From contig DASYLL010000458.1 of assembly GCA_036009605.1 (NCBI GenBank), positions 8,829 through 72,828 of the forward strand: a stretch of 64,000 nucleotides of DNA. Direction: 5' to 3'. This stretch comes from Thermoanaerobaculia bacterium (lineage in GTDB: Bacteria; Acidobacteriota; Thermoanaerobaculia; Gp7-AA8). Below the pieces are notes generated by a model. The model was not told the origin of the DNA. It did no database searches and worked only from the letters and a program-made list of their open reading frames with translations. Positions 1 to 64,000 of the stretch are shown in pieces (positions within the stretch are counted from its first letter, which is position 1; every line of letters begins with the position of its first letter). A program made the position numbers and the translations under genes.

Positions 1-403
1 GGACTTCGCCGACGAAGATCGTGTGATCGCCACTGGCGAACTGCTCGTGCACTTTGCACTCCAGAGTGCAGATTGCGCCTTCGAGCAGCGGGATGCCGTG
101 GGAGCCGCGGCGCACGCTGACGCCCTCGAACTTGTCATCGATCTTCGATGCGAAACGATTGGAAAGGTCGGCTTGCGTACTGGAAAGAATGCTGACGCCG
201 AACACCCCCGAAGCGAGCAGCGCCGCGTGCGTTTTCACCGCTTTCGCGACACAGACGAGCACGAGCGGCGGATGCAGCGACAGCGACGCGAACGAAGCCA
301 CGGTCATCCCGTACGGCTTCTCCTCGTGCTCGGTCGTCACGACGGTGACACCGCTGGCGAAATGCGACAGGGCTTCCTTGAAGCGGGCGTCGTCAATCGG
401 CAT
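1..403 (-). CDS. Flavin reductase-like (NADH:FMN oxidoreductase family) protein, partial; extends beyond window start
   Basis: Own reverse-strand translation from ATG at 401-403 gives MPIDDARFKEALSHFASGVTVVTTEHEEKPYGMTVASFASLSLHPPLVLVCVAKA..., which looks like the flavin reductase domain. This gene is not in the ORF track as such. Confidence 0.5.
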   Translation of the reverse strand, partial: MPIDDARFKEALSHFASGVTVVTTEHEEKPYGMTVASFASLSLHPPLVLVCVAKAVKTHAALLASGVFGVSILSSTQADLSNRFASKIDDKFEGVSVRRGSHGIPLLEGAICTLECKVHEQFASGDHTIFVGEV

Positions 404-455
404 AGCGGGCGGAGTGTACTGCAAACTTTTGCCACAACGCTGCGTATGAACGGAC

Positions 456-1430
456 ATGCGCAGACAGTTGATGTACACGCTCGCACTCGCCGCCGCATTG
501 TTCGTCGCCAGCACCGCCGGAGCGGCGGACGACGTCATCCGAAAAGGCTTCAATGTCGCGGACGGCGGCACGTTGCGCCTCGATGGTGCAATCGGAGACA
601 TCAAGGTCGTCACGGGCGGCAAAGGTGTGGCGATCGAAGTCATCCGTAAAGCGAGCGGCCGACGCGGCGCAGAGCGTCTGAAAGAGCATCGCATCGAGTT
701 CCAGCAGAACGGCAACGACGTGATCATCGACAGCGACTACGAAGACAACTGGAACGGCTGGCTCAGCTTTTCGAACGACTACGAAGTGCAGTGGAACATC
801 CGCGTCCCGGCGAACTACAACGTCAATGTGAAGACGTCCGGCGGTGGAATCGATCTCGCGGACATCGGCGGCACCGTCGAAGCGCGCACGTCCGGCGGCG
901 GCATCAAGACCGGCCGTCTCGGCGGCAACGCGACGTTGAAAACGTCCGGCGGCTCAATCTCGATCGGCGGCGGAACCAGCGACATCATCGCGCACACCTC
1001 GGGCGGCTCGATCGAGATCGGCGACACGACCGGTCCTGTCGAAGCGAAAACATCCGGCGGTTCGATCACGCTCTCACGCGTTGGCGGCAAGGTCTACGCG
1101 CGCACCTCGGGCGGTGGGATTCGCGTGGAAGACGCGCTTGGCAGCGTGGATGCGTCGACGTCCGGCGGCTCGATCACCGCACGTCTCTCGCGTCAGCCGA
1201 GCGGCGACTCGCGTCTCTCCACCTCGGGCGGCAGCGTCTCCGTGAGCATCGCCACCGGCGTCGATCTCGAGCTCGATGCGAAGGCGAGCGGCGGCGGCGT
1301 GCATTCGGACGTGCCGGTGCTCGTACAGGGAACGCACGACGAAGACTCGCTGCGCGGCCGCATCGGCAACGGAGGTCCGAAGCTGGTGCTCCGGACCTCG
1401 GGTGGCGGAATTCGCGTCAAGTCGCTGTAG
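456..1430 (+). CDS. Secreted beta-repeat protein (DUF4097 / putative adhesin-like) with signal peptide
   Basis: N-terminal signal peptide MRRQLMYTLALAAALFVASTAGA, followed by about ten tandem 'TSGGSI/TSGGGI' beta-strand repeats typical of DUF4097 beta-helix proteins. Confidence 0.6.
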   Translation: MRRQLMYTLALAAALFVASTAGAADDVIRKGFNVADGGTLRLDGAIGDIKVVTGGKGVAIEVIRKASGRRGAERLKEHRIEFQQNGNDVIIDSDYEDNWNGWLSFSNDYEVQWNIRVPANYNVNVKTSGGGIDLADIGGTVEARTSGGGIKTGRLGGNATLKTSGGSISIGGGTSDIIAHTSGGSIEIGDTTGPVEAKTSGGSITLSRVGGKVYARTSGGGIRVEDALGSVDASTSGGSITARLSRQPSGDSRLSTSGGSVSVSIATGVDLELDAKASGGGVHSDVPVLVQGTHDEDSLRGRIGNGGPKLVLRTSGGGIRVKSL

Positions 1431-1440
1431 CGGCTTGACG

Positions 1441-1524
1441 CGTTGTCAGTTCTCGGTTGTCCGTTGTCTGCGGCTTTGTGTGGCCTCGCAGAGAGGCACT
1501 GACAACTGACAACCGAGAACAAAC
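1441..1524. repeat. Palindromic repeat family A copy 1 (arms TTGTCAGTTCTCGGTTGTC... / ...GACAACCGAGAACTGACAA)
   Basis: Inverted repeat with about 28 bp arms made of TTGTCNG-like heptamers around a roughly 30 bp loop. It lies between the convergent 456..1430 gene and icd. The same element recurs at about 9141, 37791, 53146 and 62801. Confidence 0.75.
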
Positions 1525-1546
1525 ATTTAGCCGCGCTGGCGCGCGG

Positions 1547-2779
1547 CTAAATGTTTTCTACGATGTACTTCGCGAACTCGCTGGTCTTGACCTTCGTTGC
1601 GCCTTCCATCTGACGCTCGAGGTCGTACGTGACTTTCTTCTGCTGAATCGTTTTCGCCATGCCGTTCTCGATGGCTTCCGCGGCTTCGTTCCAGTTCATG
1701 TGACGCAGCATCATTACGCCGCTGAGGATCAATGATCCCGGGTTGATGACGTCGAGGCCCGCGTACTTTGGCGCGGTGCCGTGCGTCGCTTCGAAAATCG
1801 CCACTTCGTCGGATTCATTCGAGCCCGGAGCGATGCCGAGGCCGCCGACCTGCGCGGCGAGGGCGTCGGAGATGTAGTCGCCGTTGAGGTTCGTGGTTGC
1901 GATGACCGAGTACTCCTCGGGGCGCAGCAGAACCTGCTGGAACATCGAGTCGGCGATGCGGTCTTTGATCACGATCTTGCCTTCCGGCGCCTTGCCCGAA
2001 ACCTCGGACTCAGGAATCGTCACGTCGCCGAACTCGGACTTCGCGAGCTGGTAGCCCCAGTCCTTGAACGCGCCTTCGGTGAACTTCATGATGTTGCCTT
2101 TGTGCACGAGCGTGACGGAGTTGCGATTCGTGGCGATGGCGTACTCGGTCGCCTTGCGCACCAGGCGCTTCGAGCCGAACTCCGACATCGGCTTGATGCC
2201 GATCGCCGAGTTTTCGCGGATCTTCGTTGAGCGCCGCTCCATCGAGTTGAGAAACTCGATGACCTGATTCGCGAGATCGGATCCGGCCGGCCATTCGATG
2301 CCCGCGTACACGTCTTCCGTGTTCTCGCGGAAGATCGTCATGTTCACTTTCTGCGGTTCTTTGACCGGCGAAGGCACGCCGTCGAAGTAACGCACCGGAC
2401 GCACGCACGCGTAGAGGTCGAGCACCTGACGCAGCGTGACGTTCAGCGAGCGGATGCCGCCGCCGACCGGCGTCGCCAGCGGGCCTTTGATCGACACGCG
2501 ATAGTGCGCGAGATGGTCGAGCGTTTCCTGCGGCAGGTACTCGCCGAAGTTCTGAAACGCCTTCTCGCCGGCGAACACCTCGTGCCAGTAGATCTTGCGA
2601 TTCCCGCCGTAGATCTTCTCGACGGCGCCGTCGATCGCGTACTGCGTCGCGCGCCAGATGTCGGGACCCGTACCGTCGCCTTCGATGTACGGGATGATCG
2701 GGTCATCGGGAACGACGAGCCGGTTGTTCTCGTAGCCGATGCGCGTGCCGGTGGTCGGGTGGGAGATGCGGTCTGCCAT
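1547..2779 (-). CDS. icd: Isocitrate dehydrogenase, NADP-dependent
   Basis: 411 aa from [11 protein letters not shown]..., with the [27 protein letters not shown] motif characteristic of prokaryotic Icd. The ORF-track N-terminal extension is trimmed to the first plausible Met. Confidence 0.9.
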
Positions 2780-2829
2780 GGGCGCGCACTGTAGCGAAAA
2801 GTGGGCGGCCGGGAAAGAGCCTGACGAGG

Positions 2830-2951
2830 GAGTCTCAGAGTCGCAAAGTCTCAGAGTCTCAGAGGGCTTCGCTTCTTGTCGCCTTTGTGCGAGACGCACG
2901 CCGCACGCCGCCTTTCCTCTGAGACTCTGCGACTGTGAGACTCTGAGACTC
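2830..2951. repeat. Palindromic repeat family B copy 1: large hairpin of tandem GAGTCTCAGAG 11-mers
   Basis: Left arm GAGTCTCAGAGTCGCAAAGTCTCAGAGTCTCAGAG, right arm CTCTGAGACTCTGCGACTGTGAGACTCTGAGACTC, about 55 nt loop. It overlaps the 3' end of nfo. Confidence 0.75.
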
Positions 2952-3821
2952 ATTCCCGGCGATGAGCCCCCGCAGAACCGCCAGGTTTCGCTGATCAGAA
3001 ACGGTCTCAATCGTCTTCGGCGTCTCCAGCACTTTCGGGATGCGCGTGAAGCGCGCGTCGTTGAGCAGGAAGCGAAACGGTTCGAGTCCGAGCTCGCCCT
3101 GGCCGATGTGCTCGTGGCGATCGACGCGTGATCCGAGCGGCTTCTTCGAATCATTGAGATGAAACGCGCCCACGTTCTCGATGCCGACGTGTTGTTCGAT
3201 CTCATCGATCGCGCGCTCGTAGCCATCACGCGTGCGCAGGTCGTACCCGGCGGCGAAAACGTGGCAGGTGTCGACGCAGATGCCGAGGCGGCGCGGGTCG
3301 CTGACGCGGGCGATCATTTGTCCCAATTCTTCGAACGTGCAGCCGACGCAGGAGCCCTGTCCTGCCGATGTTTCGAGCAACGTGACGACGCGATGATTCG
3401 GAATCGCGGCGTGGATCGTGTCGAACGAGCGCGCGATCTGATCGATGGCCGCATTCGAGCCCAGGCCCATGTGCGCGCCGGGGTGCAGGACGACGGCGTG
3501 GATGCCGAGGCGCTCAGCGCGGTCGAGCTCGTCGATGAGCGCGGCGATGGACTTGCGGTGGAACTCCGGGTTCGTCGTCGCCAGATTGATGAGATACGAC
3601 GTGTGCGTGAGCAGCGGCTGCACGGTGCGCTTCGCGTTGAACGTCGCGCAGTCCTCATCCGTCAGCTCTTTGCCCTTCCACTGGTTCCCGTTCTTCGCGA
3701 ACAACGCCGCCGCGGACGCATCGATCGCGGCGGCGCGATCGAAGATCGTCGAGAGGCCGCCCTGGGTCGAGATGTGTGCGCCAAGGAGGTCACCGGGTGC
3801 ATCGGGGAAGGCGAACCTCAT
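2859..3821 (-). CDS. nfo: Endonuclease IV (AP endonuclease, deoxyribonuclease IV)
   Basis: From [23 protein letters not shown]... with the conserved HxxYLINL, LHPGAH and HLNDSK metal-binding blocks of Nfo. The last ~30 codons ([14 protein letters not shown]...) are encoded by repeat B1, so the true C-terminus is uncertain. Confidence 0.8.
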
Positions 3822-4816
3822 TGCAGCCTGAAATTCACCGTCACCGTGTAATAGACGTCGATCGGCTCGCCGCGATACGTCGCGGGGCGGAATCTCCATC
3901 GACTCACCGCGCGACGTGCTTCGTCGCCGAGTCCGTACGGCAGGTCTTTGATGATCTCGAGATTGTCGATCGTGCCATCGCGTCTCACGATGCCGCGAAT
4001 CACGACCGGCCCCTGTACGCCCGCTCGACGCGCCGCCGGCGGGTATCGCGGAATCGCGCGATCGAGCTCCTCGGGTTGCGTGCCGCCCGGAGGTACCGCG
4101 CTGTAAACACCGGTGGTGCGTTCGACGGACTCCGGTTGCGGCTCCGGAGTTGGCTCGACCGGCGGCGGTTCCGTGGTCGTTGCCGTGTCTGCGATCGGCG
4201 GCGCCGCCGCGGTCTCGGTCACGTTCGTCGTCGACGGCACTTCCAGCTGATGCGTGCCGGACGAGCTGATGTCGATCGAGTCGACGTCGGCGTACGCGAC
4301 ACCTTTCCCCTGCGCGACCGCATAGAAGTCGTGATCGCGCGTGAACACGGTCACGTCGGCACCCTTCGCGAGAGTGCCGACGAGCGGATAGAAAATCCCC
4401 GGACCGGCGTAGAGGCTCACGCGCTCCGCGACTTCGCCCTTCAACGACGGCAGCGCGCGGATCGCTTCGAATCGTTTGATGCGACGTTGCTGCTCGGACG
4501 TGCGCTCGAGGTTCGCGCGCTCCGCCCATCCCGACAGTTCTTCCGACGTTTGCACACGCACCCACGCGCCGCGATCTTCGAGCATGGTCACACGCTCGCC
4601 GCTGGTCGCCGTGGCGACGACCGGTGCACGCGCGTTCGGCTCCGTGCGCACGCGGATGCGCACCGGCAGCACCGTCAGTGTCTCAGTGATCTGATCGGGC
4701 GCGCGCTCACTCGTGTCCGTGCGCAGCACGATCAACGCGAGCAGCACGAAGAAGATCACCGCCAGCGCGATGACCACGAGCAGACCGCGGCTGTGTCGGG
4801 TTTGGGGATCGGCCAT
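3818..4816 (-). CDS. TonB C-terminal domain protein with two bacterial SH3-like domains and an N-terminal TM anchor
   Basis: N-terminal TM segment LLVVIALAVIFFVLLALIVL, two SH3b-like segments, a Pro/Thr-rich linker and a TonB_C-like end (GVQGPVVIRGIVRRDGTIDNLEIIKD...). It overlaps nfo by 4 bp. Confidence 0.65.
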   Translation of the reverse strand: MADPQTRHSRGLLVVIALAVIFFVLLALIVLRTDTSERAPDQITETLTVLPVRIRVRTEPNARAPVVATATSGERVTMLEDRGAWVRVQTSEELSGWAERANLERTSEQQRRIKRFEAIRALPSLKGEVAERVSLYAGPGIFYPLVGTLAKGADVTVFTRDHDFYAVAQGKGVAYADVDSIDISSSGTHQLEVPSTTNVTETAAAPPIADTATTTEPPPVEPTPEPQPESVERTTGVYSAVPPGGTQPEELDRAIPRYPPAARRAGVQGPVVIRGIVRRDGTIDNLEIIKDLPYGLGDEARRAVSRWRFRPATYRGEPIDVYYTVTVNFRLQ

Positions 4817-5764
<948 letters not shown>

Positions 5765-6496
5765 TCAGATGGCGCCTTCTTCCTTCAACTTGATGAGGTG
5801 CGCGGTGATTTGAATCTCCGCGGCGCCGCGCAGGCGCTCATCGAGATCGGGATAGATGATCGCGCGCATTTCCTCCGCGGTTTCCGCGCCATTCGCGAAC
5901 GCGTCGAGGATCTGCCGTTCGCGCTCGAGACGATGCGCGATGTACTGCTCGATGAGCGGCATCGCGTCGTCGCGCACGGGACCGTGCGCGGGATAGATGC
6001 GGCGCGGATTCAACGAGCGCAGCGTTTCGAGCGAGCGGAAGTAGTCACCCATGTGGCCGTCGGGCGGGAAGATCGCGGTCGTGCCGTAGCCGAGGATCGT
6101 GTCGCCGGTGAAGAGGTCTCCGTCGGCGGTGAAGTAGCAGACGTGCTCGTTCGTGTGGCCCGGTGTCGCGATAACGTCGATGCGTGTGTCGTCGATCATC
6201 AACGTTTCGCCGCCGGCGACGCGGCGATCGACGTCCGAGTCATCGAGCACGTTACGCGGCGCGATGATCTCAGCGCCGGTCGCTTCTTTCAGAGGAATGG
6301 CCGCGGGTGCGTGATCGCCGTGGCGATGCGTGATGAGGATCGTGCGCAGGTTCGGCATCGCCGCGCACAACGCTTCGACATGCGATTCGATGAGCGGACC
6401 GGGATCGAGGATCGCGGTCTCGCCGATGAGGTACGTCTGCGTTCCGGTCAGCGTGAACGGACCGGGATTCGGTGCGGTGATCGTGCGAATGTTCAT
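5765..6496 (-). CDS. MBL-fold metallo-hydrolase
   Basis: HRHGDH metal-binding motif with downstream His/Asp ligands; 243 aa. Confidence 0.8.
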   Translation of the reverse strand: MNIRTITAPNPGPFTLTGTQTYLIGETAILDPGPLIESHVEALCAAMPNLRTILITHRHGDHAPAAIPLKEATGAEIIAPRNVLDDSDVDRRVAGGETLMIDDTRIDVIATPGHTNEHVCYFTADGDLFTGDTILGYGTTAIFPPDGHMGDYFRSLETLRSLNPRRIYPAHGPVRDDAMPLIEQYIAHRLERERQILDAFANGAETAEEMRAIIYPDLDERLRGAAEIQITAHLIKLKEEGAI

Positions 6497-7170
6497 CGGA
6501 GCGTCGGCTTTCCGTTCACGAGAACCGGCTCGACGGCTTCGATGATTGCGTCCCGTCGCGAGTCGAGCAGCTCTGCCGCGTTTGCGAATCCGATGAGCGC
6601 TTCGAGACTACGCAACGTGGGAAAGACCATCTGCATCTCGCGCGCGGCGTGTTTCTGCAACGCCGTTGTCGGATGAAGCCATGCTACGTCGACGACCTCG
6701 TTCTGTTCCGCGGTAGCGACGGCGTTGCGCGAGACGATCGCGAGAAAGAAATACGTGTCGAAGCGTTTCGGAATGCCGACGGGTGTGATCCAGCGCGAGG
6801 TCCAGACGAGTTGTGTGAGGTCGATCGGTGCTTCATTCGCGAGCTCGTTGAATCGGATGTTGCCCGCGAGCAGCTCGCGTCGCTTGCGCTCCGCGTCTTC
6901 GAGCGGCGCACCGAGCCAGACGCCGGTTTCCTCGAACGTTTCGCGCACGGCGGTGACGCGCATCGTGTCGAGCAGCGAACCGTCGCCGAGTTGCGCGTCG
7001 CTCCCTTCCGCGATGCCGCCGGGGAACACCCACGCGTTCGGCACGAACGAGCTCTTCTCGTGGCGCCGCAGCATCAGCACTTCGAACGGATCGTCGCGCA
7101 GCACGATCAGACTCGCAGCCGGAAGCGGCGTCACGGCATCCATCAACACTTCCCCTGCCATCCCACCCAC
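6493..7170 (-). CDS. NUDIX hydrolase (CoA pyrophosphatase-like)
   Basis: NUDIX box GG...E...RETFEETGV is present. The start is uncertain, with candidate Met codons at 7170, 7161 or about 7143. Confidence 0.65.
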   Translation of the reverse strand: MGGMAGEVLMDAVTPLPAASLIVLRDDPFEVLMLRRHEKSSFVPNAWVFPGGIAEGSDAQLGDGSLLDTMRVTAVRETFEETGVWLGAPLEDAERKRRELLAGNIRFNELANEAPIDLTQLVWTSRWITPVGIPKRFDTYFFLAIVSRNAVATAEQNEVVDVAWLHPTTALQKHAAREMQMVFPTLRSLEALIGFANAAELLDSRRDAIIEAVEPVLVNGKPTLR

Positions 7171-7559
7171 TCCTCACCGTCCGGACCGCGTTCTTTCTTC
7201 CAGATCGGGACCGTTTCTTTAATGCGATCGATGACGAGCCGGCACGCCGCAAACGCTTCCGCGCGATGCGGCGACGCGGCCACGATCGCGATCGATGCGT
7301 CGCCGACGACGAGATGGCCGAGGCGATGGACGACTGCGAGGGCGACGTCGGGGAACTGCGATCGCACGTCGCGCACGATCGTGTCGATCTCCTTCTCCGC
7401 CATCGGCCGGTACGCGTCATAGAAGATCGACTCGACCGCGTGGCCTTCGTGATGATCGCGCACGACGCCTTCGAAGAGGACGTACGCGCCGTCGGAGCGA
7501 CGCATCACGCTGGTGACGAGCGCGTGAGGATCGATGGGGTCGTCGGTGAGGTAGGTCAT
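7143..7559 (-). CDS. moaE: Molybdopterin synthase catalytic subunit
   Basis: 138 aa with MoaE-like core FEGVVRDHHEGHAVESIFYDAYRPMAEKE. Confidence 0.8.
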   Translation of the reverse strand: MTYLTDDPIDPHALVTSVMRRSDGAYVLFEGVVRDHHEGHAVESIFYDAYRPMAEKEIDTIVRDVRSQFPDVALAVVHRLGHLVVGDASIAIVAASPHRAEAFAACRLVIDRIKETVPIWKKERGPDGEEWVGWQGKC

Positions 7560-8158
7560 CAGTAGACGAGACGCATGAGACGGAATGGTTTGTCGGCGCG
7601 CTCGGGGCGATACAGCGCGAAGATGCAGATGGGCGTGTCGGGTTTCGGAGGATCACCTTCACGAAGACGCAGATGGAAATCGATTTCTTCTCCCGCTTGG
7701 ACTTGTCCCGAACCGTAGAGAACCGACTCGACGCGCACGGGGACGCGTGTTTCCCCGAGGTCGATGCGACGCGCAGCTTTTGTTGCGCTCGTGACCGTCC
7801 CGCGAATCAGCAGACGCGACTCGGACAACGGAACGATCGACATGATGCGATATCCACCATCGTCTCGCGGTTCGAGTCCGATCTCGTATTGCTCGCCTGC
7901 GTAATCGCCACCGAAGGTCTTCGCGATGCTATGAACGCCGAGAGCGACGTGCGATCCGGGCGCGAACGGAAGCGTGCCTTTGCGGATCTCGTCGACGCGC
8001 GCATTGACGCCGAGGCGATTGACGTCATCGATACCGATGGTCGGACGATCCTCCGAGTGTGTGGATTGTTCGAGCGTCGCCACCATCACGTGCGAGCCTT
8101 TCGACTCGAGAGAAATCCCGAACGTGCACAGGGCGGCGAGGAGAAGCGACAGACTCAT
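7559..8158 (-). CDS. Secreted hypothetical protein sitting between moaD and moaE
   Basis: Signal peptide MSLSLLLAALCTFGISLES. The start is trimmed to the Met at 8156-8158, which overlaps the moaD stop by 4 bp. I recognise no family. Confidence 0.5.
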   Translation of the reverse strand: MSLSLLLAALCTFGISLESKGSHVMVATLEQSTHSEDRPTIGIDDVNRLGVNARVDEIRKGTLPFAPGSHVALGVHSIAKTFGGDYAGEQYEIGLEPRDDGGYRIMSIVPLSESRLLIRGTVTSATKAARRIDLGETRVPVRVESVLYGSGQVQAGEEIDFHLRLREGDPPKPDTPICIFALYRPERADKPFRLMRLVY

Positions 8159-8400
8159 CCGCCCGCCACAGGAGGAATGAACGCCAGCTCGTCCCCGTCG
8201 CGCAGCACCGCATCGGGCGTCGCGTAGCTTTCGTTGATGGCAATCATCGGCGGTTGCACGTAGTCCGCGAGCTTCGCATACGACCCGCGCAGCGTCTCCC
8301 AAACCTCGGCCGCGGTCGTGCCCTCAGCGAGCGCGAGCTCACGCTCATCGCTGCCGGCGATGTCGCGCAACACCGCGAAAAACAGGAGCCGCACCTTCAT
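8155..8400 (-). CDS. moaD: Molybdopterin synthase sulfur-carrier subunit
   Basis: 81 aa from MKVRLLFFAVLRD..., ending in the diagnostic C-terminal Gly-Gly (PPVAGG). Confidence 0.75.
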   Translation of the reverse strand: MKVRLLFFAVLRDIAGSDERELALAEGTTAAEVWETLRGSYAKLADYVQPPMIAINESYATPDAVLRDGDELAFIPPVAGG

Positions 8401-8432
8401 CGACCGCATTCTATCGGTAGAATTCGCGCTGC

Positions 8433-8630
8433 ATGTTCGAGAGCGGAACCATCGTCGCGGATGCCCTGGCAATGCATCCCAAGGCCCGCTGGGTCTTCGC
8501 CGCCTACCACCTCGGCGGTTGCAATCAGTGCAACCTCGCGCAGGAGGAGACGCTGGAGCAGGTGGCCGCCGGGTATCGGATCTCGCTGGAGAGCCTGCTG
8601 GCGGATCTGAACGCGCTGGACCCGTCCTGA
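8433..8630 (+). CDS. DUF1858 (hybrid-cluster-protein-associated redox disulfide) domain protein
   Basis: 65 aa with the HLGGCNQCNLAQEETLEQVAAGYRISLESLLADLN pattern typical of DUF1858. Confidence 0.55.
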   Translation: MFESGTIVADALAMHPKARWVFAAYHLGGCNQCNLAQEETLEQVAAGYRISLESLLADLNALDPS

Positions 8631-9091
8631 CGCTCCCCTAAAACTCCGCGCGGCAGAGAGCGAGCGACGGCAGAAAACGCCAGCTTTCTCATCATGACGG
8701 CGGTCAGAATTGCAACCGCAAAGCCGGATGTGGAAAAAGTTTCCTCGAAAAAAAGCGGGTCCGCTCATGCGCTTTTTTTCACAAGCGAGATCCCTATCTC
8801 GCTTGATGTCTGATACTTCGGCGGTTGCGCCTGCCACCGATCCATCGATTTCGGTGTTATTTCGAAGAGAAATCGAAAGTTGGCTTCGATTTAGCAGAAA
8901 GCCAGATCACGATGAAACGGGTTTCGACAGAAATAACGAAACCTCACTTGCGCGGGTCTCGCCTACCTCACCTGTGCACAGTGGCTGCTGCGGGCTCCCT
9001 CCTTGACTATTGGACCGATTTTGGACGATTACTCACTAAGCTTCTTTGAACCTACCAACATGGCCGCAGCGGTCCTAGCGATGTACCACAA

Positions 9092-9122
9092 CGGAGCCGA
9101 AAGGCTCCGTTAGTGCTTTTAT
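9092..9122 (+). terminator. Intrinsic terminator-like hairpin (CGGAGCC-GAAA-GGCTCCG followed by a T-rich tract)
   Basis: Perfect 7 bp GC stem with a GAAA tetraloop followed by TTAGTGCTTTTAT. It closes the 8640-9120 lower-GC non-coding region. Confidence 0.45.
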
Positions 9123-9140
9123 GCGGCACCTGCGGTGTCG

Positions 9141-9207
9141 CGTTGTCAGTTCTCGGTTGTCGGTTGTCTGTGACGCAGCGCGAAGAGCCGCGGACAACCG
9201 ACAACTG
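9141..9207. repeat. Palindromic repeat family A copy 2 (right arm truncated)
   Basis: TTGTCAGTTCTCGGTTGTCGGTTGTCTG ... CGGACAACCGACAACTG, lying 40 bp upstream of the polA start. Confidence 0.7.
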
Positions 9208-9245
9208 CGGGCACGCGACAAGCGCGCAAATATAATCGCCCCCAG

Positions 9246-11927
9246 ATGCCCGCAAAGAAGCGCCCCTCCCTGTTCATCATCGACGGCTCGAACAACGTCT
9301 ACCGCTCCTACTACGCGATCCGCAATCTGACGAACTCGGACGGCATGGCCACGAACGCGGTCTACGGCTTCGTCACCACGCTGCGCAAGCTGCTCAAGGA
9401 TCACGAGCCGGACTGCATCGCCGTCGCGTTCGATGAGGGAAAGGAAACCGCGCGCACCGCTCAGTTCGAGGACTACAAGAAAGATCGCAAGCCGATGCCG
9501 GACGATCTGGTCGTGCAGATCCCGCTCGTCTACGAAGTGCTCGAAGCCTTCCGCATCCCCGTGATCCGCTCCGTCGAATGGGAAGCAGACGACTTCATCG
9601 GATCGCTCGCCTGCAGCGCGCGCGACCGCGGCTACGACGTGGTCATCGCCACCAGCGACAAAGACTTCTTCCAGCTCGTCGGCAACGGCATCAAGCTCTA
9701 CCACACGGGTCGCGAGGTGCTGTACGACGAGAAGGGCGTCGAGGATGCGTTCGGCCTGCCGCCGGAGAAAGTCGTCGACGTGATGGCGATCTGGGGCGAC
9801 GCCATCGACAACATTCCCGGCGTCCCCGGCATCGGCGAGAAGGGCGCGAAGGGGCTGATCCAGCAGTTCGGATCGCTCGACGGCGTCTACGCAGGCCTCG
9901 ATCAGATCAAGAAGGCCGCGCAGCGGAAAACGCTCGAAGAGAACCGCGACAAGGCATACATGTCGCGCGATCTCGCGCAAATCAAATGCGATCTCGATCT
10001 CGAAACGGATTTCGAAGCACTGAAGCGCACGGAGCCCGATCGCGCGAAGCTGCACGAGATCTTCTCGAAGCTCGAGTTCGCGTCGCTGATGCAGGAGTTT
10101 CTGCCCGAGGCGCCGGCGGTGCCGAAGGACTACCGCGTTGCGGAATCCGCGGAGGACATCCGCGACTACACCACCGGCCACCACACCGCCGACAACGCCC
10201 CCATCGGAATCTGGCTCGAGCCCAAGACGATCGACGGCTTCGACGCACCGATGGCCGCATCGATCTCGGTCCGTCCCTCCGACTCGCTCCTCATTCCGCT
10301 CGTCTCCGATCTCGGCTCGTCATCCGAAATGACGGACGCACTGCGCGAGTTGCTCGCATCGCCGCGCGAGTTCGTCACGTATGACGCGAAAGCGCAATCG
10401 CGCCGTCTGCGTGCAGCCGGTCTGCCGGTGCCGTCGCAATGGACCGACGTCATGCTGATGTCGTACGTGATCAACCCCGGCCTGCCGAGTCACGCGCTCG
10501 GCAACATCGTGCGCGACCGTCTCAAGCAGGACGTGCAGGTGCGCAAAGACGTCGCGAAGACGGCCCCGCTCTTCGCCCTCGATCACGAAATCGGCAGCAC
10601 CGCCCTCGGCGCCTACCAGCAATACCTCGGCGAAAAATCGGACGTCACGATCGCGCTGCGCACGATGCTCGAGCCCGAGTTGCGGCGCGACGACGCGCTC
10701 GCCGACATCTACACGCGCATCGAGATGCCGCTCTTCCCGGTGCTGAGCAGCATGGAAGAACGCGGCATCCGCATCGATACCGCGCTGCTGCGCGTGATGT
10801 CGAAGTCGATGGGCGAGCAGCTCGCGGAGCTCGAGACGCGCATCTACGCGGAAGCCGGCACGGAGTTCAACATCAACTCGCCGATGCAGCTCGGGCACAT
10901 CCTGTTCGAGAAGCTCAACTATCCCGTCCTCAAAAAAACGAAGACGACGAAGAACTACTCGACCAACGTCGAAGTGCTCCAGGAGCTCGCGACGCACGGA
11001 TTCGCGGTGCCGCAGCTCATCCTCCAGCATCGCGAGCTGCACAAGCTCAAAGGCACGTATGTCGATGCGTTGCCGCAGCTCGTTGCTTCGGACGGACGCG
11101 TACACACAACGTTCAATCAGGCGGTCGCGGCGACCGGACGCCTCTCATCGTCCGATCCGAACCTGCAGAACATTCCGATCCGCACCCAGCTCGGACGCGA
11201 GATCCGCAAAGCGTTCGTTGCCGATGATGGATCGGTGCTGATCTCGGCCGACTACTCGCAAGTCGAGCTTCGCGTGCTCGCGCACATCTCCGGCGATGAG
11301 TCATTGATCGAGACCTTCGCGCGCGGCGACGACATTCATCGCGCGACCGCGTCGAAGATGTTCAGCATTCCGCCGGAGGAGCTGACGGCGGAGCAGCGGC
11401 GCGCGGCCAAGGTCATCAACTTCGGTGTGCTGTACGGGATGTCGTCGTTCCGTCTGGCGAATGAGCTCGACATCTCGACCGGGCAGGCGAAGGACTGGAT
11501 CGACGCGTACTTCTCGCGCTATCCGAAGATCCAGGAGTACCTCGATCGCACGCTCGTCGAAGCGCGCAACACCGGCAAAGTGACGACGCTGTTCGGCCGC
11601 GTGCGCTACATCCCCGAGATCCACAATCGCTCGTTCACCGTGCGCGGCAACGCCGAGCGCATGGCGACGAACGCGCCGATTCAGGGCACGGCCGCGGACA
11701 TTCTGAAGATGGCGATGATCGCGCTCGAGCGGAAGCTCAACGCGCATTCGTCCGGCGCGCGGATGTTGCTGACGGTGCACGATGAAATCGTGATCGAGGC
11801 GCCGGAGACGAGCGCGGCGGACGTGGCCGGGATTGTGAAAGACACGATGGAGAACGTCTTCCCGCTCGCGGTGCCGCTGGCTGTCGATGCGCACTACGGG
11901 CCGAGATGGTTCGACGCAAAAGAGTGA
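9246..11927 (+). CDS. polA: DNA polymerase I
   Basis: 893 aa with an N-terminal 5'-3' exonuclease domain and a Klenow-like polymerase domain carrying motif A DYSQVELRVLAHISGDE, motif B RRAAKVINFGVLYG and motif C VHDE. Confidence 0.95.
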   Translation: MPAKKRPSLFIIDGSNNVYRSYYAIRNLTNSDGMATNAVYGFVTTLRKLLKDHEPDCIAVAFDEGKETARTAQFEDYKKDRKPMPDDLVVQIPLVYEVLEAFRIPVIRSVEWEADDFIGSLACSARDRGYDVVIATSDKDFFQLVGNGIKLYHTGREVLYDEKGVEDAFGLPPEKVVDVMAIWGDAIDNIPGVPGIGEKGAKGLIQQFGSLDGVYAGLDQIKKAAQRKTLEENRDKAYMSRDLAQIKCDLDLETDFEALKRTEPDRAKLHEIFSKLEFASLMQEFLPEAPAVPKDYRVAESAEDIRDYTTGHHTADNAPIGIWLEPKTIDGFDAPMAASISVRPSDSLLIPLVSDLGSSSEMTDALRELLASPREFVTYDAKAQSRRLRAAGLPVPSQWTDVMLMSYVINPGLPSHALGNIVRDRLKQDVQVRKDVAKTAPLFALDHEIGSTALGAYQQYLGEKSDVTIALRTMLEPELRRDDALADIYTRIEMPLFPVLSSMEERGIRIDTALLRVMSKSMGEQLAELETRIYAEAGTEFNINSPMQLGHILFEKLNYPVLKKTKTTKNYSTNVEVLQELATHGFAVPQLILQHRELHKLKGTYVDALPQLVASDGRVHTTFNQAVAATGRLSSSDPNLQNIPIRTQLGREIRKAFVADDGSVLISADYSQVELRVLAHISGDESLIETFARGDDIHRATASKMFSIPPEELTAEQRRAAKVINFGVLYGMSSFRLANELDISTGQAKDWIDAYFSRYPKIQEYLDRTLVEARNTGKVTTLFGRVRYIPEIHNRSFTVRGNAERMATNAPIQGTAADILKMAMIALERKLNAHSSGARMLLTVHDEIVIEAPETSAADVAGIVKDTMENVFPLAVPLAVDAHYGPRWFDAKE

Positions 11928-11945
11928 GCCGTCTAAGAGAGCGCA

Positions 11946-12053
11946 CCCCTCATCCGCCTTTGGCACCTTCTCCCCTCTGGGAGGGGAGAAGGCCGAGAGT
12001 TGACAGGCCTTCGCCCCGCGTGAGCGGGGAGAAGGTGCCGAAGGCCGATGAGT
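11946..12053. repeat. Palindromic repeat family C copy 1 (nested palindrome around CTTCTCCCCTC..GAGGGGAGAAGG)
   Basis: CCCCTCATCCGCCTTTGGCACCTTCTCCCCTCTGGGAGGGGAGAAGGCCGAGAG plus an inverted second half. A half-copy recurs at 27853. Confidence 0.7.
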
Positions 12054-12862
12054 GGTCTCTCGTTCGCAAAAGTCTGCTCCTGCTGATCGCGATATCCCTC
12101 GCGTGCAAGCCCACTCCTTCCCCCTCGACGACGAAGAAAGCCGCCGCCGGGCCGAACGTGCGCGCGACGGTGATCACGATCCGCACGACCGAAGAACCGG
12201 AGAAGCGCGCCCTTACTCAGACGATCGCCATCGCCGGCGACAAAGCACGCGACACCAGCGAACGCGATGTCTGGCGTCTGTTCGATACGAAAGCGCGAAC
12301 GGTCACGTTCGTCGACGAGATCAATCGTACGGTTCGCACGGAGCCGCTGCAGAAACTGATCGACGAGCGTCGCGCAGAAAACTCGAAGACGCTACCGCCG
12401 CACTATCCGCGCGCGCGCCTGCTCCGCCCCGGAACAACGAAGACGATCCTCGGCGCCCGGGCCGAGTTGTTCGTGATCGAGAGCGGCGCGTACAAGCGCG
12501 AGCTGTGGATCGCGGAGCACCCTGCGATTCCGAGCGGGCTGTTTCCGATGATGCACGCGAGCGAGCCCGCGACGTTGCCGCTCGCACCGATCATGCGCGC
12601 GGTGGACGAAGTGCTCATCGCGGCACGCGGGTTTCCGCTGATCGATCACGCGGAGGTGCCGTTCGCGAAGAGCACGCTCGTGATCGATCGCGTCGTCGTC
12701 GAAGTCGGGCCGAAGGATGTGCCGGCGTCGCTGTTCGAAGTGCCGACTTACTCCAGGACCGCGACGCCCCAGTTGTCCGGATCGAACGTGTACTCGCGAT
12801 CCGTGAAGCCACGTGCGAGCTGGGCTTCCGCACAATCATCCTCGACACTGCCGGGCCAGTAG
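12035..12862 (+). CDS. Hypothetical lipoprotein
   Basis: Start proposed at the in-frame GTG at 12035 inside repeat C1, giving MPKADEWSLVRKSLLLLIAISLAC with lipobox LAC. The ORF-track start at 11906 would overlap polA and read through the repeat. The low-complexity C-terminus overlaps the convergent gene. Confidence 0.45.
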   Translation: MPKADEWSLVRKSLLLLIAISLACKPTPSPSTTKKAAAGPNVRATVITIRTTEEPEKRALTQTIAIAGDKARDTSERDVWRLFDTKARTVTFVDEINRTVRTEPLQKLIDERRAENSKTLPPHYPRARLLRPGTTKTILGARAELFVIESGAYKRELWIAEHPAIPSGLFPMMHASEPATLPLAPIMRAVDEVLIAARGFPLIDHAEVPFAKSTLVIDRVVVEVGPKDVPASLFEVPTYSRTATPQLSGSNVYSRSVKPRASWASAQSSSTLPGQ

Positions 12863-13422
12863 AAAAGCTTCTCCTGCTGCCGCGTGAACGACATGAAGCC
12901 GATGACGATCGGGACTTCTTTGTGTCCGCGGATCGGGATCTGGTACTCGCGCTCCGGCGACGCCGCATGGCTCGTGGTCGCAAACCAGCCGTCGGTCGCG
13001 AGCATCTTCTTGCGATCTTCCATCGCGGCCGGGCTGTCGCCGGTGTCGCGATTCGTAAAGGTGAAACCGCGCGTCAGGGTCCACTTCTTGTTCTCTCCCT
13101 GCTCGAACGCGGCGGTACCGAGCGCGGCCGACGCGTGCAGCACGCGCACGCCGGTCTTGCCCTTCACGCAGACGCTGCCGATTCCGGCTTTGGCACCGAC
13201 CAGGCCGATGTAGAGATAGTTGCCGTCGTGCATCAGCAGGGCGTGGCCCTGATTGTTGCCAAGGACGACGCGCGTCGCGGCTTTCCACTCGTTGTTACTG
13301 ACCTTGCCGTCGATGACAGGCGCGTCTGCAACACGAGGCACGCTGATACGGTTCTCCGCCTCTTCGGCGGAAAGGAGAAGCGAAAGCGAGAGAGCAGCGA
13401 GAAGGGCGATCGATCGATGCAT
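12748..13422 (-). CDS. Secreted hypothetical protein
   Basis: Signal peptide MHRSIALLAALSLSLLLSAEEA. The C-terminal FDPDNWGVAVLE looks coherent. It overlaps the preceding gene convergently by about 115 bp. Confidence 0.55.
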   Translation of the reverse strand: MHRSIALLAALSLSLLLSAEEAENRISVPRVADAPVIDGKVSNNEWKAATRVVLGNNQGHALLMHDGNYLYIGLVGAKAGIGSVCVKGKTGVRVLHASAALGTAAFEQGENKKWTLTRGFTFTNRDTGDSPAAMEDRKKMLATDGWFATTSHAASPEREYQIPIRGHKEVPIVIGFMSFTRQQEKLFYWPGSVEDDCAEAQLARGFTDREYTFDPDNWGVAVLE

Positions 13423-13430
13423 AGGTTTTG

Positions 13431-15308
13431 TCAGAGTACCAAGCGGGTATCACCGATTCGTTTCGTGGCGCCGTCCTGATCGAAAAACTCCAGTAACGGT
13501 ATCGCCACCTTGCGGGAGATCCCGAAGAGGTCTTTGAACTGCCCAACGTCGATCGTCTGCCCTTTCTTCTCGGCGAGCTTCGCTTTTGCGGCCGCGACCG
13601 TATCGCGATGCAGGTAGATGCCGTCGGCGAGACGGATCAGCGCGCCCTGTTTGATGAGGTACGCGATCATCCCTTCGATCATTTTCGGCTTCTGCGGAAT
13701 GGCTCTGATGAGCTGGGAAGTCGCCGGCGTCTGCAGTCCCGCCTCAGCAAATTTCAGTTCGATCTCGCGCGCCAGCTGCCCCTCGGTACCGCCGAGCGTC
13801 TTCGAGCGCCCGGGGATGTCGAGCGCGTCGCCCTGCACGACCGCGATCCGTTCTTTCGCCAGATCATTGAGGAGGAAGTTCACCGGCGCGCCTTCAGGGA
13901 TGAGCTTCTGCACGAATTCGCCTTTCGGAACGTTGGTCGCCATCCTGTTCGCTTTGAAGTAGCCGTCGAGCAGCTCCATACTGCGGCGGCGGAAGTCGGC
14001 GAGCACGTCGCTGTGCAGGAACGTGGAGCCCGTACGGGCGACGTTCGGGACGTTCTTCAGTTCTTTCGTCAGTGTCTCGATGCGAATGCCGGTGCGTGTC
14101 TGGATTTCTTCGATCGTGATGCCGTGCAGTCCCTGCAGTTTCGCGGTCAGCTCGACGCGCTCGGGCAGCGTCCCGTTCGCGAGCGTTTCGAGAATCTCGC
14201 GACGCGTGCCGCGACTGAGCTTGCCGAGGTGCGGATCGAGGATCACGCCCCCGCCGATGGTCGTGGCGGGTGAGTAGCGGCGGATCACGAAACGATCGCC
14301 GGCGGCCGCGACGACCGGCGCTTCGAGCCGCACCTGCGCGAACGCGCTCCCGCCGCCTTTGATCTCGCCGCCGGTTTGATCGACGAAACGGATCGTGCCG
14401 AGGAGCTCGGCGGAGAGATGGTGGAAGCGGATGCGCGTCTGCTCTTTGAGAGGCTTCGCGTCCGGCAACAGCTCGAGCTTCACGGTGATGATCTGCGACG
14501 GACGCAGCGTGTTCGGATGCAGCACCTGTTGTCCGCGATGCAGCTCGTCGAGTGGAACGTCGGCGAGATTCATCGACGTGCGCTCGCCTGCCGAGGCTTC
14601 CTCGCGCGGTTCGTTGTGGACCTGGACGCCGCGCGCGCGACTCTGTTTCTCGCCAGGCAGCACTTCCACGTCATCATCGACGCGAACGTGGCCCGAGTAC
14701 GTCGTGCCCGTGATCACCGAGCCGAAACCTTTCATCGTGAACACGCGATCGATCGGCAGACGGAACACGCGTTTGGTCGCATCGCGATCATCGACGCTCG
14801 CGACCGATTGCAGAATCGCGGCGCGCAAGTCATCGAGTCCCGCGCCCGTCGTGCTGCTCACCGGCACGATCGGTTTGCCTTCGAGGAAACTGCCGGCGAC
14901 GAGCTCTTCGACTTCGAGTCGCACGAGCTCGAGGATGTCGCGTTCGACGAGATCGCTCTTCGTCAGCGCGACGAGTCCCGTGGGGATGCCGAGGAGCTTG
15001 CAGATCGCGAAGTGTTCGCGCGTTTGCGGCTTGATCGATTCATCCGCGGCAATGACAAGTAGCGCGGAATCGATCCCACCGATGCCGGCCAGCATGTTCT
15101 TCACGAAACGCTCGTGGCCGGGAACGTCGACGAAACCGATCTGATAGTCGTCAGTGAACCAGCTCGCGAATCCGAGGTCGATGGTGATGCCGCGGCGCTT
15201 CTCTTCGGGGAGGCGGTCGGTGTCGATGCCGGTGAGTGCGCGGACGAGGGACGTCTTGCCGTGATCGATGTGGCCGGCCGTGCCGATCACGCGTTTCTTG
15301 CGGGTCAT
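13431..15308 (-). CDS. selB: Selenocysteine-specific translation elongation factor
   Basis: 625 aa with an EF-Tu-like GTPase N-terminus ([22 protein letters not shown]) and the long C-terminal extension typical of SelB. Confidence 0.8.
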
Positions 15309-15331
15309 TCGCGCGAATCGTACCCTTCATG

Positions 15332-15416
15332 GAGAGTCTTAGAGGTTTAGAGTCGTAGAGTCTTAGAGGAGAAGCCTGTCCAACCGACCCTCTACGACTC
15401 TAAGACTCTAAGGCTC
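15332..15416. repeat. Palindromic repeat family B copy 2 (tandem TAGAGTC/GAGTCTTAGAG units)
   Basis: GAGAGTCTTAGAGGTTTAGAGTCGTAGAGTCTTAGAGG ... CCTCTACGACTCTAAGACTCTAAGGCTC, filling the divergent selB/hydrolase intergenic region. It is related to copy B1. Confidence 0.7.
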
Positions 15417-16250
15417 ATGCATATTCGCGAAGTAACCCTCCAAACGTCCGACGGCCTCACCCTCCGAGGCACGCACTACGACGCGTCCTCCGATTCCGTC
15501 CTCCTGATCGCCTCCGCCCTCGGCGTGAAGCGCCGTTACTACGACGCGTTCGCGCAGCGAATCGCGGAGAGCGGACGCAGCGTTGTCACGTTCGACTATC
15601 GCGGCATCGGCGACTCGCGTCCGAAATCACTGCGCAGCTTCGACGGCACGATGGAGGAGTGGGGGCGGCTCGACATCACGGCGGCGATCGAATGGGTCTC
15701 GTCCGAACTGCGGCCGAAGACGCTCGCGTATGTCGGGCACAGTTGCGGCGGTCAACTCCTCGGCCTCGCGCCGAATGCACCGCGCGTCGATCAGATCATC
15801 TTCACGTCCGCGCAGAGCGGCTATTGGCGTCACTGGCCGGGCTCGAGCAAATATCGGCTCGGCGCGTTATGGGTGACGATGCCGCTCGTTGCCTCCGTCA
15901 TCGGATACTTTCCTTCGAAAGTTCTCGGCCTCGGCAGCGAAGATCTGCCGCGCCGCGTCGCCGTGGAATGGGCGCGCTGGGGTCGCCATCCCGAATATAT
16001 CTTCGGCTACCACGATCCCGCTCCGTACGCGCGCATCACCGCCCCGCTTCTCGGATGGAGTTTCGTCGACGACACCTATGCGCCGAAAGCCGCGGTCGAC
16101 GCGCTGCTCGCTCACTACAGCAGCGCGGACATCACGCGCCGCCACACGGACGCGCCCGGCATCGGACATTTCGGTTTCTTCCGCCGCGGCAAAGGCGAAC
16201 GTCTCTGGGACGAAGCCGTGACGTGGCTCGCCGCGCGAACGGTGCGATAA
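15417..16250 (+). CDS. Alpha/beta-fold hydrolase
   Basis: GHSCGG nucleophile elbow; 277 aa. Confidence 0.75.
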   Translation: MHIREVTLQTSDGLTLRGTHYDASSDSVLLIASALGVKRRYYDAFAQRIAESGRSVVTFDYRGIGDSRPKSLRSFDGTMEEWGRLDITAAIEWVSSELRPKTLAYVGHSCGGQLLGLAPNAPRVDQIIFTSAQSGYWRHWPGSSKYRLGALWVTMPLVASVIGYFPSKVLGLGSEDLPRRVAVEWARWGRHPEYIFGYHDPAPYARITAPLLGWSFVDDTYAPKAAVDALLAHYSSADITRRHTDAPGIGHFGFFRRGKGERLWDEAVTWLAARTVR

Positions 16251-16283
16251 TCGGACATCCCTCGCGCAGGAAGGGATTCCGTC

Positions 16284-16973
16284 ATGGCGTTCGTCGTGCG
16301 TGCATTTCCCGTTCGTGATCGAAGCGGAGTTGACGCATTCCTCCGAGCGCTCAGCGACCGCGAGACCGAGGCACGCGCCTTCTACAACGACCTCGGCGTC
16401 CGCCGCGAGACGTGGTTCTACCAGAAGAAATCGGACGGCAACGGGTACGTGATCGGCGTGACCGACGTCGCCGAGCCGATCGAGTCGAAGGCCGCGCAGT
16501 ATGCCGAAGCGTCCGATCCGTTCTCGAACTGGTTCAAGGCGCACATCTACGCGCTCTCCGGCATCGATCCCGACGTCGTGCCGCTCGGTCCGGTGACCGA
16601 GATCGTGCACGACTCGACCAACGGAAGCCTGCCGTTGAGTGCAACGCTGATCGTGCGCGCGTATCCGCTGCGCGATCGACCGACACTCGAAAAGTTTCTC
16701 GGCGAACTGCGCGCGCGACCGGAAGAAACGCGCGACTTCTACGATCGACATCAGGCAGAGGAAGCGTGGTTCGTGCAGAACACGGAGGAAGGTCCGATCG
16801 TGATCGCGGTACTGGCGACCGATGACCCGGTACGCGCGGCGAAGACGTACGCTGAATCAACGACTCCGTTCGATGTGTGGTTCAAGCAGCGCGTGATCGA
16901 GCTCTCGGGCGTTGACCCGAATCGCACGCCGCTCGGACCGCCGAGCGAGAAGATCTTCGAGTTCACTGCATGA
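16284..16973 (+). CDS. Hypothetical protein made of two tandem ~110 aa homologous domains
   Basis: Internal duplication: VVRAFPVRDRSGVDAFL...ETWFYQ...DPFSNWFKAHIYALSGIDPDVVPLGP against IVRAYPLRDRPTLEKFL...EAWFVQ...TPFDVWFKQRVIELSGVDPNRTPLGP. Confidence 0.6.
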   Translation: MAFVVRAFPVRDRSGVDAFLRALSDRETEARAFYNDLGVRRETWFYQKKSDGNGYVIGVTDVAEPIESKAAQYAEASDPFSNWFKAHIYALSGIDPDVVPLGPVTEIVHDSTNGSLPLSATLIVRAYPLRDRPTLEKFLGELRARPEETRDFYDRHQAEEAWFVQNTEEGPIVIAVLATDDPVRAAKTYAESTTPFDVWFKQRVIELSGVDPNRTPLGPPSEKIFEFTA

Positions 16974-17808
16974 GGCGGTCGCCGTAAACCTCTTTCAATT
17001 GGGGCGGGAGCCTGCCACCCAATCCGAGGGATTGTCTGAGATCGCCGGCGTTGACGATGCCCTGTCCGCGGAAGTGATTGTTCGTGATGACGAACACGTC
17101 GCGACTCTTCGCCATCGTCTCGATCCGCTCGACCCACGGCTCGAGCTCTTCCTGCGGATAGAGATAGTTGTAGCGCTCCCATGACTCCTCGTGTGCGAAC
17201 CACTTCTCATAGTTGCGCCCGTGGAATCGCACGTACGCGAGCGGTCCCGTCGCGGCATCCGCGGGCTTCACGGAATCGTTGAAGAGCGGCTGATCGACAT
17301 TCACCCACGACACCTCGTGCTCTTCCAGAAACTCGACGAACGGCTTGTTCTGAAACGACGCGTGACGCACTTCGAGCGCTTTCGGATACGCGTCGAATGC
17401 AGCGAAAAGCGCCGCGAGCTTTTCCATCGATTCCGGAGCGTTCTTGAAGCTCCATGGAAACTGCAGCAGGATCGCGCCGAGTCGGTTGGCTTCCATGAGT
17501 GGATCGAGATACTCGCGGAACGCTTTCACGTCGGCCTCGGCAAGCTCGGCTTTCTCGTGTGTGAAGCCGCGAAAGATCTTCGACGTGAATGTGAACTCGG
17601 GATGATCGGCAACGCGACGGACCCAGCTCTTTGCGTGCGTCGGCGGCGGGATTCGATAGAACGGCGAGTTGATCTCGATCGTGTCGAAGAACGACGCGAG
17701 ATAGGCGAGATGATCGAACTTCGAGCCGTGCGGCGGATAGACGACCTTCTCCCAATCGGGGTAGCTCCAGCCTGCGGGACCGACGCGGATTTTGTGCATG
17801 TCGTTCAA
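16963..17808 (-). CDS. DUF72 family protein (YecE-like)
   Basis: Has the GPAGWSYPDW N-terminal signature of DUF72; 281 aa. Confidence 0.8.
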   Translation of the reverse strand: MNDMHKIRVGPAGWSYPDWEKVVYPPHGSKFDHLAYLASFFDTIEINSPFYRIPPPTHAKSWVRRVADHPEFTFTSKIFRGFTHEKAELAEADVKAFREYLDPLMEANRLGAILLQFPWSFKNAPESMEKLAALFAAFDAYPKALEVRHASFQNKPFVEFLEEHEVSWVNVDQPLFNDSVKPADAATGPLAYVRFHGRNYEKWFAHEESWERYNYLYPQEELEPWVERIETMAKSRDVFVITNNHFRGQGIVNAGDLRQSLGLGGRLPPQLKEVYGDRLMQ

Positions 17809-18092
17809 TGGTCAACCTCTTGACGATCTTATTTTGAGTTACCTCTTTCCGCGTTGCCTTCCCTCGTAAACCTATGCTAAAAGGCCTGACATCGGGATCA
17901 ATGTGAACACTCCACATCGGACAGCGGCGTTCGTTGGGGAGAAATTGTTTCTCGAAGTTCGGAAGGGGGTCGATTCCTGGTTCCTGTTGTAAACCATCAA
18001 CAGCGGGGTAGTGTCGCGGCCCCCCGCACGCGCCTTGGACGTCGCGGCAACAAAGTCATTCACGCAACAATCGCTTAGGAGATCAAGGTTTC

Positions 18093-18416
18093 ATGGACAC
18101 ATTCAACGACAAGTCCCTCAACTGCGCAGACTGCGGCCAGGAGTTCATCTTCAGCCGGAATGAACAGGCCTTTTATGCAGAGCGCGGATTCACGAACGAA
18201 CCGAAGCGTTGCAAGAACTGCCGCGACAAGAGAAAGACCTCCCGTGACGGCAATGGCGGCGGCGAAGGCCGCTCGCGCCAGATGGTGAGCGTCACCTGCG
18301 ACAGCTGCGGCGTCCCGACCGAAGTGCCGTTCACCCCGGTCAGCGGAAAGCCCGTCTACTGCCGCGAGTGCTACAACCAGCGCCGCTCGAACAGCCGCAG
18401 CTCGAGCTGGGCGTAA
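18093..18416 (+). CDS. Double zinc-ribbon protein (two CxxC-x17-CxxC modules)
   Basis: Zinc-ribbon pairs CADCG...CKNC and CDSCG...CREC. A good AGGAG RBS lies 9 nt upstream, and a 280 bp low-GC leader region precedes it. Confidence 0.65.
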   Translation: MDTFNDKSLNCADCGQEFIFSRNEQAFYAERGFTNEPKRCKNCRDKRKTSRDGNGGGEGRSRQMVSVTCDSCGVPTEVPFTPVSGKPVYCRECYNQRRSNSRSSSWA

Positions 18417-18491
18417 AGCACACACCCCACACCCCCGTCCCCCCACGAACTTTCTCGGCCGGCGTACCGCCGGCCGTTTCGTTTTTGAGGC

Positions 18492-19481
18492 GTGTTCCTG
18501 AGTTATGATCCGCGCCGCTTGACACGCCCGAATCCCCTCCCTGTCGACTCCGTTCTCGAGCTCATCGGCAACACACCGATGGTCCGTCTCCGCAAGATCG
18601 GCGGCGGTGATGACGCCGAGATCTTCGTGAAGATGGAGCTCCTCAATCCCGGCTTCTCCGTCAAAGACCGCATCGGCATCGGCATGATCGAACGCGCCGA
18701 GCGCGATGGTCATCTGAAGCCCGGCGGAACGATCATCGAGCCGACTGCGGGCAACACCGGCGTCGGACTCGCGCTCGCCGGCGTGCAGAAGGGCTATCGC
18801 GTCATTCTCTGCGTCCCCGAGAATTTCTCGAAAGAGAAACGCGAAGTGATGAAGGCCCTCGGCGGCGAAGTGATCCTCACGCCGAAAGACGGCGGGATGA
18901 AAGCCGCGATCGCACTCGCGGAAAAACTCGCAACGGAGATCGAAGGCGCGTACGTTCCGCAGCAGTTCGCGAATCCGTACAACACCGAATCGCACTACGA
19001 GACCACCGGCGCCGAAATCTGGGAACAGATGGAAGGCCGCGTCGATGGCTGGGTTGCGGGCGCGGGCACCGGCGGCACGTTCACGGGCGTCGCCAAGTAC
19101 CTCCGCGAACGGAACCCCGACGTGCAGTGTTTCATCGTCGAGCCGCAGGGCTCGATTCTGAAAGGCGGCGAAGCGGGACCGCACGAAGTGGAAGGCATCG
19201 GCGCGTCGTCGTTCATCCCGCCCGTGCTCGACATGAGCCTCGCCACGGACGTCATCAAAGTCGATGACGATCCCGCCTTCGACATGGTCGCGCGACTCGC
19301 CGTCGAAGAAGGAATCCTCGGCGCATCGTCCGCCGGTGCAAACGTGACCGCTGCGCTCGAAGTGGCAAAACGACTCGGCCGCGGCAAACGCGTCGTGACG
19401 CTGATCCCCGACGCGAGTGAGCGCTATATGTCGAAGGGCATCTACGAGCGCTGGCGGAAGCAGGAAGATGACGCGAATTGA
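18492..19481 (+). CDS. cysK: Cysteine synthase (O-acetylserine sulfhydrylase)
   Basis: N-terminal LIGNTPMVRL motif; 329 aa. The exact start is uncertain. Confidence 0.85.
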   Translation: MFLSYDPRRLTRPNPLPVDSVLELIGNTPMVRLRKIGGGDDAEIFVKMELLNPGFSVKDRIGIGMIERAERDGHLKPGGTIIEPTAGNTGVGLALAGVQKGYRVILCVPENFSKEKREVMKALGGEVILTPKDGGMKAAIALAEKLATEIEGAYVPQQFANPYNTESHYETTGAEIWEQMEGRVDGWVAGAGTGGTFTGVAKYLRERNPDVQCFIVEPQGSILKGGEAGPHEVEGIGASSFIPPVLDMSLATDVIKVDDDPAFDMVARLAVEEGILGASSAGANVTAALEVAKRLGRGKRVVTLIPDASERYMSKGIYERWRKQEDDAN

Positions 19482-19564
19482 AAATTGAAGATTGAAAAAT
19501 CGCAGCGCCGGTCTCGCGAGACACGCTCCGATCTTTGCATTTTCAATTTTCAATTTTCAATTCC
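19476..19564 (+). terminator. AT-rich palindromic terminator/attenuator-like element (TTGAAAA x3 ... GGTCTCGCGAGAC ... TTTTCAA x3)
   Basis: A perfect 12 bp GC palindrome GTCTCGCGAGAC is flanked by inverted tandem heptamers. It begins inside the cysK stop codon and ends 20 bp before the next start. It is strikingly AT-rich for this genome. Confidence 0.5.
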
Positions 19565-19583
19565 GTGAGCGGAGCGAACGACC

Positions 19584-20723
19584 ATGGGTTTCTCGACAGA
19601 CTGCATCCACGCCGGCCAGGAGCCGGAACCGGAAACCGGCGCAGTCACGGTTCCGATTTTCCAGACATCAACCTATGTGCAACCGGAGCTCGGACGCCAC
19701 AAAGGCTATGAGTACGCGCGCACGAAGAATCCGACGCGTTCTGCGCTCGAAGCGAATCTCGCGGCACTCGAGCGCGGCAAGCACGGACACTGCTTCGCGT
19801 CCGGCATGTCCGCAACCGACACGGTCTTCCGTCTGCTGAAGTCGGGCGACCACGTCGTCGCCGGCGAGAACATGTACGGCGGTTCGTATCGTCTCTTCAG
19901 CCGCGTGCTCGAAAAATACGGTCTTTCCTTCACATACGTCGACACCTCGGACGTCGATGCCGTCAAACGCGCGCTGCAGCCGAACACGCGCATCGTGTTT
20001 CTCGAAACACCGACGAATCCGATGATGACCATCACGGACATCGCGGCATGCGCGGACGTCGCGCATCAGCAGGGCGCGCTGGTTGTCGTCGACAACACGT
20101 TCTGTTCGCCCTACATCCAGCGCCCGATCGAGCTCGGCGCGGACATCGTCGTGCACTCCACGACGAAGTACATCAACGGACATTCGGACTCGGTCGGCGG
20201 CGTCGTGGTCTCGAACTCGGATGAGATCGCGGAGCAGATCGGCTTCCTGCAGAACGCGGTTGGCGCGATCCTCTCGCCGATGGACTCGTTCCTCGTGCTG
20301 CGCGGCGTGAAGACGCTCGCGGTGCGCATGAAAGCGCACGAAGCCAACGGCCGCGCGCTCGCGCACTACATCTCCAATCATCCGAAGGTAAAGAAGACCT
20401 ACTACCCCGGCCTCCCCGATCATCCGCAGCACGAGCTCGCGAAACGCCAGATGAACGGCTTCGGGGCGATGCTCTCGTTCGAGCTCGGGTCGTACGAGAA
20501 CGCCAAGAAGTTTCTCGATCGCGTTCGCCTCTGCGCACTCGCGGAATCGCTCGGCGGCGTCGAGACGCTGATCTCGCACCCTGCGTCGATGACGCACGGC
20601 TCCGTTCCACCGGAAACGCGCGAACGCCTCGGCATCACGGGCGGTCTCGTGCGGATCTCCGTGGGCATCGAGGATGCCGAGGATCTGATCGCGGATGTGG
20701 AGAACGCGTTCGAAGGGGTTTGA
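19584..20723 (+). CDS. PLP-dependent transsulfuration enzyme (cystathionine gamma-synthase / gamma-lyase / beta-lyase family)
   Basis: 379 aa PLP-fold Cys/Met-metabolism enzyme with the PLP-lysine region HSTTKYINGHSD. Confidence 0.85.
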   Translation: MGFSTDCIHAGQEPEPETGAVTVPIFQTSTYVQPELGRHKGYEYARTKNPTRSALEANLAALERGKHGHCFASGMSATDTVFRLLKSGDHVVAGENMYGGSYRLFSRVLEKYGLSFTYVDTSDVDAVKRALQPNTRIVFLETPTNPMMTITDIAACADVAHQQGALVVVDNTFCSPYIQRPIELGADIVVHSTTKYINGHSDSVGGVVVSNSDEIAEQIGFLQNAVGAILSPMDSFLVLRGVKTLAVRMKAHEANGRALAHYISNHPKVKKTYYPGLPDHPQHELAKRQMNGFGAMLSFELGSYENAKKFLDRVRLCALAESLGGVETLISHPASMTHGSVPPETRERLGITGGLVRISVGIEDAEDLIADVENAFEGV

Positions 20724-21028
20724 GGTCATACTTTGCGCTCATGCGCGTGAACGAGATCTCTGACGCTCTCCCGGGCGCCGACTTCATTCGCGAAGGACTC
20801 CGCGACATCGCCGCGGGCGTCGAATCAGTTCCCGCGCTGCTCGTGCTCGTCGGCGCGCCGCGCCTTCGCGAGCTCGGCCTCGACGTTCCCGACACGCCGT
20901 ACTTCCCGGAAGATCGTCTCTACGCGAAACTCACCGAGTCGCATGGCGACGGCGCTCACTCGCAGTACAACGCGCTGATCCGGACTCTGGTCAGCTTCGA
21001 GCGCGCGGCAGAATGCGTGAGCCCGTAG
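20720..21028 (+). CDS. Hypothetical small protein, upstream partner of the nucleotidyltransferase-fold gene
   Basis: 102 aa. It overlaps the previous stop (non-ATG start in the ORF track; the internal ATG gives MRVNEISD...). Its 3' end overlaps the next gene by 16 bp. Confidence 0.4.
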   Translation: MRSYFALMRVNEISDALPGADFIREGLRDIAAGVESVPALLVLVGAPRLRELGLDVPDTPYFPEDRLYAKLTESHGDGAHSQYNALIRTLVSFERAAECVSP

Positions 21029-21537
21029 ACGCATCCCGCCTCCGGCGCTTCATGCGCGAGCTCGCAATGCGCTCGCACGCGAACGGTCGCGTCTATCTAA
21101 CCGGTGGAGCTTCGGCTGTTTTGCTGGAGTGGCGAAACAGTACTGTCGATGTCGACATCACGATCATCCCGGACGATGACCGAGTCTTGCGCGTCATTCC
21201 GGAGTTGAAAGAGACACTGCGGATCAACGTGGAGCTCGCGTCCCCGGCACACTTCATCCCGCCATTGCCCGGATGGGAAGAGCGCAGCCTCTTCATCGCG
21301 CGTGAAGGAACGCTGTCGTTTCATCACTACGACTTCTACTCGCAATGCCTTTCGAAGATCGAGCGCGGCCATCGCAAGGACAAGCAGGATGTCGCGGCAA
21401 TGTTCAGCAGCGGCCTTGTCGAGCCTGAGCGCCTCATGAAGCTTTTCGAGCAGATCGAGCCGGAGCTCTATCGCTATCCAGCCCTCGATCCAGCCCGTTT
21501 CCGCCGCACTGTCCTTTCCTCGCTCCCACTACAATAG
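21013..21537 (+). CDS. Minimal nucleotidyltransferase-fold protein (DUF6036/MNT-like)
   Basis: NTase signature near the N-terminus: VYLTGGASAVLLEWRNSTVDVDITII (hG[GS]...D.D); 174 aa. Confidence 0.5.
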   Translation: MREPVDASRLRRFMRELAMRSHANGRVYLTGGASAVLLEWRNSTVDVDITIIPDDDRVLRVIPELKETLRINVELASPAHFIPPLPGWEERSLFIAREGTLSFHHYDFYSQCLSKIERGHRKDKQDVAAMFSSGLVEPERLMKLFEQIEPELYRYPALDPARFRRTVLSSLPLQ

Positions 21538-21544
21538 CCGCCGC

Positions 21545-22192
21545 ATGTTGCCTGGGTTGGTGGTGGTGCTCGCGTATCTGATCGGCTCCATACCGTTCAG
21601 TTTCCTCGTCGTGAAGCTCGTGGCCGGGAAAGACGTCCGCGAGCACGGGAGTCAGAACGTCGGCGCGACGAATGTCGCGCGCACCGCGGGCAAGATCCCG
21701 GGGATCATCGCGCTGCTGCTCGACATCGCCAAGGGCTACTGCGCGGTCGTGATTGCATGGACCATCGTCAGGTCCGCGGCGTGGCCGTTCGAGCCGGGTA
21801 TCCGGCCGTGGGAATCGGTCGCGATGTGGACGGCGCTCGCGGGACTCATCGCGGTTCTCGGCCACATGTTTCCGGTCTGGCTGCGTTTTCATGGCGGCAA
21901 GGGCGTCGCGACGGCAACTGGTGTTTTTCTCGCGCTCGATCCGATCGCCGTCGCCGGCGCATTGATCGTCTTCGCGATCGTGCTGCTCGCATCGCGGTAT
22001 GTCTCACTCGCATCGATCCTCAGCTCGGCTTCGATTCCGCTGTTCTTTCATTACCTCCTCCACGAACCGTTCTGGTACGTCGCGATCAGCATCGGCATCT
22101 CCATCATCGTGATCCTGAAACATCACTCCAACATCGCGCGTCTGGTGCAGGGCACCGAGCGGAAGCTTGGCCAGAAGAAGGAGTCGCAATGA
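21545..22192 (+). CDS. plsY: Glycerol-3-phosphate acyltransferase
   Basis: 215 aa polytopic protein with the PlsY-like motif GSQNVGATNVARTAG. Confidence 0.9.
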   Translation: MLPGLVVVLAYLIGSIPFSFLVVKLVAGKDVREHGSQNVGATNVARTAGKIPGIIALLLDIAKGYCAVVIAWTIVRSAAWPFEPGIRPWESVAMWTALAGLIAVLGHMFPVWLRFHGGKGVATATGVFLALDPIAVAGALIVFAIVLLASRYVSLASILSSASIPLFFHYLLHEPFWYVAISIGISIIVILKHHSNIARLVQGTERKLGQKKESQ

Positions 22193-23187
22193 GGATCTCC
22201 GTGATCGGAGCCGGTTCGTTCGGCACGGCAATGGCCGTGGCCGCGGCGCGCGCCGGCAACGACGTCGTGCTCTGGGCGCACGATCCAGAGGTTGCGGAAC
22301 GCATTCGCGATACAGGCGCGAATCCCGACTATCTCGCCGGCATGCCGCTGAGCGAGCGCATTCACGCGACGAACGATCTCGAAGAAGCCGCCACCTTTTG
22401 CGACACGATGTTCATGGTCGTGCCGAGCCATCACTATCGCGAGGTGCTCACCAACCTCCGCGGCCACGTGCGCGATTCGGTGAAGGTGATCTCGGGAACG
22501 AAAGGCATCGAAAACGAATCGCTCGAACGGATGTCCGAGGTCACGTCGCACGTCCTCGGCGATCAACTCGCTGCGTTCGCGGTTCTCTCCGGTCCGACGT
22601 TCGCGATCGAGACCGCACGCGGCGATCCCACGGCCGCGGTCATCGCATCGAAGCACGCGGAGTTCGCGCAGGAAGTGCAGAAGGTGATGTCGAGTCCGTC
22701 GCTGCGTCTCTATCATTCGAGCGATGTGGTCGGCGTCGAGCTCGCGGGCTCGCTGAAGAACGTCATCGCCATCGCCGCCGGCGTGCTCGAAGGCATGGGC
22801 CTCGGATCGAACACCACCGCCGCACTCATCACGCGCGGCTTGCACGAGATGACGCGCCTCGGACTCGCATTGGGCGGCCGCCTCGAAACGTTCGCGGGTC
22901 TCGCGGGCATGGGCGATCTCGTGCTCACGTGCACTGGCGCACTCTCGCGCAATCGCACCGTCGGCGTGCTCCTCGGCAAAGGACAGACCCTCGAGCAGAT
23001 CCTGAGCGAATCGAAGTTCGTAGCCGAGGGGATCAAGACTTCGAAATCGGCACGCGCGCTTTCGGAGCGGCATGTGATCGAGATGCCGATCGCGACGGAA
23101 ATGTGCCGCGTGCTCTACGACGGCGAGTCGCCGCGCGAAGGCGTGAAGCGTTTGATGACGAGATCACTCAAAGCCGAGGTGGCGTAG
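22189..23187 (+). CDS. gpsA: NAD(P)H-dependent glycerol-3-phosphate dehydrogenase
   Basis: From MRISVIGAGSFGTAMA... (Rossmann GxGxxG), 332 aa. It has an ATGA overlap with plsY. The ORF-track N-terminal extension is trimmed. Confidence 0.9.
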   Translation: MRISVIGAGSFGTAMAVAAARAGNDVVLWAHDPEVAERIRDTGANPDYLAGMPLSERIHATNDLEEAATFCDTMFMVVPSHHYREVLTNLRGHVRDSVKVISGTKGIENESLERMSEVTSHVLGDQLAAFAVLSGPTFAIETARGDPTAAVIASKHAEFAQEVQKVMSSPSLRLYHSSDVVGVELAGSLKNVIAIAAGVLEGMGLGSNTTAALITRGLHEMTRLGLALGGRLETFAGLAGMGDLVLTCTGALSRNRTVGVLLGKGQTLEQILSESKFVAEGIKTSKSARALSERHVIEMPIATEMCRVLYDGESPREGVKRLMTRSLKAEVA

Positions 23188-23279
23188 AAAGCTGCCCCTA
23201 TGTCATTGTGAAATCAGCGAGTTAGCAACGCTTCGAACTGGCCCTGCGGTTGCACTATGCAAGCCTGTACGGAGGATTC

Positions 23280-23429
23280 ATGCTGAACTTTCTGAAGAGC
23301 CTTCTCGTCTTTCGCATCGGCCAGACATCGGCTCGCGGCGCTGCACGTCTGTTTGGTTTCAAACGCTTCGGACTGCTGATCGGGCTGGTCGGCGGGTACC
23401 GCGCGATCAAGCGCCACAAACACGCCTAA
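23280..23429 (+). CDS. Possible small protein (49 aa, basic, one hydrophobic segment)
   Basis: GGAGGA RBS 4 nt upstream of the ATG; product MLNFLKSLLVFRIGQTSARGAARLFGFKRFGLLIGLVGGYRAIKRHKHA. It is below the ORF-track length cutoff. Confidence 0.35.
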   Translation: MLNFLKSLLVFRIGQTSARGAARLFGFKRFGLLIGLVGGYRAIKRHKHA

Positions 23430-23484
23430 TGTAGTTGCGGAGCGCTGTCGGGTAGGATGTCCGGCGGATGACTGCAGAGTGAAA

Positions 23485-23874
23485 TCACCGCGGCGGCTTT
23501 TGCTCGGCTTCCTGCGCGTCGTCGATCGTGTCGAGCATCCCTTCTTCGGCAGCTGCTGCCGCGCGCGCCTTGCGGCGCTCGCGTTTGTCCGCCGCCCTCT
23601 TGTCCTCGGCGGCCTGAGTGAGCGGCCTGATCTTCTGCGCCTTTCCGGCAACAACGGGTTTGGCGGAAGGGACAACCGGAAGCGCGCTCAGAACGATCGG
23701 GGGCTGAAACTTCGTCGTGGTAACGCGGCCCTTGCTGGTCTTCACGGTTTCGTTGGTGATGACCTTCTTCGGCACCTTCGCGCGGCCGTTGCGTTTGGCG
23801 GCGGCGACGAGCGGCGAGTCTTCGCTCGCGAAGAGCGGAATCGCGAACAACAGCAACAGCGTCAGTGGTTTCAT
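23485..23874 (-). CDS. Secreted Lys/Ala-rich hypothetical protein
   Basis: Signal peptide MKPLTLLLLFAIPLFA, with a basic, low-complexity C-terminus. The start is trimmed to Met 11 of the track ORF. Confidence 0.5.
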   Translation of the reverse strand: MKPLTLLLLFAIPLFASEDSPLVAAAKRNGRAKVPKKVITNETVKTSKGRVTTTKFQPPIVLSALPVVPSAKPVVAGKAQKIRPLTQAAEDKRAADKRERRKARAAAAAEEGMLDTIDDAQEAEQKPPR

Positions 23875-23933
23875 GAGCGGCAGTTCGGTCAGTCTACGGC
23901 ACACGTCCCGAATCTTGCAGTCGAGCCCAACTG

Positions 23934-24497
23934 ATGTCCCCCGAATCCCTGCTCGAGCAGTTCGGTTATTTCGCCGTTTTCATCGGCACGTTCCTCGAGG
24001 GAGAAGCGATTCTCGTGGCGGCGGGCTTCTTCGCGTCGCGCGGATATCTCGAAGTCGTACCGGTCGCGGGCGTGGCCTTCGCGGGCGCGTATTTCGGCCA
24101 TCTCTTCTGGTTCTGGCTCGGACGCGCGCATGGAGTGAAACTACTCGACCGCTTCCCGAAGATGCAGCGCCACTTCGGGAAAAGCGTGCGCGTCTTCGAG
24201 CGCTACGGCCCCGCCGCGATCATCCTCACGCAATGGATCTACGGACTGAGGATCACCTGCGCGGTGATCATCGGCATGTCGAAGATCAAGCTCGTGAAGT
24301 TTCTGATCTACGAAGCGGTGAGCTGCGCGATCTGGGCGGCCGCGATCACCGCGCTCGGTTATTACTTCGGCCGCGTCATCGAATCGGTGCTCGGACGCGT
24401 CGAGCACATCGAAAAGTACGGGCTCATCATCATCGTGGCCATCGCCGTCGGCTTCTGGTTGTATCACCGATGGAAAGAGCGCCGCGCCGACGCGTGA
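23934..24497 (+). CDS. DedA/SNARE-associated (VTT domain) membrane protein
   Basis: 187 aa with the typical DedA core FLEGEAILVAAGFFA...WFWLGR. Confidence 0.8.
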   Translation: MSPESLLEQFGYFAVFIGTFLEGEAILVAAGFFASRGYLEVVPVAGVAFAGAYFGHLFWFWLGRAHGVKLLDRFPKMQRHFGKSVRVFERYGPAAIILTQWIYGLRITCAVIIGMSKIKLVKFLIYEAVSCAIWAAAITALGYYFGRVIESVLGRVEHIEKYGLIIIVAIAVGFWLYHRWKERRADA

Positions 24498-24529
24498 ACG
24501 GGCGATAGCCCACCTATCGCCCGTTCACC
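24495..24529. terminator. Bidirectional terminator-like hairpin between convergent dedA and lipoprotein genes
   Basis: GTGAACGGGCGATAG-CCCACC-CTATCGCCCGTTCAC, a perfect 15 bp inverted repeat. Confidence 0.5.
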
Positions 24530-24544
24530 CAAAACCTGCTCGGA

Positions 24545-24829
24545 TCAGCCTTCGATGTTGATGCGGGTGGCGCTGGTGCCCGTTGCCCACACCATGACGC
24601 GCTGTCCCTTGGACAGGTACGACTGGCTGGTCTGGACGCCTTCCGGCGAGAAGTAGGTCGTGCGGTTGGAGAGCGTGTAGGTGGTCGGTGCACCGCCCGC
24701 GGTCGCAACCGTGACAGTGGTGCCGTTGACGTCGGTAACGACGCCGGTCGTGCCCGGAGCCATGGTGGCGCAAGCTCCGAGAATCAGTGCGAATACGGCG
24801 AGGAGGAGGAGGCTACGCTTCATGTTCAT
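24545..24829 (-). CDS. Small lipoprotein
   Basis: Signal peptide plus lipobox LLLAVFALILGAC; Thr/Gly-rich; 94 aa. Confidence 0.55.
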   Translation of the reverse strand: MNMKRSLLLLAVFALILGACATMAPGTTGVVTDVNGTTVTVATAGGAPTTYTLSNRTTYFSPEGVQTSQSYLSKGQRVMVWATGTSATRINIEG

Positions 24830-24964
24830 TTCCCTCTTACTGGTGTTGGATTTTTAACGCGCTCATTCATTTCGCGTCTAACGACTACAACGATTGAAAT
24901 CGAATGAGGTTTGGGGAAATCGGCAACGAAAGCGTGAACGCCTTGTGTCAGGTGTTGTTCACAG

Positions 24965-25059
24965 GTTTGGAGTGCGGCAGCCGCAGCTGCCGCCTTTGTA
25001 TGCGACAGCGCTGCGCACGAACATACGAAAGCGGCAGCTGCGGCTACCGCACTCCAAAC
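24965..25059. repeat. Palindromic repeat family D copy 1 (GGAGTGCGGCAGCCGCAGCTGCCGC arms, nested inner palindrome)
   Basis: GTTTGGAGTGCGGCAGCCGCAGCTGCCGC ... GCGGCAGCTGCGGCTACCGCACTCCAAAC, immediately after the ppdK stop. Confidence 0.7.
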
Positions 25060-25064
25060 TGAAG

Positions 25065-27815
25065 CTAACCTTCGTATGCTTTGCGTTCGAGCTCGGCCTG
25101 CGCAGCGGCGAGGCGAGCGACCGGCACGCGGTACGGCGAGCACGACACGTAGTTCAGTCCGACCGAACGGAAGAAGCGGATCGAATCAGGATCGCCGCCG
25201 TGCTCTCCGCAGACGCCGACCTTCAGTTTCGCGTTCGCGCTGCGCCCGCGCTCGGTGCCGATGCGCACGAGCTGTCCGACGCCTTCCTGATCGATCGACT
25301 CGAACGGATCCTTCGGCAGAATTTTCTTGTCGACATACTCCGGAAGGAACGTCCCGGCGTCATCGCGCGAGTAGCCGAACGTCATCTGTGTCAGATCATT
25401 CGTACCGAACGAGAAGAACTCCGCGGTCTCGGCGAGCTTGTCCGCGATCAATGCCGCGCGCGGAATCTCGATCATCGTCCCGACGAGATACTCGATCTCG
25501 ACACCGGCCGCTTCCATCACTTCTTTCGCAACGCGGCGCACGACTTCCGTCGTCAGCTGCAGCTCTTTCGTCGTGCCGACCAGCGGGATCATCACTTCGG
25601 GACGCACGTCCACGCCGTCTTTCTTCACATCGCACGCGGCCTGGAAGATCGCACGCACCTGCATTTCGTAAATTTCTGGATAGGTGATGCCGAGGCGGCA
25701 GCCGCGATGGCCGAGCATGGGATTGAGCTCGTGGAGTTGCGCGACTTTGTTGCGCAGCTCGACGAAGCCCCAGTTCATCTCGCGCGCGACCGAGGAGATC
25801 TGCGACTCGGTCTGCGGCAGGAACTCGTGCAGCGGCGGATCGAGCAGGCGCACGGTCACGGGCATCCCGTCGAGCGCGCGGAAGATCCCTTCGAAGTCGG
25901 CTTTCTGGAATGGCAACAGCTCGTCGAGCGCCTTGCGCCTCCCCGCTTCGTTGCGCGCGAGAATCATCTCGCGCACGCGCAGGATGCGCTCGTCCGCGAA
26001 GAACATGTGCTCGGTACGGCAGAGACCGATCCCGTGCGCGCCGAAGAGCCGCGCCACGCGCGCGTCGTTCGGCGTGTCCGCGTTCGTGCGAATGTCGAGC
26101 GTGCGGATTCCATCCGCCCACGTCAGCAGACGATCGAAGTTGCGATACGTCTCCGAGTCTTCCGCCTTCATCGACTCTTCGATCAGAACCTGCACGACCT
26201 CGGAAGGCCGCGTCGGCAACTCGCCGCCGAGGATCTCGCCGGTGGTGCCGTCGATCGAAAGCCAGTCGCCCTCTTCGAGCGGCTCGTGTCCTTCGCTGCG
26301 CAGCTCGCCTTTGCCGTAATCGACGCGCAGCGATCCCGCGCCGACGATGCACGGACGACCCATGCCGCGTGCGACGACGGCCGCGTGCGACGTGAGTCCA
26401 CCGCGCGTCGTGAGAATGCCGGCTGCGCTGTGCATGCCGGCGATGTCTTCCGGCGATGTCTCGATGCGCACCAGAATGACGGGACCGTCTTTCGCCATGC
26501 GCACGGCGTTGTCCGCGTTGAATGCGATGCGTCCCGTCGCTGCGCCGGGACCGGCGGGCAATCCGCGCCCGAGCAGACGTCCGCCGTTCAGCGCTTTGTT
26601 CTTTTCTTTCGTGTCGAACACCGGCGCCAGGAGCTGGATGATCTGATTCGCTTCGACGCGCTCGATCGCTTCGGTGTTGCTGATGAGCGTTTCGTCGACC
26701 ATGTCGCACGCGATCTTCACGGCCGCGAATCCGGTGCGTTTGCCGGTGCGCGTCTGCAGCAGGTACAGCTTCCGCGACTGGATCGTGAACTCGATGTCCT
26801 GCATGTCGCGGTAGTGCGACTCGAGTTTCTGGTAGACGTCGACGAGCTGCTCGTAGACGTCGGGGAACATCTCTTCGAGCGACGTCTCGCCGCTGCCTTC
26901 GACGACCTGCGCTTTCGAGATCGGCAGCGGCGTGCGGATGCCGGCGACGACGTCCTCGCCCTGCGCGTTCGGAAGGTACTCGCCGAAGAACTTCTTCTCG
27001 CCCGTCGACGGATTGCGCGTGAACGCGACGCCCGTCGCGCAGTCATCGCCCATGTTGCCGAAGACCATCGACTGCACGTTGACGGCGGTACCCCAGTCAT
27101 CGGGGATCTGATTGAGCTTGCGATAGGTGATCGCGCGCTGGTTGTTCCACGAGTTGAACACCGCGCCGACCGCGCCCCACAGTTGTTCGTTCACGTCCTG
27201 CGGGAACTCGGCGCCGAGCTTCTCGCGCACGATTCCTTTGTACGTGGCCACGAGCTCGCGCAGCGATTCCGCGGGAATCGCTGCATCGTTCTGCGCACCG
27301 ACGCGCTCGCGCAACGCGTGCAGCTCGTGCTCGAAATGCTCGCGATGGATCTCGAGCACGACGTCGGAGTACATCTGAATGAAACGGCGGTACGAGTCGA
27401 GCGCGAAACGCTCATCGCCCGACGAGCGCGCGAGACCCTGCACGGTCGCGTCGTTGAGGCCGAGGTTGAGGATCGTGTCCATCATGCCGGGCATCGACGC
27501 GCGCGCACCGGACCGGACGGAAACGAGCAGCGGCTTTTCGTCGTCGCCGAACCTGCGTCCGACGGACGCTTCGACCTTCGCGAGATTCTCCGCGACGGAA
27601 TCCTTCAGCTGCGGCGGATAGGTTTTGTCGTGATCGTAGAAGTACGTGCAGACGCCGGTGGAGATCGTGAATCCGGGAGGAACGGGAACGCCGATGTTCG
27701 TCATCTCGGCGAGGCCTGCGCCCTTGCCGCCGAGGACATCTTTCATCTTTGCGTTGCCCTCGGCCTGCCCATCGCCGAAGTAGTAGACGTACTTGCCTTC
27801 TTCACTCATCGTCAT
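25065..27815 (-). CDS. ppdK: Pyruvate, phosphate dikinase
   Basis: 916 aa from MTMSEEGKYVYYFGDG.... It has the PEP-utilising phospho-His region GGLTSHAAVVARGMG and a C-terminal PEP/pyruvate-binding TIM barrel. The ORF-track extension to 28565 is trimmed. Confidence 0.9.
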   Translation of the reverse strand: MTMSEEGKYVYYFGDGQAEGNAKMKDVLGGKGAGLAEMTNIGVPVPPGFTISTGVCTYFYDHDKTYPPQLKDSVAENLAKVEASVGRRFGDDEKPLLVSVRSGARASMPGMMDTILNLGLNDATVQGLARSSGDERFALDSYRRFIQMYSDVVLEIHREHFEHELHALRERVGAQNDAAIPAESLRELVATYKGIVREKLGAEFPQDVNEQLWGAVGAVFNSWNNQRAITYRKLNQIPDDWGTAVNVQSMVFGNMGDDCATGVAFTRNPSTGEKKFFGEYLPNAQGEDVVAGIRTPLPISKAQVVEGSGETSLEEMFPDVYEQLVDVYQKLESHYRDMQDIEFTIQSRKLYLLQTRTGKRTGFAAVKIACDMVDETLISNTEAIERVEANQIIQLLAPVFDTKEKNKALNGGRLLGRGLPAGPGAATGRIAFNADNAVRMAKDGPVILVRIETSPEDIAGMHSAAGILTTRGGLTSHAAVVARGMGRPCIVGAGSLRVDYGKGELRSEGHEPLEEGDWLSIDGTTGEILGGELPTRPSEVVQVLIEESMKAEDSETYRNFDRLLTWADGIRTLDIRTNADTPNDARVARLFGAHGIGLCRTEHMFFADERILRVREMILARNEAGRRKALDELLPFQKADFEGIFRALDGMPVTVRLLDPPLHEFLPQTESQISSVAREMNWGFVELRNKVAQLHELNPMLGHRGCRLGITYPEIYEMQVRAIFQAACDVKKDGVDVRPEVMIPLVGTTKELQLTTEVVRRVAKEVMEAAGVEIEYLVGTMIEIPRAALIADKLAETAEFFSFGTNDLTQMTFGYSRDDAGTFLPEYVDKKILPKDPFESIDQEGVGQLVRIGTERGRSANAKLKVGVCGEHGGDPDSIRFFRSVGLNYVSCSPYRVPVARLAAAQAELERKAYEG

Positions 27816-27852
27816 GGCAGCGCGATTATCTTCCAAGTCGGATGGTGGACAA

Positions 27853-27906
27853 CCCCTCATCCGCCTTCGGCAGCTTCTCCCCTCACGAGGGGAGAAGGCC
27901 GAGAGG
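27853..27906. repeat. Palindromic repeat family C copy 2 (half element)
   Basis: CCCCTCATCCGCCTTCGGCAGCTTCTCCCCTCACGAGGGGAGAAGGCCGAGAG, lying between the ppdK start and the lipoprotein gene end. Confidence 0.7.
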
Positions 27907-27910
27907 TTGG

Positions 27911-29164
27911 CTACCTTTGCTCCAGATCCATCCGGCTCCAGAGCATCCGCTGGATCGCCGACGGAACTTCGACGTCTTTCCGCTCGCTGCCCTGCGCGAC
28001 AAATTCGATGCGCGAGACGTCGACGCCGCGCGACTGCAACGCGGCGCGCACGGCATCGATGCGTGCTTTCGAGCGGCGGAGGTTTTCCTTCGGATCGTTC
28101 TGGCGATGTTCCTGCGCGACGATGCGGAATCGCTGCGCGGGTGTGGCGTTGAGCAACGCGGCCGCATCGTCGAGCGTCCCGCGGCTCGGCTCTTCGACGA
28201 GCCGCTCCTCGGCGTCGAAGATCATTCCGGACATCGTCCAGTGTTTCGTGCGGCGCAGGTAATCCGCCGGTTTCAGCGGTGATGGGTTCCGTGCCGTTTC
28301 GTCGCAGCGGCCGCCGAGCCACGCCCTGCCGATCCAGCCGATCATCGGCTCTTCGTGAAACGCGTTGCCGCTGATCTGGCGCGCATCCGGCGTGAGTGTG
28401 AGCGCGACGTAGCCCCACATCGGGCCTCGGATCCACATCAGCCTGGCGACGCGGCCTTCGACGCCACCATCGACGTACGTCGGCGCACTTGCGTCCCCGA
28501 TGACGCCGGTGATGCGCGCGCCTTCCTGCCGCAGCATCGCGTGCTCCGAGTTCAGAGTCCAGCATCCATCGAAGGACATCCGCTCGGGCGCGCGCACTTC
28601 ACGGCCGAGCGCGTGTACGGACGTGATCGTCGTGTAGTACTTCTTCGGGTCGAGCGTGTCGATGCGCAGGTAGCGCGCTTCGAACGGTTTCACCTCGTTG
28701 ATCGTCGTGCCTTTGGCCTTGATCTCCATGGTCGTGATCTCGCGCCACGTTCTGCCGTCCGACGATGCGGAAAAACGGACTTTCTCCGGCACCTGCTCTT
28801 TGATCGGCGCGCTGATCCCGAGTTGCTCGACGCGCGATGGAGCGCCGAGGGCGAAGGTGAGCGTCTGCGAGGGACCGCCGGGCGGTGAAGTCCAGACGGA
28901 GAAGCTCATGCCGTCGATCGCGTTGGCTGCGGACGTGTCGAGATTCAACTCGCCGGTGCGGGAGACGACGGCGGCGCCGTAAGCGAGATTGAGAAGATTG
29001 TCGCCGTCGATGTCGACGATCGGTGGCATGACGGCATTCGTGAAACCGTCGTCCTCGAAGGTTGTGGTCTTCTGCGGCGCGGGTTGTGCGGGTGCAGGAA
29101 GCGGCGCGCGATTGCACGCGACCGTGACAGCGAGGACGAGCAGGAGCGTGGCGCGGCGGGTCAC
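27911..29164 (-). CDS. Lipoprotein with a discoidin/F5-8 type C-like N-terminal region and an OmpA-like C-terminal domain
   Basis: Lipobox LVLAVTVAC. The C-terminal RIDAVRAALQSRGVDVSRIEFVAQGSE resembles the OmpA peptidoglycan-binding domain. Domain calls are by eye. Confidence 0.55.
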   Translation of the reverse strand: MTRRATLLLVLAVTVACNRAPLPAPAQPAPQKTTTFEDDGFTNAVMPPIVDIDGDNLLNLAYGAAVVSRTGELNLDTSAANAIDGMSFSVWTSPPGGPSQTLTFALGAPSRVEQLGISAPIKEQVPEKVRFSASSDGRTWREITTMEIKAKGTTINEVKPFEARYLRIDTLDPKKYYTTITSVHALGREVRAPERMSFDGCWTLNSEHAMLRQEGARITGVIGDASAPTYVDGGVEGRVARLMWIRGPMWGYVALTLTPDARQISGNAFHEEPMIGWIGRAWLGGRCDETARNPSPLKPADYLRRTKHWTMSGMIFDAEERLVEEPSRGTLDDAAALLNATPAQRFRIVAQEHRQNDPKENLRRSKARIDAVRAALQSRGVDVSRIEFVAQGSERKDVEVPSAIQRMLWSRMDLEQR

Positions 29165-31240
29165 GGCCGGTAGTCGCGGCGATCGACGACGATCTTCGTG
29201 ACGTCCGCGATCTTCATCACGGCGCCTCCGACTTTGCGCAGCAGCGACATGCGATTCGCGCGCACCTCGGGATTCTCCGCGTTCACGAGCACGTCTTTGA
29301 AGAATGTCTCGAGCTCCGGCGCGAGCGCCGCGAACGATTCGAGCGCGGTACGATATTCGCGCGTGTCGATCATCTCCGCGATCTGATCGGTAACGATCTG
29401 CGCGAGATCCGCGAGGCGGCGCTCGGTATCGTGCTCGAGATGCGCGGGATCGACTCGTGTCGATTCATGACCTGCGGTGATGTTCGCGATGCGTTTCGCG
29501 GAATCGAGAATCGAGAGGAAGTTGGCCTCGTCGCGCATTGCCTTGAGCGCCTGGATGCGATCGACGAGATCGGTGAGCGACGACGTCCATCCCGCTTCCA
29601 TCGCCGCGGCGATCTCGTCATACGCGAACTGCCATTCGGACGCTTCGAGGATCGTGCGTACGCGCTCTGCGAAGAACGCGAGCAGGTCCGGCTTCACGGT
29701 CGAAGTCGCATCGACGCCATACGCGGCGAGTCCGAGATCGATGAGACGCTCGATGCCGATTTTGACTTCGCGCTGATCGCGATTGAGCAGGATCTGCACG
29801 ACGCCCTGCGCAGCGCGACGCAGTCCGAACGGATCCTTCGAACCGGTCGGTTTCGCGCCGACGTGGAAGAAGCCGACGAGCGTGTCGATGCGATCGGACA
29901 GCGAGACAATCGCGCCGGTGAGATTGCGCGGCAGCGCGTCGTTCACGCCGACCGGCTGGTAGTGATCGTAGATCGCCTGCCAGACGGCGTCGGGCTGACC
30001 TTCTTCGCGCGCGTAGATGCCGCCGACGCGGCCCTGAAGATCGGTGAACTCTTTCACCATCTCGGTGACGAGATCCGATTTACACAAACGCGCCGCCGTT
30101 GCGACGTCGGCTGCATCGATGCCGAGCTCGCCGCAAATCGCGGTGGCGATCTGCTGCACGCGCTCGGTCTTCCGGCGGTAGTCGCCGAGCTTTTCCTGGA
30201 ATTGCAGGTGCGAGAGTTGTTCGAGCCGGTCTTCCAGTTTCACGCGACGGTCGGTCTCGTAGAAGAACTGCGCATCGGCGAAACGCGCGTTGGTGACGAA
30301 CGAGTTGCCGTACGCGGCGTGGCCTTCCGGATCGCCTTCGTTGTCGAGCACCGCGAGGAACGAACTGGTCAGGCGACCGTTGCGATCGCGGATCGGGAGC
30401 TGCTTCTGATGCACGCGCATCACGGTCACGAGCACTTCTTCCGGCAGCGCGAGGTACTCGACGCGGAACTCCGCGCGCACGACGCCGGGATACTCGGTCA
30501 GGTACTGCCATTGCGACCAGATCGACGCGTCATCGGAAGGCTGGCCATCGACTTCTTTCGCGAGCGAGAGTGCGGCCGCGGCCATCGCTTCGCGACGGCG
30601 TTTCGCGTCGACGACGACGCGCGCGAGCTCGAGCTTCGAAACGTAATCGTTGTACGACGCGATCTCGAGTTTCTTCGGCGCGAGCGTGCGATGTCCGACG
30701 GTCGTCGTGCCCGATGTGATGTCGAAGATCGTGATCGGCAGATGCTTCTCGTCGAAGAGTGAGATCACCGAGTGAATCGGACGGATGTACGAATACTCGC
30801 CCGCTCCCCAGCGCATCATCTTCGGCCAGCGCAGCGACGTGACGATGTCGGGGATGCGCTCCTGCAGCATCGCGCCGGTTTCGCGTCCGATGACTCTGCG
30901 GCGCACGAGGATGTACGCGTCTTCGCTCGGCAGAATGTCTTCGATCGCCGCGGATTGCTTCTTCAGGAAACCGTGCAGGGCAGGAGTCGGATTGTTTTCC
31001 GCGTCGTACGCGGCTTTCTTCGGCGGACCTTTGACTTCGAGATCGCTGTCCGGCTCACGCTCGGGCAGGTTCTTGATGACGAATGCGATGCGGCGCGGCG
31101 TCGTGTCGACGATGACCGAACCGGCGCCGTCTTCTGCGCCGAGGTCGGTGGCGAGCTTCGTGAGACGCTCGAGCAGCGTTGCCGCCGCGGCGTCGTGCAT
31201 CCACGCCGGGATCTCTTCCGTGAGCAGCTCGAAGAAGTAA

Positions 31241-31248
<8 letters not shown>
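29161..31248 (-). CDS. glyS: Glycine--tRNA ligase beta subunit
   Basis: 695 aa GlyS-like product that overlaps glyQ. Confidence 0.9.
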
Positions 31249-32137
<889 letters not shown>

Positions 32138-32154
32138 AGGCCGCGCATTCTAGA

Positions 32155-32211
32155 CCGGCACGGCCGGCTGCGCTAGTTGCTCCGCCGAGTGGCACGTACG
32201 GCTGCCAGGGT
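32155..32211. repeat. Repeat family E copy 1 (CCGGCACGGCCGGCYGCGCTRGTTGCTCCGCCGAGTGGCACG...CGGCTGCC)
   Basis: About 55 bp element nearly identical to the one at 35753, upstream of the glyQ start. It begins with the GCCGGC-ACG-GCCGGC hairpin. Confidence 0.65.
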
Positions 32212-32233
32212 CTCGTTTTCTGGTGCGCCTTCT

Positions 32234-32752
32234 CTAGACAGGAGGCGGTGGCGGCGGCGGTTCCTCGGCCTGCTCGCTGTTCTCTTCAGCCGGCGGCGGC
32301 GGTGGTTCTTCGGCAGGTGCGGTCGTCGTTGCGGTGGTGTCGGTGACTGGCTCCGCTGGCTCCGCTTTCACAGGTGGTGGTGGCTGCACTGGCGACGGCG
32401 ACTGCGTCACTGGCTGAGGCGCAGGTGCGACAGGGCGCGGAACGGGTGCCGGTTGCGTTGGCATCGCTGCCGAGGTCATTGGCGGAGGATAGGTCGAGGT
32501 CGGCGCGGGGGCGGGCGTTCCCGGTGGCAGGATGTTCGGGTTCAACGCGAGGGCCGTCGTCGTATCCATGTCCGTTCCGGTGATCGGCGGAAGGGTTTCG
32601 CCCGGTCCGCCGATGTTCGCCGTCACTCCCGCGGCCGAGCCTTCCTGCACCGTCTCATATTGTTGTTGCGTCGCGCTGCGGGCGCCATCGCGACCACCAC
32701 ACGCAGCTGTCGTGAACAGGAGAACTGCGGGGAGGATCAGCTTGCTTTTCAT
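32234..32752 (-). CDS. Proline-rich lipoprotein
   Basis: From MKSKLILPAVLLFTTAACGG (lipobox), with a long PAP/PQP-rich tail. Trimmed from the track ORF. Confidence 0.55.
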   Translation of the reverse strand: MKSKLILPAVLLFTTAACGGRDGARSATQQQYETVQEGSAAGVTANIGGPGETLPPITGTDMDTTTALALNPNILPPGTPAPAPTSTYPPPMTSAAMPTQPAPVPRPVAPAPQPVTQSPSPVQPPPPVKAEPAEPVTDTTATTTAPAEEPPPPPAEENSEQAEEPPPPPPPV

Positions 32753-32832
32753 CGACGCACCTGTCGACAACAATCGCAAGCCGCTTGCCACCGACGTGCA
32801 ATCAGCGCCCCCTTCCATACAATTGGCGCCTG

Positions 32833-35349
32833 ATGGAGCTCGTCGGTCAGAGGTTCGGGAACATACGCGTCACTGCAGCCGTCGGCAAAGGCGGGATGGG
32901 CGAGGTGTACGCGGGCTTCGACGAGAAGCTGCAGCGCAAGGTCGCGGTCAAGGTGCTGCACTCCGACTATCGCCTCGATGACGAAGCACGCGAACGCCTG
33001 TTGCGCGAAGCACGCGCGCTGTCGCAGCTCGACCATCCGAACATCTGCCGCATCCACGATTACATCGAGCATGGCGAATCCGATCTGCTCGTGCTCGAGT
33101 TCATCGACGGGACCACGCTCGAAGACGCGCTGGCGAAGAAGATGTCACGCGCCGAGAAGCTGCGCATCGCCATCAGCATCGCGGAAGTGCTCGTTGCCGC
33201 GCACCGCGCGGGCATCGTTCATCGCGATCTCAAGCCGGACAATGTGATGCTCACGCAAACCGGCGAGGTGAAGGTTCTCGATTTCGGCCTCGCGCGCTGG
33301 CTCAATCGCAGCGGCAAAGGACGCTCCTCGGACAAGACCGTCGCGGTCGCGACGCCGCTGGAGATCGCCAACCCGAACCTGCCTCAGGGCGCCACGGCTC
33401 CCTTCCTGGTTCCGCCGCCGCTGGCGAAGACGATCGCGCGCGAGTTCATGACCACCGTCGGCATCACGATGGGCACGCCGATGTACATGAGCCCCGAGCA
33501 GGCGCGCGGCGAAGAGCTCACGCCGGCGAGCGACATGTTCTCGTTCGGACTCCTGCTGCAGGTGCTCTTCAGCGGCGAGGATGGTCACAGCGGAATGCCG
33601 GACTCGCGCGCCATCATGTTGCGCGTCGCCAGCGGCGAGACCAATCCTGTGCGCGGCGTCTCCGGCGACGTGACCGCGCTGATCAATCGACTGAAAGCGC
33701 TCGCACCTGCCGATCGACTCACCGCCGTCGAGACGCTCGAACGTCTGCAGTTTCTGAACGCAAAACCGCAGCGGATCGCGCGCCGCAGTTTGATCGCCGC
33801 GTTGCTGATCATCGCCGTCGTTGCGGGCTGGCGATACATGGTCGACCTGCAGCGCGAACGCGCAGCGGCACTGAAGGCCGAGGCCGCGGCGGTTACCGCT
33901 CGCGCCGAAGCGGAGCGCAGACGCGGTCAGGCCGAAGACCTGATCGATTTCATGATGGGCGACCTTCATCGCAAGCTCGAGCCCATCGGCAGACTCGACG
34001 TCCTCGACTCCGCTGCCGATCGCGCGATGGCGTACATGTCGACGCTGCGTCCCGAGCTCATGACCGCGTCCGAGCTCACGCAGAACGCCACCGCACTCGA
34101 TCACCTCGGCGAAGTGCGCATGGCCCAGGGCAAGCTCCCCGAGGCGCTTGCTGCGTTCGAGCAGGCACTCGTGATCGCGCAAACGGCAACGCAGAAAGAA
34201 CCGCGCAACCTCGACGCGCGCTTCACCCTCGGGCAGACGCAGTTCTGGGTCGGCCAGACCCATCGCAGGATGGGAAACGCGAAAGGCGCACTCGCGAAGA
34301 TGCGCGACTACCTCGCCACGTCGGTCGTGCTCGCGGACATGGCGCCCGCGAATCGCGACTACCAGATCGAAGTCGCGTACGGGTACAGCAACGTCGGCAG
34401 TCTCCTCGAAGCCGACGGCGACATCGCAGGCGCGCTCGAACAGTACGAGCGCTGCGTCGCGGTGAAACGCGCGCGTCTTCGCACCGATCCCACGAATCGC
34501 AACTGGCAGGGCGATCTCGCGCAGACGATCAACAAGATCGCGTCAGCATTGCTCAAGCAGGGACGCCTTCGCGACGCGCATCTTCGGTTCGAAGAAGAGC
34601 GGGCGATCTACGCGGCGCTGGTGCAGGCCGACCCGAAACACACGGCGTGGAAGTTGTCTCTCGTCACCAATCACACCTACCTCGGCCTGCTGCTCCTCGA
34701 CCTCGGCGAGCTCGAGGCAGCGACGGAACATCTCACCGGCGCACAGTCGATCGCCAGCGAGCTCGTGTCGTTCGATCGACAGCAAGTCACGTGGCGACGC
34801 AATCTCGCCGCGGTGCTCGGCAATGTCGCGACCGTGCGAAGGATGCACGGCGACTTCGCGGGATCGCGCGAGCTCGCGTCACGCGCGGAAACGCTGCTCG
34901 CCGAGGCGATTCGCGAGGCGCCGCAATGGACCGACTGGAAACGCGATCTCGCGAACGTCACGTTGCGTCATGCGGAAGCGCTCTACGCCTCCGGCAATCT
35001 CGCCGAAGCGCGGCGTCGCGCAGAATCGGCGCTCGCATCCGTGCCGCCGAACCAGCCGCCGGCATGGAGACAGACCGCCGTCGACGCGGCCCTCGTTCTC
35101 GGTCGGATCGCCGCCGACCAGAATCGCAAGGCCGACGCGCGTGCTTCGTGGAGACGAACCGCCGACTCGTTGCGCGATGTGACGACCGCTGCCGGCGGTC
35201 CGCGTCTGCTCGATCGTCGCGCGCGCGCGCTCCTGCTGCTCGGCGACGAGGCTCAGGCGCGGCCGATTCTCGAGGAGTTGCGGCGGATGCAGTATGTCAA
35301 CCCGGATCTGATGCGCTTGCTGCGACCTGCAGCAACCGCCAGTTCGTAG
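32833..35349 (+). CDS. Ser/Thr protein kinase with C-terminal TPR repeats
   Basis: From MELVGQRFGN..., with kinase subdomains GKGGMGEVY, VAVK, HRDLKPDN and DFG, one TM segment and a roughly 450 aa TPR-like region. Confidence 0.85.
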   Translation: MELVGQRFGNIRVTAAVGKGGMGEVYAGFDEKLQRKVAVKVLHSDYRLDDEARERLLREARALSQLDHPNICRIHDYIEHGESDLLVLEFIDGTTLEDALAKKMSRAEKLRIAISIAEVLVAAHRAGIVHRDLKPDNVMLTQTGEVKVLDFGLARWLNRSGKGRSSDKTVAVATPLEIANPNLPQGATAPFLVPPPLAKTIAREFMTTVGITMGTPMYMSPEQARGEELTPASDMFSFGLLLQVLFSGEDGHSGMPDSRAIMLRVASGETNPVRGVSGDVTALINRLKALAPADRLTAVETLERLQFLNAKPQRIARRSLIAALLIIAVVAGWRYMVDLQRERAAALKAEAAAVTARAEAERRRGQAEDLIDFMMGDLHRKLEPIGRLDVLDSAADRAMAYMSTLRPELMTASELTQNATALDHLGEVRMAQGKLPEALAAFEQALVIAQTATQKEPRNLDARFTLGQTQFWVGQTHRRMGNAKGALAKMRDYLATSVVLADMAPANRDYQIEVAYGYSNVGSLLEADGDIAGALEQYERCVAVKRARLRTDPTNRNWQGDLAQTINKIASALLKQGRLRDAHLRFEEERAIYAALVQADPKHTAWKLSLVTNHTYLGLLLLDLGELEAATEHLTGAQSIASELVSFDRQQVTWRRNLAAVLGNVATVRRMHGDFAGSRELASRAETLLAEAIREAPQWTDWKRDLANVTLRHAEALYASGNLAEARRRAESALASVPPNQPPAWRQTAVDAALVLGRIAADQNRKADARASWRRTADSLRDVTTAAGGPRLLDRRARALLLLGDEAQARPILEELRRMQYVNPDLMRLLRPAATASS

Positions 35350-35375
35350 TGCAGAGAAAGAGAGAGAGAGAGACC

Positions 35376-35750
35376 ATGGCAGACGACACGATTGAAGTGA
35401 ACCTGGTGAGTACGGGGAATCCGTATCCCAACGACTGGAGCGTCGAGTTTCCGAATGACGGCGGCACCATCCAGGTCCAGCCGGGAGATACCGACACGAT
35501 CAACTGGGTGCTGGAGACCGCACCGGATGGCGCCGCCATCAGCGCCATCGTGATCAATGCGGGTCAGCCCGGCAACGTTCCGTGGGACGGCGTCGCTCCC
35601 AGCGCGGAGAACAACTGGACCACGACGGACACCAACAGCCTCAGCGCGGGACAGGCAGAGGTTGCGTGGTCGTACGTGGTCACGGTCACGTACAACGGCT
35701 TTCCGTACGTGAACGACCCGGAGATCGTGAACGATCCTCCAACAACATAG
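35376..35750 (+). CDS. Hypothetical small protein downstream of the Ser/Thr kinase
   Basis: 124 aa (MADDTIEVNLVSTGNPYPNDW...). It is preceded by a (GA)n tract AGAAAGAGAGAGAGAGAGACC, and repeat E2 begins at its stop codon. Not in the ORF track as a separate ORF. Confidence 0.45.
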   Translation: MADDTIEVNLVSTGNPYPNDWSVEFPNDGGTIQVQPGDTDTINWVLETAPDGAAISAIVINAGQPGNVPWDGVAPSAENNWTTTDTNSLSAGQAEVAWSYVVTVTYNGFPYVNDPEIVNDPPTT

Positions 35751-35752
35751 CC

Positions 35753-35809
35753 GGCACGGCCGGCCGCGCTGGTTGCTCCGCCGAGTGGCACGCGGCTGCC
35801 GAGTGGATC
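35753..35809. repeat. Repeat family E copy 2
   Basis: CCGGCACGGCCGGCCGCGCTGGTTGCTCCGCCGAGTGGCACGCGGCTGCC, a near-identical copy of E1. Confidence 0.65.
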
Positions 35810-35854
35810 GTTTCCAGCGGCGGAAACAACCTGGGGCTTCGGGCGGTTGTCGAT

Positions 35855-35875
35855 ACAGTACTAAGATGGTACTGT
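35855..35875. promoter_or_regulatory. Candidate Rrf2/IscR operator (7-7-7 palindrome ACAGTAC-TAAGATG-GTACTGT) 10 bp upstream of the Rrf2 gene
   Basis: A perfect 7 bp inverted repeat in the promoter region of the suf regulator, the position expected for autoregulatory Rrf2 binding. Confidence 0.4.
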
Positions 35876-35885
35876 TTCGCGCCCG

Positions 35886-36355
35886 ATGCTGAAGATCTCA
35901 CGACTTACCGACTACGGCCTTCTCGCAGCCGTCTATCTGGCCCGCCACGCGGGCCAGGTGACGGCTGCCCGGGAAATCGCCGAGTTTTATCACCTGCCGG
36001 TCCCGGCGGTGACGAAAGTCCTGAAGGCTCTGCACCACGGCGGACTCGTGCATTCGCACCGCGGGGTTGGCGGCGGATACACGTTCGATGGCGATCCGGA
36101 CGGCATCACGCTCGGACACCTCATCGAAATGCTCGAAGGCCCATGGGATCTCGTCGAGTGCGAGACCTTCGACGACGACGGTCACGCCACCTGCGCGATC
36201 CGCGTCGCATGCCCGTCGCGGCGGTTCATGTTCGGCATCAACCGCGCAATCAAAGGTGCTTTTGAACAAGTCACGCTGGGCGATCTCGTGCGCGGCGGAA
36301 TGCCTCAACCCGTCATCGACAAAACCCAGCTCGCATCATCCGGAGAAGCAGCTCA

Positions 36356-36359
<4 letters not shown>
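35886..36359 (+). CDS. Rrf2-family transcriptional regulator (IscR/SufR-like)
   Basis: N-terminal w[22 protein letters not shown], with Cys ligands in [14 protein letters not shown]; 157 aa. It heads the suf operon. Confidence 0.8.
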
Positions 36360-37790
<1,431 letters not shown>

Positions 37791-37792
<2 letters not shown>

Positions 37793-37863
37793 GTTGTCGG
37801 TTCTCGGTTGTCCGTGACGTTTCGCCCGGGCCGTGAATCACAGACAACCGACAACTGATAACC
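37791..37863. repeat. Palindromic repeat family A copy 3, filling the sufB-sufC intergenic region
   Basis: GAGTTGTCGGTTCTCGGTTGTCCG ... CAGACAACCGACAACTGATAACC. It starts at the sufB stop codon and ends at the sufC RBS. Confidence 0.75.
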
Positions 37864-37874
37864 AGGAAAGACGC

Positions 37875-38627
37875 ATGTTAGAAATCACAGACCTCCACGC
37901 CGGCATAGACGGCAAGAAGATTCTCAATGGCCTCAACCTGCGTGTAAACGCGGGCGAAGTGCACGCGATCATGGGGCCGAACGGCTCCGGTAAATCGACA
38001 CTGGCGAATGTGCTGGCGGGTCGCCCGCGGTATGAAGTCACCGGCGGCACCGTGCTGTTCGAAGGCAAGGACCTGCTCGCGCTGCCGGCCGAAGAGCGTG
38101 CCCGCGAAGGCGTGTTCCTGGCGATGCAGTACCCGGTCGAAATCCCGGGTGTCAACAACATCTACTTCCTGAAGGCCGCGCTCAACGCGGTCAAGAAGCA
38201 TCGCGGAGAGGAAGAGCTCGACGCGATGGAGTTTCTGCAGCTCGCACGCGAGAAGATGAAGGTCGTCGAGCTCGACGAAGCGTTCATGAATCGCGGCGTG
38301 AATGAAGGCTTCTCCGGCGGCGAAAAGAAACGCAATGAGATCTTCCAGATGGCCGTGCTCGATCCGAAGCTGGCCGTCCTCGACGAGACCGATTCCGGCC
38401 TCGACATCGATGCGCTGCGCGTCGTCGCGAACGGCGTGAACACGCTGCGCAGCGAAGCGCATTCGGTCCTGGTCATCACGCACTACCAGCGCCTGCTCAA
38501 GTACCTCGTGCCCGACTACGTTCACGTGCTGGCCAACGGCCGCATCGTGAAGTCGGGTGGCAAGGAGCTCGCGGAAGAGCTCGAGCAGAAGGGGTACGAC
38601 TGGATCGAAGAAGAGGGGGCTGCGTGA
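37875..38627 (+). CDS. sufC: Fe-S cluster assembly ATPase SufC
   Basis: From MLEITDLHAGIDGKKIL..., with Walker A GPNGSGKST and ABC signature FSGGEKKR. Trimmed from the track ORF, which began inside the repeat. Confidence 0.95.
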   Translation: MLEITDLHAGIDGKKILNGLNLRVNAGEVHAIMGPNGSGKSTLANVLAGRPRYEVTGGTVLFEGKDLLALPAEERAREGVFLAMQYPVEIPGVNNIYFLKAALNAVKKHRGEEELDAMEFLQLAREKMKVVELDEAFMNRGVNEGFSGGEKKRNEIFQMAVLDPKLAVLDETDSGLDIDALRVVANGVNTLRSEAHSVLVITHYQRLLKYLVPDYVHVLANGRIVKSGGKELAEELEQKGYDWIEEEGAA

Positions 38628-39820
38628 GCTCGCAGCTCGTTGAAACCAGCTTGCAGGAGCGGGCCGCGGAAGTTTTCGCGAAGCTCGGCTGGCCGACCAC
38701 CCGTCTCGAGGAATGGCGCTACACGAACCTGGCGCCCGTGCAGAAAATCCACTGGCGGAAGGACGCTGTCGCATCGGACATCGTCGCGCAGTTCCACGGA
38801 CTGAGAGCCCGCGGCTCCAGCCTCGAGCTGATCTTCGTGAATGGCCACCTCGTCGAACAGACGGGCCAGACGTTCCACACGCCGCACGACGTGAGCATCG
38901 CCGACTGGGAACGCAACGCGATGGTCGCGCTCAACACTGCGAATGCGCAGGAAGGCGCACGCATCGAGATCCCGGCCGGAACGATCGTCGACGGATTCAT
39001 CCATCTCCTCTTCATCGGCAGCGGCGACGAAATCTGGTCGCATCCGCGCAACGTCATCGTCGCCGGCGCGAACAGCCAGGTCTCGATCGTCGAAACGTAT
39101 GTCGGCGCCGGTCGCTACTTCACGAACGTCGTGACCGAAATCGTCGCGCATGAAAGCGCCGTCGTCGATCACACCAAGGTCGAGTGCGAGTCGCTGACCG
39201 CGTATCACGTCGGCAACATCTACATCCAGCAGGACCGCGCCGCGAACGTCACCTCGCGCACTCTCGCGCTGGGAGCCGCGCTCGCCCGCAACGAAACGCA
39301 CGTCATCCTCGGCGGTGAAGGCGCGTCGATCGTGCTCGACGGACTGTTCATCGGCACCGGCACGCAGCACCTCGACAACCGCACCGTCATCGATCACGTG
39401 CATCCGCACTGCGAGAGCGTCGAGCTCTACAAAGGTGTGCTCGATCAGAGCGCGCGCGGCGTGTTCGACGGACTGATCATCGTCCGCCCCGGCGCCGTGA
39501 AGACCGTGTCGCGCCAGACCAATCGCAACCTGCTTCTGTCCGAGACGGCCATCGTCGACTCGAAGCCGAATCTCGAGATCCACAACAACGACGTGAAGTG
39601 CAACCACGGCTCGACCATCGGCCAGATCGACGAAGAGGCGCTGTTCTACCTCCTCTCGCGCGGCCTCGACAAAGACGAAGCGCGCGAGCTGCTGGTCTAC
39701 GCGTTCGCGAGCGAGATCATCGATCGCATCACGATCGAGCCCGTGCGCGAGCAGATCCGCCGGGAGCTGTTCCAGGTCATGCCGGACCGCCTCCCGGAAC
39801 GGCGAGGAGGTTTGCGGTGA
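38624..39820 (+). CDS. sufD: Fe-S cluster assembly protein SufD
   Basis: 398 aa SufD-like product that overlaps sufC by 4 bp. Confidence 0.9.
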   Translation: MSSQLVETSLQERAAEVFAKLGWPTTRLEEWRYTNLAPVQKIHWRKDAVASDIVAQFHGLRARGSSLELIFVNGHLVEQTGQTFHTPHDVSIADWERNAMVALNTANAQEGARIEIPAGTIVDGFIHLLFIGSGDEIWSHPRNVIVAGANSQVSIVETYVGAGRYFTNVVTEIVAHESAVVDHTKVECESLTAYHVGNIYIQQDRAANVTSRTLALGAALARNETHVILGGEGASIVLDGLFIGTGTQHLDNRTVIDHVHPHCESVELYKGVLDQSARGVFDGLIIVRPGAVKTVSRQTNRNLLLSETAIVDSKPNLEIHNNDVKCNHGSTIGQIDEEALFYLLSRGLDKDEARELLVYAFASEIIDRITIEPVREQIRRELFQVMPDRLPERRGGLR

Positions 39821-41061
39821 GCGTGATCGAAGAGACCCGCGTGACGTACGACATCCGGAAAATCCGCAGCGACTTCCCGATCCTTGCGCGCGAAGTGCGC
39901 GGCAAGCGCCTCGTCTATCTCGACAACGCCGCCACGACGCAAAAGCCGCGTCAGGTCATCGATCGGATCGTGCGCTACTACTCCGAAGAGAACTCGAACG
40001 TTCATCGCGGCGTGCACTATCTGAGTGAGCTGGCGACGATGGAGTACGAAAACGCGCGCGGTGTCGTGCAGCGCTTCATCAACGCGAAGAGCGAAAAGGA
40101 AATCGTCTTCACGCGTGGCACGACCGAGTCGATCAACCTCGTCATGCAGACGTGGGGACGCGCGAACGTCGGCGCGGACGATGAGGTGCTGATCTCCGCG
40201 ATCGAGCATCACTCGAACATCGTGCCGTGGCAGATGCTCGCGCAGGAAAAAGGCGCGATCGTTCGCATCATCCCGGTCAACGACGAAGGCGAGCTGCTCA
40301 TCGACGAATACGAGCGGATGCTGAATCCGCGCGTGAAGATCGTCGCCGTGGGCCACGCATCGAACGCTCTCGGCACGATCAACCCGCTGCGCAAAATCAT
40401 CGACCTCGCGCACGCGAACGGATCGCTCGTTCTCGTGGACGGCGCGCAGGGCGCCCCGCACATCAAAATCGACGTGCACGCCCTCGGCTGCGACTTCTAC
40501 GCGTTCTCCGGACACAAGGTCTACGGACCAACCGGCATCGGCGTGCTGTGGGGACGCGAGTCGCTGCTCGACGCGATGCCGCCATGGCAGGGCGGCGGCG
40601 ACATGATCCTCTCCGTCACGTTCGAGAAGACCACGTACAACGCACTCCCCTACAAGTTCGAAGCGGGCACGCCGAACATCGAAGGCGTCGTCGCGCTCGC
40701 GGCCGCGCTGAACTACGTTTCGGACATCGGTCTCGACAACATCGGCGCGTACGAACACGACCTCGGCGTCTACGCCACGAATCGTCTGCGCGAGATCGAA
40801 GGCCTGCGCTTCATCGGCACGGCGCGCGAGAAGGCAGCCGTGATCTCGTTCGTGCTCGAAGGCGTTCATCCGCATGACATCGGCACGATCCTCGACCAGG
40901 AAGGGATCGCCATCCGCACCGGCCATCACTGCGCGCAACCGCTCATGATGCGCTTCAACGTTCCCGCGACCGGACGCGCGTCGTTCGGCCTCTACAACAC
41001 GCGCGAAGAAGCGGACGCGCTCGTGGCGGGACTCCACAAAGTCATCGAGGTCTTTCGCTGA
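39817..41061 (+). CDS. sufS: Cysteine desulfurase SufS
   Basis: GTG start overlapping the sufD stop (GTGA), with RBS GGCGAGGAGG. It has the PLP-lysine region SGHKVYGPTGIGVL and the catalytic Cys loop RTGHHCAQP. Confidence 0.9.
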   Translation: MSVIEETRVTYDIRKIRSDFPILAREVRGKRLVYLDNAATTQKPRQVIDRIVRYYSEENSNVHRGVHYLSELATMEYENARGVVQRFINAKSEKEIVFTRGTTESINLVMQTWGRANVGADDEVLISAIEHHSNIVPWQMLAQEKGAIVRIIPVNDEGELLIDEYERMLNPRVKIVAVGHASNALGTINPLRKIIDLAHANGSLVLVDGAQGAPHIKIDVHALGCDFYAFSGHKVYGPTGIGVLWGRESLLDAMPPWQGGGDMILSVTFEKTTYNALPYKFEAGTPNIEGVVALAAALNYVSDIGLDNIGAYEHDLGVYATNRLREIEGLRFIGTAREKAAVISFVLEGVHPHDIGTILDQEGIAIRTGHHCAQPLMMRFNVPATGRASFGLYNTREEADALVAGLHKVIEVFR

Positions 41062-41510
41062 TGTCCGATCTTCGCGAGCTGTACCAGCAGGTCATTCTCG
41101 ACCACAACAAAAATCCGCGGAACTTTCACGACATGCCGGACGCGACGAATCGCGTCGACGGCTACAACCCGCTCTGCGGCGATCACTACACCGTCTTCCT
41201 CAAAACGGAAGGCGAGACGATCAGGGAAGTGAGCTTCACCGGCAGCGGCTGCGCGATCTCGAAAGCGTCGGCGTCCGTGATGAGCTCGACCGTCAAAGGC
41301 AAATCGAAAGACGAGGCCGACCACCTCTTCGAGACGTTCCATCGCCTCGTCACCGGCGACCAGAGCGGCCTCAGCGCGGCAGACCTCGGCCGCCTGGCCG
41401 CGTTCTCCGGTGTGAGCGAGTTCCCGGCACGTGTGAAATGCGCGACGTTGGCGTGGCATACGCTACGCAGCGCTCTCGAAGGCAACGACGAAAAGGTCTC
41501 GACCGAATAG
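41061..41510 (+). CDS. sufU: SUF system NifU/IscU-like Fe-S scaffold (SufU)
   Basis: Conserved Cys residues in NPLCGD, GSGCAIS and VKCATLAW; 149 aa. Confidence 0.85.
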   Translation: MSDLRELYQQVILDHNKNPRNFHDMPDATNRVDGYNPLCGDHYTVFLKTEGETIREVSFTGSGCAISKASASVMSSTVKGKSKDEADHLFETFHRLVTGDQSGLSAADLGRLAAFSGVSEFPARVKCATLAWHTLRSALEGNDEKVSTE

Positions 41511-41522
41511 GACATCCATCGA

Positions 41523-42071
41523 ATGAGAGAAGAAGTCACATTCAGCCGCAGCGCCGAAGCGATCATGATCCCGAGCGGTGAGAAGGTCCTCGTGCCCGTC
41601 GGCGCGCAGGCCACCATCACGCAGTCCCTCGGCGGCACCTACACCGTCATCACCGACCGCGGCCTCATGGTCCGCGTTTCCGGCAAAGAAGTCGAAGCGA
41701 TCGGCAAGTCTGCGACCGACATCGCGGACATCGCCCTTGCCGACATCACTCCCGAGAAGCTCGAGGAGATGGTGTGGGACGCGCTCAAGACCTGCTACGA
41801 CCCGGAGATCCCGGTCAACATCGTCGACCTCGGCCTCGTGTACCTCTGCGAGCTGCAGGACGCCGAAGGCGGCGGCAAGAGCGTGCACATCAAGATGACA
41901 CTCACCGCTCCCGGCTGCGGCATGGGACCGGTGCTCGCGGGTGACGTGCGCTCGAAACTCGTTTCGCTGCCTTCGGTCAAGGATGCCGAAGTGGAAGTCG
42001 TGTTCGATCCGGTGTGGGATCGCAGCATGATGTCCGAGGCGGCGCGGTTGCAGTTGGGCATGATGTGGTGA
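41523..42071 (+). CDS. SufT-like DUF59 (MIP18 family) Fe-S assembly protein with an N-terminal ~80 aa extension
   Basis: C-terminal DUF59 core VWDALKTCYDPEIPVNIVDLGLVY...TAPGCGMG. The N-terminal extension is of unknown function. Confidence 0.65.
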   Translation: MREEVTFSRSAEAIMIPSGEKVLVPVGAQATITQSLGGTYTVITDRGLMVRVSGKEVEAIGKSATDIADIALADITPEKLEEMVWDALKTCYDPEIPVNIVDLGLVYLCELQDAEGGGKSVHIKMTLTAPGCGMGPVLAGDVRSKLVSLPSVKDAEVEVVFDPVWDRSMMSEAARLQLGMMW

Positions 42072-42092
42072 TGCGCGGTTACAATCGCGCCA

Positions 42093-42668
42093 TTGGCCTA
42101 TTGCGCACACTGCGGTAGTCACGTAGCCCAGGTCTCGTTCGTGCCGTGCGCGTCGTGCGGCAATCCGACGAACGGCGCGCCTCCGCGTCCGCCTGCGAAG
42201 AGCGTAAACGTCGCGGCGATCGTGATCGGTGTCGTTGCCGCGGCTCTCGTAGTCGTTGCGATCATCGGAATCCTCGCGGCGATCGCGATCCCGAATTTCG
42301 TCACCGTGATGGAGCGCTCGAAACAGAAGCGCACGATGGCCGACATGCGCCTCGTCGGTCTCGCGCTCGAGAAGTACGGCGAGCACCACCTGCAGGAAGA
42401 GTATCCGCCCGGTCCGACCGTCGCTTCGCTGCGTCCGTTTCTGGAGCCTTCGTACATGACGACCCTGCCGAAGTTCGATGGCTGGTCGAACGACTACATG
42501 TACATGCCACTACCGAATCGCGGGTACGTGATCGTGAGCGGAGGCAAGGACCTGACGTTCGACCATCAGCCCGACGAGTACACGCCCGGAATTATCCCAA
42601 ACTTCGACTGCGACATCGTCTATTCGAACGGTACGTTCGTGCAGTATCCCGGCATTCAGGGACATTGA
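42093..42668 (+). CDS. Chimeric zinc-ribbon :: TM :: pseudopilin (GspG/type IV pilin-like) domain protein
   Basis: N-terminal zinc ribbon CAHCG...CASCG, one TM segment running into a pilin-like helix AIIGILAAIAIPNFVTVMERSKQKRTMADMRLVGLALEKY, and the GspG-like C-terminal FDGWSNDYMYMP...VSGGKD. It lacks the canonical G/FTLIE prepilin cleavage motif. Confidence 0.6.
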   Translation: MAYCAHCGSHVAQVSFVPCASCGNPTNGAPPRPPAKSVNVAAIVIGVVAAALVVVAIIGILAAIAIPNFVTVMERSKQKRTMADMRLVGLALEKYGEHHLQEEYPPGPTVASLRPFLEPSYMTTLPKFDGWSNDYMYMPLPNRGYVIVSGGKDLTFDHQPDEYTPGIIPNFDCDIVYSNGTFVQYPGIQGH

Positions 42669-42671
42669 TCG

Positions 42672-42995
42672 GTGTACTGCACGAACTGCGGCACCGAGCT
42701 TTCCTCCGATGCGATCTCCTGCGCGAGCTGCGGTCAGGCCGTCCCGCATTTCCCACCGCCGCCGAACATCCCGAACTTTCTGGTTCACTCGATCATCGCG
42801 ACGCTCTGTTGCTGCCTTCCGTTCGGAATCGTGGCGGTGATCTTTTCCGCGCAGGTAAACTCGAAGCTCGCCGCGCATGACATCAGCGGCGCGGAAGCGT
42901 CGTCGCGCCGCGCACGGATCTGGGTGATCGTGGCATTCGTCGCCGGAATCCTTGCCTACGCGGGGGCCACGGCACTGACTTTGTGGAGGACTTGA
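42672..42995 (+). CDS. Zinc-ribbon :: CD225/dispanin-like small membrane protein
   Basis: CTNCG...CASCG zinc ribbon, proline linker, then CD225 signature IPNFLVHSIIATLCCCLPFGIVAVIFSAQVNSKLAAHDISGAEASSRRA. Confidence 0.7.
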   Translation: MYCTNCGTELSSDAISCASCGQAVPHFPPPPNIPNFLVHSIIATLCCCLPFGIVAVIFSAQVNSKLAAHDISGAEASSRRARIWVIVAFVAGILAYAGATALTLWRT

Positions 42996-43423
42996 ATTTG
43001 TTTTGTCCGAATTGCAGGACTTCGAATCTCGACAACGCGAGCATCTGCATCAACTGCGGAAAGGCGCTGACGTCGAACACGCCGCACAGCTACACACCAC
43101 CGCCCCCTCCTCCCCGCGCGAACGCGGGCTACGCACCACCACAGCCGTCCAGTGGCGAGTCGATCCCGAACTATCTCGTGCATTCGATCATCGTCACTCT
43201 CTGCTGTTGCATGCCGCTCGGCATCGTGGGGATCGTGTTCGCTGCGCAGGTCAACTCGAAGCTCGCACTCGGCGATTACATGGGTGCGCGCGAAGCATCC
43301 GCGAAAGCGAAGCTCTTCACGATGATCGGCTTCGGCATCGGTCTCGTGGGTGTCGTCATCCTGTTTCTTATGGCGGGAGCCAGCATCATGGAAGCCGTCC
43401 GTGTCGCGATGGAAAATCGCTAG
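42983..43423 (+). CDS. Zinc-ribbon :: CD225/dispanin-like small membrane protein (paralog)
   Basis: CPNCR...CINCG, PPPPPP linker, CD225 signature IPNYLVHSIIVTLCCCMPLGIVGIVFAAQVNSKLALGDYMGAREASAKA. It overlaps the previous gene by 13 bp. Confidence 0.7.
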   Translation: MEDLNLFCPNCRTSNLDNASICINCGKALTSNTPHSYTPPPPPPRANAGYAPPQPSSGESIPNYLVHSIIVTLCCCMPLGIVGIVFAAQVNSKLALGDYMGAREASAKAKLFTMIGFGIGLVGVVILFLMAGASIMEAVRVAMENR

Positions 43424-43757
43424 CGTCATCGTCCTCGGAATCATCGGCGGGTGGGTGCTCTACACCTTCCCGCCGGTCACGACCGCGTTCTATCCGCAGT
43501 GCACGTTCCGGCAGCTCACGGGATTCGATTGTCCCGGCTGCGGCTCCACCCGCGCATTGCACGCGCTTCTGCATGGACGCTTTGCGGAAGCGTTCCGCTT
43601 CAATCCGCTGCTGTTCGCGTTGATGATCGTCGCCGGAATCTCGGTGCCGAGCATGCTTCGCGGTGAGCGTCCGCGCTTTCTCTACACGCGCTGGTTCGGA
43701 TGGGGAGCCGCGATCGTGATCGCGGGTTGGTGGATCGGCCGCAATCTCTACCGGTAG
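43407..43757 (+). CDS. DUF2752 domain membrane protein
   Basis: CPxxxxTGxxCPGCGxTRA signature (CTFRQLTGFDCPGCGSTRALHALLHG). I chose the in-frame GTG at 43407 as the start; the track ORF start at 43350 overlaps the upstream gene by 74 bp. Confidence 0.55.
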   Translation, partial: RWKIASVIVLGIIGGWVLYTFPPVTTAFYPQCTFRQLTGFDCPGCGSTRALHALLHGRFAEAFRFNPLLFALMIVAGISVPSMLRGERPRFLYTRWFGWGAAIVIAGWWIGRNLYR

Positions 43758-43828
43758 TGACGCCTGAAAAGACTACGGGCCGGATGGCAACTGCCACCCG
43801 GCCCGTTTTTCGTTCGTTGCTAACCCGC

Positions 43829-45823
43829 TTATTGCGGCGGAACCGTCAGCGCTTCGACGTTGACGTAGAACCGGAAGAGACCGGTCGTCTGGACGCCGAG
43901 GTTGAACTCGACGACCGTGCTCGCGCCGTTGGCGAGCGGCACAGTCGTCGTGATGATGCCTTCGGCGAGGCTCGAGTTGAGTCCGCCACCGGACGCCTGC
44001 GCTGCCGGCGTCTGAAGCGTCAGAGCCTGCCCGGCAACGGTGGTCGTGTCGGTCAGCGTGATCATCTGAGCCGGCGAGTTGAGCACGCGAAGGTCGGCCT
44101 GTCCCGGAGGCAGCGCAGCGCCGGTGAGCGTCGTGATGTCCGCGATGCGATAGCGCAGAGCGACGACGGGCAGCCCCGTGTTGTTGGTGAAGCGGCGGCG
44201 AATCTTGAGCGTACCGTTCGCGCCGTTGGCGACAGGAGTCAGATCGCGCACGCGATTCGGTGCAGCACTCGAAGCCTGCATCGGGTCGATGATCGCCGCC
44301 GGGAACTGCCCGTTGTGCTCAATGGGTGCGCTCGTCGTGGTGTAGGCCGTCACCGTCGGTCCGCGCTGGGGTCCCGGCGCGCCGAGGGTGGACGAGACGG
44401 TGTCGATGGTCGCGCCGGTCGTGGAGACCAGCGCGAAGTCGGCACTGTTGCTGCCGGTGTCCTGCGGACGTCCGGAAGAAGCAGCCGTGATCTTGCGCAT
44501 CCAGCTGTGCTGTCCGGCGGTGACGATGCCGGCGGCAGGCGAGAGACCGGTTCCCTCTTTGTAGTCAACGTTCGTGACCGAGCTGTAGCCGACCGAGTCG
44601 AGTCGGTTGGCAGTCAGCGCGTCAGCGGTCGAGAAGACGGCGAGACCGACGTCGTCCGGCAGGAAGCCGACCGTCGCGGAAGCCGGGTTGACCCCGACGT
44701 TTGCCATACCGCTCGCGGTGATGCCGGTACCGGTCGGGTACGTGGAGAGACTGTACGTGTTGGCAGCCGGGCTCGGAGTATTCGGCTGCGTCGAGATCAG
44801 GAAATAGCCGCGTGGCGGGATGGCCAGCGGACCTGCGGTCGAGAGGGTCTGCGGCAGGACGAGGAAGGTCGTCTCGGTCGCGCCTTGCGCACCCGCAAAA
44901 CGCCAGCCCGCGCCGGTCACCGAAGTCGGGTCGGCACCCGGGATGGCGTCGATGATGGTGACGCTCGTGTCGGTGTTGTTGTAGATCTCAATGAACTCGT
45001 CGGCGCTGCCGTCCGAGGTGGGAGGCGTGGTGCCCTCGCCGCGCGTGCGGAACTCGCTGATGAGAATATCGCCGGCTGCCGGCGCCGGCGGACGCACGTC
45101 AAACGTAAGGGTCCAGCCGCCGCTGATGCTGCCGCCATCGAGGTTGGCGTCGTCGATGATGTAGAGATCCCACGTTCCGTTCGGCGTGTCGCCGTTGAAA
45201 GCCGAGAGCGTGTAAGTGTAGGGCACGCCGGCCGCGGGCGCGGGGAACACGTCGGTGGTGCCGGAGTTCGCCGGGCGGTAGCTACCGCTGACGAACGGCA
45301 CACCGGTGTTGCCGGTGACGGTCGAGGGCACCGGGCGGGCGGCGTAGTCGTCGAGCGTCACATTGATGCCCGAGACGCCGGGCGAGCCCGCGCCGAAGTC
45401 GGACATGATGACCGACTTGCGTCCAGACGGGGAGACGAGCAGGAAGTCCACGTCTGCCGGGAAGGCATGGCTGAAACCGTTGATCGTGACGGAGACGCGC
45501 TGAATGACGCCGACCTCACCCGAGACCACGATGGGCGCAGGATAGAGCGAGGCGGCCTGACCCGACAGCGGGCACGGATTCGGGCAGTCCGTGATCGTGA
45601 TGGCGGTCGCATTCGTGAACGCGGCCGAGGAGACCATCGGAGGCTGCAGCGTTCGTTTCGGCTTGTTCCCGTTTGGAACAACCGACTGCACCAGGGGGGT
45701 GGGTGCGTCGATCACTGCCGCCGACTTCTGCGCGTACGCGAAGGGCGCGGAGAGCGTCAGCGCAGCCGCAACCGACAGGACGAACCGAGATGAGGAACGC
45801 ATACGGGGGCTATGCATGGACAA
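43829..45823 (-). CDS. Secreted surface protein with proprotein-convertase P-domain-like and lamin-tail-like (LTD) domains
   Basis: Signal peptide SRFVLSVAAALTLSAPFAYAQ, a P-domain-like block VGVIQRVSVTINGFSHAFPADVDFLLVSPSGRKSVIMSD, an LTD-like block DILISEFRTRG...EFIEIYNNTDTSVTI, and a long Thr/Gly/Ala-rich beta-rich remainder. Confidence 0.7.
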   Translation of the reverse strand: MSMHSPRMRSSSRFVLSVAAALTLSAPFAYAQKSAAVIDAPTPLVQSVVPNGNKPKRTLQPPMVSSAAFTNATAITITDCPNPCPLSGQAASLYPAPIVVSGEVGVIQRVSVTINGFSHAFPADVDFLLVSPSGRKSVIMSDFGAGSPGVSGINVTLDDYAARPVPSTVTGNTGVPFVSGSYRPANSGTTDVFPAPAAGVPYTYTLSAFNGDTPNGTWDLYIIDDANLDGGSISGGWTLTFDVRPPAPAAGDILISEFRTRGEGTTPPTSDGSADEFIEIYNNTDTSVTIIDAIPGADPTSVTGAGWRFAGAQGATETTFLVLPQTLSTAGPLAIPPRGYFLISTQPNTPSPAANTYSLSTYPTGTGITASGMANVGVNPASATVGFLPDDVGLAVFSTADALTANRLDSVGYSSVTNVDYKEGTGLSPAAGIVTAGQHSWMRKITAASSGRPQDTGSNSADFALVSTTGATIDTVSSTLGAPGPQRGPTVTAYTTTSAPIEHNGQFPAAIIDPMQASSAAPNRVRDLTPVANGANGTLKIRRRFTNNTGLPVVALRYRIADITTLTGAALPPGQADLRVLNSPAQMITLTDTTTVAGQALTLQTPAAQASGGGLNSSLAEGIITTTVPLANGASTVVEFNLGVQTTGLFRFYVNVEALTVPPQ

Positions 45824-45962
45824 GTCTCTCCCTTAGATAATAGGGGCACCGAGCGAGGGGCAGCTGACATCGCACATCGGCATAAATTGGGGTTGAACGG
45901 TCGCCAGCGTAAGTAAGTGACGGGGCGACTGTCAAGAAAGTGTGTCGGTTCTACGGGGCTTT

Positions 45963-46259
45963 CTAGCGGTGAGTGTTGAAAAATGTCCACTCGCCGATCG
46001 CGTGTCCCGCCGCGCGCTGCTTCGCCTGCAAAAAGCCATCGACCGCAGCGAACGCACTGATTGCGAGCGACGCCGTTCCGCATGTCGGAATCGCAACGGC
46101 GAGCGCCGCGATGATGAAGACGATGCCTTTCGTCTTCTGTCCGATCACGATCGAGCCGACACCGAACAGAAAGAGATTCAGCAGCAGGATGAGGATGGGA
46201 TCACCGCCTCCGCCGGAATTCGGCGGAGGCGGTGAAGGGGTTTGCGAATCGAGGGTCAC
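45963..46259 (-). CDS. TM2-like small membrane protein with Pro/Gly-rich N-terminus
   Basis: PSPPPPNSGGGG N-terminus followed by two TM helices (ILLLNLFLFGVGSIVIGQKTKGIVFIIAALAV), resembling the TM2 domain. Confidence 0.5.
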   Translation of the reverse strand: MTLDSQTPSPPPPNSGGGGDPILILLLNLFLFGVGSIVIGQKTKGIVFIIAALAVAIPTCGTASLAISAFAAVDGFLQAKQRAAGHAIGEWTFFNTHR

Positions 46260-46262
46260 CGA

Positions 46263-46706
46263 CTAGAAGTTGATCTTCTGGCCGAGGTCCGTCAGCACGG
46301 GCACGGTGAAGCGCTTGCCGCCGACACCCTGAACGATGCAGATGACGCGGAGCACGAGGAAACCGATCCAGATGACGCAATTGATGATGCCGATGCCGCA
46401 GCCGGCGACGTTCGGCAGCACGAAGGTGAGGACCGTGACGACGATCCAGACCAGGATCTCGCCGATGAGGATGCCGAGGCCGTTCTTCGCGTGCCACTGC
46501 ACTTCGGAGTCTTCTTTCTTCGTGAGCAGCGGAATCAGCGCGAGGATCCAGAGATACGACAGCACGACCATCAACGTGCGATCTCCGCTCGCAGGGGCGC
46601 CAAAACCGGAGCCTCCGGGCGGAGGGGGCGGTGGCGGTGTATACGATCCGCCGCCGGGAGGGGGCGGAACAGCCGGCGGTACGGTGGGCGGGGGAATCTC
46701 GCTCAT
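46263..46706 (-). CDS. DUF4870 domain membrane protein with proline-rich N-terminus
   Basis: PPPTVPPAVPPPPGGGSYTPPPPPPPGG N-terminus, then DUF4870-like core LSYLWILALIPLLTKKEDSEVQWHAKNGLGIL. Confidence 0.65.
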   Translation of the reverse strand: MSEIPPPTVPPAVPPPPGGGSYTPPPPPPPGGSGFGAPASGDRTLMVVLSYLWILALIPLLTKKEDSEVQWHAKNGLGILIGEILVWIVVTVLTFVLPNVAGCGIGIINCVIWIGFLVLRVICIVQGVGGKRFTVPVLTDLGQKINF

Positions 46707-46751
46707 TTCTTCTCCTTGCCAGTCATGTGAAGCGGTGGAAGCGAAACGATT

Positions 46752-48407
46752 CTAGTCGGTTTCAGCGAACCGGGTGAGGCGTCGTTCCGCGGCGCGCATA
46801 GGTATCACTGCCAGCACCGCGGACAGCGTGAGCGCAATCACGATCGGCGCAGTTGTCCCGATCCATCCGCGCGCTTCTTCCATCGGCATGACGCTGGCGA
46901 GGAAGTAACGCATCACCGGACGCGCCATCAGAATCATCATCGTCGCGACGTAGCCAAGCGAGATCGCCATGTACGCGAAGCCGCCGAGCGAGAGACCAAC
47001 CTGCAGCGGATTCTCGGCGTTGAAATTCGGCGAGAACGCACCGAGTCCGACGCCGAGACTCACCAGCGTGACGGGCAACAGCAACGCGCCGATCATCGTG
47101 AACGACCACACCACGAGGTTCGCGCTGAGCAACACGTTTGCGAACGCAGTGAGCAGCAGCGAGAGCAACGTGAGCGGCGTCGCGTAAACGAACACCTTCA
47201 CGCGCAGGAACTGTCGATACGACACCGGCGCCGTCTGCACGAGCCAGAACGCCTTGCCTTCCGCCGACACCGATGGATACGCGAAACGCAGACAGATCGC
47301 CGCGATCACGAAACCGGCCATGCCGAGGTTGGCGTACGCGACGAGCGTTGCGCGCGCGTCGCCGCCGAGCGGCAGCATGCGGATGTTGTACAGATAGATG
47401 AACACGAGCGCGGCCATGAGAAAGAGCTGCGACCACTGCGCGACATCGCGACCGATCGTGCGCACTTCCTTCGCCAGCAACGCGCGCAGTTGCGGATCGG
47501 CGTGCGTGAGCAAACGATCGAAGAGACGCGTCGTCGATGCCGCACCGATCGCCATCGGCGCCATGCTTTCCCGCGCGCGAACGAACGCCGTGAAGTACCA
47601 GCCGCGCGCGATGAACGCAAACAACGCGAGCAAGGTCGTCGACAGAATCCAGATGCGCGGCGCGAACAACGGCAGCGTGGCACTGGTCATCATCGCCGCG
47701 AGATCGGAGCTCGGATAGAGCGTCATCGACGGCAACTCGATCGTCATCAGCACCTGCACCGGATTGTCCGTGAACACCTCGGTGAAGAAGCGCTCCGGAC
47801 GACTCATGCGAAACGCGATCACGACCACTGTCAACACGAGCACCGCGAGCGTCGCGACGATCTGATTCACGCGACGTACCGGAAACCAGCGCACGAGCAA
47901 CAGAATCACGAGCGACGCCGCGGAGACGGGAATCGACATCAGCAACGCGAGATTGCCGAGGATCACCGGATAGAAGTGCCACGGCTTGTCGTACTGCTGC
48001 CCGAACGCGACGATCAGCGGAATGAGAAACACGAACACGACCGTAGCCGCCTGGAGCAGTGTCTTCACCCAGCGCGTGAGCGCGACGCGCAGTTTTGAGC
48101 GCGGCGCGGCGTGATGGATGTCGAGATCGAAGTCGGTGAAGTACGCGCCGATCGCCGCGGTGAGCGATGACGAAAACAGAATCACCGTCGCGACGAGAAA
48201 CACGAGCGAGAGCAGATTGCGCAGCAGACCGAGCGCGAAGATCGGCGTCTCCGCTTCGACTTTCACCGTCGCCTGGAAGAGGCGGCGGAAGAGCGCGTAG
48301 TCGCCCCACAGAAACACGCCAACGATGGCGATGACGATCAGCGTGCGCGTGATCGTGGATGCGTTGAGGGGACGGAGCTTCGCGAGAGCGAGGCGGACGG
48401 ACCACAT
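46752..48407 (-). CDS. Large polytopic membrane protein (at least 12 TM; possibly ABC-exporter-like permease family)
   Basis: 551 aa and highly hydrophobic throughout. No ATPase partner lies nearby, and the family assignment is tentative. Confidence 0.55.
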   Translation of the reverse strand: MWSVRLALAKLRPLNASTITRTLIVIAIVGVFLWGDYALFRRLFQATVKVEAETPIFALGLLRNLLSLVFLVATVILFSSSLTAAIGAYFTDFDLDIHHAAPRSKLRVALTRWVKTLLQAATVVFVFLIPLIVAFGQQYDKPWHFYPVILGNLALLMSIPVSAASLVILLLVRWFPVRRVNQIVATLAVLVLTVVVIAFRMSRPERFFTEVFTDNPVQVLMTIELPSMTLYPSSDLAAMMTSATLPLFAPRIWILSTTLLALFAFIARGWYFTAFVRARESMAPMAIGAASTTRLFDRLLTHADPQLRALLAKEVRTIGRDVAQWSQLFLMAALVFIYLYNIRMLPLGGDARATLVAYANLGMAGFVIAAICLRFAYPSVSAEGKAFWLVQTAPVSYRQFLRVKVFVYATPLTLLSLLLTAFANVLLSANLVVWSFTMIGALLLPVTLVSLGVGLGAFSPNFNAENPLQVGLSLGGFAYMAISLGYVATMMILMARPVMRYFLASVMPMEEARGWIGTTAPIVIALTLSAVLAVIPMRAAERRLTRFAETD

Positions 48408-48440
48408 GAACGCAGGATAGCGGCTATGTCAGCGGCTTTG

Positions 48441-49529
48441 CTATGTGAGCGAGGCGACCTCATCGAACCACTTCATCGTCGACTCGCCGCGCGCTTTGCG
48501 GTTGCGCGAACGCTCGATGCCGAGCGCGATCAAACGCTCGATGAGCCGCGGATACTTCAACTCCGTCGCCTCCCACAACTTTGGATACATCGAGATGTTC
48601 GTGAAGCCGGGGATGGTGTTGATCTCGTTCACGAACAGCCGATTCGTTCCGCGCTCGAGAAAGAAATCGACGCGCGAGAATCCCGACGCGCCGATCGCCT
48701 TGAACGCGGCAATCGCCAGCCTGCGCAGCTCCTCGCCGCGATCGCCGGTGAGCTTCGCCGGGATGACGAGCTGCGATTTCGTCTCGACGTATTTGTCCGC
48801 GTAGTCGTAGAACTCGCCGCCCGCCACGATCTCACCGGGCAGCGATGCTTCCGGCTTCTCGTTGCCGAGAACTGCCACTTCGATCTCGCGTGCATCGACG
48901 CCGCGCTCGACGAGCACCTTTTCGTCGAAACGAAACGCGTGCTCGATTGCGCTGGTGAGGTCGTTGTCGTTCTTCACCTTGCGCACACCGACCGACGAGC
49001 CGCTGTTCGCCGGCTTCACGAAGTACGGCAAACGCAGCGCATTCGCGACGGCACGCGTGACGCGCTCGCGCTCGTGACGCCATTCGTGCTCGAGCACCGG
49101 CACGTAGTCGACCATCGGCAGCTTCGCAGCAGCGAACGCCTGCTTCATGTGCACCTTGTCCATGCCGACCGCGGACGCCGTCACGCCGCTGCCGACGTAC
49201 GGAAGGCCGAGCATTTCGAGGTAGCCCTGCAGCGAACCATCCTCGCCGCCCGTGCCATGGATCAGCGGAAACACGACGTCGATGTTCGCGGTGCGCGACC
49301 AGACTTCGAAGGAGAAATCGAGATCACCGACGGAGCTTTTCTTCTCTCCCGCGAGAATGCGCGCGCTGCGCTCCGGCGTCACGAATCGCCCGTCGCGCGC
49401 GATGCAGATCGGCGTGATCTCGATGCGATCCTTCGGCGCCGCGTTCGCGACCGAACGCGCGGAGAGAATGGACACTTCATGTTCGGCCGAGCGGCCGCCA
49501 AAAAGAAGAATCGTATTGATGAGACTCAT
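48441..49529 (-). CDS. ddl: D-alanine--D-alanine ligase
   Basis: From MSLINTILLFGGRSAEHEVS..., with ATP-grasp motifs; 362 aa. The track N-terminal extension is trimmed. Confidence 0.9.
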   Translation of the reverse strand: MSLINTILLFGGRSAEHEVSILSARSVANAAPKDRIEITPICIARDGRFVTPERSARILAGEKKSSVGDLDFSFEVWSRTANIDVVFPLIHGTGGEDGSLQGYLEMLGLPYVGSGVTASAVGMDKVHMKQAFAAAKLPMVDYVPVLEHEWRHERERVTRAVANALRLPYFVKPANSGSSVGVRKVKNDNDLTSAIEHAFRFDEKVLVERGVDAREIEVAVLGNEKPEASLPGEIVAGGEFYDYADKYVETKSQLVIPAKLTGDRGEELRRLAIAAFKAIGASGFSRVDFFLERGTNRLFVNEINTIPGFTNISMYPKLWEATELKYPRLIERLIALGIERSRNRKARGESTMKWFDEVASLT

Positions 49530-49540
49530 TGCTGAAATTC

Positions 49541-49637
49541 GTTGCTGGTTGCTGGTTGCTGGTTCAAGGTACTTCGTCGCCAGAGCGTGACGCACTCGCG
49601 ACAAGGCACAACGAACCAGTAACCAGCAACCAGCAAC
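49541..49637. repeat. Palindrome of tandem GTTGCTG heptamers (GTTGCTGGTTGCTGGTTGCTGGTTC ... GAACCAGTAACCAGCAACCAGCAAC)
   Basis: 25 bp arms and a 47 bp loop, between the MlaD-like gene end and the ddl start. It is probably a terminator or processing hairpin. Confidence 0.6.
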
Positions 49638-49643
49638 CTCTCT

Positions 49644-51179
49644 CTACTTTCCGAGCGGAATGCTTCCGATCAAGTACTTCAAATCTTCATCGCGCCAGCG
49701 GATGCCGCCGCCGAATACGAATGAAGTGTCATTGAGCGCGTTGTCGATGCCGGAGTTGATGAAGAGCTGCGGCGTGTGCGGTTTCTCGTGGCGGAAGACG
49801 TATTCGCCGAGGAGGCGGAGGTGCGGGAGATCGTCGCGTTTTTTCCCGAAATCAAAGGCTTCGCCGGTCACGCTGAGACGATCGCTGAATCGATAGTCCG
49901 CGCCGACGCCGCCGGTCGAATCGAACAGACCGACGCGCACCGAGAGATCGTCGAGCACCCATCCCGCCTGCGCAGAGAGCAGGAAATCGCGATCGTATTT
50001 CGTGGTCTCGGTGACGATCGTCGTCGACTCGCCCGTCGCCGGATTCGTGCGCGTTTCGATCTGCGTCTTCTCGCGCTTGCGGCCGCGCGGATCGTCCGCG
50101 AGCTCGATGTTGTAGAAGCGGTTGCGATCAGGATTCGGGACGAGCCGCAGTCCGATCGCCGAACGCGCACTTCCCTCCACCATCTTCACGCCATCGACCT
50201 CGGAATCGCTGAGACCCGCGTAGTAATCGGCCTTGATGCCGAGGTCCATCTGAATGCGATTCGCGCGTCCGAGCGTTTCCTGCAGCGACTTCACGCCACC
50301 TTCGACAGACGCGAGCGCGCCAGTGAGACGATCGTGCGCTTCGTCGCTGTAGAACAGCTTGCCCATCGTCCCCTCGCCGCTCTTCACCTGGCCGGTGATG
50401 GCGTTGAGGTTGTCCGCGGTCACACGCAGATCGGCAGAGAGCCCGCGCAGGTTCGTCACGACTTCGCGCACGTCGGGACGATTCTCATCGACGGTTCCGC
50501 CGATCTGATTCGCAACGCGATCGAGCGTCGCCGCGAGGCGCGGAATCTCGGTACGCAGATGCGCCGTGATCTCGCGTGTGTTCAGCAGCGTTGCATCGAC
50601 GTTCTCGCGATTCGCAGCAATCAGCAGTCGCACGTCGGCAGTGATGCCACGAACGTTCTCCACGATCTCTTCGAGACGCTGCTGGCCCGTTGTTCCGCCC
50701 ATCACCGCGCGCATCGAAGTCGTGATCGCCTTCACATCCGCAGCGATTGCCGCGACCTGATCGGTCACGTCATCGAATGTCGCCGGCTGCGTTCCGGGAA
50801 GCATCACGACCGTGTTGCTCGGCAGCACCGGCGCGTTCGCCGAGCCGGGATCGAGCTCGATGTACTTCTCGCCGAGGAGTCCGAGGTTGGCGACCTTCGC
50901 CTGCGCATTCGCGTGGAGAGGCACGTCATCATCGACCTGCAGCGTCACCTCGGCGCGCCCGTCCGGCAGCACCTTGATGTCGGTGACATGTCCCTTGCGA
51001 ACGCCGGCGATGCGCACGGCCGACTCGTCGTCGAGTCCCGCAACGTCTTCGAACACGGCCTTCACCACCCGCGTCGTCCGCGAGCGACTGAGACTGATGT
51101 CCTCGATCCGGAGGACGAAGTAGCCGAGAACAGCCAGCGCGATCAACATCACGATGCCGACTTTTGCAGCAGAAGTCAT
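49644..51179 (-). CDS. MlaD/MCE-family protein with long C-terminal extension
   Basis: N-terminal TM segment plus MCE domain (VKAVFEDVAGLDDESAVRIAGVRKGHVTDIKV), helical repeats and a beta-rich C-terminus; 511 aa. Confidence 0.75.
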   Translation of the reverse strand: MTSAAKVGIVMLIALAVLGYFVLRIEDISLSRSRTTRVVKAVFEDVAGLDDESAVRIAGVRKGHVTDIKVLPDGRAEVTLQVDDDVPLHANAQAKVANLGLLGEKYIELDPGSANAPVLPSNTVVMLPGTQPATFDDVTDQVAAIAADVKAITTSMRAVMGGTTGQQRLEEIVENVRGITADVRLLIAANRENVDATLLNTREITAHLRTEIPRLAATLDRVANQIGGTVDENRPDVREVVTNLRGLSADLRVTADNLNAITGQVKSGEGTMGKLFYSDEAHDRLTGALASVEGGVKSLQETLGRANRIQMDLGIKADYYAGLSDSEVDGVKMVEGSARSAIGLRLVPNPDRNRFYNIELADDPRGRKREKTQIETRTNPATGESTTIVTETTKYDRDFLLSAQAGWVLDDLSVRVGLFDSTGGVGADYRFSDRLSVTGEAFDFGKKRDDLPHLRLLGEYVFRHEKPHTPQLFINSGIDNALNDTSFVFGGGIRWRDEDLKYLIGSIPLGK

Positions 51180-51760
51180 TTCTCACTCCGCAGCGGGTCC
51201 AGCCCCGCCCGTCGCAACATCAGGAAAAGCGTAGCAAGCGGCAGTCCGACTACGTTGGTGTAGCTGCCGTGGATGGATTCGATGAACATGGCGCCGAGGC
51301 CCTGCACGGCGTACGCGCCGGCTTTGTCGAGGGGCTCGCCCGTGCGGACGTACCACTGAATCTCCTCCGCGGAGAGCGGCAACATCCGCACCTCGGACTC
51401 GGCGACGCGCGTGTCACGGTACTCGCGTTCCGCGTTCTCGAGCGTGACGCCGGTGTAGACGATGTGTGTTTTGCCCGCGATCGTGCCGAGCATGCGCGCG
51501 GCGTCATCGCCGTCGACCGGCTTCTCGAGCAGCTCTTCGCCGAGGAGGACGGTCGTGTCGGCGGCGATCACCCAGCGCGACGGATGCACGCTCGCCAGCG
51601 CCTGCGCCTTGTCGCGCGAGAGTCGCGCCACGTACTCCTCCGGCGCCTCGCCCACGGCTCGAACCTCGGGCACGTTGCTCGGAAGCACGTCGAACTCGAG
51701 ACCGATCGACGAGAGCAGTTCGCGTCTGCGGGGAGACGCGGAGGCCAGGATGAATTTCAC
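51176..51760 (-). CDS. maf: Maf-like nucleoside triphosphate pyrophosphatase
   Basis: ILASASPRRRELL N-terminus typical of Maf; 194 aa. Confidence 0.85.
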   Translation of the reverse strand: MKFILASASPRRRELLSSIGLEFDVLPSNVPEVRAVGEAPEEYVARLSRDKAQALASVHPSRWVIAADTTVLLGEELLEKPVDGDDAARMLGTIAGKTHIVYTGVTLENAEREYRDTRVAESEVRMLPLSAEEIQWYVRTGEPLDKAGAYAVQGLGAMFIESIHGSYTNVVGLPLATLFLMLRRAGLDPLRSEK

Positions 51761-51773
51761 GTTGCCGATCTTA

Positions 51774-52247
51774 TTACGAGGCTCGCGTGATGCTGAGAAT
51801 CACCACGAAGCTCGCCTCGGCGACGATCTTGTAGATGATGCGGATCTCGCCGGAGCGCTGCGACCAGAGACCCTTCAACGGCTCGAACAGCGGCGCGCCC
51901 GTGATCGGATTATCGTTGATTCTCGCCAGCGCAGAGAGCAGGAGACGGCGTTCGATGCCGGTGACCGCGGCGAGACCTTCCGTTGCTGCGCGCGAGACGC
52001 GCAGTCGCGGCAGACGACGATCGAACTCAGCAGGTGTCTCTTCGTCCGCTTCGGAGATTCTCGCAAAGAGCAGCGAATCGTTGGCAATCTCGATCGTCTC
52101 GCGCAACGCGAGGTACTCGTCATACGAGACCAGCACGGCAACGGGACGGCCGCTGCGCTCGAAGACGGTCTGCTGTCCCTGCGCCTCGACCTCGCGCAAC
52201 AGATCGCGCGTGTCTTCCGACAGGTCGAGGACGTCGATCTTTTTCAC
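51774..52247 (-). CDS. Single-ORF in-frame fusion of a Phd/YefM-type antitoxin domain and a ParE/RelE-type toxin domain
   Basis: Residues 1-75 carry the YefM signature QTVFERSGRPVAVLVSYDEYLALRETIEIANDSLL. Residues 80-157 carry the ParE/RelE signature LRVSRAATEGL...ARINDNPITGAPL..LKGLWSQRSGEIRIIYKIVAEASFVVILSI. There is no stop codon between them. Confidence 0.6.
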   Translation of the reverse strand: MKKIDVLDLSEDTRDLLREVEAQGQQTVFERSGRPVAVLVSYDEYLALRETIEIANDSLLFARISEADEETPAEFDRRLPRLRVSRAATEGLAAVTGIERRLLLSALARINDNPITGAPLFEPLKGLWSQRSGEIRIIYKIVAEASFVVILSITRAS

Positions 52248-53107
52248 GAGACCGCGTCTTTGAGGTAATCGCGGAACTCGCGCCCGAGCTTCGGATGCCG
52301 CAGTGCGTAGTCGACGGTCGCTTTCAGGTAGCCGAGCTTCTCGCCTGCGTCGTAGCGCGTGCCTTCGAACACATATCCATAGAAATCACCTGCGCGGACG
52401 AGCTCGGCCAGCGCGTCGGTGAGCTGAATCTCGCCACCCGCGCCCTTCTCCGTCTTTTCGAGCAGCGGGAAAACATCCGGCGGGAGGATGTAGCGTCCGA
52501 TGATCGCGTAGCGCGACGGCGGGTTCGTCTTCGGCTTCTCGACCATTTCCGTGACGCGAAACCGGCGATCGGTGACGAGCTCGCCGGCCACGATGCCGTA
52601 GCGCGACGTCTCTTCCTCCGACACTTCCATCAACGCGACGACGGGACGCCCCGTATCTTCGAACACGCGCCGCATCTGCAGCAGCGCTGGGATTTCCGCA
52701 AGGATGACGTCATCCGGCAACACGACCGCGAACGGCTCGTTTCCGACTGCATCACGCGCAGTGAGCACGGCGTGTCCGAGCCCGAGGGCTTCTTTCTGGC
52801 GCACGGCGATGAGATCGACCATGCGGCTGACGGCGTCCACTTCCGCGAGCAACTCGTCCTTGCCGCGCTCGCGCAGCGAGCGTTCGAGCTCGGACGTGCG
52901 GTCGAAGTGGTCGAAGATCGACTCCTTTCCCTTCGACGTCACAATGATGAGCTTGTCGAGCCCCGAGTCGCGCGCCTCTTCGATGCCGTACTGCAGGATC
53001 GGCTTGTCGACGAGCGGCAACATTTCCTTGGGGATGACTTTGGTGGCGGGGAAGAATCGCGTGCCGAAGCCGGCACAGGGAAAAACGCAAGTGCGCAAGG
53101 GGTTCAT
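52244..53107 (-). CDS. galU: UTP--glucose-1-phosphate uridylyltransferase
   Basis: N-terminal PCAGFGTRFFPATKVIPKEMLPLVDKP nucleotidyltransferase motif; 287 aa. Confidence 0.9.
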   Translation of the reverse strand: MNPLRTCVFPCAGFGTRFFPATKVIPKEMLPLVDKPILQYGIEEARDSGLDKLIIVTSKGKESIFDHFDRTSELERSLRERGKDELLAEVDAVSRMVDLIAVRQKEALGLGHAVLTARDAVGNEPFAVVLPDDVILAEIPALLQMRRVFEDTGRPVVALMEVSEEETSRYGIVAGELVTDRRFRVTEMVEKPKTNPPSRYAIIGRYILPPDVFPLLEKTEKGAGGEIQLTDALAELVRAGDFYGYVFEGTRYDAGEKLGYLKATVDYALRHPKLGREFRDYLKDAVS

Positions 53108-53145
53108 GCGGGGCGGAGGATATCAGGCGCGCGCGGCGCGCGTGC

Positions 53146-53226
53146 CTTTGTCGGTTGTCAGTTTCGGTTGTATCGGCCGTGTCGCGAGAACCCACAGACA
53201 ACCGACAACCGACGCCTGACAACCGC
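53146..53226. repeat. Palindromic repeat family A copy 4
   Basis: CTTTGTCGGTTGTCAGTTTCGGTTGTA ... CAGACAACCGACAACCGACGCCTGACAACCG, in the divergent galU/BNR intergenic region. Confidence 0.7.
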
Positions 53227-53295
53227 GGCGAAGTACGCAAAAGGCGCAGCCTTTGCTAAAGCGCCGTGTGGTAAAACTATCGTTCACGGGCGGGT

Positions 53296-55215
53296 ATGCG
53301 TAAAGTCCTCTTCTCTCTGGTAATTGTTCTGATCGCGGGAACAGCTTCGGCGCAGTGGCGGCGCGCCGGTTTGTACGGCGCGGATGTCCGCGCACTCATC
53401 GCGGATCCCGCGGCTCCCGACACTCTCTACCTCGGCACCAGCGGCGGCGAGATCTACGTCTCGCGCGATGGTGCGAAGAGCTGGACGAATCCGCGTTACG
53501 GCGTCCCGTTTCCGCAGTACATCGTCGACAACCTCGTCCTCGATCGCGAGGGCAAGCTCTGGGCGGCGTGCTGGGGACTGTGGGGCGGCGGTGTGATCGC
53601 GGTCTCAAAGGACGGCGGCCGCACGTGGGAACGCCGCGATGCCGGTCTCGAGGACTTCTCCGTCCGCGCCATCGCCATCGATCAGAACGATGCGAACGTC
53701 ATCGTCGCGGGTGGACTCACCGGCGTCTACCGCAGCCTCGACGCGGGTCGCACGTGGGAAAAGATCTCGAATCAGGAACAGGTCGAATCGCTTGCAATCG
53801 ATCCGCGCTCGCGCGATCGCATCTTCGTCGGCACGTGGCGCCAGGGCTGGCGCACCGATGACGGCGGCAAGGCGTGGAAGCACATCGCCGAGGGGATGGT
53901 GCTCGACACGGACATATTCTCGATCACCATCGATCCGAAGCAGCCGGACAACGTATGGGTCGCGACGTGCGGCTGGGTTTACAACTCGCTGAACGGCGGC
54001 GACAAATGGACGCGCTATCGCGACGGCTTCAACAACCGCCGCATCCATGACGTCGACATCGATCCGTGCGATGAAGACACGGTCTACGCGGGCTCGGTCG
54101 CGGGGCTCTATCGCTCCGACGACAAGGGCAAGAGCTGGTACGTGATGTCGGATGAAGGCCTGGTCATCAATTCGGTCGTCCTCCATCCGCAGCGCCCACA
54201 GCGCATCATCCTCGGCATCGAAGGCGACGGCGTCTACATCTCGCACGATCGCGGACAGACCTTCCAGCGCACCTCGGACGGTCTGCACAACCTCCGCATC
54301 ACGACCATCGCACTCGATCCATTCGAAAAGGATCGCGTGTTTGCAGCAGTCGTGTTCGGCGGCGCGGCATCCGGTATCTATCGCTCCGATGACGCCGGCA
54401 AGACGTGGGCAAAAGCGAGCACGACGCCGCTGCCCGAAGTTCTGTCGCTGACAATCGCCTCGGAAGCGGATGCCGAAGTGAAGTTTCTCGCGGGAACAGA
54501 GAAGGGCGTGTTCTGGAGCGCCGACGCGAAAGAATGGACGCAGGCCGAGCCGTCAAGCTTCCCCGTTCGCTTCGACAAAGTGCTGCGCTTCAATCGCACG
54601 CGCTCGTTCGCCGCAACCGCGGAAGGCGTCTTCACGACTCGTGACGCCGGCAAGAGCTGGTACCGCCTCGGCGGCGCGAAGAACCGCGCCGTCGACATCG
54701 CCATCGGCACGCTCAATGGCAACAAAGCGCTCTACGCGCTGACCGCAGCAGGCCTGGAAGTGTTCGACGGCACGAACTGGTCAACGATCACCGATGCGCC
54801 CTCGCGCGGACGCTCGATCGCCGTACGCAACGCCGGCAGCAACGAAGTGGTCTTCGTCGCGGGCACGCAAGGCGTGAAAGCCGGCGTGATCAACGCGTCC
54901 GGTACGTGGGTACCGGCGGAAGCACCGGATGCGCAATTCGCAACCGTACACGGCGGCAGCCGCACCCTGTTCCTGACATCAAGACAACAGCGCGAGATTC
55001 TCGTCGGCGAACCGATCGACGGTCAGTGGAATCAGCTCACGCTCCCCGCGAGCAACACCGACGTCGCGTCCGTCGTCCCCGATCCGTTCATCCGCGACCG
55101 GTTCTACATCGGGACGCTCGGCGATGGCGTGTTCGTGTACGAAGGAAAAGCGGATCGGTACGTCGCGAAAGTGCGGGATACGAATACCGCGCAATTGACG
55201 GGTGGGGCGCAGTAG
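53296..55215 (+). CDS. Secreted BNR/Asp-box repeat protein (sortilin/Ycf48-like beta-propeller)
   Basis: Signal peptide VLFSLVIVLIAGTASAQ, and multiple S-x-D-x-G-x-T-W Asp-box motifs (SRDGAKSW, SKDGGRTW, SLDAGRTW, TDDGGKAW, SDDKGKSW, SDDAGKTW, TRDAGKSW). Confidence 0.75.
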   Translation: MRKVLFSLVIVLIAGTASAQWRRAGLYGADVRALIADPAAPDTLYLGTSGGEIYVSRDGAKSWTNPRYGVPFPQYIVDNLVLDREGKLWAACWGLWGGGVIAVSKDGGRTWERRDAGLEDFSVRAIAIDQNDANVIVAGGLTGVYRSLDAGRTWEKISNQEQVESLAIDPRSRDRIFVGTWRQGWRTDDGGKAWKHIAEGMVLDTDIFSITIDPKQPDNVWVATCGWVYNSLNGGDKWTRYRDGFNNRRIHDVDIDPCDEDTVYAGSVAGLYRSDDKGKSWYVMSDEGLVINSVVLHPQRPQRIILGIEGDGVYISHDRGQTFQRTSDGLHNLRITTIALDPFEKDRVFAAVVFGGAASGIYRSDDAGKTWAKASTTPLPEVLSLTIASEADAEVKFLAGTEKGVFWSADAKEWTQAEPSSFPVRFDKVLRFNRTRSFAATAEGVFTTRDAGKSWYRLGGAKNRAVDIAIGTLNGNKALYALTAAGLEVFDGTNWSTITDAPSRGRSIAVRNAGSNEVVFVAGTQGVKAGVINASGTWVPAEAPDAQFATVHGGSRTLFLTSRQQREILVGEPIDGQWNQLTLPASNTDVASVVPDPFIRDRFYIGTLGDGVFVYEGKADRYVAKVRDTNTAQLTGGAQ

Positions 55216-55383
55216 CCGGCGACTCGGGACCGTCTTACACTTTGCTCGATCGATCGGAGCGAGGGTGATCACTCCGCCTTTCGAGACGACCTGGAACTCC
55301 TGACCCACGTGCAAGTCCATCGCGTCACGGACAGCTTTCGGAATGACGACCTGATATTTCGATGAAACTCTGGTGCGTGCCAC
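54979..55383 (-). CDS. AbrB/MazE-fold (VapB-like) antitoxin-like protein; 3' end uncertain
   Basis: GTG start. The N-terminal ARTRVSSKYQVVIPKAVRDAMDLHVGQEFQVVSKGGVITLAPI is a SpoVT/AbrB swapped-hairpin domain. The reading frame has no stop until 54979 and overlaps the convergent BNR gene by about 235 bp, so the true end or an intact stop is probably lost. Confidence 0.4.
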   Translation of the reverse strand: MARTRVSSKYQVVIPKAVRDAMDLHVGQEFQVVSKGGVITLAPIDRAKCKTVPSRRLLRPTRQLRGIRIPHFRDVPIRFSFVHEHAIAERPDVEPVADERIGDDGRDVGVARGERELIPLTVDRFADENLALLS

Positions 55384-55472
55384 GCTCTGGTTCCTAAACG
55401 ACCGCTTTCTTCACTCCGAGGCTTCGCGAAAGGCATTCGTACTGACGGGCTCCGGGAGAAAAAGGACCGGAT

Positions 55473-55855
55473 GTGATCGTTATCGACTCGTCCGGCTGGA
55501 TCGAGTTCTTCACCGACGGTCCTCTCGCGAGCGCATACGCTGCCCGGCTACGGAAGCTCCCCGAAGTCATCACTCCCGTCATCGTCCTCTACGAGATCTA
55601 CAAGCGCCTCAAGCGAGAGCTGTCGGAAGACGACGCGATCGTCGCGGTCTCGGTGATGCAGCGTACGAAGATCGTCGACATCAGTCACGAACGGCACTCA
55701 TGGCCGCCGATCTGAGTCTGGAGCACCGTCTTGCGATGGCCGACGCGCTCGTGCTTGCGACAACGCGACAGTTCGATGCGATTCTCGTCATCAGTGACCG
55801 CGACTTTGAAGGACTTCCCGGCGTCGTGTATCTGCCGAAAAAATCGAGCACTTGA
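55473..55855 (+). pseudogene. PIN-domain (VapC-like) toxin gene disrupted by a single frameshift near 55700
   Basis: Frame 1 gives the N-terminal PIN segment MIVIDSSGWIEFF...IVAVSVMQRTKIVDISHE and ends at 55715. The C-terminal PIN segment LMAADLSLEHRLAMADALVLATTRQFDAILVISDRDFEGL continues in another frame to 55855. Confidence 0.6.
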
Positions 55856-55860
55856 TCCCG

Positions 55861-56322
55861 TCACCGCGGGTCGAAGTACCGAACCGCCAGAATCCCGATC
55901 CCCTGTTTCCCCTGCTGCGATTTCGGATCGTCGGCGGCGACGACCATCACGTTCGGGAGCGTGTTGTCGTAGATCAGGATCGACTTCGTCGATTTGCGCG
56001 GTTTGCCGAGGGTGTCGGCGAGGCGCGATTTCTCCTCGTCGAACGCCATGCGGATCTCGGGGAGAAAGACGAACAGCTCGAAGCGCACCGAGATCAAGCG
56101 GTCTTTGCGAAAGACCAGCGTGAGTGCTTTGTCATCGCTGTAGTCGACGACGATTTCCTGCGCGTCTTTGCCGCGCTTCGGAGCCCACTTCTCGAGCGCG
56201 GACAGCGCGTCCGCGCGCGACATGCCGATCGTCAGACGAAACGCGTCGGGGCGCATCCACGACGTGCGGCTGTTTGAGGGAAACGACGTTGCCGCGAGAA
56301 GCAGGGCCAGGAAAAGATGCAT
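55861..56322 (-). CDS. Secreted hypothetical protein
   Basis: From MHLFLALLLAATSFPSNS (signal peptide). Trimmed from the 255 aa track ORF, whose N-terminal two-thirds is Arg-rich GC-skew noise. The start overlaps the eda stop. Confidence 0.5.
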   Translation of the reverse strand: MHLFLALLLAATSFPSNSRTSWMRPDAFRLTIGMSRADALSALEKWAPKRGKDAQEIVVDYSDDKALTLVFRKDRLISVRFELFVFLPEIRMAFDEEKSRLADTLGKPRKSTKSILIYDNTLPNVMVVAADDPKSQQGKQGIGILAVRYFDPR

Positions 56323-56996
56323 CAGTGCACGTATTGGGCGTCGATCTCGACCTGGCGGCGCGACTCGACGATCGACGTCGCCAGCAGCACGCGACGACCG
56401 ATCTCGTCCCATTGCTGTTCGCGGACGAGATCCGGCACCGCAAGAGAGCCGCCGAGATTCACGGCGACGCAACCGGCGTCGAGGTAGTGATCGATCATGT
56501 CGAGCGGCACGGGACCGCCGGCGAGCATCAGCACGTCGCGGATCGGACCGCGGATCGTGCGGATGTAATCGGGGCCGCCGAGGTGCTGGGCGGGATAGAC
56601 CTTGACGATGTCGCAGCCGGCTTCCCATGCGCGAATGATCTCGGTCGGCGTCGACGCGCCTGCGATGCAGAGCATGTCGTTCTCGTTCGCGTACTCGATC
56701 ACGTGCGGATCGGTGTGCGGCGAGACGATGATCTTCGCGCCTGCACGGCGTGCCAGCGCCGCGTCGTTCGTGCTGCGCACCGTGCCGGCGGCGATGTCGA
56801 TCTGCATGCCGTAGCGTTTGTCGAGCGATGCCATCAACTCGATCGCATTCGGCGTCGTCATCGTGATCTCGAGAATGCGGATGCCGTTGAGCGCGTACGC
56901 TTCCGCAACCGCTTCCGCGGCTTCGGCAGTGTCTTCGCGGACGACACCAATGATCTGTTCAGTAAAGACGCGGCCCAGCAGGTCCTTGCGTGACAT
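56322..56996 (-). CDS. eda: KDPG / KHG aldolase (2-dehydro-3-deoxyphosphogluconate aldolase family)
   Basis: 224 aa TIM-barrel aldolase pattern; core GIRILEITMTTPNA... and Schiff-base Lys region DIVKVYPA. Confidence 0.8.
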   Translation of the reverse strand: MSRKDLLGRVFTEQIIGVVREDTAEAAEAVAEAYALNGIRILEITMTTPNAIELMASLDKRYGMQIDIAAGTVRSTNDAALARRAGAKIIVSPHTDPHVIEYANENDMLCIAGASTPTEIIRAWEAGCDIVKVYPAQHLGGPDYIRTIRGPIRDVLMLAGGPVPLDMIDHYLDAGCVAVNLGGSLAVPDLVREQQWDEIGRRVLLATSIVESRRQVEIDAQYVH

Positions 56997-57004
56997 GACG
57001 GAAC

Positions 57005-58723
57005 TTAATTTAGCATGACGCGCGTGAAGCCGGCCTCGCCCGAATACTGATCGAGCACGCCTACCGAAACGCGATCGCGACTGGCGTCGACTTCGAGGTT
57101 CACGGCGAATCCGATCGTCTTGCCCTTCACCTGCGCGATCGTGTCCTTCGACCAGCGGAACGATTGCTCCTGACGATTCACCTCGGAACCGACGCCGCCC
57201 GCATCGCCGAGGGAAACGAAGACTGCGAATGACGCGGCGTACTCGCCTTTGTCTTCGAGCAGCTCGAGGCTGTCCACCGGGATCCTGATCGTCATCGGAA
57301 TGGTTCGCTTCTCACCGTCGACGACCGCGGCGTCCATCGTCACGGAGATGTGGAGCGGATTGACCGGCTCGAGAACGTGATTGGCGATGACCTGATCGGA
57401 GACTTCCCAGTCGCGGCTGACCGCGCCGGACGAAAGCGTCGCGCGAGCGTTGAGGCCTTTGCGCACTTTGACCGCAATCTGCGATTTCGGATTCAGCGCG
57501 CCGGTCGAGCGATAGCCGACGGAGTAGTACGAGTCGAGATCGTTCATGATCTCGGTGAGGACCTGATCCGCGGGTCGGCCGATCATTGCCGCGCCGCCGG
57601 TGGCCGACGCGATGCGGTTGTAGCCGTCAAGCGCGCCCACCTGCGCCGCAAATTCCGAGGCGTAGTCCGCGCGGTGCTTCGACGCAGCGCCACCAACCTG
57701 CCGGTTTCCGAACTCGGGATTGACCGCGTAGATCGCGACCCCCTTCAGTTTTGCATTGGCGGCCACCACATCGAAGAACGGCGTGACGTCATACCCGGCG
57801 ATCTGGGTCAGCGTCGATGAAGTGCGTTGGTTTTTGAACCCGCGATGGTTGCTGAGCTCCGCCTGGTTTCGTGCGCTCTCGATCCTCTGAAAGACCGCGT
57901 CCGCCGGATTGAGCGGCATTCCGCCGCCGGCGAGGATGATGATCTTGCGGCCGCCCGGAACACCCGCAAACGCCGTGAGCGCGGCGTTGAGGGACGAGAG
58001 CGTCTGCTTCGTTTCGAACGCCGCGGTCGAAGCGTAGTTCCGCCCCGACGTGATGACCTCGTTGAAATCGACCGGCGGCAGGCTCCTGGTCATCCCGTTG
58101 CCGCTGCTGGTTGCGTTCCCACCGGTTTGCACCTGGTCGCCGGAACTGCCGCTGTTCGAGCCCTGCGGTGGTCCCATCGACTGGGCCGCCTGATCCGCGC
58201 CCTCGATGATCGCCTGGAGCGACTGCTCGAATCCGAGGAGCTCGGGATGCGGAAGGATCGCGTCCTTCTCAATCAGCGCCAGCGTCTTCAATACTTCTTC
58301 TTTATCCGCGGTCCACGCGAGTCGCTGCTTCACCGAGCGCGCGATCGTGGCGACGGCAATGCGATCCGAGGGACCGATCAGCATCCGCTCCAGCGTCCCT
58401 CGGGTCGCCTCGAACACCTTGCGTCGCGCGGAGAGGGCGATCGAACCGTTGTCGATGATCAGCAGAATGCGACGCGGCGCGGGCTGCACCGTCTCGACGG
58501 TTCCGCTCGTCGTACGACTGATCTCCGAGAGATTCGTCAGCTCCTGCGGTTTGCCATCGACGAGGATCTCGAAGTCGTTCTTCGTGAGGCCGGTGACGCG
58601 CTTGCCTTGTTTGTCGCTGACGACGACGTCGAGGTTCGTGACCTGCACATCGATGACTTCACTCTGCTGCGCGAACAGCGGGAACGCCAATACAGCCAAT
58701 GCCACTGCGACGATGCGTTTCAC
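57005..58723 (-). CDS. Secreted VWA-domain protein of the 'VWFA-related Acidobacterial domain' type
   Basis: Signal peptide MKRIVAVALAVLAFPLFAQ, a VWA-like core ILLIIDNGS.., and the overall architecture characteristic of Acidobacterial VWFA-related proteins; 572 aa. Confidence 0.75.
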   Translation of the reverse strand: MKRIVAVALAVLAFPLFAQQSEVIDVQVTNLDVVVSDKQGKRVTGLTKNDFEILVDGKPQELTNLSEISRTTSGTVETVQPAPRRILLIIDNGSIALSARRKVFEATRGTLERMLIGPSDRIAVATIARSVKQRLAWTADKEEVLKTLALIEKDAILPHPELLGFEQSLQAIIEGADQAAQSMGPPQGSNSGSSGDQVQTGGNATSSGNGMTRSLPPVDFNEVITSGRNYASTAAFETKQTLSSLNAALTAFAGVPGGRKIIILAGGGMPLNPADAVFQRIESARNQAELSNHRGFKNQRTSSTLTQIAGYDVTPFFDVVAANAKLKGVAIYAVNPEFGNRQVGGAASKHRADYASEFAAQVGALDGYNRIASATGGAAMIGRPADQVLTEIMNDLDSYYSVGYRSTGALNPKSQIAVKVRKGLNARATLSSGAVSRDWEVSDQVIANHVLEPVNPLHISVTMDAAVVDGEKRTIPMTIRIPVDSLELLEDKGEYAASFAVFVSLGDAGGVGSEVNRQEQSFRWSKDTIAQVKGKTIGFAVNLEVDASRDRVSVGVLDQYSGEAGFTRVMLN

Positions 58724-59463
58724 GAGGCCCCCTTGGTAAACCAGACTCCCGAGTCATCCACCGGTATCAAAGAAACGTTGAGCTTCCGTGCGACGAGAAA
58801 CTCGTCGACGGCGCGGCGACAGCCTTCCCAGTATCCGTAATCATCAATCACGACGAACCCGCCTGCGATGACGAGATCGTAAAGGTTTTCGAGGCAAACG
58901 CGAGTCGAGTCGTACCAGTCGCCATCGAGCCGAAGTACTGCAATTGGGCCTATTTCGTGACGTGCGGCCGGCAGGGTGTCCTGAAACCAGCCCTGGCGGA
59001 TGTGCACGCGTGCCGCGTCGACGCCGAGCTTTTCGAAGAACAGCCCCTTCACGACGTCGAGCGGGCCGACGCATTGTCCGATCGGTTCGAGCGCGCCGCT
59101 CGAGCGATCGCCCGAGTACTCGATCGCCATCGTGCCGTCTTCGACCGTCGGCTCCGGCAATCCCTCGAACGAATCGAACAGCCAGATCTGCCGCTCTACG
59201 GATCCGGCCATGGTCATCACCGCGGCCGAGCCACCTTTGAAGACGCCGCATTCGACGATTGCGCCCGGCAGCGACTTCGACTCCGCCAGCTTCACGACGT
59301 CATACGCGTTGATGAGTCGCTCGAAACCGACCATCGTGTACGGCTGCACGAGCTGCACGGCACGCACCTTCTCGCGATCGCCCCCGGCCGCGCGGCGGAT
59401 CGCAAACCCGCGCTGCAATGGATAAAGGAGATTCCAGTAGACCGCGCGCCAGAGCCGCCTCAA
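58720..59463 (-). CDS. TylF/MycF-family class I SAM-dependent O-methyltransferase
   Basis: TMVGFERLINAYDVV...GAIVECGVFKGGSAAVM...RLDGDWYDST motifs of macrocin-O-methyltransferase-like enzymes. The start is uncertain: ATG at 59334 or an upstream TTG near 59463. The track ORF extends further as Arg-rich noise. Confidence 0.65.
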   Translation of the reverse strand: MRRLWRAVYWNLLYPLQRGFAIRRAAGGDREKVRAVQLVQPYTMVGFERLINAYDVVKLAESKSLPGAIVECGVFKGGSAAVMTMAGSVERQIWLFDSFEGLPEPTVEDGTMAIEYSGDRSSGALEPIGQCVGPLDVVKGLFFEKLGVDAARVHIRQGWFQDTLPAARHEIGPIAVLRLDGDWYDSTRVCLENLYDLVIAGGFVVIDDYGYWEGCRRAVDEFLVARKLNVSLIPVDDSGVWFTKGAS

Positions 59464-61736
59464 TGCAGCGCCGTCACGATCTCGGTGAAGGCAGGCTCGC
59501 CGCGCAGAGAATCGAGCCGGGGATCGACGGGAAGAAACACCATCCAGGGCGAGCGGTCTTCGCGCGCCGCCTGCAGCTGTTCGATCGCGGCGCGCGCATC
59601 GCCGAGTCCCGCGTGGATGACCGCGATGTCGTACGGCGAGACGTAGCGCGTGCGCGCCGTCGCGAGCAGTTCGGTGAGCAGCTCGCGCGAACGCTGCTCG
59701 TCGCCTGCGATCGCATATGTGTGCGCGAGCATGGTCGTGAGAATGGGAATGCGATCGACTTCGAATGCACGCGCGAACACATCGATCGCTTCGGGGTAAC
59801 GATGCTGTTGCCCGAGAGCCATGCCGAGCCAGCCATGCGCGGGGATGAAGTTCTCGTCGAGCTCGAGCGCCTTGCGAAAACGGCGGATCGCCGATTCGAA
59901 ATCGCGCGCGAAGTAAAACGGCCAGCCCGCGTGCACCGCGATGATCAGCGACAGCGGATCGAGATCCGCGGCCTTCGAGATCTGCTCGACTGCCTCGTCG
60001 AAACGTCCGCGTGCGGAGAGCAGCATCGCGTAGCCATCGTGCGCGTTCGCGTAGTTCGGATTGAGCTCGATCGCGCGGCGATAGGCTTCTTCCGCACCTT
60101 CCCAATCCCAGTCGAACCACCAGCGCACCGCGCCGAGGGATGCCCAGGCTTCGGCGAGACCGTCATCGATTTCGATCGCGCGCATCGCCGCGGCTTTTGC
60201 CTTCGGCATCGTGTCGTGCGGCGGCAGCGGGATGTTCGTAGCCATGGTGATGAAGCAGTCGGCCATGCCCGCGTACGCCATCGCGAACGAAGGATCGGAC
60301 TCGATCGCCTCGCGAAAAAACTGAACGCCGCGCCGCAGGCTCTCTTCTGTGCGCTTGTTCCAGTGATAGCGGCCCTTGAGATACAGCTGATACGCCTCGC
60401 TGTTCTCCGTCGTCTTTCTGCGGAGCTTCTTTTTCTCCGCGCCGGTGAGCTTCGGCCGCAGCTTGTCGGCGATCTCGCTCGACATCTCTTCCTGCAGCGT
60501 CAGCAGGTCGGCGAGCTGGCGGTTGTACGTCTCGCCCCACAGTTGCGCGCCATCGAGCGAGTCCACCAGCTCGACGCTGATCTGCAGCCTCTCACCGACA
60601 TTCTTCACGACACCGGTGAGAACCGCGCGTACGCGCAGCTCGCGGCCGACGCCTTGCGGATCGACGTCGCGGCCTTTGTAGCGGAACACCGTGCTGCGCG
60701 CCATGACCTTCAGCTTCGGCAACTGCGAGAGCTTGTTGATGATGCCTTCGGTGATGCCGTCGCTGAGGTACTCGGTGTTCGGATCGTTCGAATGATTGAC
60801 GAGTGGCAGCACCGCGATCGAGTCGATCGCTTTCGACGTGCGCCGTTTCGTGATCGTGCGGATCAGACTGTCGCTCACCATCGTCGCGCTGCTGCCGATG
60901 GAGCGCAGCGTGAGCGCGAGATCGCGCGCGGATTGAAAACGGGTCGACGGACTCTTCTCGACGCAGCCTTCGATGATGCGCTGAAACTCGGACGGCACGA
61001 CCGCCCCGAGCATGTCGCGCGGGAGATCGTCTTTGAGGATTGCCGCGATCGTCGCCGCGCCCGACTCGCGATGGAACGGCTTCTTCAGCGTCACCATCTC
61101 GAAGAGGATGCAGCCGAGGGAGAAGAGATCGGCGCTCGGATCGACGGCTTCGCCACGGAGCTGCTCGGGCGACATATAGCCGAGCGTGCCGATCACCGTG
61201 CCGGGCTGCGTCTGGAACCACTTCGTCGTCGGGATGTTGCCTTCGTCGCGATCGGAAAGAACGGGATCCGTTTGCGCGAGACCGAAGTCGAGAATCTTCA
61301 CGCGCCCCGTTTCGGTGAGGAAGATGTTCTCCGGCTTGAGATCGCGATGCACGATCGATTTCGCATGGGCCGCCGCGAGTCCTTCCGCGACTTCCGCGCC
61401 GATCTCCACGGCGCGTCGCCAGTTCATCGGCGCCTGCAGCGCATCGCGCAGAGTCTTGCCTTCGAGCAGCTCGGTGACGAGATAGAACGTCGAGTCCTCG
61501 CGTCCGACGTCATACACGGCGACGATGTTCGGATGCGAAAGCGCCGCGATTGCTCGCGCTTCGCGCTCGAGTCGGCCCGTGGCCTCCGCGTCCTGCAATG
61601 CGTCCTTCGCGAGAACCTTGATGGCGATGTCGCGCCCGAGGCGCGGATCGCGTCCGCGGTAGACCTGTCCCATTCCTCCTTCGCCGAGGAGAGAGAGGAC
61701 TTCGTAAGGACCGACTTTGGACCCGGCCGCGAACAT
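59460..61736 (-). CDS. Ser/Thr protein kinase with C-terminal TPR-repeat region
   Basis: Kinase motifs GEGGMGQVY, AIKVL, HRDLKPEN, DFG and GTLGYMSPE, followed by about 450 aa of TPR-like helical repeats; 758 aa. Confidence 0.85.
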   Translation of the reverse strand: MFAAGSKVGPYEVLSLLGEGGMGQVYRGRDPRLGRDIAIKVLAKDALQDAEATGRLEREARAIAALSHPNIVAVYDVGREDSTFYLVTELLEGKTLRDALQAPMNWRRAVEIGAEVAEGLAAAHAKSIVHRDLKPENIFLTETGRVKILDFGLAQTDPVLSDRDEGNIPTTKWFQTQPGTVIGTLGYMSPEQLRGEAVDPSADLFSLGCILFEMVTLKKPFHRESGAATIAAILKDDLPRDMLGAVVPSEFQRIIEGCVEKSPSTRFQSARDLALTLRSIGSSATMVSDSLIRTITKRRTSKAIDSIAVLPLVNHSNDPNTEYLSDGITEGIINKLSQLPKLKVMARSTVFRYKGRDVDPQGVGRELRVRAVLTGVVKNVGERLQISVELVDSLDGAQLWGETYNRQLADLLTLQEEMSSEIADKLRPKLTGAEKKKLRRKTTENSEAYQLYLKGRYHWNKRTEESLRRGVQFFREAIESDPSFAMAYAGMADCFITMATNIPLPPHDTMPKAKAAAMRAIEIDDGLAEAWASLGAVRWWFDWDWEGAEEAYRRAIELNPNYANAHDGYAMLLSARGRFDEAVEQISKAADLDPLSLIIAVHAGWPFYFARDFESAIRRFRKALELDENFIPAHGWLGMALGQQHRYPEAIDVFARAFEVDRIPILTTMLAHTYAIAGDEQRSRELLTELLATARTRYVSPYDIAVIHAGLGDARAAIEQLQAAREDRSPWMVFLPVDPRLDSLRGEPAFTEIVTALH

Positions 61737-61795
61737 GCAACCTCATTCTAGTGGCTGACTGGCGAGCAGCCATCGGACCCGAGTAACATTTCGCC

Positions 61796-62791
61796 ATGGT
61801 CCTGATCAACAAAGCGATCAACGAGGTCACGGTCAAGCTCGTGTACTACGGGCCCGGGTTGTGCGGGAAAACGACGAATCTCGAGAAGATCTACGCCAAT
61901 CCGAAGCTCGACAACAAAGGCAAGATGATCTCGATGTCGACGGAGACGGACCGCACGCTCTTCTTCGACTTCATGCCGATGGAGCTCGGCACGATCGCGG
62001 GCCAGAAGGTGCGCGTGCAGCTCTACACCGTGCCTGGTCAGGTCTTCTACGACGCGACGCGCAAGCTCGTGTTGCGCGGTGCGGATGGCGTGGTGTTCGT
62101 CGCCGATTCGCAGAGCGAGATGCGCGAGTCGAACCTCGACAGTCTCAACAATCTCAGGACCAATCTGCGTTTGAATCGCATCGATCCGACGAAGGTCGCG
62201 GTCGTCTATCAATTGAATAAACGCGATCTCCCGAACGTCGCATCCGTCGAAGAGATGACCGCCTACCTCGGCGCAACACCGGACTCCGTCGTCGAAGCCT
62301 CGGCGAAAGCAGGCGCCGGCGTGACCGCGACGTTGCGCGCCGCGGTCGCGAAGATTCTCGACAATCTGAAGAACAACGTCGACACGACGCTGTACGAAGA
62401 GCCCGCGCTCACCGCGCCGGACATGACACAGAAGTCAGGCGTCGCGCAGCATTCGGCAGGAACGCCGAAGTTGTCGATGCATTCGCCGGTCGCCACGACG
62501 CCTGCTCCAGCACCTGCGCCGGTGGTGGAAGTCGAGGCGGTCGTCGATGAAGATCCGTTCGATACCGGCGGGGTGGCGGTGCAGGTCGAGGAGGACGAAG
62601 ATCCGTTCGACGCGACGGCACATCACGTCGACTTCGAGGATCCGTTCGCGAGTCCCGCGGAAGTCGCTGCCGCACCGCCGCCAACGGATCTCGAAGAGTT
62701 GCTCGCGAATGCGAGCGCTCTCGTTTCATCGCTCGAGGTTGCACTCGAACGCGCGAGAGAGAACGAACGAAAACTGCGCGCACGGCTCTAG
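61796..62791 (+). CDS. MglA-like Ras-family small GTPase with ~135 aa acidic DPF-repeat C-terminal extension
   Basis: The first ~195 aa align nearly residue-for-residue with Myxococcus MglA (KLVYYGPGLCGKTTNL, STETDRTLFFDF, YTVPGQVFYDATRKL, NKRDLPN). This is followed by an Ala/Pro-rich linker, three EDPFD-type repeats and a short coiled-coil end. Confidence 0.8.
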   Translation: MVLINKAINEVTVKLVYYGPGLCGKTTNLEKIYANPKLDNKGKMISMSTETDRTLFFDFMPMELGTIAGQKVRVQLYTVPGQVFYDATRKLVLRGADGVVFVADSQSEMRESNLDSLNNLRTNLRLNRIDPTKVAVVYQLNKRDLPNVASVEEMTAYLGATPDSVVEASAKAGAGVTATLRAAVAKILDNLKNNVDTTLYEEPALTAPDMTQKSGVAQHSAGTPKLSMHSPVATTPAPAPAPVVEVEAVVDEDPFDTGGVAVQVEEDEDPFDATAHHVDFEDPFASPAEVAAAPPPTDLEELLANASALVSSLEVALERARENERKLRARL

Positions 62792-62800
62792 CTCGCCGCG

Positions 62801-62889
62801 CGTTGTCAGTTGTTGGTTCTCGGTTGTCTGCGACCTGGCCTGGCTTCGCAGTGACTCTTCAGACAACCGACAACCGAGAACTGACAACG
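62801..62889. repeat. Palindromic repeat family A copy 5 (most complete copy)
   Basis: CGTTGTCAGTTGTTGGTTCTCGGTTGTCTG ... CAGACAACCGACAACCGAGAACTGACAACG, starting 10 bp after the mglA-like stop. Confidence 0.75.
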
Positions 62890-62934
62890 CCGCGCCGAAG
62901 GCGTGCCCATGTCTGCCGGGATAGACTCCGCGCC

Positions 62935-63648
62935 GTGACCTGGTACCAGGAATGGTTCGGCGAGGAGTATCTCGAGCTTTACGCCCACCGCGACGAAGAG
63001 GAAGCGAAGCAGCAGGTGGCGTTCTTTCAACGCGAGTGCGGCGCGTTCGACGGTCCGGTGCTCGATCTCGCCTGCGGCACGGGTCGCCACATCCAGGAAC
63101 TCCAGCTCCTCGGATACCGCGCCCTCGGCTGCGATCTTTCGTACACGCTCCTCCGCACCGGCATCCGCGAGTACGGTCCGATGGCGGTCGCGCGCGCGGA
63201 CATGCGCCAGCTGCCCTACCCCGATGCCGTGTTCGAAGGCCTCGTCAACTTCTTCACGAGCTTCGGCTACTTCGCGGAAGAGGACGAGAACGCGCAGGTC
63301 GTGCGCGAGATGTCGCGCGTGCTCGCGCCGAATGCGCAGTTCCTCTTTGACTATCTGAATGTGGATCGCGAGCTCGAGAACCTCGTGCAGCGCGAGACGC
63401 GCGATACCCCGCGCGGTCCGGTACGCATCGAGCGATGGTTCGACAGATCTGACCGTTCCTTCAACAAACGAATGACAATCGGTGAAAAGCGTTACCTCGA
63501 GCGGGTCCGCGGCTACGATCTCGACGAAATTTCGGCCATGTTCGCGGCATGCAATCTCTCGATCCGCAGTGCCTTCGGGGATTTCGACGGATCCCCCTTC
63601 ACCCGCACCTCACCGCGCCTGATTCTGGTGGGGAGCCGCAACGCATGA
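62935..63648 (+). CDS. Class I SAM-dependent methyltransferase
   Basis: SAM-binding motif VLDLACGTGRH. I chose the in-frame GTG at 62935; the track ORF start at 62803 lies inside repeat A5. The stop overlaps the next start (ATGA). Confidence 0.65.
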   Translation: MTWYQEWFGEEYLELYAHRDEEEAKQQVAFFQRECGAFDGPVLDLACGTGRHIQELQLLGYRALGCDLSYTLLRTGIREYGPMAVARADMRQLPYPDAVFEGLVNFFTSFGYFAEEDENAQVVREMSRVLAPNAQFLFDYLNVDRELENLVQRETRDTPRGPVRIERWFDRSDRSFNKRMTIGEKRYLERVRGYDLDEISAMFAACNLSIRSAFGDFDGSPFTRTSPRLILVGSRNA

Positions 63649-64000
63649 AGGCGCCGCTTTCGCAGTATCCGGGGATGAACCCGTTCGTGCTGGACTGGCT
63701 CGGCGGCGATGAGCGGTTTCTGCCGCGCGCGGTGGAAAAGCGGCAGCTGCAGCTGCCGCACTCCAAAGAGCTTGCGGACGCGCTCGACGCTTCGAATCAG
63801 CGCTGGGGCATCAACGCCACCGACGCGATCAATCGCTGGGCCACTGGCGAAACACACACGATCATCGCGGGACAACAAGTCGGCTTCGCCGGCGGCCCTC
63901 TCTACACGATCGCGAAGATCGCCAGCATGATCCGTATGAAGCGTGAGCTGGAGAAGCAGGGCACGCCCGCGACCGCGCTCTTCTGGCTCGCGACCGAAGA
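63645..64000 (+). CDS. bshC: Bacillithiol biosynthesis BshC-like protein, N-terminal part (runs off window end)
   Basis: MKAPLSQYPG... with the signature IIAGQQVGFAGGPLYTIAKIASMI, resembling the BshC N-terminal motif TGQQ.GL.GGPLYT. Below the ORF-track cutoff or incomplete, so translated by hand. Confidence 0.6.
   Translation, partial: MKAPLSQYPGMNPFVLDWLGGDERFLPRAVEKRQLQLPHSKELADALDASNQRWGINATDAINRWATGETHTIIAGQQVGFAGGPLYTIAKIASMIRMKRELEKQGTPATALFWLATE

Follow-up and report, generated by a model that had tools for sequence, protein, structure and literature searches.

Family A, which is specific to its lineage, consists of short palindromic repeats that do not code for protein and occur in soil Acidobacteriota MAGs labelled Thermoanaerobaculia, and its elements behave as dispersed DNA that is gained and lost at gene junctions. 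Five copies are found in the stretch of 64 kb that we analysed (hereafter the window), the source of which is the MAG of an uncultured 'Thermoanaerobaculia' (Acidobacteriota). Hairpins of this kind, each arm of which is built from about four tandem units of 7 or 8 nt, form a larger and widespread class, and the family is part of it. It is REPIN/MITE-like in behaviour, but it is not a demonstrable member of the REP or MITE families. The explanation that we favour, with some confidence but not a great deal, is a junction repeat family that was spread as DNA by a trans-acting enzyme and whose hairpin is tolerated between genes.

Copies in the window and anatomy of the repeat

The first-pass annotation had listed five copies of the element, and the same five were recovered here far above chance, with coordinates that agree within ∼3 nt (Table 1). 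The motif GGTTGTCNG occurs 15 times in the window (1.7 occurrences expected), and a 19-nt arm pattern with up to three mismatches has 14 matches (0.16 expected), every one of them within the five copies. A covariance model with 31 copies as input, run on the window without filters, recovers exactly the five copies (52–70 bits) and a sibling element that has the architecture of Family A. TRF reports a period of 7 with 2.3–4.6 copies on seven out of 10 arms (all but the left arm of copy 5 and, in copies 2 and 3, the right one), and a heptamer phase scan detects every arm except the right arm of copy 4. The copies in the window are about 64–87 bases long and form hairpins.

Table 1. Family A copies and the sibling element in the window, with covariance-model scores
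Feature	Position	Strand	Score (bits)	Remarks
Family A copy 1	1441..1524	.	60.8	
Family A copy 2	9141..9207	.	55.7	4 units left, 2 right
Family A copy 3	37791..37863	.	58.6	3+3 units
Family A copy 4	53146..53226	.	51.8	degenerate
Family A copy 5	62801..62889	.	70	best copy, 4+4 units
Sibling element	49541..49637	.	49.7	GTTGCTG units, 3.4 per arm

The left arm of the element consists of four units (GTTGTCN/GTTCTCG) and is followed by a core and then by the inverted array of four units; for example, the arms of copy 1 are GTTGTCA GTTCTCG GTTGTCC GTTGTCT and the inverted set. The two arms mostly fail to match at position 7 of the units and at position 4 of unit 2. As in other heptamer arrays, the 7-nt units stand head to tail in intergenic DNA and their number changes by 7-nt steps: arm indels of 7 nt separate the orthologous copies of the loci L121 and L137, and likewise copy 3 of the window and its ortholog in the relative L178.

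The core begins with TG(Y)G, ends with C(R)CAG and contains a GC-rich mini-palindrome, TCGCCCGGGCGA or TCGCGA, of the form TCGC(CCGGGC)GA. The loops had been described as variable (22–30 nt), a description that has to be revised: the core is conserved and has two fixed lengths across genomes, the spans GTTGTC...GACAAC being 36 or 42 nt. In the window, the core is of the short type in copy 2 (TGTGACGCAGCGCGAAGAGCCGCGG) and copy 4 (GTGTCGCGAGAACC), and of the long type in copy 3 (it includes TCGCCCGGGC). Judging from ∼50 copies in other metagenomes, Family A is a discrete unit of 4+4 heptamers around a semi-conserved core, with a usual total length of 78 or 84 nt; exactly these lengths are found in 23 out of ∼45 acidobacterial-type copies. 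Several sibling families use other units in an architecture that they have in common with Family A.

The family was expected to extend beyond the window, and it is indeed present in more than 50 other contigs. GTTATCN units are mixed among GTTGTCN units in many loci, and the general unit GTTNTCN occurs as hairpins in many phyla, as well as in 44 viral contigs, some of which carry 3–5 copies. A blastn search of a plasmid database with copy 5 as the query gave no match.

Gene junctions and hairpins

Gene calls came from a codon log-odds model, for which JGI calls served as the training set; the model reproduces these calls and separates genes from shadow ORFs. By these calls all five copies are intergenic, as the first-pass annotation had proposed. 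Copy 1 lies between convergent genes, 11 nt behind the stop codon (1428–1430) of a DUF4097 gene, and a separate terminator-like hairpin (1527–1557) adjoins it. Copy 2 is preceded by another terminator-like hairpin (9091–9115), and the ATG of polA (9246) is ∼40 nt downstream. Copy 3 fills the sufB–sufC junction, just as had been claimed: it occupies the 82-nt gap between the sufB stop TGA (37790–37792) and the sufC ATG (37875), with its first base inside the stop codon and only the ribosome-binding site AGGAAAG (37864–37870) left before sufC. Copy 4 is flanked by divergent genes, an NTP_transferase gene (minus strand, start ∼53107) and a BNR/sortilin-like gene (plus strand, 53296), and copy 5 begins 10 nt after the stop codon (62791) of a GTPase-like gene and ends ∼20–37 nt before a co-directional methyltransferase gene. 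The sibling element fills a junction on the minus strand, between the stop codon of an mlaD-like gene (49644) and the start of ddl (49523).

The same preference is seen in the larger collection. Co-directional gene pairs flank 36 out of 43 elements and divergent pairs only four; convergent sites occur too. In 33 out of 45 cases the upstream stop codon is at most 11 nt from the element, and in several of them the stop codon TAG runs directly into the first GTTGTC. Many right arms stop 1–20 nt short of the next ATG, sometimes without an intervening Shine-Dalgarno sequence. The distance statistics use stop codons alone; as start-codon distances taken from the codon model are overestimates, no statistic of stop side versus start side was built.

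Orthologous junctions of related genomes are found both filled and empty. Between sufB and sufC, a Family A element is present in the window and in L178 and an A-like element in L176 and L177, while the junction is empty in L179 (TAAcgaaATG) and L172, and holds unrelated palindromes in L173, L174 and L180. The GTTGCTG-armed element between mlaD and ddl has an orthologous copy in L179, and the junction is empty in L178 (TAGATG) and L172. At glyQ–glyS, the genes overlap in the window and L172 has a (TCGGCAG)4 hairpin at the junction. The relatives compared are 27–47% diverged at fourfold sites, so these gains and losses are old, and some of them could be deletion or decay in place rather than insertion. 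A recent burst is not indicated, as the copies in the window are no more alike (58%) than the copies from other metagenomes (64%). Arms of orthologous copies diverge by 7% and 16% (versus 35% and 27% at the fourfold sites of sufB), and the divergence of their cores is ∼40%.

All five copies form a long hairpin on either strand (RNA energies between −31 and −55 kcal/mol, with z-scores from −2.7 to −7.3; with DNA parameters, computed for two copies, −35 kcal/mol for copy 5 and −17 kcal/mol for copy 3). The hairpin is kept across copies (87% of cells are paired), but covariation across copies does not rise above shuffled controls, so that the covariance analysis suggested earlier neither confirms nor refutes selection at the level of structure. 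An apparent covariation of TG(N)G...C(N)CA was dismissed on formal counting, as 15 out of 30 were unpaired and the whole structure was no better than shuffles. Hairpin stability has no bias toward the sense strand (22 versus 26); with neither such a bias nor covariation at hand, effects at the RNA level are something that we infer. A role as terminators, which the first-pass annotation had also considered, is not supported in its canonical form: no T-run follows any of the five copies on either strand, and hence they are not canonical intrinsic terminators; canonical terminator hairpins stand separately beside copies 1 and 2. No Family A copy matched Rfam 15 at the gathering threshold, or at E-values up to 5, and a scan for tRNAs and tmRNAs found none. 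Weak miRNA-like Rfam matches fell only on an unrelated palindrome (24959–25062).

Known repeats and candidate explanations

The known repeats that come nearest to Family A are those of Geobacter metallireducens, the GGGAATC arrays of Xanthomonas and the TAACTGA repeats. In Geobacter metallireducens, paired tandem repeats were described as 'global regulator binding sites' of classes 1–3 (Aklujkar et al. 2009, PMC2700814). They are inverted pairs of about four 8-mers (GTTGCTYN), three 8–9-mers or five heptamers (MTYCTGA), they are intergenic with tens of copies per genome (one is inside an operon, between proB and proA), and the authors read them, without experiments, as IHF/HU binding sites (PMC2700814). 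Family A fits the description of opposite-strand arrays of ∼3–5 tandem 7–9-nt units that are close together, intergenic and multi-copy, and GTTGCTYN is nearly the GTTGCTG unit of the sibling in the window; but Geobacter belongs to another phylum, its class 1 unit is an octamer, and its spacing is variable with no conserved core reported. The GGGAATC heptamer arrays of Xanthomonas (Rehm et al. 2015, PMC4692102) are intergenic and most often have four units, with 70–75 convergent (inverted) and stem-loop capable pairs per genome; they are much nearer to the end of the upstream ORF (28 nt on average) than to the ORF that follows, and their length and sequence differ between related species (PMC4692102). 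Family A resembles them in its intergenic arrays of about four heptamers, the inverted pairs, the closeness to upstream ORF ends and the variation between species. The Xanthomonas unit, however, is G-rich and was studied as a G-quadruplex former in arrays of 2–26 units, whereas Family A units cannot form G4.

TAACTGA repeats are direct arrays of heptamers known from Beggiatoaceae, cyanobacteria and Bacteroidetes (MacGregor 2015, PMC4679880). In Beggiatoaceae they lie just upstream of start codons, with Csp and S1 as proposed binders and one CspB protein bound per heptamer (PMC4679880). Their reverse strand, GTTATCA, fits the GTTNTCN frame common to the GTTGTCN and GTTCTCG units of Family A. 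TAACTGA repeats and the cyanobacterial STRR are also intergenic, turn the C/A-rich strand towards nearby start codons and have 7-nt indels between strains; their phyletic distribution is patchy and unexplained. But in Beggiatoa nearly all of these arrays are direct (169 direct sets versus one inverted), and they vary in length and lack a core (PMC4679880), whereas a Family A element pairs two inverted arrays around a conserved core, has a fixed size and is richer in GC.

The first-pass annotation had placed the elements among REP/BIME- or MITE-like repeats. This stands as far as dispersal, intergenic location, hairpin formation and polymorphic junctions are concerned, but the arm anatomy of REPs, the GTAG motif and target-site duplication are all missing. 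Like REP, BIME and REPIN elements, which are thought to affect mRNA stability, Family A elements are short, high in copy number (five in 64 kb), located 3' of genes or within operons, and made of two inverted units that give one long hairpin. A true REP/BIME (REPIN) family would be moved by a RAYT transposase (TnpA-REP, Y1 HUH; PF01797), the gene of which would lie outside the window and is usually flanked by the repeats. Such a family would agree with intergenic inverted pairs just behind stop codons, with the lack of target-site duplication and with a population that appears old and vertically persisting; we nevertheless consider it quite unlikely. A REP arm is an imperfect palindrome (∼20–40 nt) with a GTAG-type 5' end, whereas the arms here are tandem heptamers without self-complementarity: for the four arms that were folded (both of copy 5, and the left one of copies 1 and 2), the energies of 0 to −2.6 kcal/mol are no more favourable than those of shuffled sequences. 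As neither GTAG nor CTAC is found in any of the five window copies either, the defining anatomy of REP/BIME is absent. Moreover, no transposase or RAYT domain, including that of a Y1 transposase, was found among those genes of the 64-kb window that were scanned or have precomputed Pfam annotation (a part of the genes), and sibling families with different units in one architecture are not how REP families are built. Equally short, non-coding, palindromic, dispersed and insertion-polymorphic are classical MITEs; the element would here derive by deletion from an insertion sequence with a DDE transposase, with the heptamer arrays as the terminal inverted repeats. Repeated binding motifs are often seen in the subterminal parts of transposons, and MITEs of the Correia/ERIC type are likewise small, palindromic and co-transcribed with genes, the transcript hairpins of Correia elements being cut by RNase III. 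We regard this origin as very unlikely. Correia/ERIC-type elements have defined terminal inverted repeats, target-site duplications and a conserved interior, whereas Family A arms are internally repetitive, and among 59 elements the matches between flanking 2–8-nt k-mers do not exceed the level of a flank-swap control, a result that speaks against a classical MITE. Near-identical copies are absent from the window, and ∼1.3 Mb of fetched loci contain no longer element with Family A ends around a transposase (arrays 0.3–5 kb apart enclose ordinary genes). It is because the arms are not REP-like, and because neither target-site duplication nor, among the window genes covered, a transposase was found, that membership in either family is not demonstrable. 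Integron attC, dif, Chi and uptake sequences were also considered and rejected, since their motifs do not fit.

The element could also be a cis-regulatory RNA module of the host, in which the C/A-rich (NGACAAC)n before start codons and the G/U-rich (GUUGUCN)n would be putative arrays for a single-strand binder with a 7-nt footprint (such as a cold-shock-domain protein or ribosomal protein S1) and the hairpin would serve to couple or insulate the translation of neighbouring cistrons, or to gate it thermally. The right arms that end close to an ATG, some without a Shine-Dalgarno sequence between, speak for it, as do the start-codon-proximal TAACTGA arrays with their proposed Csp/S1 binders, the better conservation of orthologous arms than of synonymous sites and the wide occurrence of the GTTNTCN unit. 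In one Bacteroidetes MAG, (NGACAAC)8 ends 6 nt before the ATG of sufD, but as ∼0.17 such cases are expected by chance among 117 loci, this single case is noted and not used as evidence. Such a module is unlikely, given the lack of strand bias in hairpin stability relative to transcription and the copies between convergent and divergent genes; the presence or absence of the element at a junction, and its replacement by unrelated palindromes, argue against an essential role. Alternatively, the arms may be paired double-stranded DNA sites for a global regulator or nucleoid-associated protein, either with one hypothetical dimer (ribbon-helix-helix type) per 7–8-bp unit or of the IHF/HU kind proposed for Geobacter. 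Ribbon-helix-helix proteins bind tandem 7–8-bp repeats (omega of pSM19035 binds heptads, and MetJ binds 8-bp metboxes). The arms of Family A are conserved as sequence and not by pairing (mismatched positions, no covariation), and about four units per arm recur in other unit families and genera (PMC2700814, PMC4692102). The probability of this reading is low all the same, as most copies are in operon junctions or 3' of genes and not in promoters (only four divergent sites), and the palindrome runs through the core to its apex, which is relevant to a hairpin or cruciform and not to two independent arrays. Finally, arrays might have grown locally by replication slippage, and palindromes by template switching, without common descent. 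Heptanucleotide repeats are the most over-represented class of long SSRs in many bacteria, with polymerase slippage as the proposed cause (Mrazek 2007, cited after PMC4679880), and the 7-nt indels between orthologous copies would fit. But unrelated sites and metagenomes share unit order, the 4+4 size, the inner stem and a homologous core of two lengths, and empty orthologous sites (TAGATG) hold no seed sequence; the common core in particular makes local growth extremely improbable.

In the junction repeat family that we favour, the element would spread, or would have spread, as DNA by means of an enzyme supplied in trans, which may recognise the heptamer arrays or the hairpin, much as non-autonomous elements of the REPIN or MITE kind are moved; phages may have carried it from one lineage to another. 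Insertions would persist where a hairpin in the transcript does no harm. At an operon junction, the foot of the hairpin would join the upstream stop codon to the downstream start region, so that both cistrons could still be translated, and a long near-perfect RNA duplex (−35 to −55 kcal/mol) without a U-tract would not end transcription. The duplex would be expected to block 3' exonucleases or to be processed by an enzyme of the RNase III type, and could thereby make the sufB part of the transcript more or less stable than the sufC-D-S part. As the arms diverge less than synonymous sites, they would be kept intact after insertion either by recognition of their sequence or by homogenisation through slippage. 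Several observations count against the junction repeat family. Such conservation after insertion is unexpected for a purely selfish and inactive element. Among the window genes covered, none for mobilisation turned up, and in the fetched loci no transposase lies between paired arrays. Target-site duplication and signs of a recent burst are lacking, the gains and losses are old and may in part be deletion or decay in place, and the hairpins have neither a sense-strand bias nor covariation. In a broader form, which we put forward tentatively and hold to be doubtful, hairpins of about four 7–8-nt units (GTTNTCN and its siblings) would constitute one pan-bacterial, phage-borne mobile class, with an enzyme that reads the arrays and prefers the stop–start junctions of co-transcribed genes, and the TAACTGA/STRR, Xanthomonas and Geobacter repeats would be included in it.

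Consequences for annotation and possible effects on gene expression

Family A elements interfere with the annotation of genes. They lengthen ORF calls (in L172 the glyQ ORF runs on through an element, and copy 5 contains the start of an ORF listed from 62803), and they can break metagenome assemblies. They also yield spurious peptides, as the first-pass annotation had recognised: the peptide TDNRQPRTDN is the translated right arm of copy 5 (ACAGACAACCGACAACCGAGAACTGACAAC).

To our knowledge, what makes and what uses the heptanucleotide arrays of bacteria has gone unexplained for 35 years. Family A sharpens this question, as it offers a unit of fixed size with a conserved core and filled and empty junctions that can be compared base by base, together with arms conserved beyond synonymous sites, a position between stop and start codons, and a unit that is found in distant phyla and viral contigs. 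If the hairpins do alter the stability of mRNA segments, they would be a cheap and recurrent source of expression divergence in conserved operons, among them suf, glyQS and mlaD–ddl.

Anatomy and distribution of the repeat family

The five family A copies in the window have a common design, read directly from their intervals: a run of GTTGTCN heptamers, in which the second unit is often GTTCTCG, then ∼22–34 nt, then an inverted NGACAAC run. The window contains 15 occurrences of GGTTGTCNG (1.7 expected from shuffles), and a 19-nt arm pattern, allowing at most three mismatches, has 14 matches (0.16 expected), all 14 within the five copies; a heptamer-phase scan of the window found no additional array of three or more units. 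Each copy, read on either strand, forms a single strong, long hairpin (RNA energies of −31 to −55 kcal/mol, z from −2.7 to −7.3), and copies 5 and 3 also do so with DNA folding parameters. A covariance model built on 31 copies and applied unfiltered to the whole window matches the five copies at 52–70 bits, the sibling at 49541–49637 (a hairpin of the same architecture with another arm unit) at 50 bits and, at 40 bits, a long palindrome that is unrelated (24972–25052); all remaining matches are below 20 bits. Intervals, enrichment, folding and covariance model thus agree that the five copies listed in the first-pass annotation are real. Rfam gave no match on any of them at any threshold tried. 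Gene calls (JGI calls, Pfam scans and a codon log-odds model discriminating real genes from shadow ORFs; window positions 1–44537 are 99.97–100% identical to a JGI metagenome contig) place all five between genes, as had been proposed, including the copy said to fill the sufB–sufC junction. The SufB protein of the window matches at 100% identity a protein listed by NCBI under 'MAG TPA: Thermoanaerobaculia bacterium' (Acidobacteriota).

Repeat elements and related features in the window
Feature	Position	Arm unit	Units per arm	Core	Context
Family A copy 1	1441–1524	GTTGTCN		third variant	11 nt 3' of DUF4097 gene stop; convergent neighbours; separate terminator-like hairpin adjoining
Family A copy 2	9141–9207	GTTGTCN		short	flanked by another terminator-like hairpin and polA start
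Family A copy 3	37791–37863	GTTGTCN		long	sufB stop codon through to sufC ribosome-binding site
Family A copy 4	53146–53226	GTTGTCN		short	divergent genes on both sides
Family A copy 5	62801–62889	GTTGTCN		third variant	10 nt 3' of stop codon; next co-directional gene shortly after
Sibling	49541–49637	GTTGCTG	3.4		mlaD–ddl junction
Sibling, AT-rich	19476–19562	AATTGAA / ATTTTCA	3.3 / 3.4	GTCTCGCGAGAC	fills junction of co-directional PALP-domain and Cys/Met-metabolism genes
Sibling	2830–2951	octamer GAGTCTCA + inverted set	4.4		overlaps 3' end of AP_endonuc_2 ORF
Sibling	15333–15416	octamers AGAGTCTT / CTCTAAGA	4.5 / 3.4		divergent starts of selB (15308) and a hydrolase gene (15417/15435)
Near-perfect palindrome, 95 nt (GGAGTGCGGCAGCCGCAGCTGCCGCC...)	24965–25059				5 nt 3' of PPDK stop codon
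Half copy of the GGAGTGCGGCAGCCGCAGCTGCCGCC... palindrome	63736–63767				near window end
Palindrome ACCCCTCATCCGCC...GGGGAGAAGG	11945–12056				17 nt 3' of polA stop
Half copy of the ACCCCTCATCCGCC...GGGGAGAAGG palindrome	27852–27882				
54-nt tandem repeat	816–1176				several diverged copies in DUF4097 'toastrack' gene

The family reaches well beyond the window. An exact scan for GTTGTCNGTTSTCGGTTGTC in a genome collection with one genome per species found at least 117 loci, where ∼9 would be expected by chance (our own estimate from the collection size). Among the matches listed are Acidobacteriota (many 'Thermoanaerobaculia' MAGs, Blastocatellia, Korobacteraceae), Bacteroidota, Lysobacterales, Chloroflexota, cyanobacteria, Poribacteria and others; about half of these listed loci are hairpins with inverted heptamer arrays, and the remaining ones are one-sided arrays that frequently abut a start or stop codon. 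The narrower pattern GTTCTCGGTTGTCNGTTGTCTG is found in 51 metagenome contigs, apparently mainly from soil, judging by contig names. In IMG/VR, 44 viral contigs carry the motif against ∼1–2 expected (again our own estimate); hairpins make up 14 of 50 clusters, with 3–5 copies on some contigs, and these contigs may include prophage flanks. The high-GC IMG/VR contigs L183/L188 and L220 each hold 3–5 GTTGTCN arrays or hairpins at gene junctions.

In its acidobacterial form the element is a discrete unit: four heptamers per arm predominate among copies on the GTTCTCGGTTGTCNGTTGTCTG contigs, 23 of ∼45 copies on metagenome contigs have a length of exactly 78 or 84 nt, and the last-GTTGTC-to-first-GACAAC span is 36 or 42 nt. 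The long core has the consensus TG(Y)G-RNGTTY-CGCCCGGGCG-A.....-C(R)CAG, and the short core lacks 6 nt of it (a CCCGGG deletion), TCGCGA remaining. All five window copies conform to this plan, with the core types listed in the table. The loops had been described as variable; the cores do diverge fast, but the shared consensus and the two fixed spans indicate that they are homologous.

Tandem Repeats Finder reported the four sibling hairpins, and families that differ in the unit have one architecture in common: roughly four units, then a core, then roughly four inverted ones. The unit of the AT-rich sibling is one base off the TTTTGAA heptamers studied in Nostoc, and its core is similar to the family A short core. 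The called AP_endonuc_2 ORF (2859–3815, minus strand) extends ∼90 nt into the hairpin at 2830–2951; the C-terminus as annotated may therefore come from the element or be an over-call. The 54-nt repeat of the DUF4097 gene presumably corresponds to a structural unit that recurs in the protein, and Rfam miRNA matches on the 24965–25059 palindrome are weak and were dismissed as spurious.

Position rule and polymorphism at gene junctions

Among acidobacterial-type elements with gene calls on both sides, co-directional genes flank 36 of 43, divergent genes four and convergent genes three. The upstream gene ends no more than 11 nt from the element in 33 of 45 cases (upstream genes within 60 nt), and several upstream stop codons share the element's first base (TAG|GTTGTC). 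Many right arms stop 1–20 nt 5' of an ATG, sometimes leaving no space for a Shine–Dalgarno sequence. In L033, from a Bacteroidetes MAG, a GTTNTCN hairpin fills the sufC–sufD junction, its eight-unit right arm, (NGACAAC)8, ending 6 nt 5' of the ATG. L033 also has a small ORF between sufB and sufC with inverted AATTTGGAAATTTGAAAAT-type repeats on both sides (the two features are recorded at 1290–1720 and 2470–2556).

We compared the window with contigs encoding SufB proteins 93–98% identical to its own (27–47% divergence at sufB fourfold sites). At the sufB–sufC junction, family A is present in the window and in L178, with an identical right junction; L176 and L177 have an A-like element; L179 (TAA cgaa ATG) and L172 (25 nt) are empty; and L173/L174 (11440–11570; arms CTGAGCGAAGCGAAGAGTCA...) and L180 (11440–11580; arms CCCCGTCATCCTGAGCCG...) each have another unrelated palindrome. 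It appears to be a hairpin-element hotspot. The mlaD–ddl junction has a GTTGCTG element in the window and L179, and is empty in L178 (TAGATG) and L172. The glyQ and glyS genes overlap in the window; in L172 a (TCGGCAG)4 ... (CTGCCGA)4 hairpin is inserted (7685–7781), and the glyQ reading frame passes through the entire element, gaining 25 codons. Copy 4 lies 5' of an NTP-transferase gene, where the orthologous site in L179 has a different, GGGGAGAGGG-type palindrome; the latter is similar to the window family at 11945–12056. Orthologous copies also differ by whole heptamers (L121 versus L137; copy 3 versus L178). The comparisons show that palindromic elements turn over at gene junctions and that the arms slip by 7 nt.

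Folding, mobility and classification

The specified hairpin is kept, with 87% of cells paired in a 31-sequence alignment, but covariation is no better than with shuffled partners: shuffled 3' partners pair equally well in 496 of 500 shuffles, and two-sided pair changes are few. Heptamer position 7 is mismatched between arms in about a quarter to more than half of the copies, depending on the unit, and position 4 of the second unit (the C of GTTCTCG) in 22 of 29. On these counts the hairpin results from two heptamer arrays that each hold to the consensus, rather than from compensatory evolution. Hairpin stability has no sense-strand bias relative to neighbouring genes (22 more stable, 26 less), which, with covariation not above shuffles, leaves RNA-level selection possible but undemonstrated. 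A T-run is missing after all five copies, which sets them apart from canonical intrinsic terminators. In two orthologous pairs the arms diverge by 7% and 16%, versus 35% and 27% at fourfold sites, and the cores by ∼40%; the arms are maintained, either by sequence-specific use or by slippage homogenisation.

The first-pass annotation called the family REP/BIME- or MITE-like. Its dispersal and its gain and loss at junctions agree with this, but the arms taken singly do not fold and GTAG is absent, so REP membership was rejected on anatomy, and MITE membership was rejected since no target-site duplication was found at the elements; family A is therefore placed in neither. Among the genes of the 64-kb window that were scanned or had precomputed Pfam annotation, none showed a transposase domain, and in a search for a parent element, array pairs 0.3–5 kb apart in the fetched loci enclose ordinary genes. 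Copies are 58% alike within the window versus 64% among those of other metagenomes, and the nearest relative of each window copy is elsewhere; as window copies are no more alike than foreign ones, no sign of a recent burst is seen. Anatomy, distribution, polymorphism, position rule and arm conservation are shown by the data. Family A is best read as a non-autonomous palindromic repeat, REPIN/MITE-like and of a 'tandem-heptamer-armed' class.

Similar repeats are known from other bacteria. Geobacter metallireducens has 24 inverted pairs of four tandem octamers GTTGCTYN, 21 TCTCCGTS(Y) repeat pairs and eight pairs of five heptamers MTYCTGA, read as IHF/HU sites without experiment; one pair is in the proB–proA gap (PMC2700814). 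Xanthomonas has ∼185 GGGAATC arrays, most of four units, with 70–75 convergent pairs per genome near the upstream ORF (PMC4692102). TAACTGA repeats (GTTATCA on the other strand) lie directly 5' of start codons in Beggiatoaceae with further cases in cyanobacteria and Bacteroidetes; proteins discussed as binders are S1, Csp and CsrA (PMC4679880). For Nostoc, a preprint reports that deleting heptamer repeats changes expression modestly (10.1101/2022.06.06.494920). Our literature search found no paper on the acidobacterial family and none with a mechanism for the class; this family is a fresh case of a kind noticed several times and never explained.

As a non-autonomous repeat, family A would be mobilised by an enzyme acting in trans and may be spread by phages. 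On this reading its elements have been gained and lost at gene junctions, where insertions would be tolerated because the hairpin in the transcript juxtaposes stop and start. RNase III or exonucleases may act at these hairpins, and the sufB:sufC ratio may be affected.

Follow-up and report, generated by a model that had tools for sequence, protein, structure and literature searches.

The REP and REPIN elements of Proteobacteria are abundant intergenic palindromes that lie at gene 3′ ends or between cistrons, have conserved arms, and are gained and lost among relatives. REPs are reportedly thought to stabilise upstream mRNA, and those near stop codons are said to affect translation. The nearest precedent for the hairpins described here is found in Xanthomonas, in which GGGAATC heptamer simple-sequence repeats occur as inverted pairs (Rehm et al., 2015; PMC4692102). 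Heptamers also occur as the TAACTGA direct repeats of Beggiatoaceae and as the STRR heptamers of cyanobacteria (PMC4679880); in both, one unit is repeated in direct orientation ahead of start codons, and no palindrome is formed. Insertions of MITEs and other repeats, in turn, have been described as extending the 3′ ends of genes (Delihas, 2011; PMC3184786, section 15).

In the window, by which is meant the whole 64,000-nucleotide stretch of DNA that was analysed, a 122-base palindrome lies between nfo and icd. It shares with the Xanthomonas pairs short, convergent, intergenic arrays that are capable of forming a stem-loop, at a position conserved between species and with varying copy number. 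The palindrome has the form of such an inverted simple-sequence-repeat pair, its sole departure being that half of the copy is translated. Xanthomonas uses a single G-rich 7-nt unit that has been studied for G-quadruplex formation, whereas approximately 39 units are found here, mostly without G-tracts and with periods of 7 and 8; the unit at nfo, GAGTCTCA, and its complement, TGAGACTC, contain no GGG run. The present arrays differ further in lying tight against stop codons, sometimes within coding sequence, and in that nearly every window array of at least three copies belongs to an inverted pair. The intergenic placement, arm conservation, and turnover listed above for REP and REPIN elements recur in these hairpins; however, the hairpins have no GTAG/CGTC tag and no single family consensus, and their arms are internally tandem-repetitive, which sets them apart from the REP/REPIN family. 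As in the cases of Delihas (2011), a small inverted-repeat element is fused in frame to an open reading frame and provides new C-terminal residues and a stop codon. No target-site duplication or partner transposase is evident, and the element may have grown in place. With the heptamers of Beggiatoaceae and cyanobacteria it has in common short tandem units in spacers by gene boundaries, sometimes over upstream stop codons.

The nfo-icd hairpin and the end of Nfo

On the minus strand, the genes run from a tonB-like gene (3818-4816) through nfo (2859-3821, 320 aa) to icd (1547-2779), which encodes isocitrate dehydrogenase (Pfam Iso_dh, E = 4e-91) and lies downstream of the hairpin. An exact-match lookup of the window Icd returned no record. 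An inverted-repeat search finds the hairpin at 2830-2951, as the sequence-only reading had placed it, with two 36-nt arms complementary at 33 of 36 positions (92%) and a non-repetitive 50-nt loop (2866-2915). The left arm (2830-2865), distal in the nfo sense, holds 4.4 copies of the complementary unit TGAGACTC, and the right arm (2916-2951), proximal in the nfo sense, holds 4.4 copies of the sense unit (Tandem Repeats Finder, period 8, score 56). The arms had been described as tandem 11-mers; their true period is 8 (GAGTCTCA and its complement CTCTGAGA), and each supposed 11-mer consists of one unit and three bases of the next. Matches to GAGTCTCAGAG with at most one mismatch number nine in the window against 1.6 expected, a count reached by none of 100 shuffles. 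The nfo-sense RNA of the hairpin folds at -77 kcal/mol (z = -6.67), and the DNA-strand fold has z = -5.58; the hairpin is far beyond chance. Its arms begin GAGTC, and no direct repeat flanks 2830-2951 in the window sequence. Rfam gives no match at the gathering score across the whole window and none at E ≤ 1 in 2700-3100. An assembly artefact is excluded, since independent assemblies, made in different projects with different assemblers and including megabase-scale contigs, also contain the hairpin.

The protein matches Pfam PF01261 (AP_endonuc_2; E = 7.4e-49, residues 27-270) and E. coli Nfo (PDB 1QTW_A; E = 4.3e-60, residues 13-268), which identifies it as an endonuclease IV. Its metal-ligand motifs (H..YLINL, HPG.H, LE..AGQG, DTCH, HLND, DRH, and ETP) are identical to those of E. 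coli Nfo and invariant in a 15-sequence alignment. In this alignment the conserved protein stops at L286, and nothing is alignable beyond it. E. coli Nfo (285 aa) aligns until query residue 268, equivalent to its chain residue 263, so that an ancestral C-terminus would be expected at about residue 290, where the repeat starts. Pfam, 1QTW, and the alignment delimit a core of residues 1-290 (2952-3821, minus strand), and the ancestral C-terminus probably lay near residue 288-290.

Tail codons 291-320 (2862-2951, minus strand), which are missing from hairpin-less orthologs, can be mapped onto the hairpin codon by codon. The right arm contributes 12 codons (E291-R302) and the loop 17 (K303-A319); L320 and the TGA stop (2859-2861, minus strand) are provided by the first left-arm unit, the stop lying inside CTCTGAGA. 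This map bears out the proposal that the nfo frame runs through the right arm and that the hairpin gives the last 30 codons and the stop. The further idea that the tail is a direct translation of the repeat holds for 12 of the 30 residues, which come from repeat units, and fails for the 17 that come from the non-repetitive loop. Since three units of 8 nt amount to 24 nt, each of the three frames of the proximal arm yields one and the same peptide, with a period of 8 residues. In the nfo direction this arm has no stop codon in any frame, and the distal arm has one TGA per intact unit, with TGA in two of the three frames.

The junction, its arms, and the icd promoter among relatives

The best protein matches of Nfo (77-93% identity) are all from metagenome-assembled genomes of Thermoanaerobaculia (Acidobacteriota). 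The closest relative (P0001) is 93% identical and 297 aa long, with a tail ending ...DTSLRVVKS. Tails of at least 15 residues beyond LRxL are present in 104 of 119 close homologs, with 26% K+R and 5% D+E, and only 10 of the 119 end within nine residues.

The nfo-icd junction was read in 47 species-representative loci and 63 metagenome loci, and it occurs in seven states. The hairpin is intact, with the same 8-mer unit, in the window and in L002, L004, L014, L015, L023, L029, L030, L044, L049, L053, L054, L062/L097, and L065. The hairpin is shared at this position by at least 14 related Thermoanaerobaculia junction sequences, drawn from metagenome contigs as well as species genomes, and these orthologs have 20-30 extra residues that read as 8-mer translation (ESQSRRVSKSQR...ETLRL before the stop). 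Hairpin remnants are found in L001, L017, and L022. The element is decayed in L003, L007, L010, L027, and L043, in which R-rich tails keep one or two units (e.g., ...RRVARPRAARIATA before the stop). In the short state, seen in L005, L008, L018, L019, L026, L032, L037, and others, Nfo ends 0-5 residues past LRxL. In a fifth state (L011, L012, L031, L061, and L083; for example L012:6858-6948) the junction has no hairpin and nfo runs without a stop into icd, overlapping its start out of frame by approximately 25 codons. A single locus carries an in-frame nfo-hairpin-icd fusion ORF through the promoter region (L004:6001-8241), which may be a sequencing error, since the contig name gives only approximately 1.9x coverage. 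Finally, L034, L068, L076, and L087 have a different, non-periodic hairpin (CTGTCATCCTGAGCC...) that supplies the nfo stop.

The ortholog comparison proposed along with the sequence-only reading can thus be answered. Hairpin-less relatives, among them also L013 and the proteins P0028, P0041, and P0120, end 0-5 residues after LRxL, and the tail is for this reason repeat-derived rather than ancestral coding sequence. An ancestral tail would have been indicated by an equal extension in orthologs that had never carried the repeat, and none of the orthologs compared shows this. The R-rich tails of L007, L010, L027, and L043 are decayed copies, since they retain unit remnants and branch inside the hairpin-bearing group. 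In a neighbour-joining tree of Nfo and Icd, a deep-branching group lacks the 8-mer hairpin, and hairpin-bearing, decayed, and secondarily short junctions fall into one ingroup that includes the window. The hairpin has been lost in L005, L008, L012, L031, L032, and L072. The simplest reading of this pattern would be one old gain followed by repeated decay and loss. A repeat element has indeed remodelled the C-terminus and stop codon of nfo, as had been proposed, but the event is ancient and shared by many species rather than a recent insertion. The relatives with an "empty" site comprise deep outgroups and cases of secondary deletion in which arm remnants persist (e.g., L032); the element at nfo may either have transposed in or have grown in place by unit duplication.

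Other palindromes occur at nfo loci as well. A family of non-periodic hairpins of approximately 170-210 nt, CTGTCATCCTGAGCCGCC...GGCGGCTCAGGATGACAG, gives the last nfo codons and the stop at L034:6862-7028 and is found elsewhere in L017, L023, L024, L027, and L029; its insertion is a second, independent gene-end remodelling at the nfo-icd site. At L035:6858-6970, icd is inverted relative to nfo, and the two convergent genes are separated by a hairpin built on another 8-nt unit (AGCTGTTC). Two distant nfo homologs, with 45-48% identity, carry heptamer-armed hairpins directly upstream (L101:1858-2001, AAAGTAC x6; L104:917-997, GGCCCCA-like), so that the tandem-armed architecture may extend beyond the Thermoanaerobaculia group studied.

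Since unit number and register vary between species, the arms of 17 junctions were paired along the best gapless diagonal, with positions indexed by unit phase, and each proximal arm was compared with its own distal arm and with those of other species. Unit positions 2, 3, 5, 7, and 8 (xAGxCxCA) are almost invariant. Paired changes are seen at position 1 (G:C 24, A:T 18, C:G 4) and position 4 (T:A 40, G:C 7), and position 6 is often mismatched (G-A, 16). In lineages with altered units both arms have changed jointly, as in L053, which has AGGC for AGTC; L029 and L065 also differ. For L053, L029, L054, and L044, the proximal arm finds its best or near-best partner in its own distal arm. Between species, arm identity is 0.79 against 0.45 for shuffled arms; when these species are compared with the window, four-fold sites of icd and nfo give an identity of 0.57-0.70 (approximately 0.63), with 0.40 at saturation. 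Orthologous loops, which are 10-50 nt long, have an identity of 0.51 against 0.49 when shuffled. These values indicate that the arms are constrained and the loop is not, leaving the loop-encoded half of the Nfo tail free to vary. The distal arm is non-coding, yet it is as conserved as the coding arm. Selection on the sense-strand RNA was considered and rejected, as mismatches on the sense strand of tandem-context hairpins comprise 18 G:T and 15 A:C, with no excess of G:U. Such strand symmetry is unlike selection on a single RNA strand and points toward maintenance at the DNA level.

The promoter of icd adjoins the element. A -10-like box, TACAGT (2788-2793, minus strand), lies 8 nt before the icd ATG and 36 nt downstream of the hairpin in the nfo/icd sense. 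A terminator/promoter scan of 1300-3100 found no canonical site, and the promoter is recognised only through comparison of the junctions. TAnAnT is present 5-11 nt before the alignment-anchored icd start in 46 of 68 distinct junctions, and at 7-11 nt in 39 junctions whose anchored start reads ATG. The box is usually TAGAGT, TACAGT, or TAAAGT, and TTGnnn is almost always found 16-18 nt further upstream, which gives a conserved promoter in the clade of TTGnnn, 16-18 nt, TAnAGT, 7-10 nt, and ATG. TANNNT near the start is a signature of leaderless bacterial genes (PMC3160421), and the icd promoter is predicted to be of the leaderless type.

The hexamer at the -35 position in the window is a poor TTTCCC. 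In L008, which lacks the hairpin, nfo ends with a TAG that belongs to the -10 box, and its last codons contain the -35 hexamer, TTGCGG, an arrangement that places the hairpin between the ancestral -35 and -10. In eight relatives (L002, L015, L017, L022, L030, L044, L053, and L054) the distal arm adjoins the -10 region and the -35 hexamer is an arm unit (TTGAGA, TTGCGA, or TTGAGC). Five of these eight have the TT variant only in the -35 unit, the neighbouring units reading CTCTGAGA, and decayed copies retain exactly the -35 unit (TATTGCGACGG). The arm unit at -35 in eight relatives suggests that the element was co-opted as icd promoter sequence, or perhaps derived from promoter sequence. In hairpin-less relatives, the unit AGAGTCGC equals the icd -10 box and the next three bases, and its complement contains a -35-like TTGCGAC.

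Further signals and repeats are found around icd and elsewhere in the window. A perfect TATAAT stands 9 nt ahead of the ATG of the gene that begins at 9246. At 1521-1556, a perfect 16-bp palindrome (AAACATTTAGCCGCGC tggc GCGCGGCTAAATGTTT) lies over the icd stop and is followed by a T-rich run in the icd sense; this element, next to the tandem-armed hairpin at 1441-1525, resembles an ordinary intrinsic terminator. Spacers downstream of icd in L010, L018, L023, and L032 contain large, species-specific direct tandem arrays without an inverted partner (for example, GTTCCTCGGA x6 in L032, a 15-mer x4 in L018, and GATCCCGGATCATTT... in L010), and intergenic repeat turnover in the clade appears to be very fast.

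Tandem-armed hairpins beyond nfo

Nine hairpins with tandem arms of 7- or 8-nt units are present in the window. The GTTGTCN family accounts for five (1441-1525, 9136-9210, 37789-37862, 53148-53225, and 62800-62890) and the GAGTCTCA family for two (2830-2951 and 15333-15416), and the others are built on AATTGAA (19475-19563) and GTTGCTG (49541-49637). The loops of the seven heptamer-armed hairpins are unrelated even inside families, and most of these hairpins lie 0-10 nt from a stop codon. A gene for a PLP enzyme ends at 19481, with its TGA inside the first AATTGAA unit.

The second hairpin of the 8-mer family, at 15333-15416 (units GAGTCTTA/GAGTCGTA; -46 kcal/mol, z = -5.67), lies between the divergent genes selB and a hydrolase. 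It had been said to abut both start codons; it does abut the hydrolase ATG at 15417, but the selB start at 15308 is 24 nt away. The hairpin almost fills the 108-nt spacer (15309-15416). Its units read TAGAGTC, which matches the icd -10 box of relatives, and selB has TACGAT 8 nt before its ATG; as predicted from the sequence, the selB and hydrolase promoters must both overlap the hairpin.

Across 686 kb of non-redundant Thermoanaerobaculia sequence, 139 strong hairpins were found against one in shuffled sequence. Tandem-unit arms are present in 56 of the 139, with approximately 39 different units and periods of 7 (31 hairpins), 8 (23, of which approximately 13 are orthologs of the nfo site), 6 (one), and 10 (one); a few period-9 cases fall just under the threshold and outside the count of 56. 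Both flanks could be classified for 45 hairpins, of which 37 lie between tandem genes, five between convergent genes, and three between divergent genes, so that a gene 3′ end adjoins 42 of them on at least one side. Measured from the first base of the hairpin, upstream stop codons range in position from -41 to +77 nt, mostly within a few bases; apart from nfo, nine genes, the PLP-enzyme gene at 19481 among them, end inside a hairpin, with overlaps of 1-36 nt. In the literature no description was found of tandem-armed palindromes with many unit families in Acidobacteriota, nor a paper joining Thermoanaerobaculia with repeats and hairpins; the studies found of heptamers and stem-loops concern only Xanthomonas/Nostoc and Beggiatoaceae.

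Two general roles for the units were considered and rejected. All three frames are closed in 17 of 52 gene-facing orientations, compared with 12.8 from shuffles, which is not significant for a role as all-frame stops, and the window hairpin closes only two frames in its distal arm. As generic -35-like sequences, approximately nine of the 39 units contain TTG by hand count, which is about the chance level, and orientation is inconsistent between families; the TTG/-35 idea is kept only for the icd promoter, where spacing is conserved.

Long non-periodic hairpins at 11945-12056 and 24965-25059 belong to dispersed families that also occur in relatives, with GGGGAGAAGGTGCCGAAGGC... in L001 and TTTGGAGTGCGGC.GCC... 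in L015 and L032; in many loci the latter follows immediately on the icd stop. Both look REP-like or terminator-like.

Origin, function, and significance

The reading of the nfo hairpin that we favour, at a probability of roughly 55%, is that it belongs, as a single copy, to a class of intergenic palindromes found throughout the lineage, that the Nfo tail is its by-product, that it serves as a REP-like 3′ stem-loop or insulator before the icd promoter, and that its arms are kept complementary at the DNA level. The element would have been gained, or amplified in place, in the ancestor of a large soil group of Thermoanaerobaculia, between the -10 box of the leaderless-type icd promoter and the stop codon at which nfo originally ended. 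The nfo stop would have been displaced by this event, with ribosomes reading the stop-free proximal arm and the loop as far as the first in-frame TGA of the distal arm. As a REP-type 3′ stem-loop, the palindrome may act on the tonB-like/nfo transcript by marking or protecting its 3′ end and by insulating it from the icd promoter just downstream, and in several relatives a distal-arm unit may double as the icd -35 hexamer. Complementarity could be held by slippage among units together with templated correction from arm to arm, a strand-symmetric process. The 3′ stem-loop or insulator role is favoured because of the placement at gene 3′ ends, the stability of the fold, and the conservation of the arms. 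Against it, a role at 3′ ends would be meaningless between divergent gene starts, which is where three of the 45 classified hairpins, 15333-15416 among them, are situated, and the lack of a G:U excess argues against selection on the sense-strand RNA fold alone. Ordinary terminators with GC stems and T-runs exist in the clade, such as window 1521-1556 and the GGAGTGCGGCGGC...GCCGCCGCTTT elements after icd, so that tandem-armed hairpins are not needed as sole terminators. Translation up to the distal-arm stop would, moreover, keep the hairpin melted on translated mRNAs, which also counts against this role. In the window copy, the 50-nt loop, the missing U-tract, and the negative terminator scan weigh in the same direction, as do the 36 nt between arm and -10 box and the poor TTTCCC hexamer.

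A serious rival, though we consider it less probable, is that the structure is a selfish or purely mutational palindromic simple-sequence repeat without function. It would arise by slippage of heptamers or octamers together with fold-back, templated correction, or a transposase, and be tolerated in short spacers, with both the tail and the -35 overlap accidental. The sharing of one architecture by approximately 39 unrelated units suggests a generic process rather than specific binding factors, and the strand-symmetric mismatches, the frequent loss and decay at nfo, and the fast-changing tandem and inverted repeats that fill the spacers downstream of icd fit the same explanation. It also draws on the statement that heptamer repeats are over-represented in bacteria, possibly through polymerase slippage, as attributed to Mrazek (2007) where PMC4679880 and PMC4692102 cite that work. 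However, orthologous arms exceed synonymous-site conservation in at least 14 junctions, with the loops randomised. Placement is non-random, being near stop codons and depleted between divergent starts, and in five species the TT variant is specific to the unit at the -35 position.

The two other readings are both improbable. The sequence-only reading had suggested that the hairpin may be the terminator of nfo, and a very stable stem directly at the gene 3′ end would agree with a canonical Rho-independent terminator, as would relatives in which the distal arm adjoins a T-rich tract before the -10 box (ACTTTTCGTC), giving a stem followed by four U. The window copy, however, combines a 36-pair stem with a 50-nt loop, and its distal arm is followed by CCCTCGTCAGG instead of a U-tract; the stop codon falls within that arm, hairpins of this architecture are also found between divergent starts, and the scan of 1300-3100 returned no intrinsic terminator. 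Of still lower probability is selection on the protein, by which a basic, disordered C-terminal tail would improve DNA binding by Nfo and the DNA repeat would be its footprint. This agrees with the prevalence of long, basic tails among close homologs (104 of 119) and with the retention of R-rich tails in lineages with decayed hairpins. It is opposed by the equal conservation of the non-coding distal arm, by the presence of the same unit family in the non-coding divergent spacer at 15333-15416, by the variation of the loop-encoded parts of the tail in sequence and length, and by the return of several lineages to a short C-terminus. Out-of-frame read-through into icd is, in addition, equally basic, as for any translation of GC-rich non-coding sequence, and the similarity of the tail peptides follows from DNA similarity, since repetition of an 8-nt unit yields one periodic peptide whichever frame is read. 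On the favoured explanation of a palindrome maintained at the DNA level, the basic 30-residue tail would be a by-product of the DNA element and no selected protein domain.

The nfo extension represents no new kind of gene; it is a by-product, old and shared among relatives, of a type of hairpin that is scattered throughout these genomes. Its consequence for the single gene is small, as the catalytic core of Nfo remains intact and gains a disordered basic tail. The nfo-icd junction offers a clean, phylogenetically resolved case of gain, decay, loss, read-through, and in-frame nfo-icd fusion. As a case of gene-end remodelling it is ordinary, and the new part is the hairpin class together with the promoter co-option. 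The hairpin architecture is apparently undescribed and is very common in an abundant, uncultured soil lineage. Tentatively, and at less than even odds, soil Thermoanaerobaculia and possibly other Acidobacteriota may carry an undescribed, genome-wide class of tandem-armed palindromes of 60-150 nt, built of 3-5 units of 7-8 nt whose length is almost never a multiple of three, with dozens of unit families near stop codons. In this proposal the arms would be maintained at the DNA level in a strand-symmetric manner, the elements would have been co-opted repeatedly for C-terminal and stop codons and for -35 hexamers, and some would perhaps have been born from the amplification of local promoters. 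Such tandem-armed hairpins will mislead gene callers, through wrong stops, spurious tails, and overlapping genes, as well as predictors of terminators and promoters. A single element that ends one gene and would give the next gene its -35 box represents a compact co-option of a non-coding repeat.

Follow-up and report, generated by a model that had tools for sequence, protein, structure and literature searches.

A conserved structured RNA upstream of polA in Thermoanaerobaculia, with a predicted sigma-54-type promoter: a candidate family of regulatory RNAs

The region upstream of polA in the genome of a Thermoanaerobaculia bacterium carries a conserved, structured RNA of about 214 nt. The reading of it which we favour, and which we regard as reasonably probable, is that it is the product of an independent gene with a sigma-54 promoter, that its 5' part is translated, and that it acts in trans as the representative of a new family of regulatory RNAs. 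The gene lies in a stretch of 64,000 nt, referred to below as the window, where the intergenic segment 8631-9245 is bounded by an ORF for a DUF1858 protein (8433-8630), itself preceded on the opposite strand by moaD and moaE, and by polA (9246-11927). The GC content over 8600-9100 is 0.485-0.56 as compared with about 0.61-0.66 in the flanks, and the dip in GC which a preliminary description of this DNA had reported upstream of polA is thus borne out, the intergenic segment going down to 0.49. This segment is made up of two parts, viz. a promoter/enhancer region (8700-8896) followed by the RNA gene (about 8907-9120, plus strand). The preliminary description had proposed a candidate small RNA of about 480 nt ending in a terminator. 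The RNA and its terminator end are upheld, but the length is not, as the RNA extends only over about 214 nt (8907-9120), and the 200 bp upstream, which had been taken as a part of it, instead form a region with a predicted divergent sigma-54 promoter and a putative enhancer. Thermoanaerobaculia are abundant, mostly uncultured soil Acidobacteriota, and in the literature no relevant account was found of sigma-54-dependent small RNAs in Acidobacteria or of noncoding RNAs in Thermoanaerobaculia.

Distribution and structure of the RNA

With polA serving as the anchor, 80 loci were taken from species-level genomes (all of them Thermoanaerobaculia or Acidobacteriota MAGs), in which the polA identity to the polA of the window ranges from 61 to 89%. 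A search of these loci with nhmmer, using the window sequence 8660-9125, identified a homolog directly upstream of polA and on the same strand in 51 of the 80, whereas no copy was found near polA in the other 28-29; the 3' half of the element (8878-9121) is still recognisable where the polA identity is only 61-68%. The window itself has a single copy. Metagenome contigs were scanned for the exact 19-mer TTGGACCGATTTTGGACGA, which gave at least 120 matching stretches. Among the metagenome matches listed, at least 115 are full homologs, mostly from soil, and 5 of 120 are non-members, four of these five having the appearance of chance or low-complexity matches; viral contigs gave no match to the element. 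Judged by these sequence comparisons (51 of 80 genome loci and at least 115 metagenome contigs), the element is conserved far beyond chance, and the RNA family is a well-defined one, with at least 160 members and a structure that can be tested. So far the family is restricted to Thermoanaerobaculia (Acidobacteriota).

The comparison with Rfam, which had been suggested earlier as a check on the small RNA, was carried out and points to an uncatalogued RNA. No family of Rfam 15 (6S, tmRNA, RNase P, SRP, riboswitches and Acido-1 included) matches the RNA in three divergent members (E<=5-10); for the divergent homolog L114 the search returned nothing and for L080 only chance matches, and ARAGORN found neither a tRNA nor a tmRNA in the whole window. 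The top Rfam score belongs to isrK (20.9 bits against a gathering threshold of 50, E=0.061), at 8712-8779, which is outside the RNA. The isrK-like palindrome at this place (A7-hairpin-T7, 8747-8780) was rejected as a feature, the sequence of its stem being unconserved in relatives, where only the T-run and CACAAG are kept.

The start of the RNA is placed at about 8907, 12 nt downstream of the C of the -12 element at 8895, and its predicted end is at the U-tract at 9120; the conserved sequence sets in at 8908 and stops at the terminator. The minimum free energy of the window RNA is -69.2 kcal/mol (z = -2.85). The structure was derived with RNAalifold from an alignment of 51 sequences, and a larger alignment of 147 unique sequences was also used. 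In the 51-sequence alignment, standard pairing is seen in 97.7% of the cells of four helices (P1-P4), and 17 of their 34 pairs have changed on both sides in a compensatory manner. The covariation score for these helices is 0.201 versus 0.119 for shuffled alignments, none of the 500 shuffles scoring as high, and in controls with slid partners only 29-43% of the cells are paired, with covariation scores of 0.03-0.08. In the 147 sequences, the pairs of highest mutual information all fall within P2, P3 and P4, and no further helix or pseudoknot is indicated by this measure, the only addition being a pair that may exist at the P3 loop's base.

Helix P1 (8920-8926 / 8937-8943, plus strand as are all the helices) is paired in 95.8% of cells and has five of its seven pairs changed on both sides. 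P2 (8950-8957 / 8970-8977) has 99.3% of cells paired and four of eight pairs compensatory, G-C being replaced by A-U in 14-15 sequences, and in the alignment of 147 sequences it contains the pairs of top mutual information. P3 is a long-range helix of 11 bp (8983-8993 / 9064-9075, with U9073 bulged), paired in 98.9% of cells, in which U-A has taken the place of C-G in 12 sequences and of G-C in one. P4 is the stem of an intrinsic terminator (9087-9120; stem 9087-9098 / 9103-9115) with a GAAA tetraloop followed by CUUUU. Its core hairpin AACGGAGCC-GAAA-GGCTCCGTT at 9090-9111 (9090-9098 / 9103-9111), followed by GTGCTTTTA, is detected by a terminator scan; the stem is of 9 bp, or 12 bp if extended, and the U-tract is short (3-4 U). 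Six of the seven P4 pairs counted are compensatory, GGAGCC/GGCTCC in some relatives being replaced by GGACCC/GGGTCC. The terminator in the preliminary description is therefore confirmed both by the scan and by the covariation of its stem, and the check by conservation and covariation that was suggested there gives the same picture, with homologs in 51 of 80 relatives and four covarying helices.

P3 closes a loop of 70 nt (8994-9063, plus strand; GCUCCCUCCUUGACUAUUGGACCGAUUUUGGACGAUUACUCACUAAGCUUCUUUGAACCUACCAACAUG), which is nearly invariant over more than 150 sequences and apparently unpaired: most of its columns are at least 90-98% identical over the 147 unique sequences, and no covariation for pairing inside it was found in them. 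Two CU-rich, anti-Shine-Dalgarno-like boxes, CUCCCUCCUUGAC and CUUCUUUGAAC, flank a doubled UUGGAC(C)GAU in the loop, which also contains a doubled YCCUUGA motif, and a core of 27 nt (UUGGACCGAUUUUGGACGAUUANUCACU) is unchanged even in those loci where the polA identity is only 61-68%. The TTGACT which had been considered a possible -35 element lies at 9003-9008, within this invariant loop, and is no promoter.

The promoter region and the divergent outer-membrane protein gene

Sigma-54 promoters have a GG and a GC 10 nt apart, in a TGGC-N7-TTGCA-like sequence situated about 12 nt upstream of the start. A motif of this type precedes the RNA on the plus strand, with TGGC (-24) at 8881-8884 and GCA (-12) at 8894-8896 in the GG-N10-GC spacing. 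TGGC-N9-GCA is invariant in 49 of 49 genome loci with enough upstream sequence, and the distance that separates it from the conserved sequence at the 5' end (CACGATGAA, CACGAUGAA) is constant, while the 9-nt spacer varies freely. Among the metagenome matches listed, 109 of 111 homologs have GG-N10-GC where it should be by its offset. If only the bare pattern is considered then it is common by chance (8 found in the window versus 7.8 expected), and due to this the evidence for the promoter consists in the invariance and the register of the motif and not in its presence. An internal hairpin, GGCTTCGATTTAGCAGAAAGCC (8882-8903), that was pointed out in the preliminary description does occur in the window, but relatives do not keep it as a hairpin, and the invariant feature at this place is TGGC-N9-GCA. 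A promoter scan found no sigma-70-like promoter in 8300-9500. With this predicted promoter and the terminator of its own, a conserved and covarying structure, and no match in Rfam, the reading of the region as a small RNA locus is supported.

Sigma-54 promoters also require an enhancer-binding activator, for which an upstream activator sequence is situated 80-200 bp upstream, and conserved palindromic blocks forming putative sites of this kind are present at 8702-8744 and 8773-8808. However, the 64-kb window and the fetched loci contain neither rpoN nor a gene for an enhancer-binding protein, and a search of the window and of 200 loci for ORFs with a GAFTGA motif gave none. The dependence of the RNA promoter on sigma-54 in vivo is for this reason a prediction from the motif.

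In relatives, a gene for an outer-membrane beta-barrel protein (OMP) of 217-224 aa (PF13505, OMP_b-brl) is found on the minus strand. In these relatives, a minus-strand TGGC-N7-TTGCA, in near-perfect agreement with the consensus, is located about 170 bp upstream of the RNA promoter, and the start of the divergent transcript, if placed by the same +12 rule, would lie 5 nt ahead of the OMP AUG. The strict form of this motif (TGCAA-N7-GCCA on the plus strand) is present in all loci with the OMP gene and in none without it. The window belongs to the latter: its OMP gene is deleted, and what is left is a remnant of the 5' end (8690-8700, minus strand, with ATGATG at 8695-8690), which reads MMRKLAFSAVA... 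and opens a frame of 56 codons running into the DUF1858 gene. A minus-strand sigma-54 transcript would here start at about 8700. The -12 TTGCA of the divergent promoter is contained in block A, GGTCAGAATTGCAAC (8702-8716, minus strand), and the -24 element is degenerate in the window, where 8723-8726 reads GCCG (CGGC on the minus strand) versus GCCA (TGGC) in relatives.

Block A is, however, retained in all OMP-less loci as well as in the OMP loci, and it probably also forms the left arm of an enhancer. Block B (8732-8744) is a conserved palindrome, GGAAA-AAG-TTTCC, whose half-sites change symmetrically (GGAAA/TTTCC to GGCAA/TTGCC); it is a putative site (UAS) for a dimeric enhancer-binding protein, and the predicted start of the RNA lies 163-175 bp downstream of it. 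In a clade where the RNA is found in the context of selD, and never with an OMP gene, block A (AAATTTGCAA) and block B (TTGCAAATTT) form an inverted repeat with 13-15 nt between them. As block A is kept without the OMP gene and the inverted repeat is seen in this second context, 8702-8744 is regarded as a putative shared enhancer. Blocks C and D (8773-8808), which comprise a T-run and CACAAGCGAGAT / ATCTCGCTTGAT with an inverted repeat of 10 bp (8782-8791 / 8796-8805), may function as another activator site or in DNA bending; TTTTTCACAAG and CTTGAT are conserved in them over the polA-context loci. The enhancer common to the two promoters probably also takes in this part of the region.

The reading frame within the RNA

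An ORF of 45 codons and a stop (8912-9049, plus strand; MKRVSTEITKPHLRGSRLPHLCTVAAAGSLLDYWTDFGRLLTKLL*) starts within the RNA with an AUG at +6, and it constitutes the 3' part of the predicted ORF 8825-9049. In the preliminary description no convincing ORF was recognised here. This is correct inasmuch as selection on the amino acids is undetectable, but the frame from 8912 is kept open in most homologs. Read in the AUG frame, 137 of 141 sequences have no stop between the AUG and P3, as compared with 68-103 of 141 for the other five frames; in other words, stops are seen in 4 of 141 as against 38-73 of 141, the latter over 12-22 independent position classes, and the four sequences with a stop in the AUG frame all come from a single clade in which there has been loss of the AUG or decay. 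Translation probably takes in the 5' two-thirds of the RNA, from the AUG at +6, by way of a very short leader such as the OMP gene must also have; among the long ORFs of the window, 3 of 47 likewise have a -10 box directly adjoining the start codon.

If the frame were maintained for the sake of its product then the conservation should be visible in the peptide. However, the entropies at the three codon positions are 0.76/0.76/0.77, showing no periodicity, and the synonymous share of differing codons (0.15-0.22) does not exceed that of the off-frames. The residues which seem to be conserved correspond to stem nucleotides, and replacements such as G to E and CL to RS are compensatory changes of base pairs. 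The frame is open but the peptide is unconserved, from which we infer that it is the passage of the ribosome that matters and not the product. The same distinction applies to the invariant motif into which the frame leads. The motif codons GAU UUU GGA CGA UUA, which are rare and AT-rich for a genome of 63% GC, never drift. The more divergent homologs all retain the AUG at +6 with 29 or more open codons, and they differ in their reading of the motif: six have WTDFGR, four GPILDD and one LDRFWTI, and two others stop 2-3 nt before it. With its AT-rich codons fixed and its sequence read in three frames across lineages, the motif is, on the evidence of these alignments, constrained at the level of RNA. 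A frame which is open without conservation of its peptide, and which leads into an invariant motif, is the one unusual feature of this RNA.

This feature can also be given a somewhat different interpretation, a possible but rather doubtful one, in which the RNA is a translation-coupled riboregulator and its frame is kept open solely to bring the ribosome onto, or to stop it at, the 27-nt motif. In such a case, the ribosome would load at the AUG located 5 nt from the 5' end, the functional entity would be the motif and not the peptide, and the motif would act on or together with the ribosome, or would be unmasked by it, subject to sigma-54 control. The motif itself recurs in the low-GC contig L137, from an unrelated bacterium, where it is found beside smpB in a short, apparently translated frame with a CU-rich stretch and a terminator behind it.

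A second possibility, that the gene specifies a functional small protein, is an unlikely one in our view. According to it, a peptide of 40-45 aa ending in ...YWTDFGRL(L/I/F)T would be the product, and the hairpins and the terminator would serve to stabilise a short and nearly leaderless mRNA. In keeping with a coding role, 143 of 147 unique homologs have the AUG at +6, with frames of 40-45 codons, and 132 of 147 enter the loop as ...VAAAGSLLDYWTDFGRLLT* (the WTDFGRL frame); further, the main length classes are 3 or 6 nt apart, stops are strongly depleted in the AUG frame, and the divergent OMP gene has the same geometry of a 5-nt leader. The lack of codon periodicity and of any excess of synonymous change speaks against a functional peptide, as do the coincidence of the conserved residues with RNA stems, where the G-to-E changes are compensated on the opposite strand, and the freezing of the synonymous sites of the motif in rare AT-rich codons. 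Further, at least nine sequences overall have the GPILDD reading, some have LDRFWTI, two stop early and one clade is without the AUG and contains stops, and the RNA is intact in all these cases. A coding gene with homologs, which would have spoken against a small RNA, did not come to light either: a peptide search among 5.8 billion predicted proteins gave only 11 matches, all uncharacterised and none belonging to a Pfam family.

The contig L137 has some bearing on both of these alternatives. Its 19-mer match is located between argS and smpB, and the agreement continues past the 19-mer with TTA-N-TCACT (8 of 8 further specified bases). Here, GAGG-N5-AUG opens the frame MDGYMRRTLWTDFGRLVTA*, with the motif likewise in the WTDFGRL frame and a stop 3 codons past GRL; a sigma-70-like TTGCCA-N17-TATATT is found upstream, and the terminator which follows the CU-rich stretch is a strong one. 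A covariance model of P3 and its loop scores 24 bits against this contig (E ~0.004), with a doubtful assignment of the stem, and due to this L137 is considered to be tied to the family by the motif but is not counted among its members. It keeps open the hypothesis that the peptide is functional, or that the motif must be translated.

Relation to polA, proposed action and known RNAs

The preliminary description had also considered that the region might be a cis-regulatory leader. In the window, polA has a -10 box of its own (TATAAT, 9231-9236) 9 nt ahead of the AUG, and a TAnAAT box 7-11 nt before the polA start codon is found in most loci, with or without the RNA upstream. Among the metagenome matches listed which have at least 400 nt of downstream sequence, the downstream gene is polA in 54 of 84 and another gene in 30 of 84, mostly selD and then a divergent EF-G-like gene, and the promoter and the terminator of the RNA are kept in both the polA and the selD settings. 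Based on the separate -10 box of polA and the other downstream genes in these 30 homologs, the RNA is not a leader of polA, and the earlier alternative does not hold. In its more general form, i.e. that the element is a cis-acting leader or attenuator of whichever gene follows and that translation of the leader ORF, or a ligand, sets the read-through at the terminator, this explanation is highly improbable. The element is always co-oriented with the downstream gene (polA and selD, as well as smpB in L137), it has the layout of an ORF followed by a terminator, and GGAGCC might be bound by GGCUCC of the loop in competition with the terminator's 3' strand. However, these downstream genes are mutually unrelated, polA is about 1 kb away in two loci, and no riboswitch of Rfam matches the element. 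In the window, the terminator is separated from polA by about 125 nt and a REP-like palindrome (9142-9205), which precedes the -10 box and recurs at four other sites of the window. An antiterminator model was likewise dropped, as eight sequences whose terminator has changed to GGACCC/GGGUCC keep GGCUCC, so that the candidate does not covary with the terminator. That conservation here concerns only the DNA, which might for instance be regulatory or have been left behind by a mobile element, and that no functional RNA is made, is scarcely credible: the upstream 200 bp is indeed conserved at the DNA level (promoters and enhancer) and REP-like repeats adjoin, but compensatory changes keep four helices on one strand, G-U-tolerant positions included, the terminator is strand-specific, and each locus has the element just once and in a constant position, with no further copy in the window.

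Under the reading that we favour, viz. an independent gene for a trans-acting RNA, a putative activator would bind the conserved palindromic blocks situated 100-200 bp upstream and fire the sigma-54 promoter, and the same enhancer would, in most relatives, serve the divergent sigma-54 promoter of the OMP gene. Transcription would end at the strong intrinsic terminator, and polA would be transcribed from a new start at its own -10 box. Once mature, the RNA is predicted to consist of two 5' hairpins and the 11-bp stem, which displays the invariant loop of 70 nt, and this loop would be the working part of the RNA, acting in trans. One option is that its CU-rich boxes pair with ribosome-binding sites; another is that the doubled UUGGAC motif holds or titrates an RNA-binding protein. 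The passage of ribosomes over the 5' part could shield the nascent, unstructured and C-rich loop from Rho, or it could alternatively control the folding of P3 or gate the access to the motif. Complementarity to the RNA elsewhere in the 64-kb window is at chance level only, and pairing between the RNA and the OMP mRNA gave no signal over 33 loci (mean z +0.46). As a predicted marker of a sigma-54/enhancer regulon, in which the shared enhancer would also drive the OMP gene in relatives, the RNA is of interest beyond its own function, and its 70-nt invariant loop should lead directly to a protein or an mRNA partner. It may also be a natural case of an open frame that is kept without conservation of the peptide, which bears on the question of noncoding RNAs versus translation of short leaders by default.

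Several known RNAs share individual features with the one described here. The small RNA gene micF is divergent from a gene for an outer-membrane protein (ompC), as is the case for this RNA in relatives, but micF is not sigma-54-dependent, and Spot 42 (spf) of E. coli likewise has polA as a neighbour but is located downstream of it and is controlled by CRP; neither is related in sequence to this RNA, for which pairing with the OMP mRNA was not detected. SgrS/SgrT, RNAIII/hld and SR1/SR1P similarly combine a structured regulatory RNA with a short open frame, but their peptides are conserved and functional, whereas here the peptide is unconserved and the frame in which the motif is read varies by lineage.

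The mechanism which is best supported is that of an RNA induced via sigma-54 and an activator, co-regulated with an outer-membrane protein and acting in trans by means of its loop; it would work like the sigma-54-dependent small RNAs Qrr, GlmY and CrcZ, without belonging to any of their families. The Qrr RNAs of Vibrio, which depend on sigma-54 and LuxO, are of about 100 nt, Hfq-dependent and without an ORF. They resemble this RNA in having a stand-alone gene with a -24/-12 promoter, activator half-sites of the TTGCA/TGCAA type and an intrinsic terminator, and they act in trans via a conserved single-stranded sequence, as is proposed here. However, no similarity to Qrr was found in sequence or by covariance model, the order and the spacing of the enhancer half-sites differ, and there is no LuxO-like gene near this RNA in the window or in the fetched loci. 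CrcZ and CrcY (sigma-54 and CbrB) and GlmY (sigma-54 and GlrR) are small RNAs that sequester proteins. They are larger sigma-54 RNAs showing repeated motifs, to which the doubled UUGGAC(C)GAU and the doubled YCCUUGA may be compared, but in this RNA each motif is present just twice, A-rich Hfq/Crc motifs are absent and no Rfam family matches. In comparison with the CsrA sponges of the CsrB/RsmZ type, in which many GGA motifs are exposed in the loops of hairpins or in linkers, the loop exposes UUGGAC at two places only, which are 11 nt apart.

Genomic context of the RNA and predicted sigma-54 promoters

The predicted structured RNA gene (8907-9120, plus strand), which in the window lies upstream of polA, is also found in a second conserved context, seen in six metagenome loci (viz. 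L114, L146, L200, L162, L119 and L134) and in about 20 further ones. The gene order in this context is a DUF1858 gene, the RNA, selD (selenophosphate synthetase) and, farther off, a divergent EF-G-like gene. The sigma-54 promoter of the RNA is here nearer to the consensus (CTTGGCAGG-N4-GTGCA), and TTATTT is conserved immediately upstream of its -24 box.

In the window, the outer-membrane beta-barrel (OMP) gene that most relatives carry has been deleted at 8525-8726, leaving a remnant consisting of its first ~11 codons. The divergent sigma-54 promoter of the lost gene retains an intact -12 block, but its -24 box is degenerate (CGGC, not TGGC). Loss of the OMP gene is seen in several further loci too (L010, L016, L020, L026, L030 and L045), and in every one of these the -24 box has decayed.

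Other elements flanking the RNA and the start of polA

Upstream of the RNA, a perfect 11-bp palindrome (GAAAAAAAGCG...CGCTTTTTTTC, 8747-8780) looks like a bidirectional terminator. The sole near-threshold Rfam match (isrK, E=0.061) falls on this palindrome; in relatives its stem is not conserved and only the T-run and CACAAG are kept.

Downstream of the RNA, a REP-like palindromic element is present at 9142-9205, and further such elements occur in the window at 1442-1520, 37793-37862, 53147-53216 and 62802-62888. They consist of tandem 7-nt units (GTTGTCG/GTTCTCG) set in inverted orientation, and matches to GTTGTCGGTTGTC number 22 vs 1.9 expected when up to 2 mismatches are allowed. At the equivalent intergenic spot in relatives, analogous palindromes are formed from different heptads (viz. 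CACTCAG, CGCTAAC and AACGACA).

The start of polA (9231-9246) has TATAAT 9 nt ahead of the AUG and lacks a Shine-Dalgarno sequence, a layout from which the polA mRNA appears to be leaderless or near-leaderless. This layout is kept across the Thermoanaerobaculia loci and recurs in two further long ORFs of the window (4817-5764 and ~31243-32149, both on the minus strand). A Shine-Dalgarno-like sequence is seen in only 15/47 of the window's long ORFs.

Occurrences of the core motif elsewhere

The 27-nt core motif of the RNA loop is also present in L137 (3051-3260, minus strand), a locus on metagenome contig Ga0184615_10004190 from a low-GC bacterium. In this case, the motif sits within a 19-codon ORF (MDGYMRRTLWTDFGRLVTA, then stop), which is preceded by a Shine-Dalgarno sequence and followed by a CU-rich stretch and then a strong terminator. 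The unit is flanked by argS and smpB, and its promoter is sigma-70-like, not sigma-54. Within the window, GGACCGACTTTGGAC at 61708-61722 matches the core motif at 14/15 positions, which is at chance level (E ~2.5).

Follow-up and report, generated by a model that had tools for sequence, protein, structure and literature searches.

The IFITM, PRRT2 and TRARG1 proteins are presumed to descend from bacterial dispanins. IFITM3 is modified by zDHHC S-acyltransferases. S-palmitoylation of proteins is not known from bacteria, and the conservation of the CC motif in bacterial dispanins was on this account called unexplained in the work where the motifs of the family were described (Sallman Almen 2012, PMC3282796), as was that of the loop motifs. 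Eukaryotic CD225 proteins are S-palmitoylated at the homologous cysteines (PMC3282796, PMC4488726). To their roles against viruses and in vesicle fusion nothing obvious corresponds in bacteria.

The other described proteins to be considered here are GspG and the type IV pilins (TIGR01710, PF08334, PF07963), which have a hydrophobic alpha1 helix with the pattern ...IGILAAIAIPN..., Pro22 and an alpha-beta head. The family DUF2752 (PF10825) is large, with 23,464 cluster representatives, and no paper in the literature searched mentions it, which agrees with the initial annotation of this DNA, where the co-occurrence of CD225, DUF2752 and a pilin-like protein was taken for an undescribed system. 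The locus studied lies in a 64-kb stretch of Thermoanaerobaculia DNA, called here the window. Its core unit is the CD225→DUF2752 pair, which is present in at least six phyla, and the module of the window was shown to be a lineage elaboration of this widespread, so far uncharacterised two-gene cassette.

Organization of the gene cluster

The open reading frames of the plus strand after sufT, compared with Pfam and NCBIfam profiles, encode one pilin-like protein (g1), two CD225/dispanin proteins (g2 and g3) and one DUF2752 protein (g4). All four genes are where the initial annotation had placed them. The features are as follows.

41523..42071, plus strand: sufT, last gene of the suf operon (TIGR03406 FeS_long_SufT, E 2.7e-68; PF01883, E 8.3e-17)
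42093..42668, plus strand: g1, 191 aa, zinc-ribbon-capped, leaderless pilin-like protein
42672..42995, plus strand: g2, 107 aa, zinc ribbon, short PPPP linker and CD225/dispanin domain with a CCC motif
42998..43423, plus strand: g3, 141 aa (146 aa from GTG 42983), zinc ribbon, long poly-Pro linker and CD225/dispanin domain
43401..43757, plus strand: g4, 118 aa, DUF2752 protein with three membrane helices
43775..43806, no strand assigned: hairpin of 14 bp (11 GC) with T-runs on both strands, from a terminator scan and sequence inspection

The stop codon of sufT is 21 nt before g1, so the cluster directly follows the suf operon, as had been noticed, and a scan of this 21-nt gap found no promoter-like site. 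In the source genome, sufT and the module are probably on one transcript, judging from the sequence. At the other end, the hairpin is a likely bidirectional terminator, predicted to serve both the operon and a convergent 664-aa gene. On the minus strand nearby there are two Pro-rich small membrane proteins, the first without a Pfam match and the second with homologues of the MamF_MmsF type.

The genes had been described as partly overlapping, and this is true of g3 and g4, the reading frames of which share 23 nt, but not of g1 and g2 (3-nt gap) or of g2 and g3 (2-nt gap). Concerning the start of g3, the most likely codon is the putative TTG 42998, which is preceded by GGAGG at 42985-42989 with an 8-nt spacer; homologues start one or two residues ahead of the first Cys. 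With this start there is no overlap of g2 and g3, and the 13 bp once assigned to it disappear. The start of g4 is GTG 43401, with GGAAG 6 nt upstream, and the same call was made for a 99%-identical JGI protein (P0121); this gives 118 aa and replaces the earlier estimate of 17-74 bp by the 23-nt overlap with g3, which is kept where homologues have two CD225 genes, at 23-32 nt or, as called, up to 50 nt. The clustering of the four genes is far beyond chance, and the gene order repeats in the related loci examined. The flanking genes in the window and in the syntenic loci encode Suf proteins, small membrane proteins, ABC_tran_2, Ddl and MlaD.

The CD225/dispanin paralogs

Both g2 (E 5.5e-24, 84.5 bits) and g3 (E 9.6e-24, 83.7 bits) are far above the Pfam threshold (27.1) of the CD225/dispanin family (PF04505), which includes IFITM1-3, PRRT2, TRARG1 and the mycobacterial 'IFITM'. 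They share 41% identity over the zinc ribbon and CD225, and their sequences identify them as paralogs, as the initial annotation had it. Their N-terminal regions match Zn_Ribbon_1 (PF13240; cut-off 25) with E 3.4e-6 and 27.1 bits for g2, and E 8.9e-7 and 29.0 bits for g3, each being a predicted metal site. Each protein has the two hydrophobic segments of dispanins, CC lying in the first, as well as the basic loop, in which (G)D and A-x6-A are found; the sequences are LCCCLPFG...AAHDISGAEASSRRA in g2 and LCCCMPLG...LGDYMGAREASAKA in g3. In a comparison of g2 with human IFITM3, the identity was 31% over 84 aa, with CC aligned on CC and the loop motifs also aligned.

The two hydrophobic segments, the CC motif, the basic loop motifs and a proline-rich N-terminal region are common to g2, g3 and the CD225/dispanin family. 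Where the eukaryotic members have a PPxY/YxxPhi trafficking region, g2 and g3 have an N-terminal C4 zinc ribbon, and, unlike the eukaryotic proteins, they sit in an operon with DUF2752. The likeness to the antiviral IFITM subfamily is one of sequence homology only, and the eukaryotic sorting motif is not expected in g2 and g3.

The DUF2752 protein

The fourth protein scored 75.8 bits (E 2.7e-21) against DUF2752 in Pfam (cut-off 27), confirming the identity first given to it. It is a typical member of a family of proteins of about 120 aa with three helices and a CPGC/His motif, and the confidence of the fold prediction is high. The motif C34-x9-C44-P-G-C47-x6-H54-x3-H58 lies between helices 1 and 2; in the family, C34, C44, C47 and R51 never vary, H54 and H58 each being kept in at least 90%. 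Where DUF2752 proteins in the best 150 representatives are long, a miscalled start seems to be the cause. No related solved structure was found, and there was no similarity to DHHC, DsbB or VKOR. The N-terminal zinc ribbons recorded for the cluster are present, as Cys4 knuckles, in g1, g2 and g3, but g4 lacks one.

Concerning topology, the two sides of DUF2752 hardly differ in K+R, the count being 4.2 for the N-terminus and loop 2 together and 4.9 for loop 1 and the C-terminus together. Some members have long N-termini flanked by Arg, and these speak for an N-in orientation, with which the Cys/His loop would be periplasmic, away from the CC motif in the cytoplasmic leaflet. The periplasm is oxidising, and zinc-thiolate sites are less usual there.

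The zinc-ribbon pilin-like protein

In order along the chain, g1 has CxxC-x11-CxxC (residues 4-22) and a Pro-rich linker; a membrane helix that runs on into alpha1 follows, and then a beta-sheet head with a single conserved Cys at residue 173. The CxxC-x11-CxxC segment gave no match with the Zn_Ribbon_1 profile, and was modelled as beta hairpins. The scores of g1 are below both family cut-offs: 39.6 bits (E 4.8e-10) with TIGR01710 GspG, for which NCBIfam sets 88.85, and 15.3 bits (E 0.021) with PF08334, for which Pfam sets 21. An AlphaFold (AF2) model with pLDDT 89.5 contains the N-terminal beta-hairpin knuckle region, a helix at 40-98 and the beta-sheet head, that is, the long alpha1 with Pro22 followed by an alpha-beta head that defines the pilin fold. 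In a Foldseek search of the PDB, the model matched best with type IV pilins, at probabilities reaching 0.99 but with weak E-values. So, it can be said that g1, by its sequence and its modelled fold, is pilin-like despite the sub-threshold profile scores.

Conservation was counted in 95 aligned homologues, out of 3529 found. The four knuckle Cys are kept in 93-94 of the 95 and the Pro22-equivalent in all 95. Position -1 is Ile, Val, Leu or Ala and position +1 mostly Gly, while the column equivalent to Glu5 has Ala or Gly in 83/95 and Glu in none. The signature Gly(-1), Phe(+1), Glu5 is absent from 94 of the homologues, and g1 itself has no class III signal peptide. The only match to a G-F-T-x-x-E leader in the set is P0120 (G|FTVVE), from locus L089, which has a canonical KSQG|FTVVE prepilin leader within the same operon context; a 58%-identical relative carries a true prepilin leader. 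In g1, unlike GspG and the type IV pilins, the zinc ribbon and linker take the place of the cleavage site and Glu5. Since both of these are lost, g1 is predicted from its sequence to be an ectodomain anchored in the membrane and not a subunit of a fibre. Of the zinc-ribbon–pseudopilin fusion originally proposed, the pilin fold and the Cys4 knuckles stand, while the GspG scores are sub-threshold and the cleavage site and Glu5 are missing.

The possibility that the zinc ribbon of g1 was an artefact of an over-long reading frame was rejected, as the peptide is kept in 93/95 homologues and an upstream stop codon in homologue L087 bounds the TTG start. Database entries of 150-175 aa for g1 homologues were set aside as miscalled starts.

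A metagenome scan with the pilin alignment was dominated by the generic GILAAIAIP pilin pattern and yielded two new zinc-ribbon loci, the canonical-leader pilins serving as a control set. The close relatives of the head domain of g1 that have a canonical GFTLIE leader (L100-L114) have no CD225 or DUF2752 nearby.

The CD225→DUF2752 pair in other phyla

Linkage was evaluated in 80 genome loci retrieved with DUF2752 alone. As they were the best-scoring 80 of at least 559 matches, the sample is biased toward relatives of the query. In these best 80 of at least 559, CD225 was upstream on the same strand in 71 loci, either at no more than 200 nt (65 loci) or at 201-700 nt with one zinc-ribbon-TM2 gene in between (6 loci), and 4 of the 8 CD225-less loci had a zinc-ribbon-TM2 or GYF_2-DUF4190 hairpin gene at the CD225 position. 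This bears out the proposal that the two families are co-located. The CD225 and DUF2752 reading frames often overlap or nearly abut, and there was no natural fusion of the two in the 80 loci. The pairs belong to Acidobacteriota, Bacteroidota, Verrucomicrobiota, Planctomycetota and Nitrospirota, and were seen separately in Actinomycetota; no other gene family was found conserved beside DUF2752 across phyla. Concerning the functional unit of three zinc-ribbon proteins and DUF2752 that had been envisaged, the families do co-occur, but the widespread unit is CD225→DUF2752 only.

In annotated records, the order was DUF4190-like, CD225, DUF2752 in Nonomuraea; TM2, DUF2752, TM2 in Streptomyces; and DUF2752, TM2 in Monoglobus. 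TM2 (PF05154) and DUF4190 (PF13828) proteins take the position adjacent to DUF2752 in Pyrinomonadaceae, Verrucomicrobiota, Streptomyces and Monoglobus. Those headed by GYF_2 or a zinc ribbon are built, like the CD225 partners, of head, linker and hairpin, while their membrane domains differ from CD225 and they are absent from the plus-strand cluster of the window.

The heads of CD225 are also variable, being GYF_2 in Bacteroidota and Verrucomicrobiota and low-complexity G/Q/P/Y in Actinomycetota; some loci of Flavobacteriales type, e.g. Aequorivita, have headless CD225. From these sequences, the cytosolic heads (zinc ribbon, GYF_2, low-complexity or none) appear to be interchangeable. The zinc ribbon being one of several such heads, it is unlikely that the zinc-ribbon/polyproline N-termini are an essential shared signalling face, as had been suggested.

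When the sampling was reversed, one of three CD225 genes had a DUF2752 neighbour, those without it being on an Acaryochloris plasmid and in a second Nonomuraea copy. Dispanins therefore need not have DUF2752 as a partner.

The arrangement in Thermoanaerobaculia-like genomes

The order pilin, one or two CD225 genes, DUF2752 was found in L001, L003, L005, L007-L009, L011-L013, L032, L087, L088 and L097, which upholds the earlier view of one conserved module. Among the Thermoanaerobaculia-like genomes and metagenome contigs examined, it holds down to about 46% DUF2752 identity, with pilin identities of 45-79%; one locus (L010) has no pilin gene. The module also follows sufT in L003-L005, L008-L013, L087, L088, L096 and L097. 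Both the pilin-like gene and the adjacency to suf are limited to Thermoanaerobaculia-like genomes. Two additions to the pair were thus shown in this lineage. The dispanin was duplicated into a short-linker copy and a long poly-Pro copy, both zinc-ribbon headed; the two types are kept in L001, L003, L007-L009, L011-L013, L087 and L088. Also, a pilin-fold protein was placed in front, with a cytoplasmic zinc ribbon, linker and plain anchor instead of the prepilin leader and Glu5.

Discussion

The interpretation that we favour, with modest confidence, is that hairpin proteins form a complex in the inner membrane with a partner carrying a metal or thiol site, and that this complex would organise or stabilise the membrane and envelope; it is proposed because of gene linkage alone. 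The four products would enter one complex, in ratios fixed by coupled translation. The first helix of the dispanins would be re-entrant, with CC(C) in the cytoplasmic leaflet, and the second would span the membrane, as in IFITM3, a topology with which the basic loop and a zinc ribbon on the cytoplasmic side agree. DUF2752 would be the constant hub. Inside the membrane it would bind hairpin proteins of the CD225 family or, in other lineages, of TM2 or DUF4190, and its Cys3His2 site would most likely be a structural or regulatory metal site, probably of zinc, at the membrane surface. The heads, here the zinc ribbon, would be exchangeable cytosolic tethers, and the uncleavable pilin-fold head may provide in this lineage a periplasmic arm. 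The likely role would be to organise or stabilise the cytoplasmic membrane and envelope locally, rather than to serve in secretion, pilus formation or Fe-S assembly. That it may concern membrane remodelling or envelope stress, as the initial annotation had it, is an analogy with the eukaryotic CD225 proteins.

A second interpretation, which seems unlikely, is that DUF2752 and the dispanin are a substrate-modifier pair, DUF2752 being an enzyme or redox partner acting on CC(C), either S-acyltransferase-like or, through CPGC, by thiol-disulfide exchange. CC(C) is present in nearly all the CD225 proteins linked to DUF2752, CC-P motifs of a similar kind are found both in the DUF4190 partners and in a neighbour resembling DUF5518, and the C...CPGC...H...H motif of DUF2752 is conserved. 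The analogy with zDHHC S-acyltransferases is functional: both are polytopic, with a Cys/His metal-binding motif, and linked to the CD225 CC motif, the homologous cysteines of which are palmitoylated in eukaryotes. However, DUF2752 has no sequence or fold similarity to zDHHC, lacks the DHHC motif, and has three helices versus four or more; the failure to find resemblance extends to DsbB, VKOR and any solved fold. Besides, the CC motif is missing from the TM2 partners, the two cysteine sets may face opposite sides of the membrane, and CPxCG is a classic metal-binding knuckle too. It is improbable that DUF2752 is the missing bacterial partner that explains CC conservation from bacteria to IFITM3 by modifying, metallating or redox-switching the cysteines. 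If true, the cysteine control of CD225, exerted by palmitoylation in animals, would have a prokaryotic precursor, and the module would represent a new class of bacterial complexes that organise the membrane, in which the cytosolic heads are plug-in parts and, in Thermoanaerobaculia, a pilin is repurposed as a non-fibre ectodomain.

It is quite unlikely also that the module is tied to suf, with Cys4 heads that bind iron (rubredoxin-like) or Fe-S, and sense or use Fe-S, iron or redox at the membrane. The Cys4 knuckles of three of the four proteins, the 21-nt gap to sufT with no promoter-like site, and the presence of sufT upstream in related loci would fit it. Nevertheless, the CD225-DUF2752 pairs of other lineages are not beside suf genes and have elsewhere GYF_2 or no head instead of Cys4 heads; in L001 a gene of the opposite strand lies in between, in L007 sufT is 2.6 kb away, and the intergenic gaps in other genomes (about 75-165 nt or longer) leave room for separate promoters.

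An anti-phage or superinfection-exclusion system, by analogy with antiviral IFITM, would be very unlikely. Most phages are not known to enter by membrane fusion. PADLOC gave no matches, PHROG matches were weak and uninformative, and DUF2752 was not found in a viral-contig scan; a defence or phage origin was therefore dropped as the lead idea. The synteny is that of a stable core (suf, Ddl, MlaD, ABC) and not of a variable island. The points in its favour are the homology to IFITM3, noted above, and the restriction of influenza virus by mycobacterial CD225 proteins expressed in human cells (PMC4488726).

Finally, it is highly improbable that g1 works as a pseudopilin in a machine for type II secretion or one like the type IV pilus, with the other three genes as accessories: its GspG-like alpha1 and head, the source name "pseudopilin PulG" of some homologues and the leader of P0120 are outweighed by the sub-threshold scores, by the missing leader and Glu5 together with the conserved cytoplasmic zinc ribbon in 94/95 homologues, which would block prepilin-peptidase processing and fibre extraction, by the absence of pilus or secretion genes beside g1 in the window and syntenic loci (no ATPase, platform, secretin or prepilin peptidase; for the first three, within about 6-8 kb), and by the lack of a second pilin-like reading frame detected in the 64-kb window. 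The ancestor of the module may have used a pilus-type route, since L089 retains the canonical leader.

The near-constant pairing of DUF2752 with hairpin membrane proteins is new, and suggests that CD225, TM2 and DUF4190 proteins have DUF2752 as a common partner. DUF2752, with its roughly 23,000 sequence clusters, is thereby placed in a context for the first time, and in Thermoanaerobaculia the pilin fold appears, from sequence and model, to be reused as a fixed membrane-anchored ectodomain under a cytoplasmic zinc-ribbon cap. The CD225-DUF2752 pairing offers a concrete handle on the role of the bacterial relatives of IFITM, and a near-constant operon partner with its own conserved Cys/His site makes the question of the bacterial dispanin CC motif testable.

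The four-gene unit downstream of sufT

The initial annotation had proposed a module of zinc-ribbon membrane proteins at 42093-43757. Four ORFs were found in this interval, all on the plus strand, and the assignments to CD225/dispanin (PF04505, the family of human IFITM3) and DUF2752 (PF10825) were borne out.

Features of the four-gene unit
42093-42668, plus strand: g1, pilin-like, TTG start
42672-42995, plus strand: g2, CD225 (E 5.5e-24), Zn_Ribbon_1 head (E 3.4e-6)
from TTG 42998, most likely start, plus strand: g3, CD225 (E 9.6e-24), Zn_Ribbon_1 head (E 8.9e-7)
from GTG 43401, plus strand: g4, DUF2752 (E 2.7e-21)
43775-43806: hairpin, 14 bp with 11 GC pairs, T-runs on its flanks

The two CD225 proteins are paralogs (41% identity). 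The SufT gene (TIGR03406, E 2.7e-68) precedes g1, with 21 nt between its stop and g1, and 3 nt separate the g1 stop from g2. The g3 start was placed at TTG because GGAGG lies 8 nt upstream and the homologues begin right before the first Cys; the gap behind the g2 stop would most likely be 2 nt. The g4 start, which coincides with the call for the JGI protein P0121 (99% identical), gives a 23-nt overlap with g3. Upstream of sufT the ORFs match, in size and order, those that are annotated as Rrf2-sufBCDSU at syntenic loci, and the sufT-g1 gap showed no sigma-70-like site. In this genome g1-g4 are probably, we infer, carried on the suf transcript.

The hairpin closes the unit against a convergent gene (43829-45823, minus strand) for a 664-aa protein with weak matches to proprotein-convertase P-domain and lamin-tail domain. 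This gene separates DUF2752 from the conserved genes farther downstream; it is missing from that position in every syntenic locus examined and is thus probably an insertion specific to the lineage. Two more small membrane proteins with proline-rich N-termini (PSPPPP..., and PPPTVPPAVPPPPGG...PPPPPPP) are encoded on the minus strand at 45963-46259 and 46263-46706. In syntenic loci the homologues of this pair are convergent with and directly after DUF2752, and the second is MamF_MmsF-like. With the pair added, the neighbourhood comprises six head-linker-membrane proteins, not four.

Conservation in Thermoanaerobaculia-like loci

The co-location supposed at the outset recurs in related genomes. 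The order pilin, CD225 (one or two genes), DUF2752 is kept in the contigs with g1 homologues of 45-64% identity (L001, L003/L004, L005/L006, L087, L088 and L097) and in all but one of the eight Thermoanaerobaculia-like genome loci reached via DUF2752 (L007-L009, L011-L013 and L032), the exception, L010, being without the pilin. In most loci with this order sufT lies upstream of the module; in L001 an opposite-strand gene separates suf from it, and in L007 sufT is at a distance of 2.6 kb. CD225 is a single gene in L005, L032 and L097. Both CD225 paralog types, the one with a short linker and the one with a long poly-Pro linker, go far back in the lineage.

Pairing of CD225 and DUF2752 across phyla

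A genome scan seeded with the DUF2752 alignment alone gave at least 559 matches, the best 80 loci of which span Acidobacteriota (Thermoanaerobaculia, Pyrinomonadaceae), many Bacteroidota, Verrucomicrobiota, Pirellulaceae and Nitrospirae. Every ORF of these loci was searched with profiles made from the window's own proteins.

CD225 in the 80 DUF2752 loci
Same strand, up to 200 nt upstream of DUF2752: 65/80
Same strand, 201-700 nt upstream, one gene between: 6/80
Convergent with DUF2752: 1/80
No CD225 detected: 8/80

The intervening gene in the six loci, all from Pyrinomonadaceae, encodes a zinc-ribbon-TM2 protein. Such a gene also lies directly upstream of DUF2752 in two of the eight loci without CD225, and a GYF_2-DUF4190 protein is upstream in two Verrucomicrobiota loci without CD225. 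Clustering of all neighbouring ORFs from the 80 loci yielded no other gene family common to DUF2752 neighbourhoods across phyla. Further records showed DUF4190-like, CD225 and DUF2752 genes in Nonomuraea (Actinomycetota); TM2, an overlapping DUF2752 and TM2 in Streptomyces; DUF2752 and TM2 in Monoglobus (Bacillota); and a solitary DUF2752 copy on a Rhodococcus plasmid. The linkage does not always hold in the reverse direction: no DUF2752 was found within 2.5 kb of the CD225 of an Acaryochloris plasmid or of a second Nonomuraea CD225.

The heads, or N-terminal parts, of DUF2752-linked CD225 proteins are zinc ribbons in Acidobacteriota and in loci L021, L025, L034, L063 and L077, GYF_2 domains in many Bacteroidota and G/Q/P/Y-rich repeats in Nonomuraea, and are almost lacking in some flavobacterial loci. 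The module first proposed stands as a conserved unit; the emphasis moves from shared zinc ribbons to its core, a CD225-DUF2752 cassette that occurs in at least six phyla.

Two side observations concern these neighbourhoods. In the Nonomuraea gerenzanensis record (L093, 1003-2818) the trio is directly upstream of tryptophan-biosynthesis-like ORFs, called trpC/trpB-like by eye since the record is unannotated there. In four Pyrinomonadaceae loci (L024, L035, L041 and L064) a gene about 1.3 kb upstream of DUF2752 codes for a polytopic membrane protein that resembles DUF5518, has a CCC motif of its own (ANICCCLWAIVGG) and ends in a C-terminal poly-Pro tail; it is conserved in one cluster with CD225, zinc-ribbon-TM2 and DUF2752.

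The DUF2752 and CD225 proteins

The DUF2752 family comprises 23,464 cluster representatives (50% identity) at E <= 1e-3. Across 121 sequences no substitution occurs at C34, C44, C47, R51, P32, A64 or N68, and conservation of H54 and H58 is 90% or higher, giving the motif C-x9-CPGC-x6-H-x3-H. The DUF2752 model, a confident one (pLDDT 93.6), has three long helices, with the motif on three short helices between the first and the second. No structural relative was found among solved structures, and no significant sequence match in the PDB. CPxCG is the classic pattern of metal knuckles, and the two His stand one helical turn apart after CPGC; on these grounds the motif would be a metal site, a redox or catalytic site being less likely.

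On the CD225 side, g2 shows 31% identity to human IFITM3, with its CC on C71/C72. The CC motif is conserved in dispanins, which have bacterial members in seven phyla, though bacteria do not S-palmitoylate (PMC3282796); mycobacterial CD225 proteins placed in human cells are palmitoylated and mildly antiviral (PMC4488726). In the literature searched there was no mention of DUF2752 or PF10825, and no paper linking bacterial CD225 with DUF4190, TM2 or GYF.

The pilin-like protein g1

The N-terminus of g1 (MAYCAHCGSHVAQVSFVPCASCGNPTNGAPPRPP) is followed by a hydrophobic stretch into the pilin signature IIGILAAIAIPNF and a 120-residue head. Conservation was counted in an alignment of 95 among 3529 database relatives (E <= 1e-3). 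The four zinc-ribbon cysteines are kept in 93-94/95, the Pro22-equivalent in 95/95, and C173, the lone head-domain cysteine (codon 42609-42611, motif NFDCD), in 90/95. Position -1 is Ile, Val, Leu or Ala, not Gly; position +1 is mostly Gly, not Phe or Met; and Glu occupies the Glu5-equivalent column in 0/95.

In the AlphaFold model (pLDDT 89.5) short N-terminal beta hairpins precede a single helix over residues 40-98, and the head is built of beta-sheet; the best matches among solved structures are type IV pilins (probability up to 0.99, weak E-values). Because the prepilin hallmarks are lost, g1 scores below curated pilin family cut-offs and no secretion or pilus genes lie nearby in the window or syntenic loci, g1 has the fold of a pilin but not the features of a processed, polymerised one. 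It is a leaderless, zinc-ribbon-capped pseudopilin derivative, which we read as bitopic, with the ribbon cytoplasmic and the head periplasmic.

A homologue 58% identical to g1, P0120 in locus L089, retains the textbook leader KSQG|FTVVE, yet two zinc-ribbon CD225 genes and then the beginning of DUF2752 come after it; the capped form therefore descends from an ordinary pseudopilin gene already in the operon. Near head-domain relatives with GFTLIE leaders (L100-L114) there is no CD225 or DUF2752. A conserved unpaired cysteine such as C173 is unusual in the periplasm; it could be tied to the three-cysteine motif of DUF2752, if that loop is periplasmic.

The shorter database versions of the family result from wrongly called starts. 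In L087 a stop codon directly ahead of the Leu (TTG) codon with which LAYCAYCG begins sets the limit of the ORF. Public gene calls (P0001, P0092, P0107, P0110, P0116) are often 16-40 codons late, because the true start is often TTG, and miss the zinc ribbon, and source labels like 'GspG' and 'pseudopilin PulG' conceal the chimeric architecture. Other metagenome pilin-like proteins (L099, L098, L103, L126, L150) carry something else in place of the prepilin leader: a different zinc ribbon followed by a long Pro-rich linker, additional membrane segments or a hairpin resembling DUF4190. Anchored pilin-fold ectodomains that lack a leader seem to be a recurring architecture.

Interpretation

The four genes form a real, conserved unit. 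Their products may build one inner-membrane complex, in which DUF2752 would be the constant partner of the hairpin proteins and the heads exchangeable tethers on the cytosolic side, with a role in the organisation of membrane or envelope. The suf adjacency, like the pilin-like gene, is lineage-specific. Rivals to this reading are DUF2752 as a cysteine-modifying enzyme, a suf-linked iron or redox function and, weakest of all, g1 as a working pseudopilin and the module as phage defence.

The cluster proteins fall in catalogued families and are not categorically new; the linkage of CD225 with DUF2752 is widespread, seems not to have been described before and can be tested directly.
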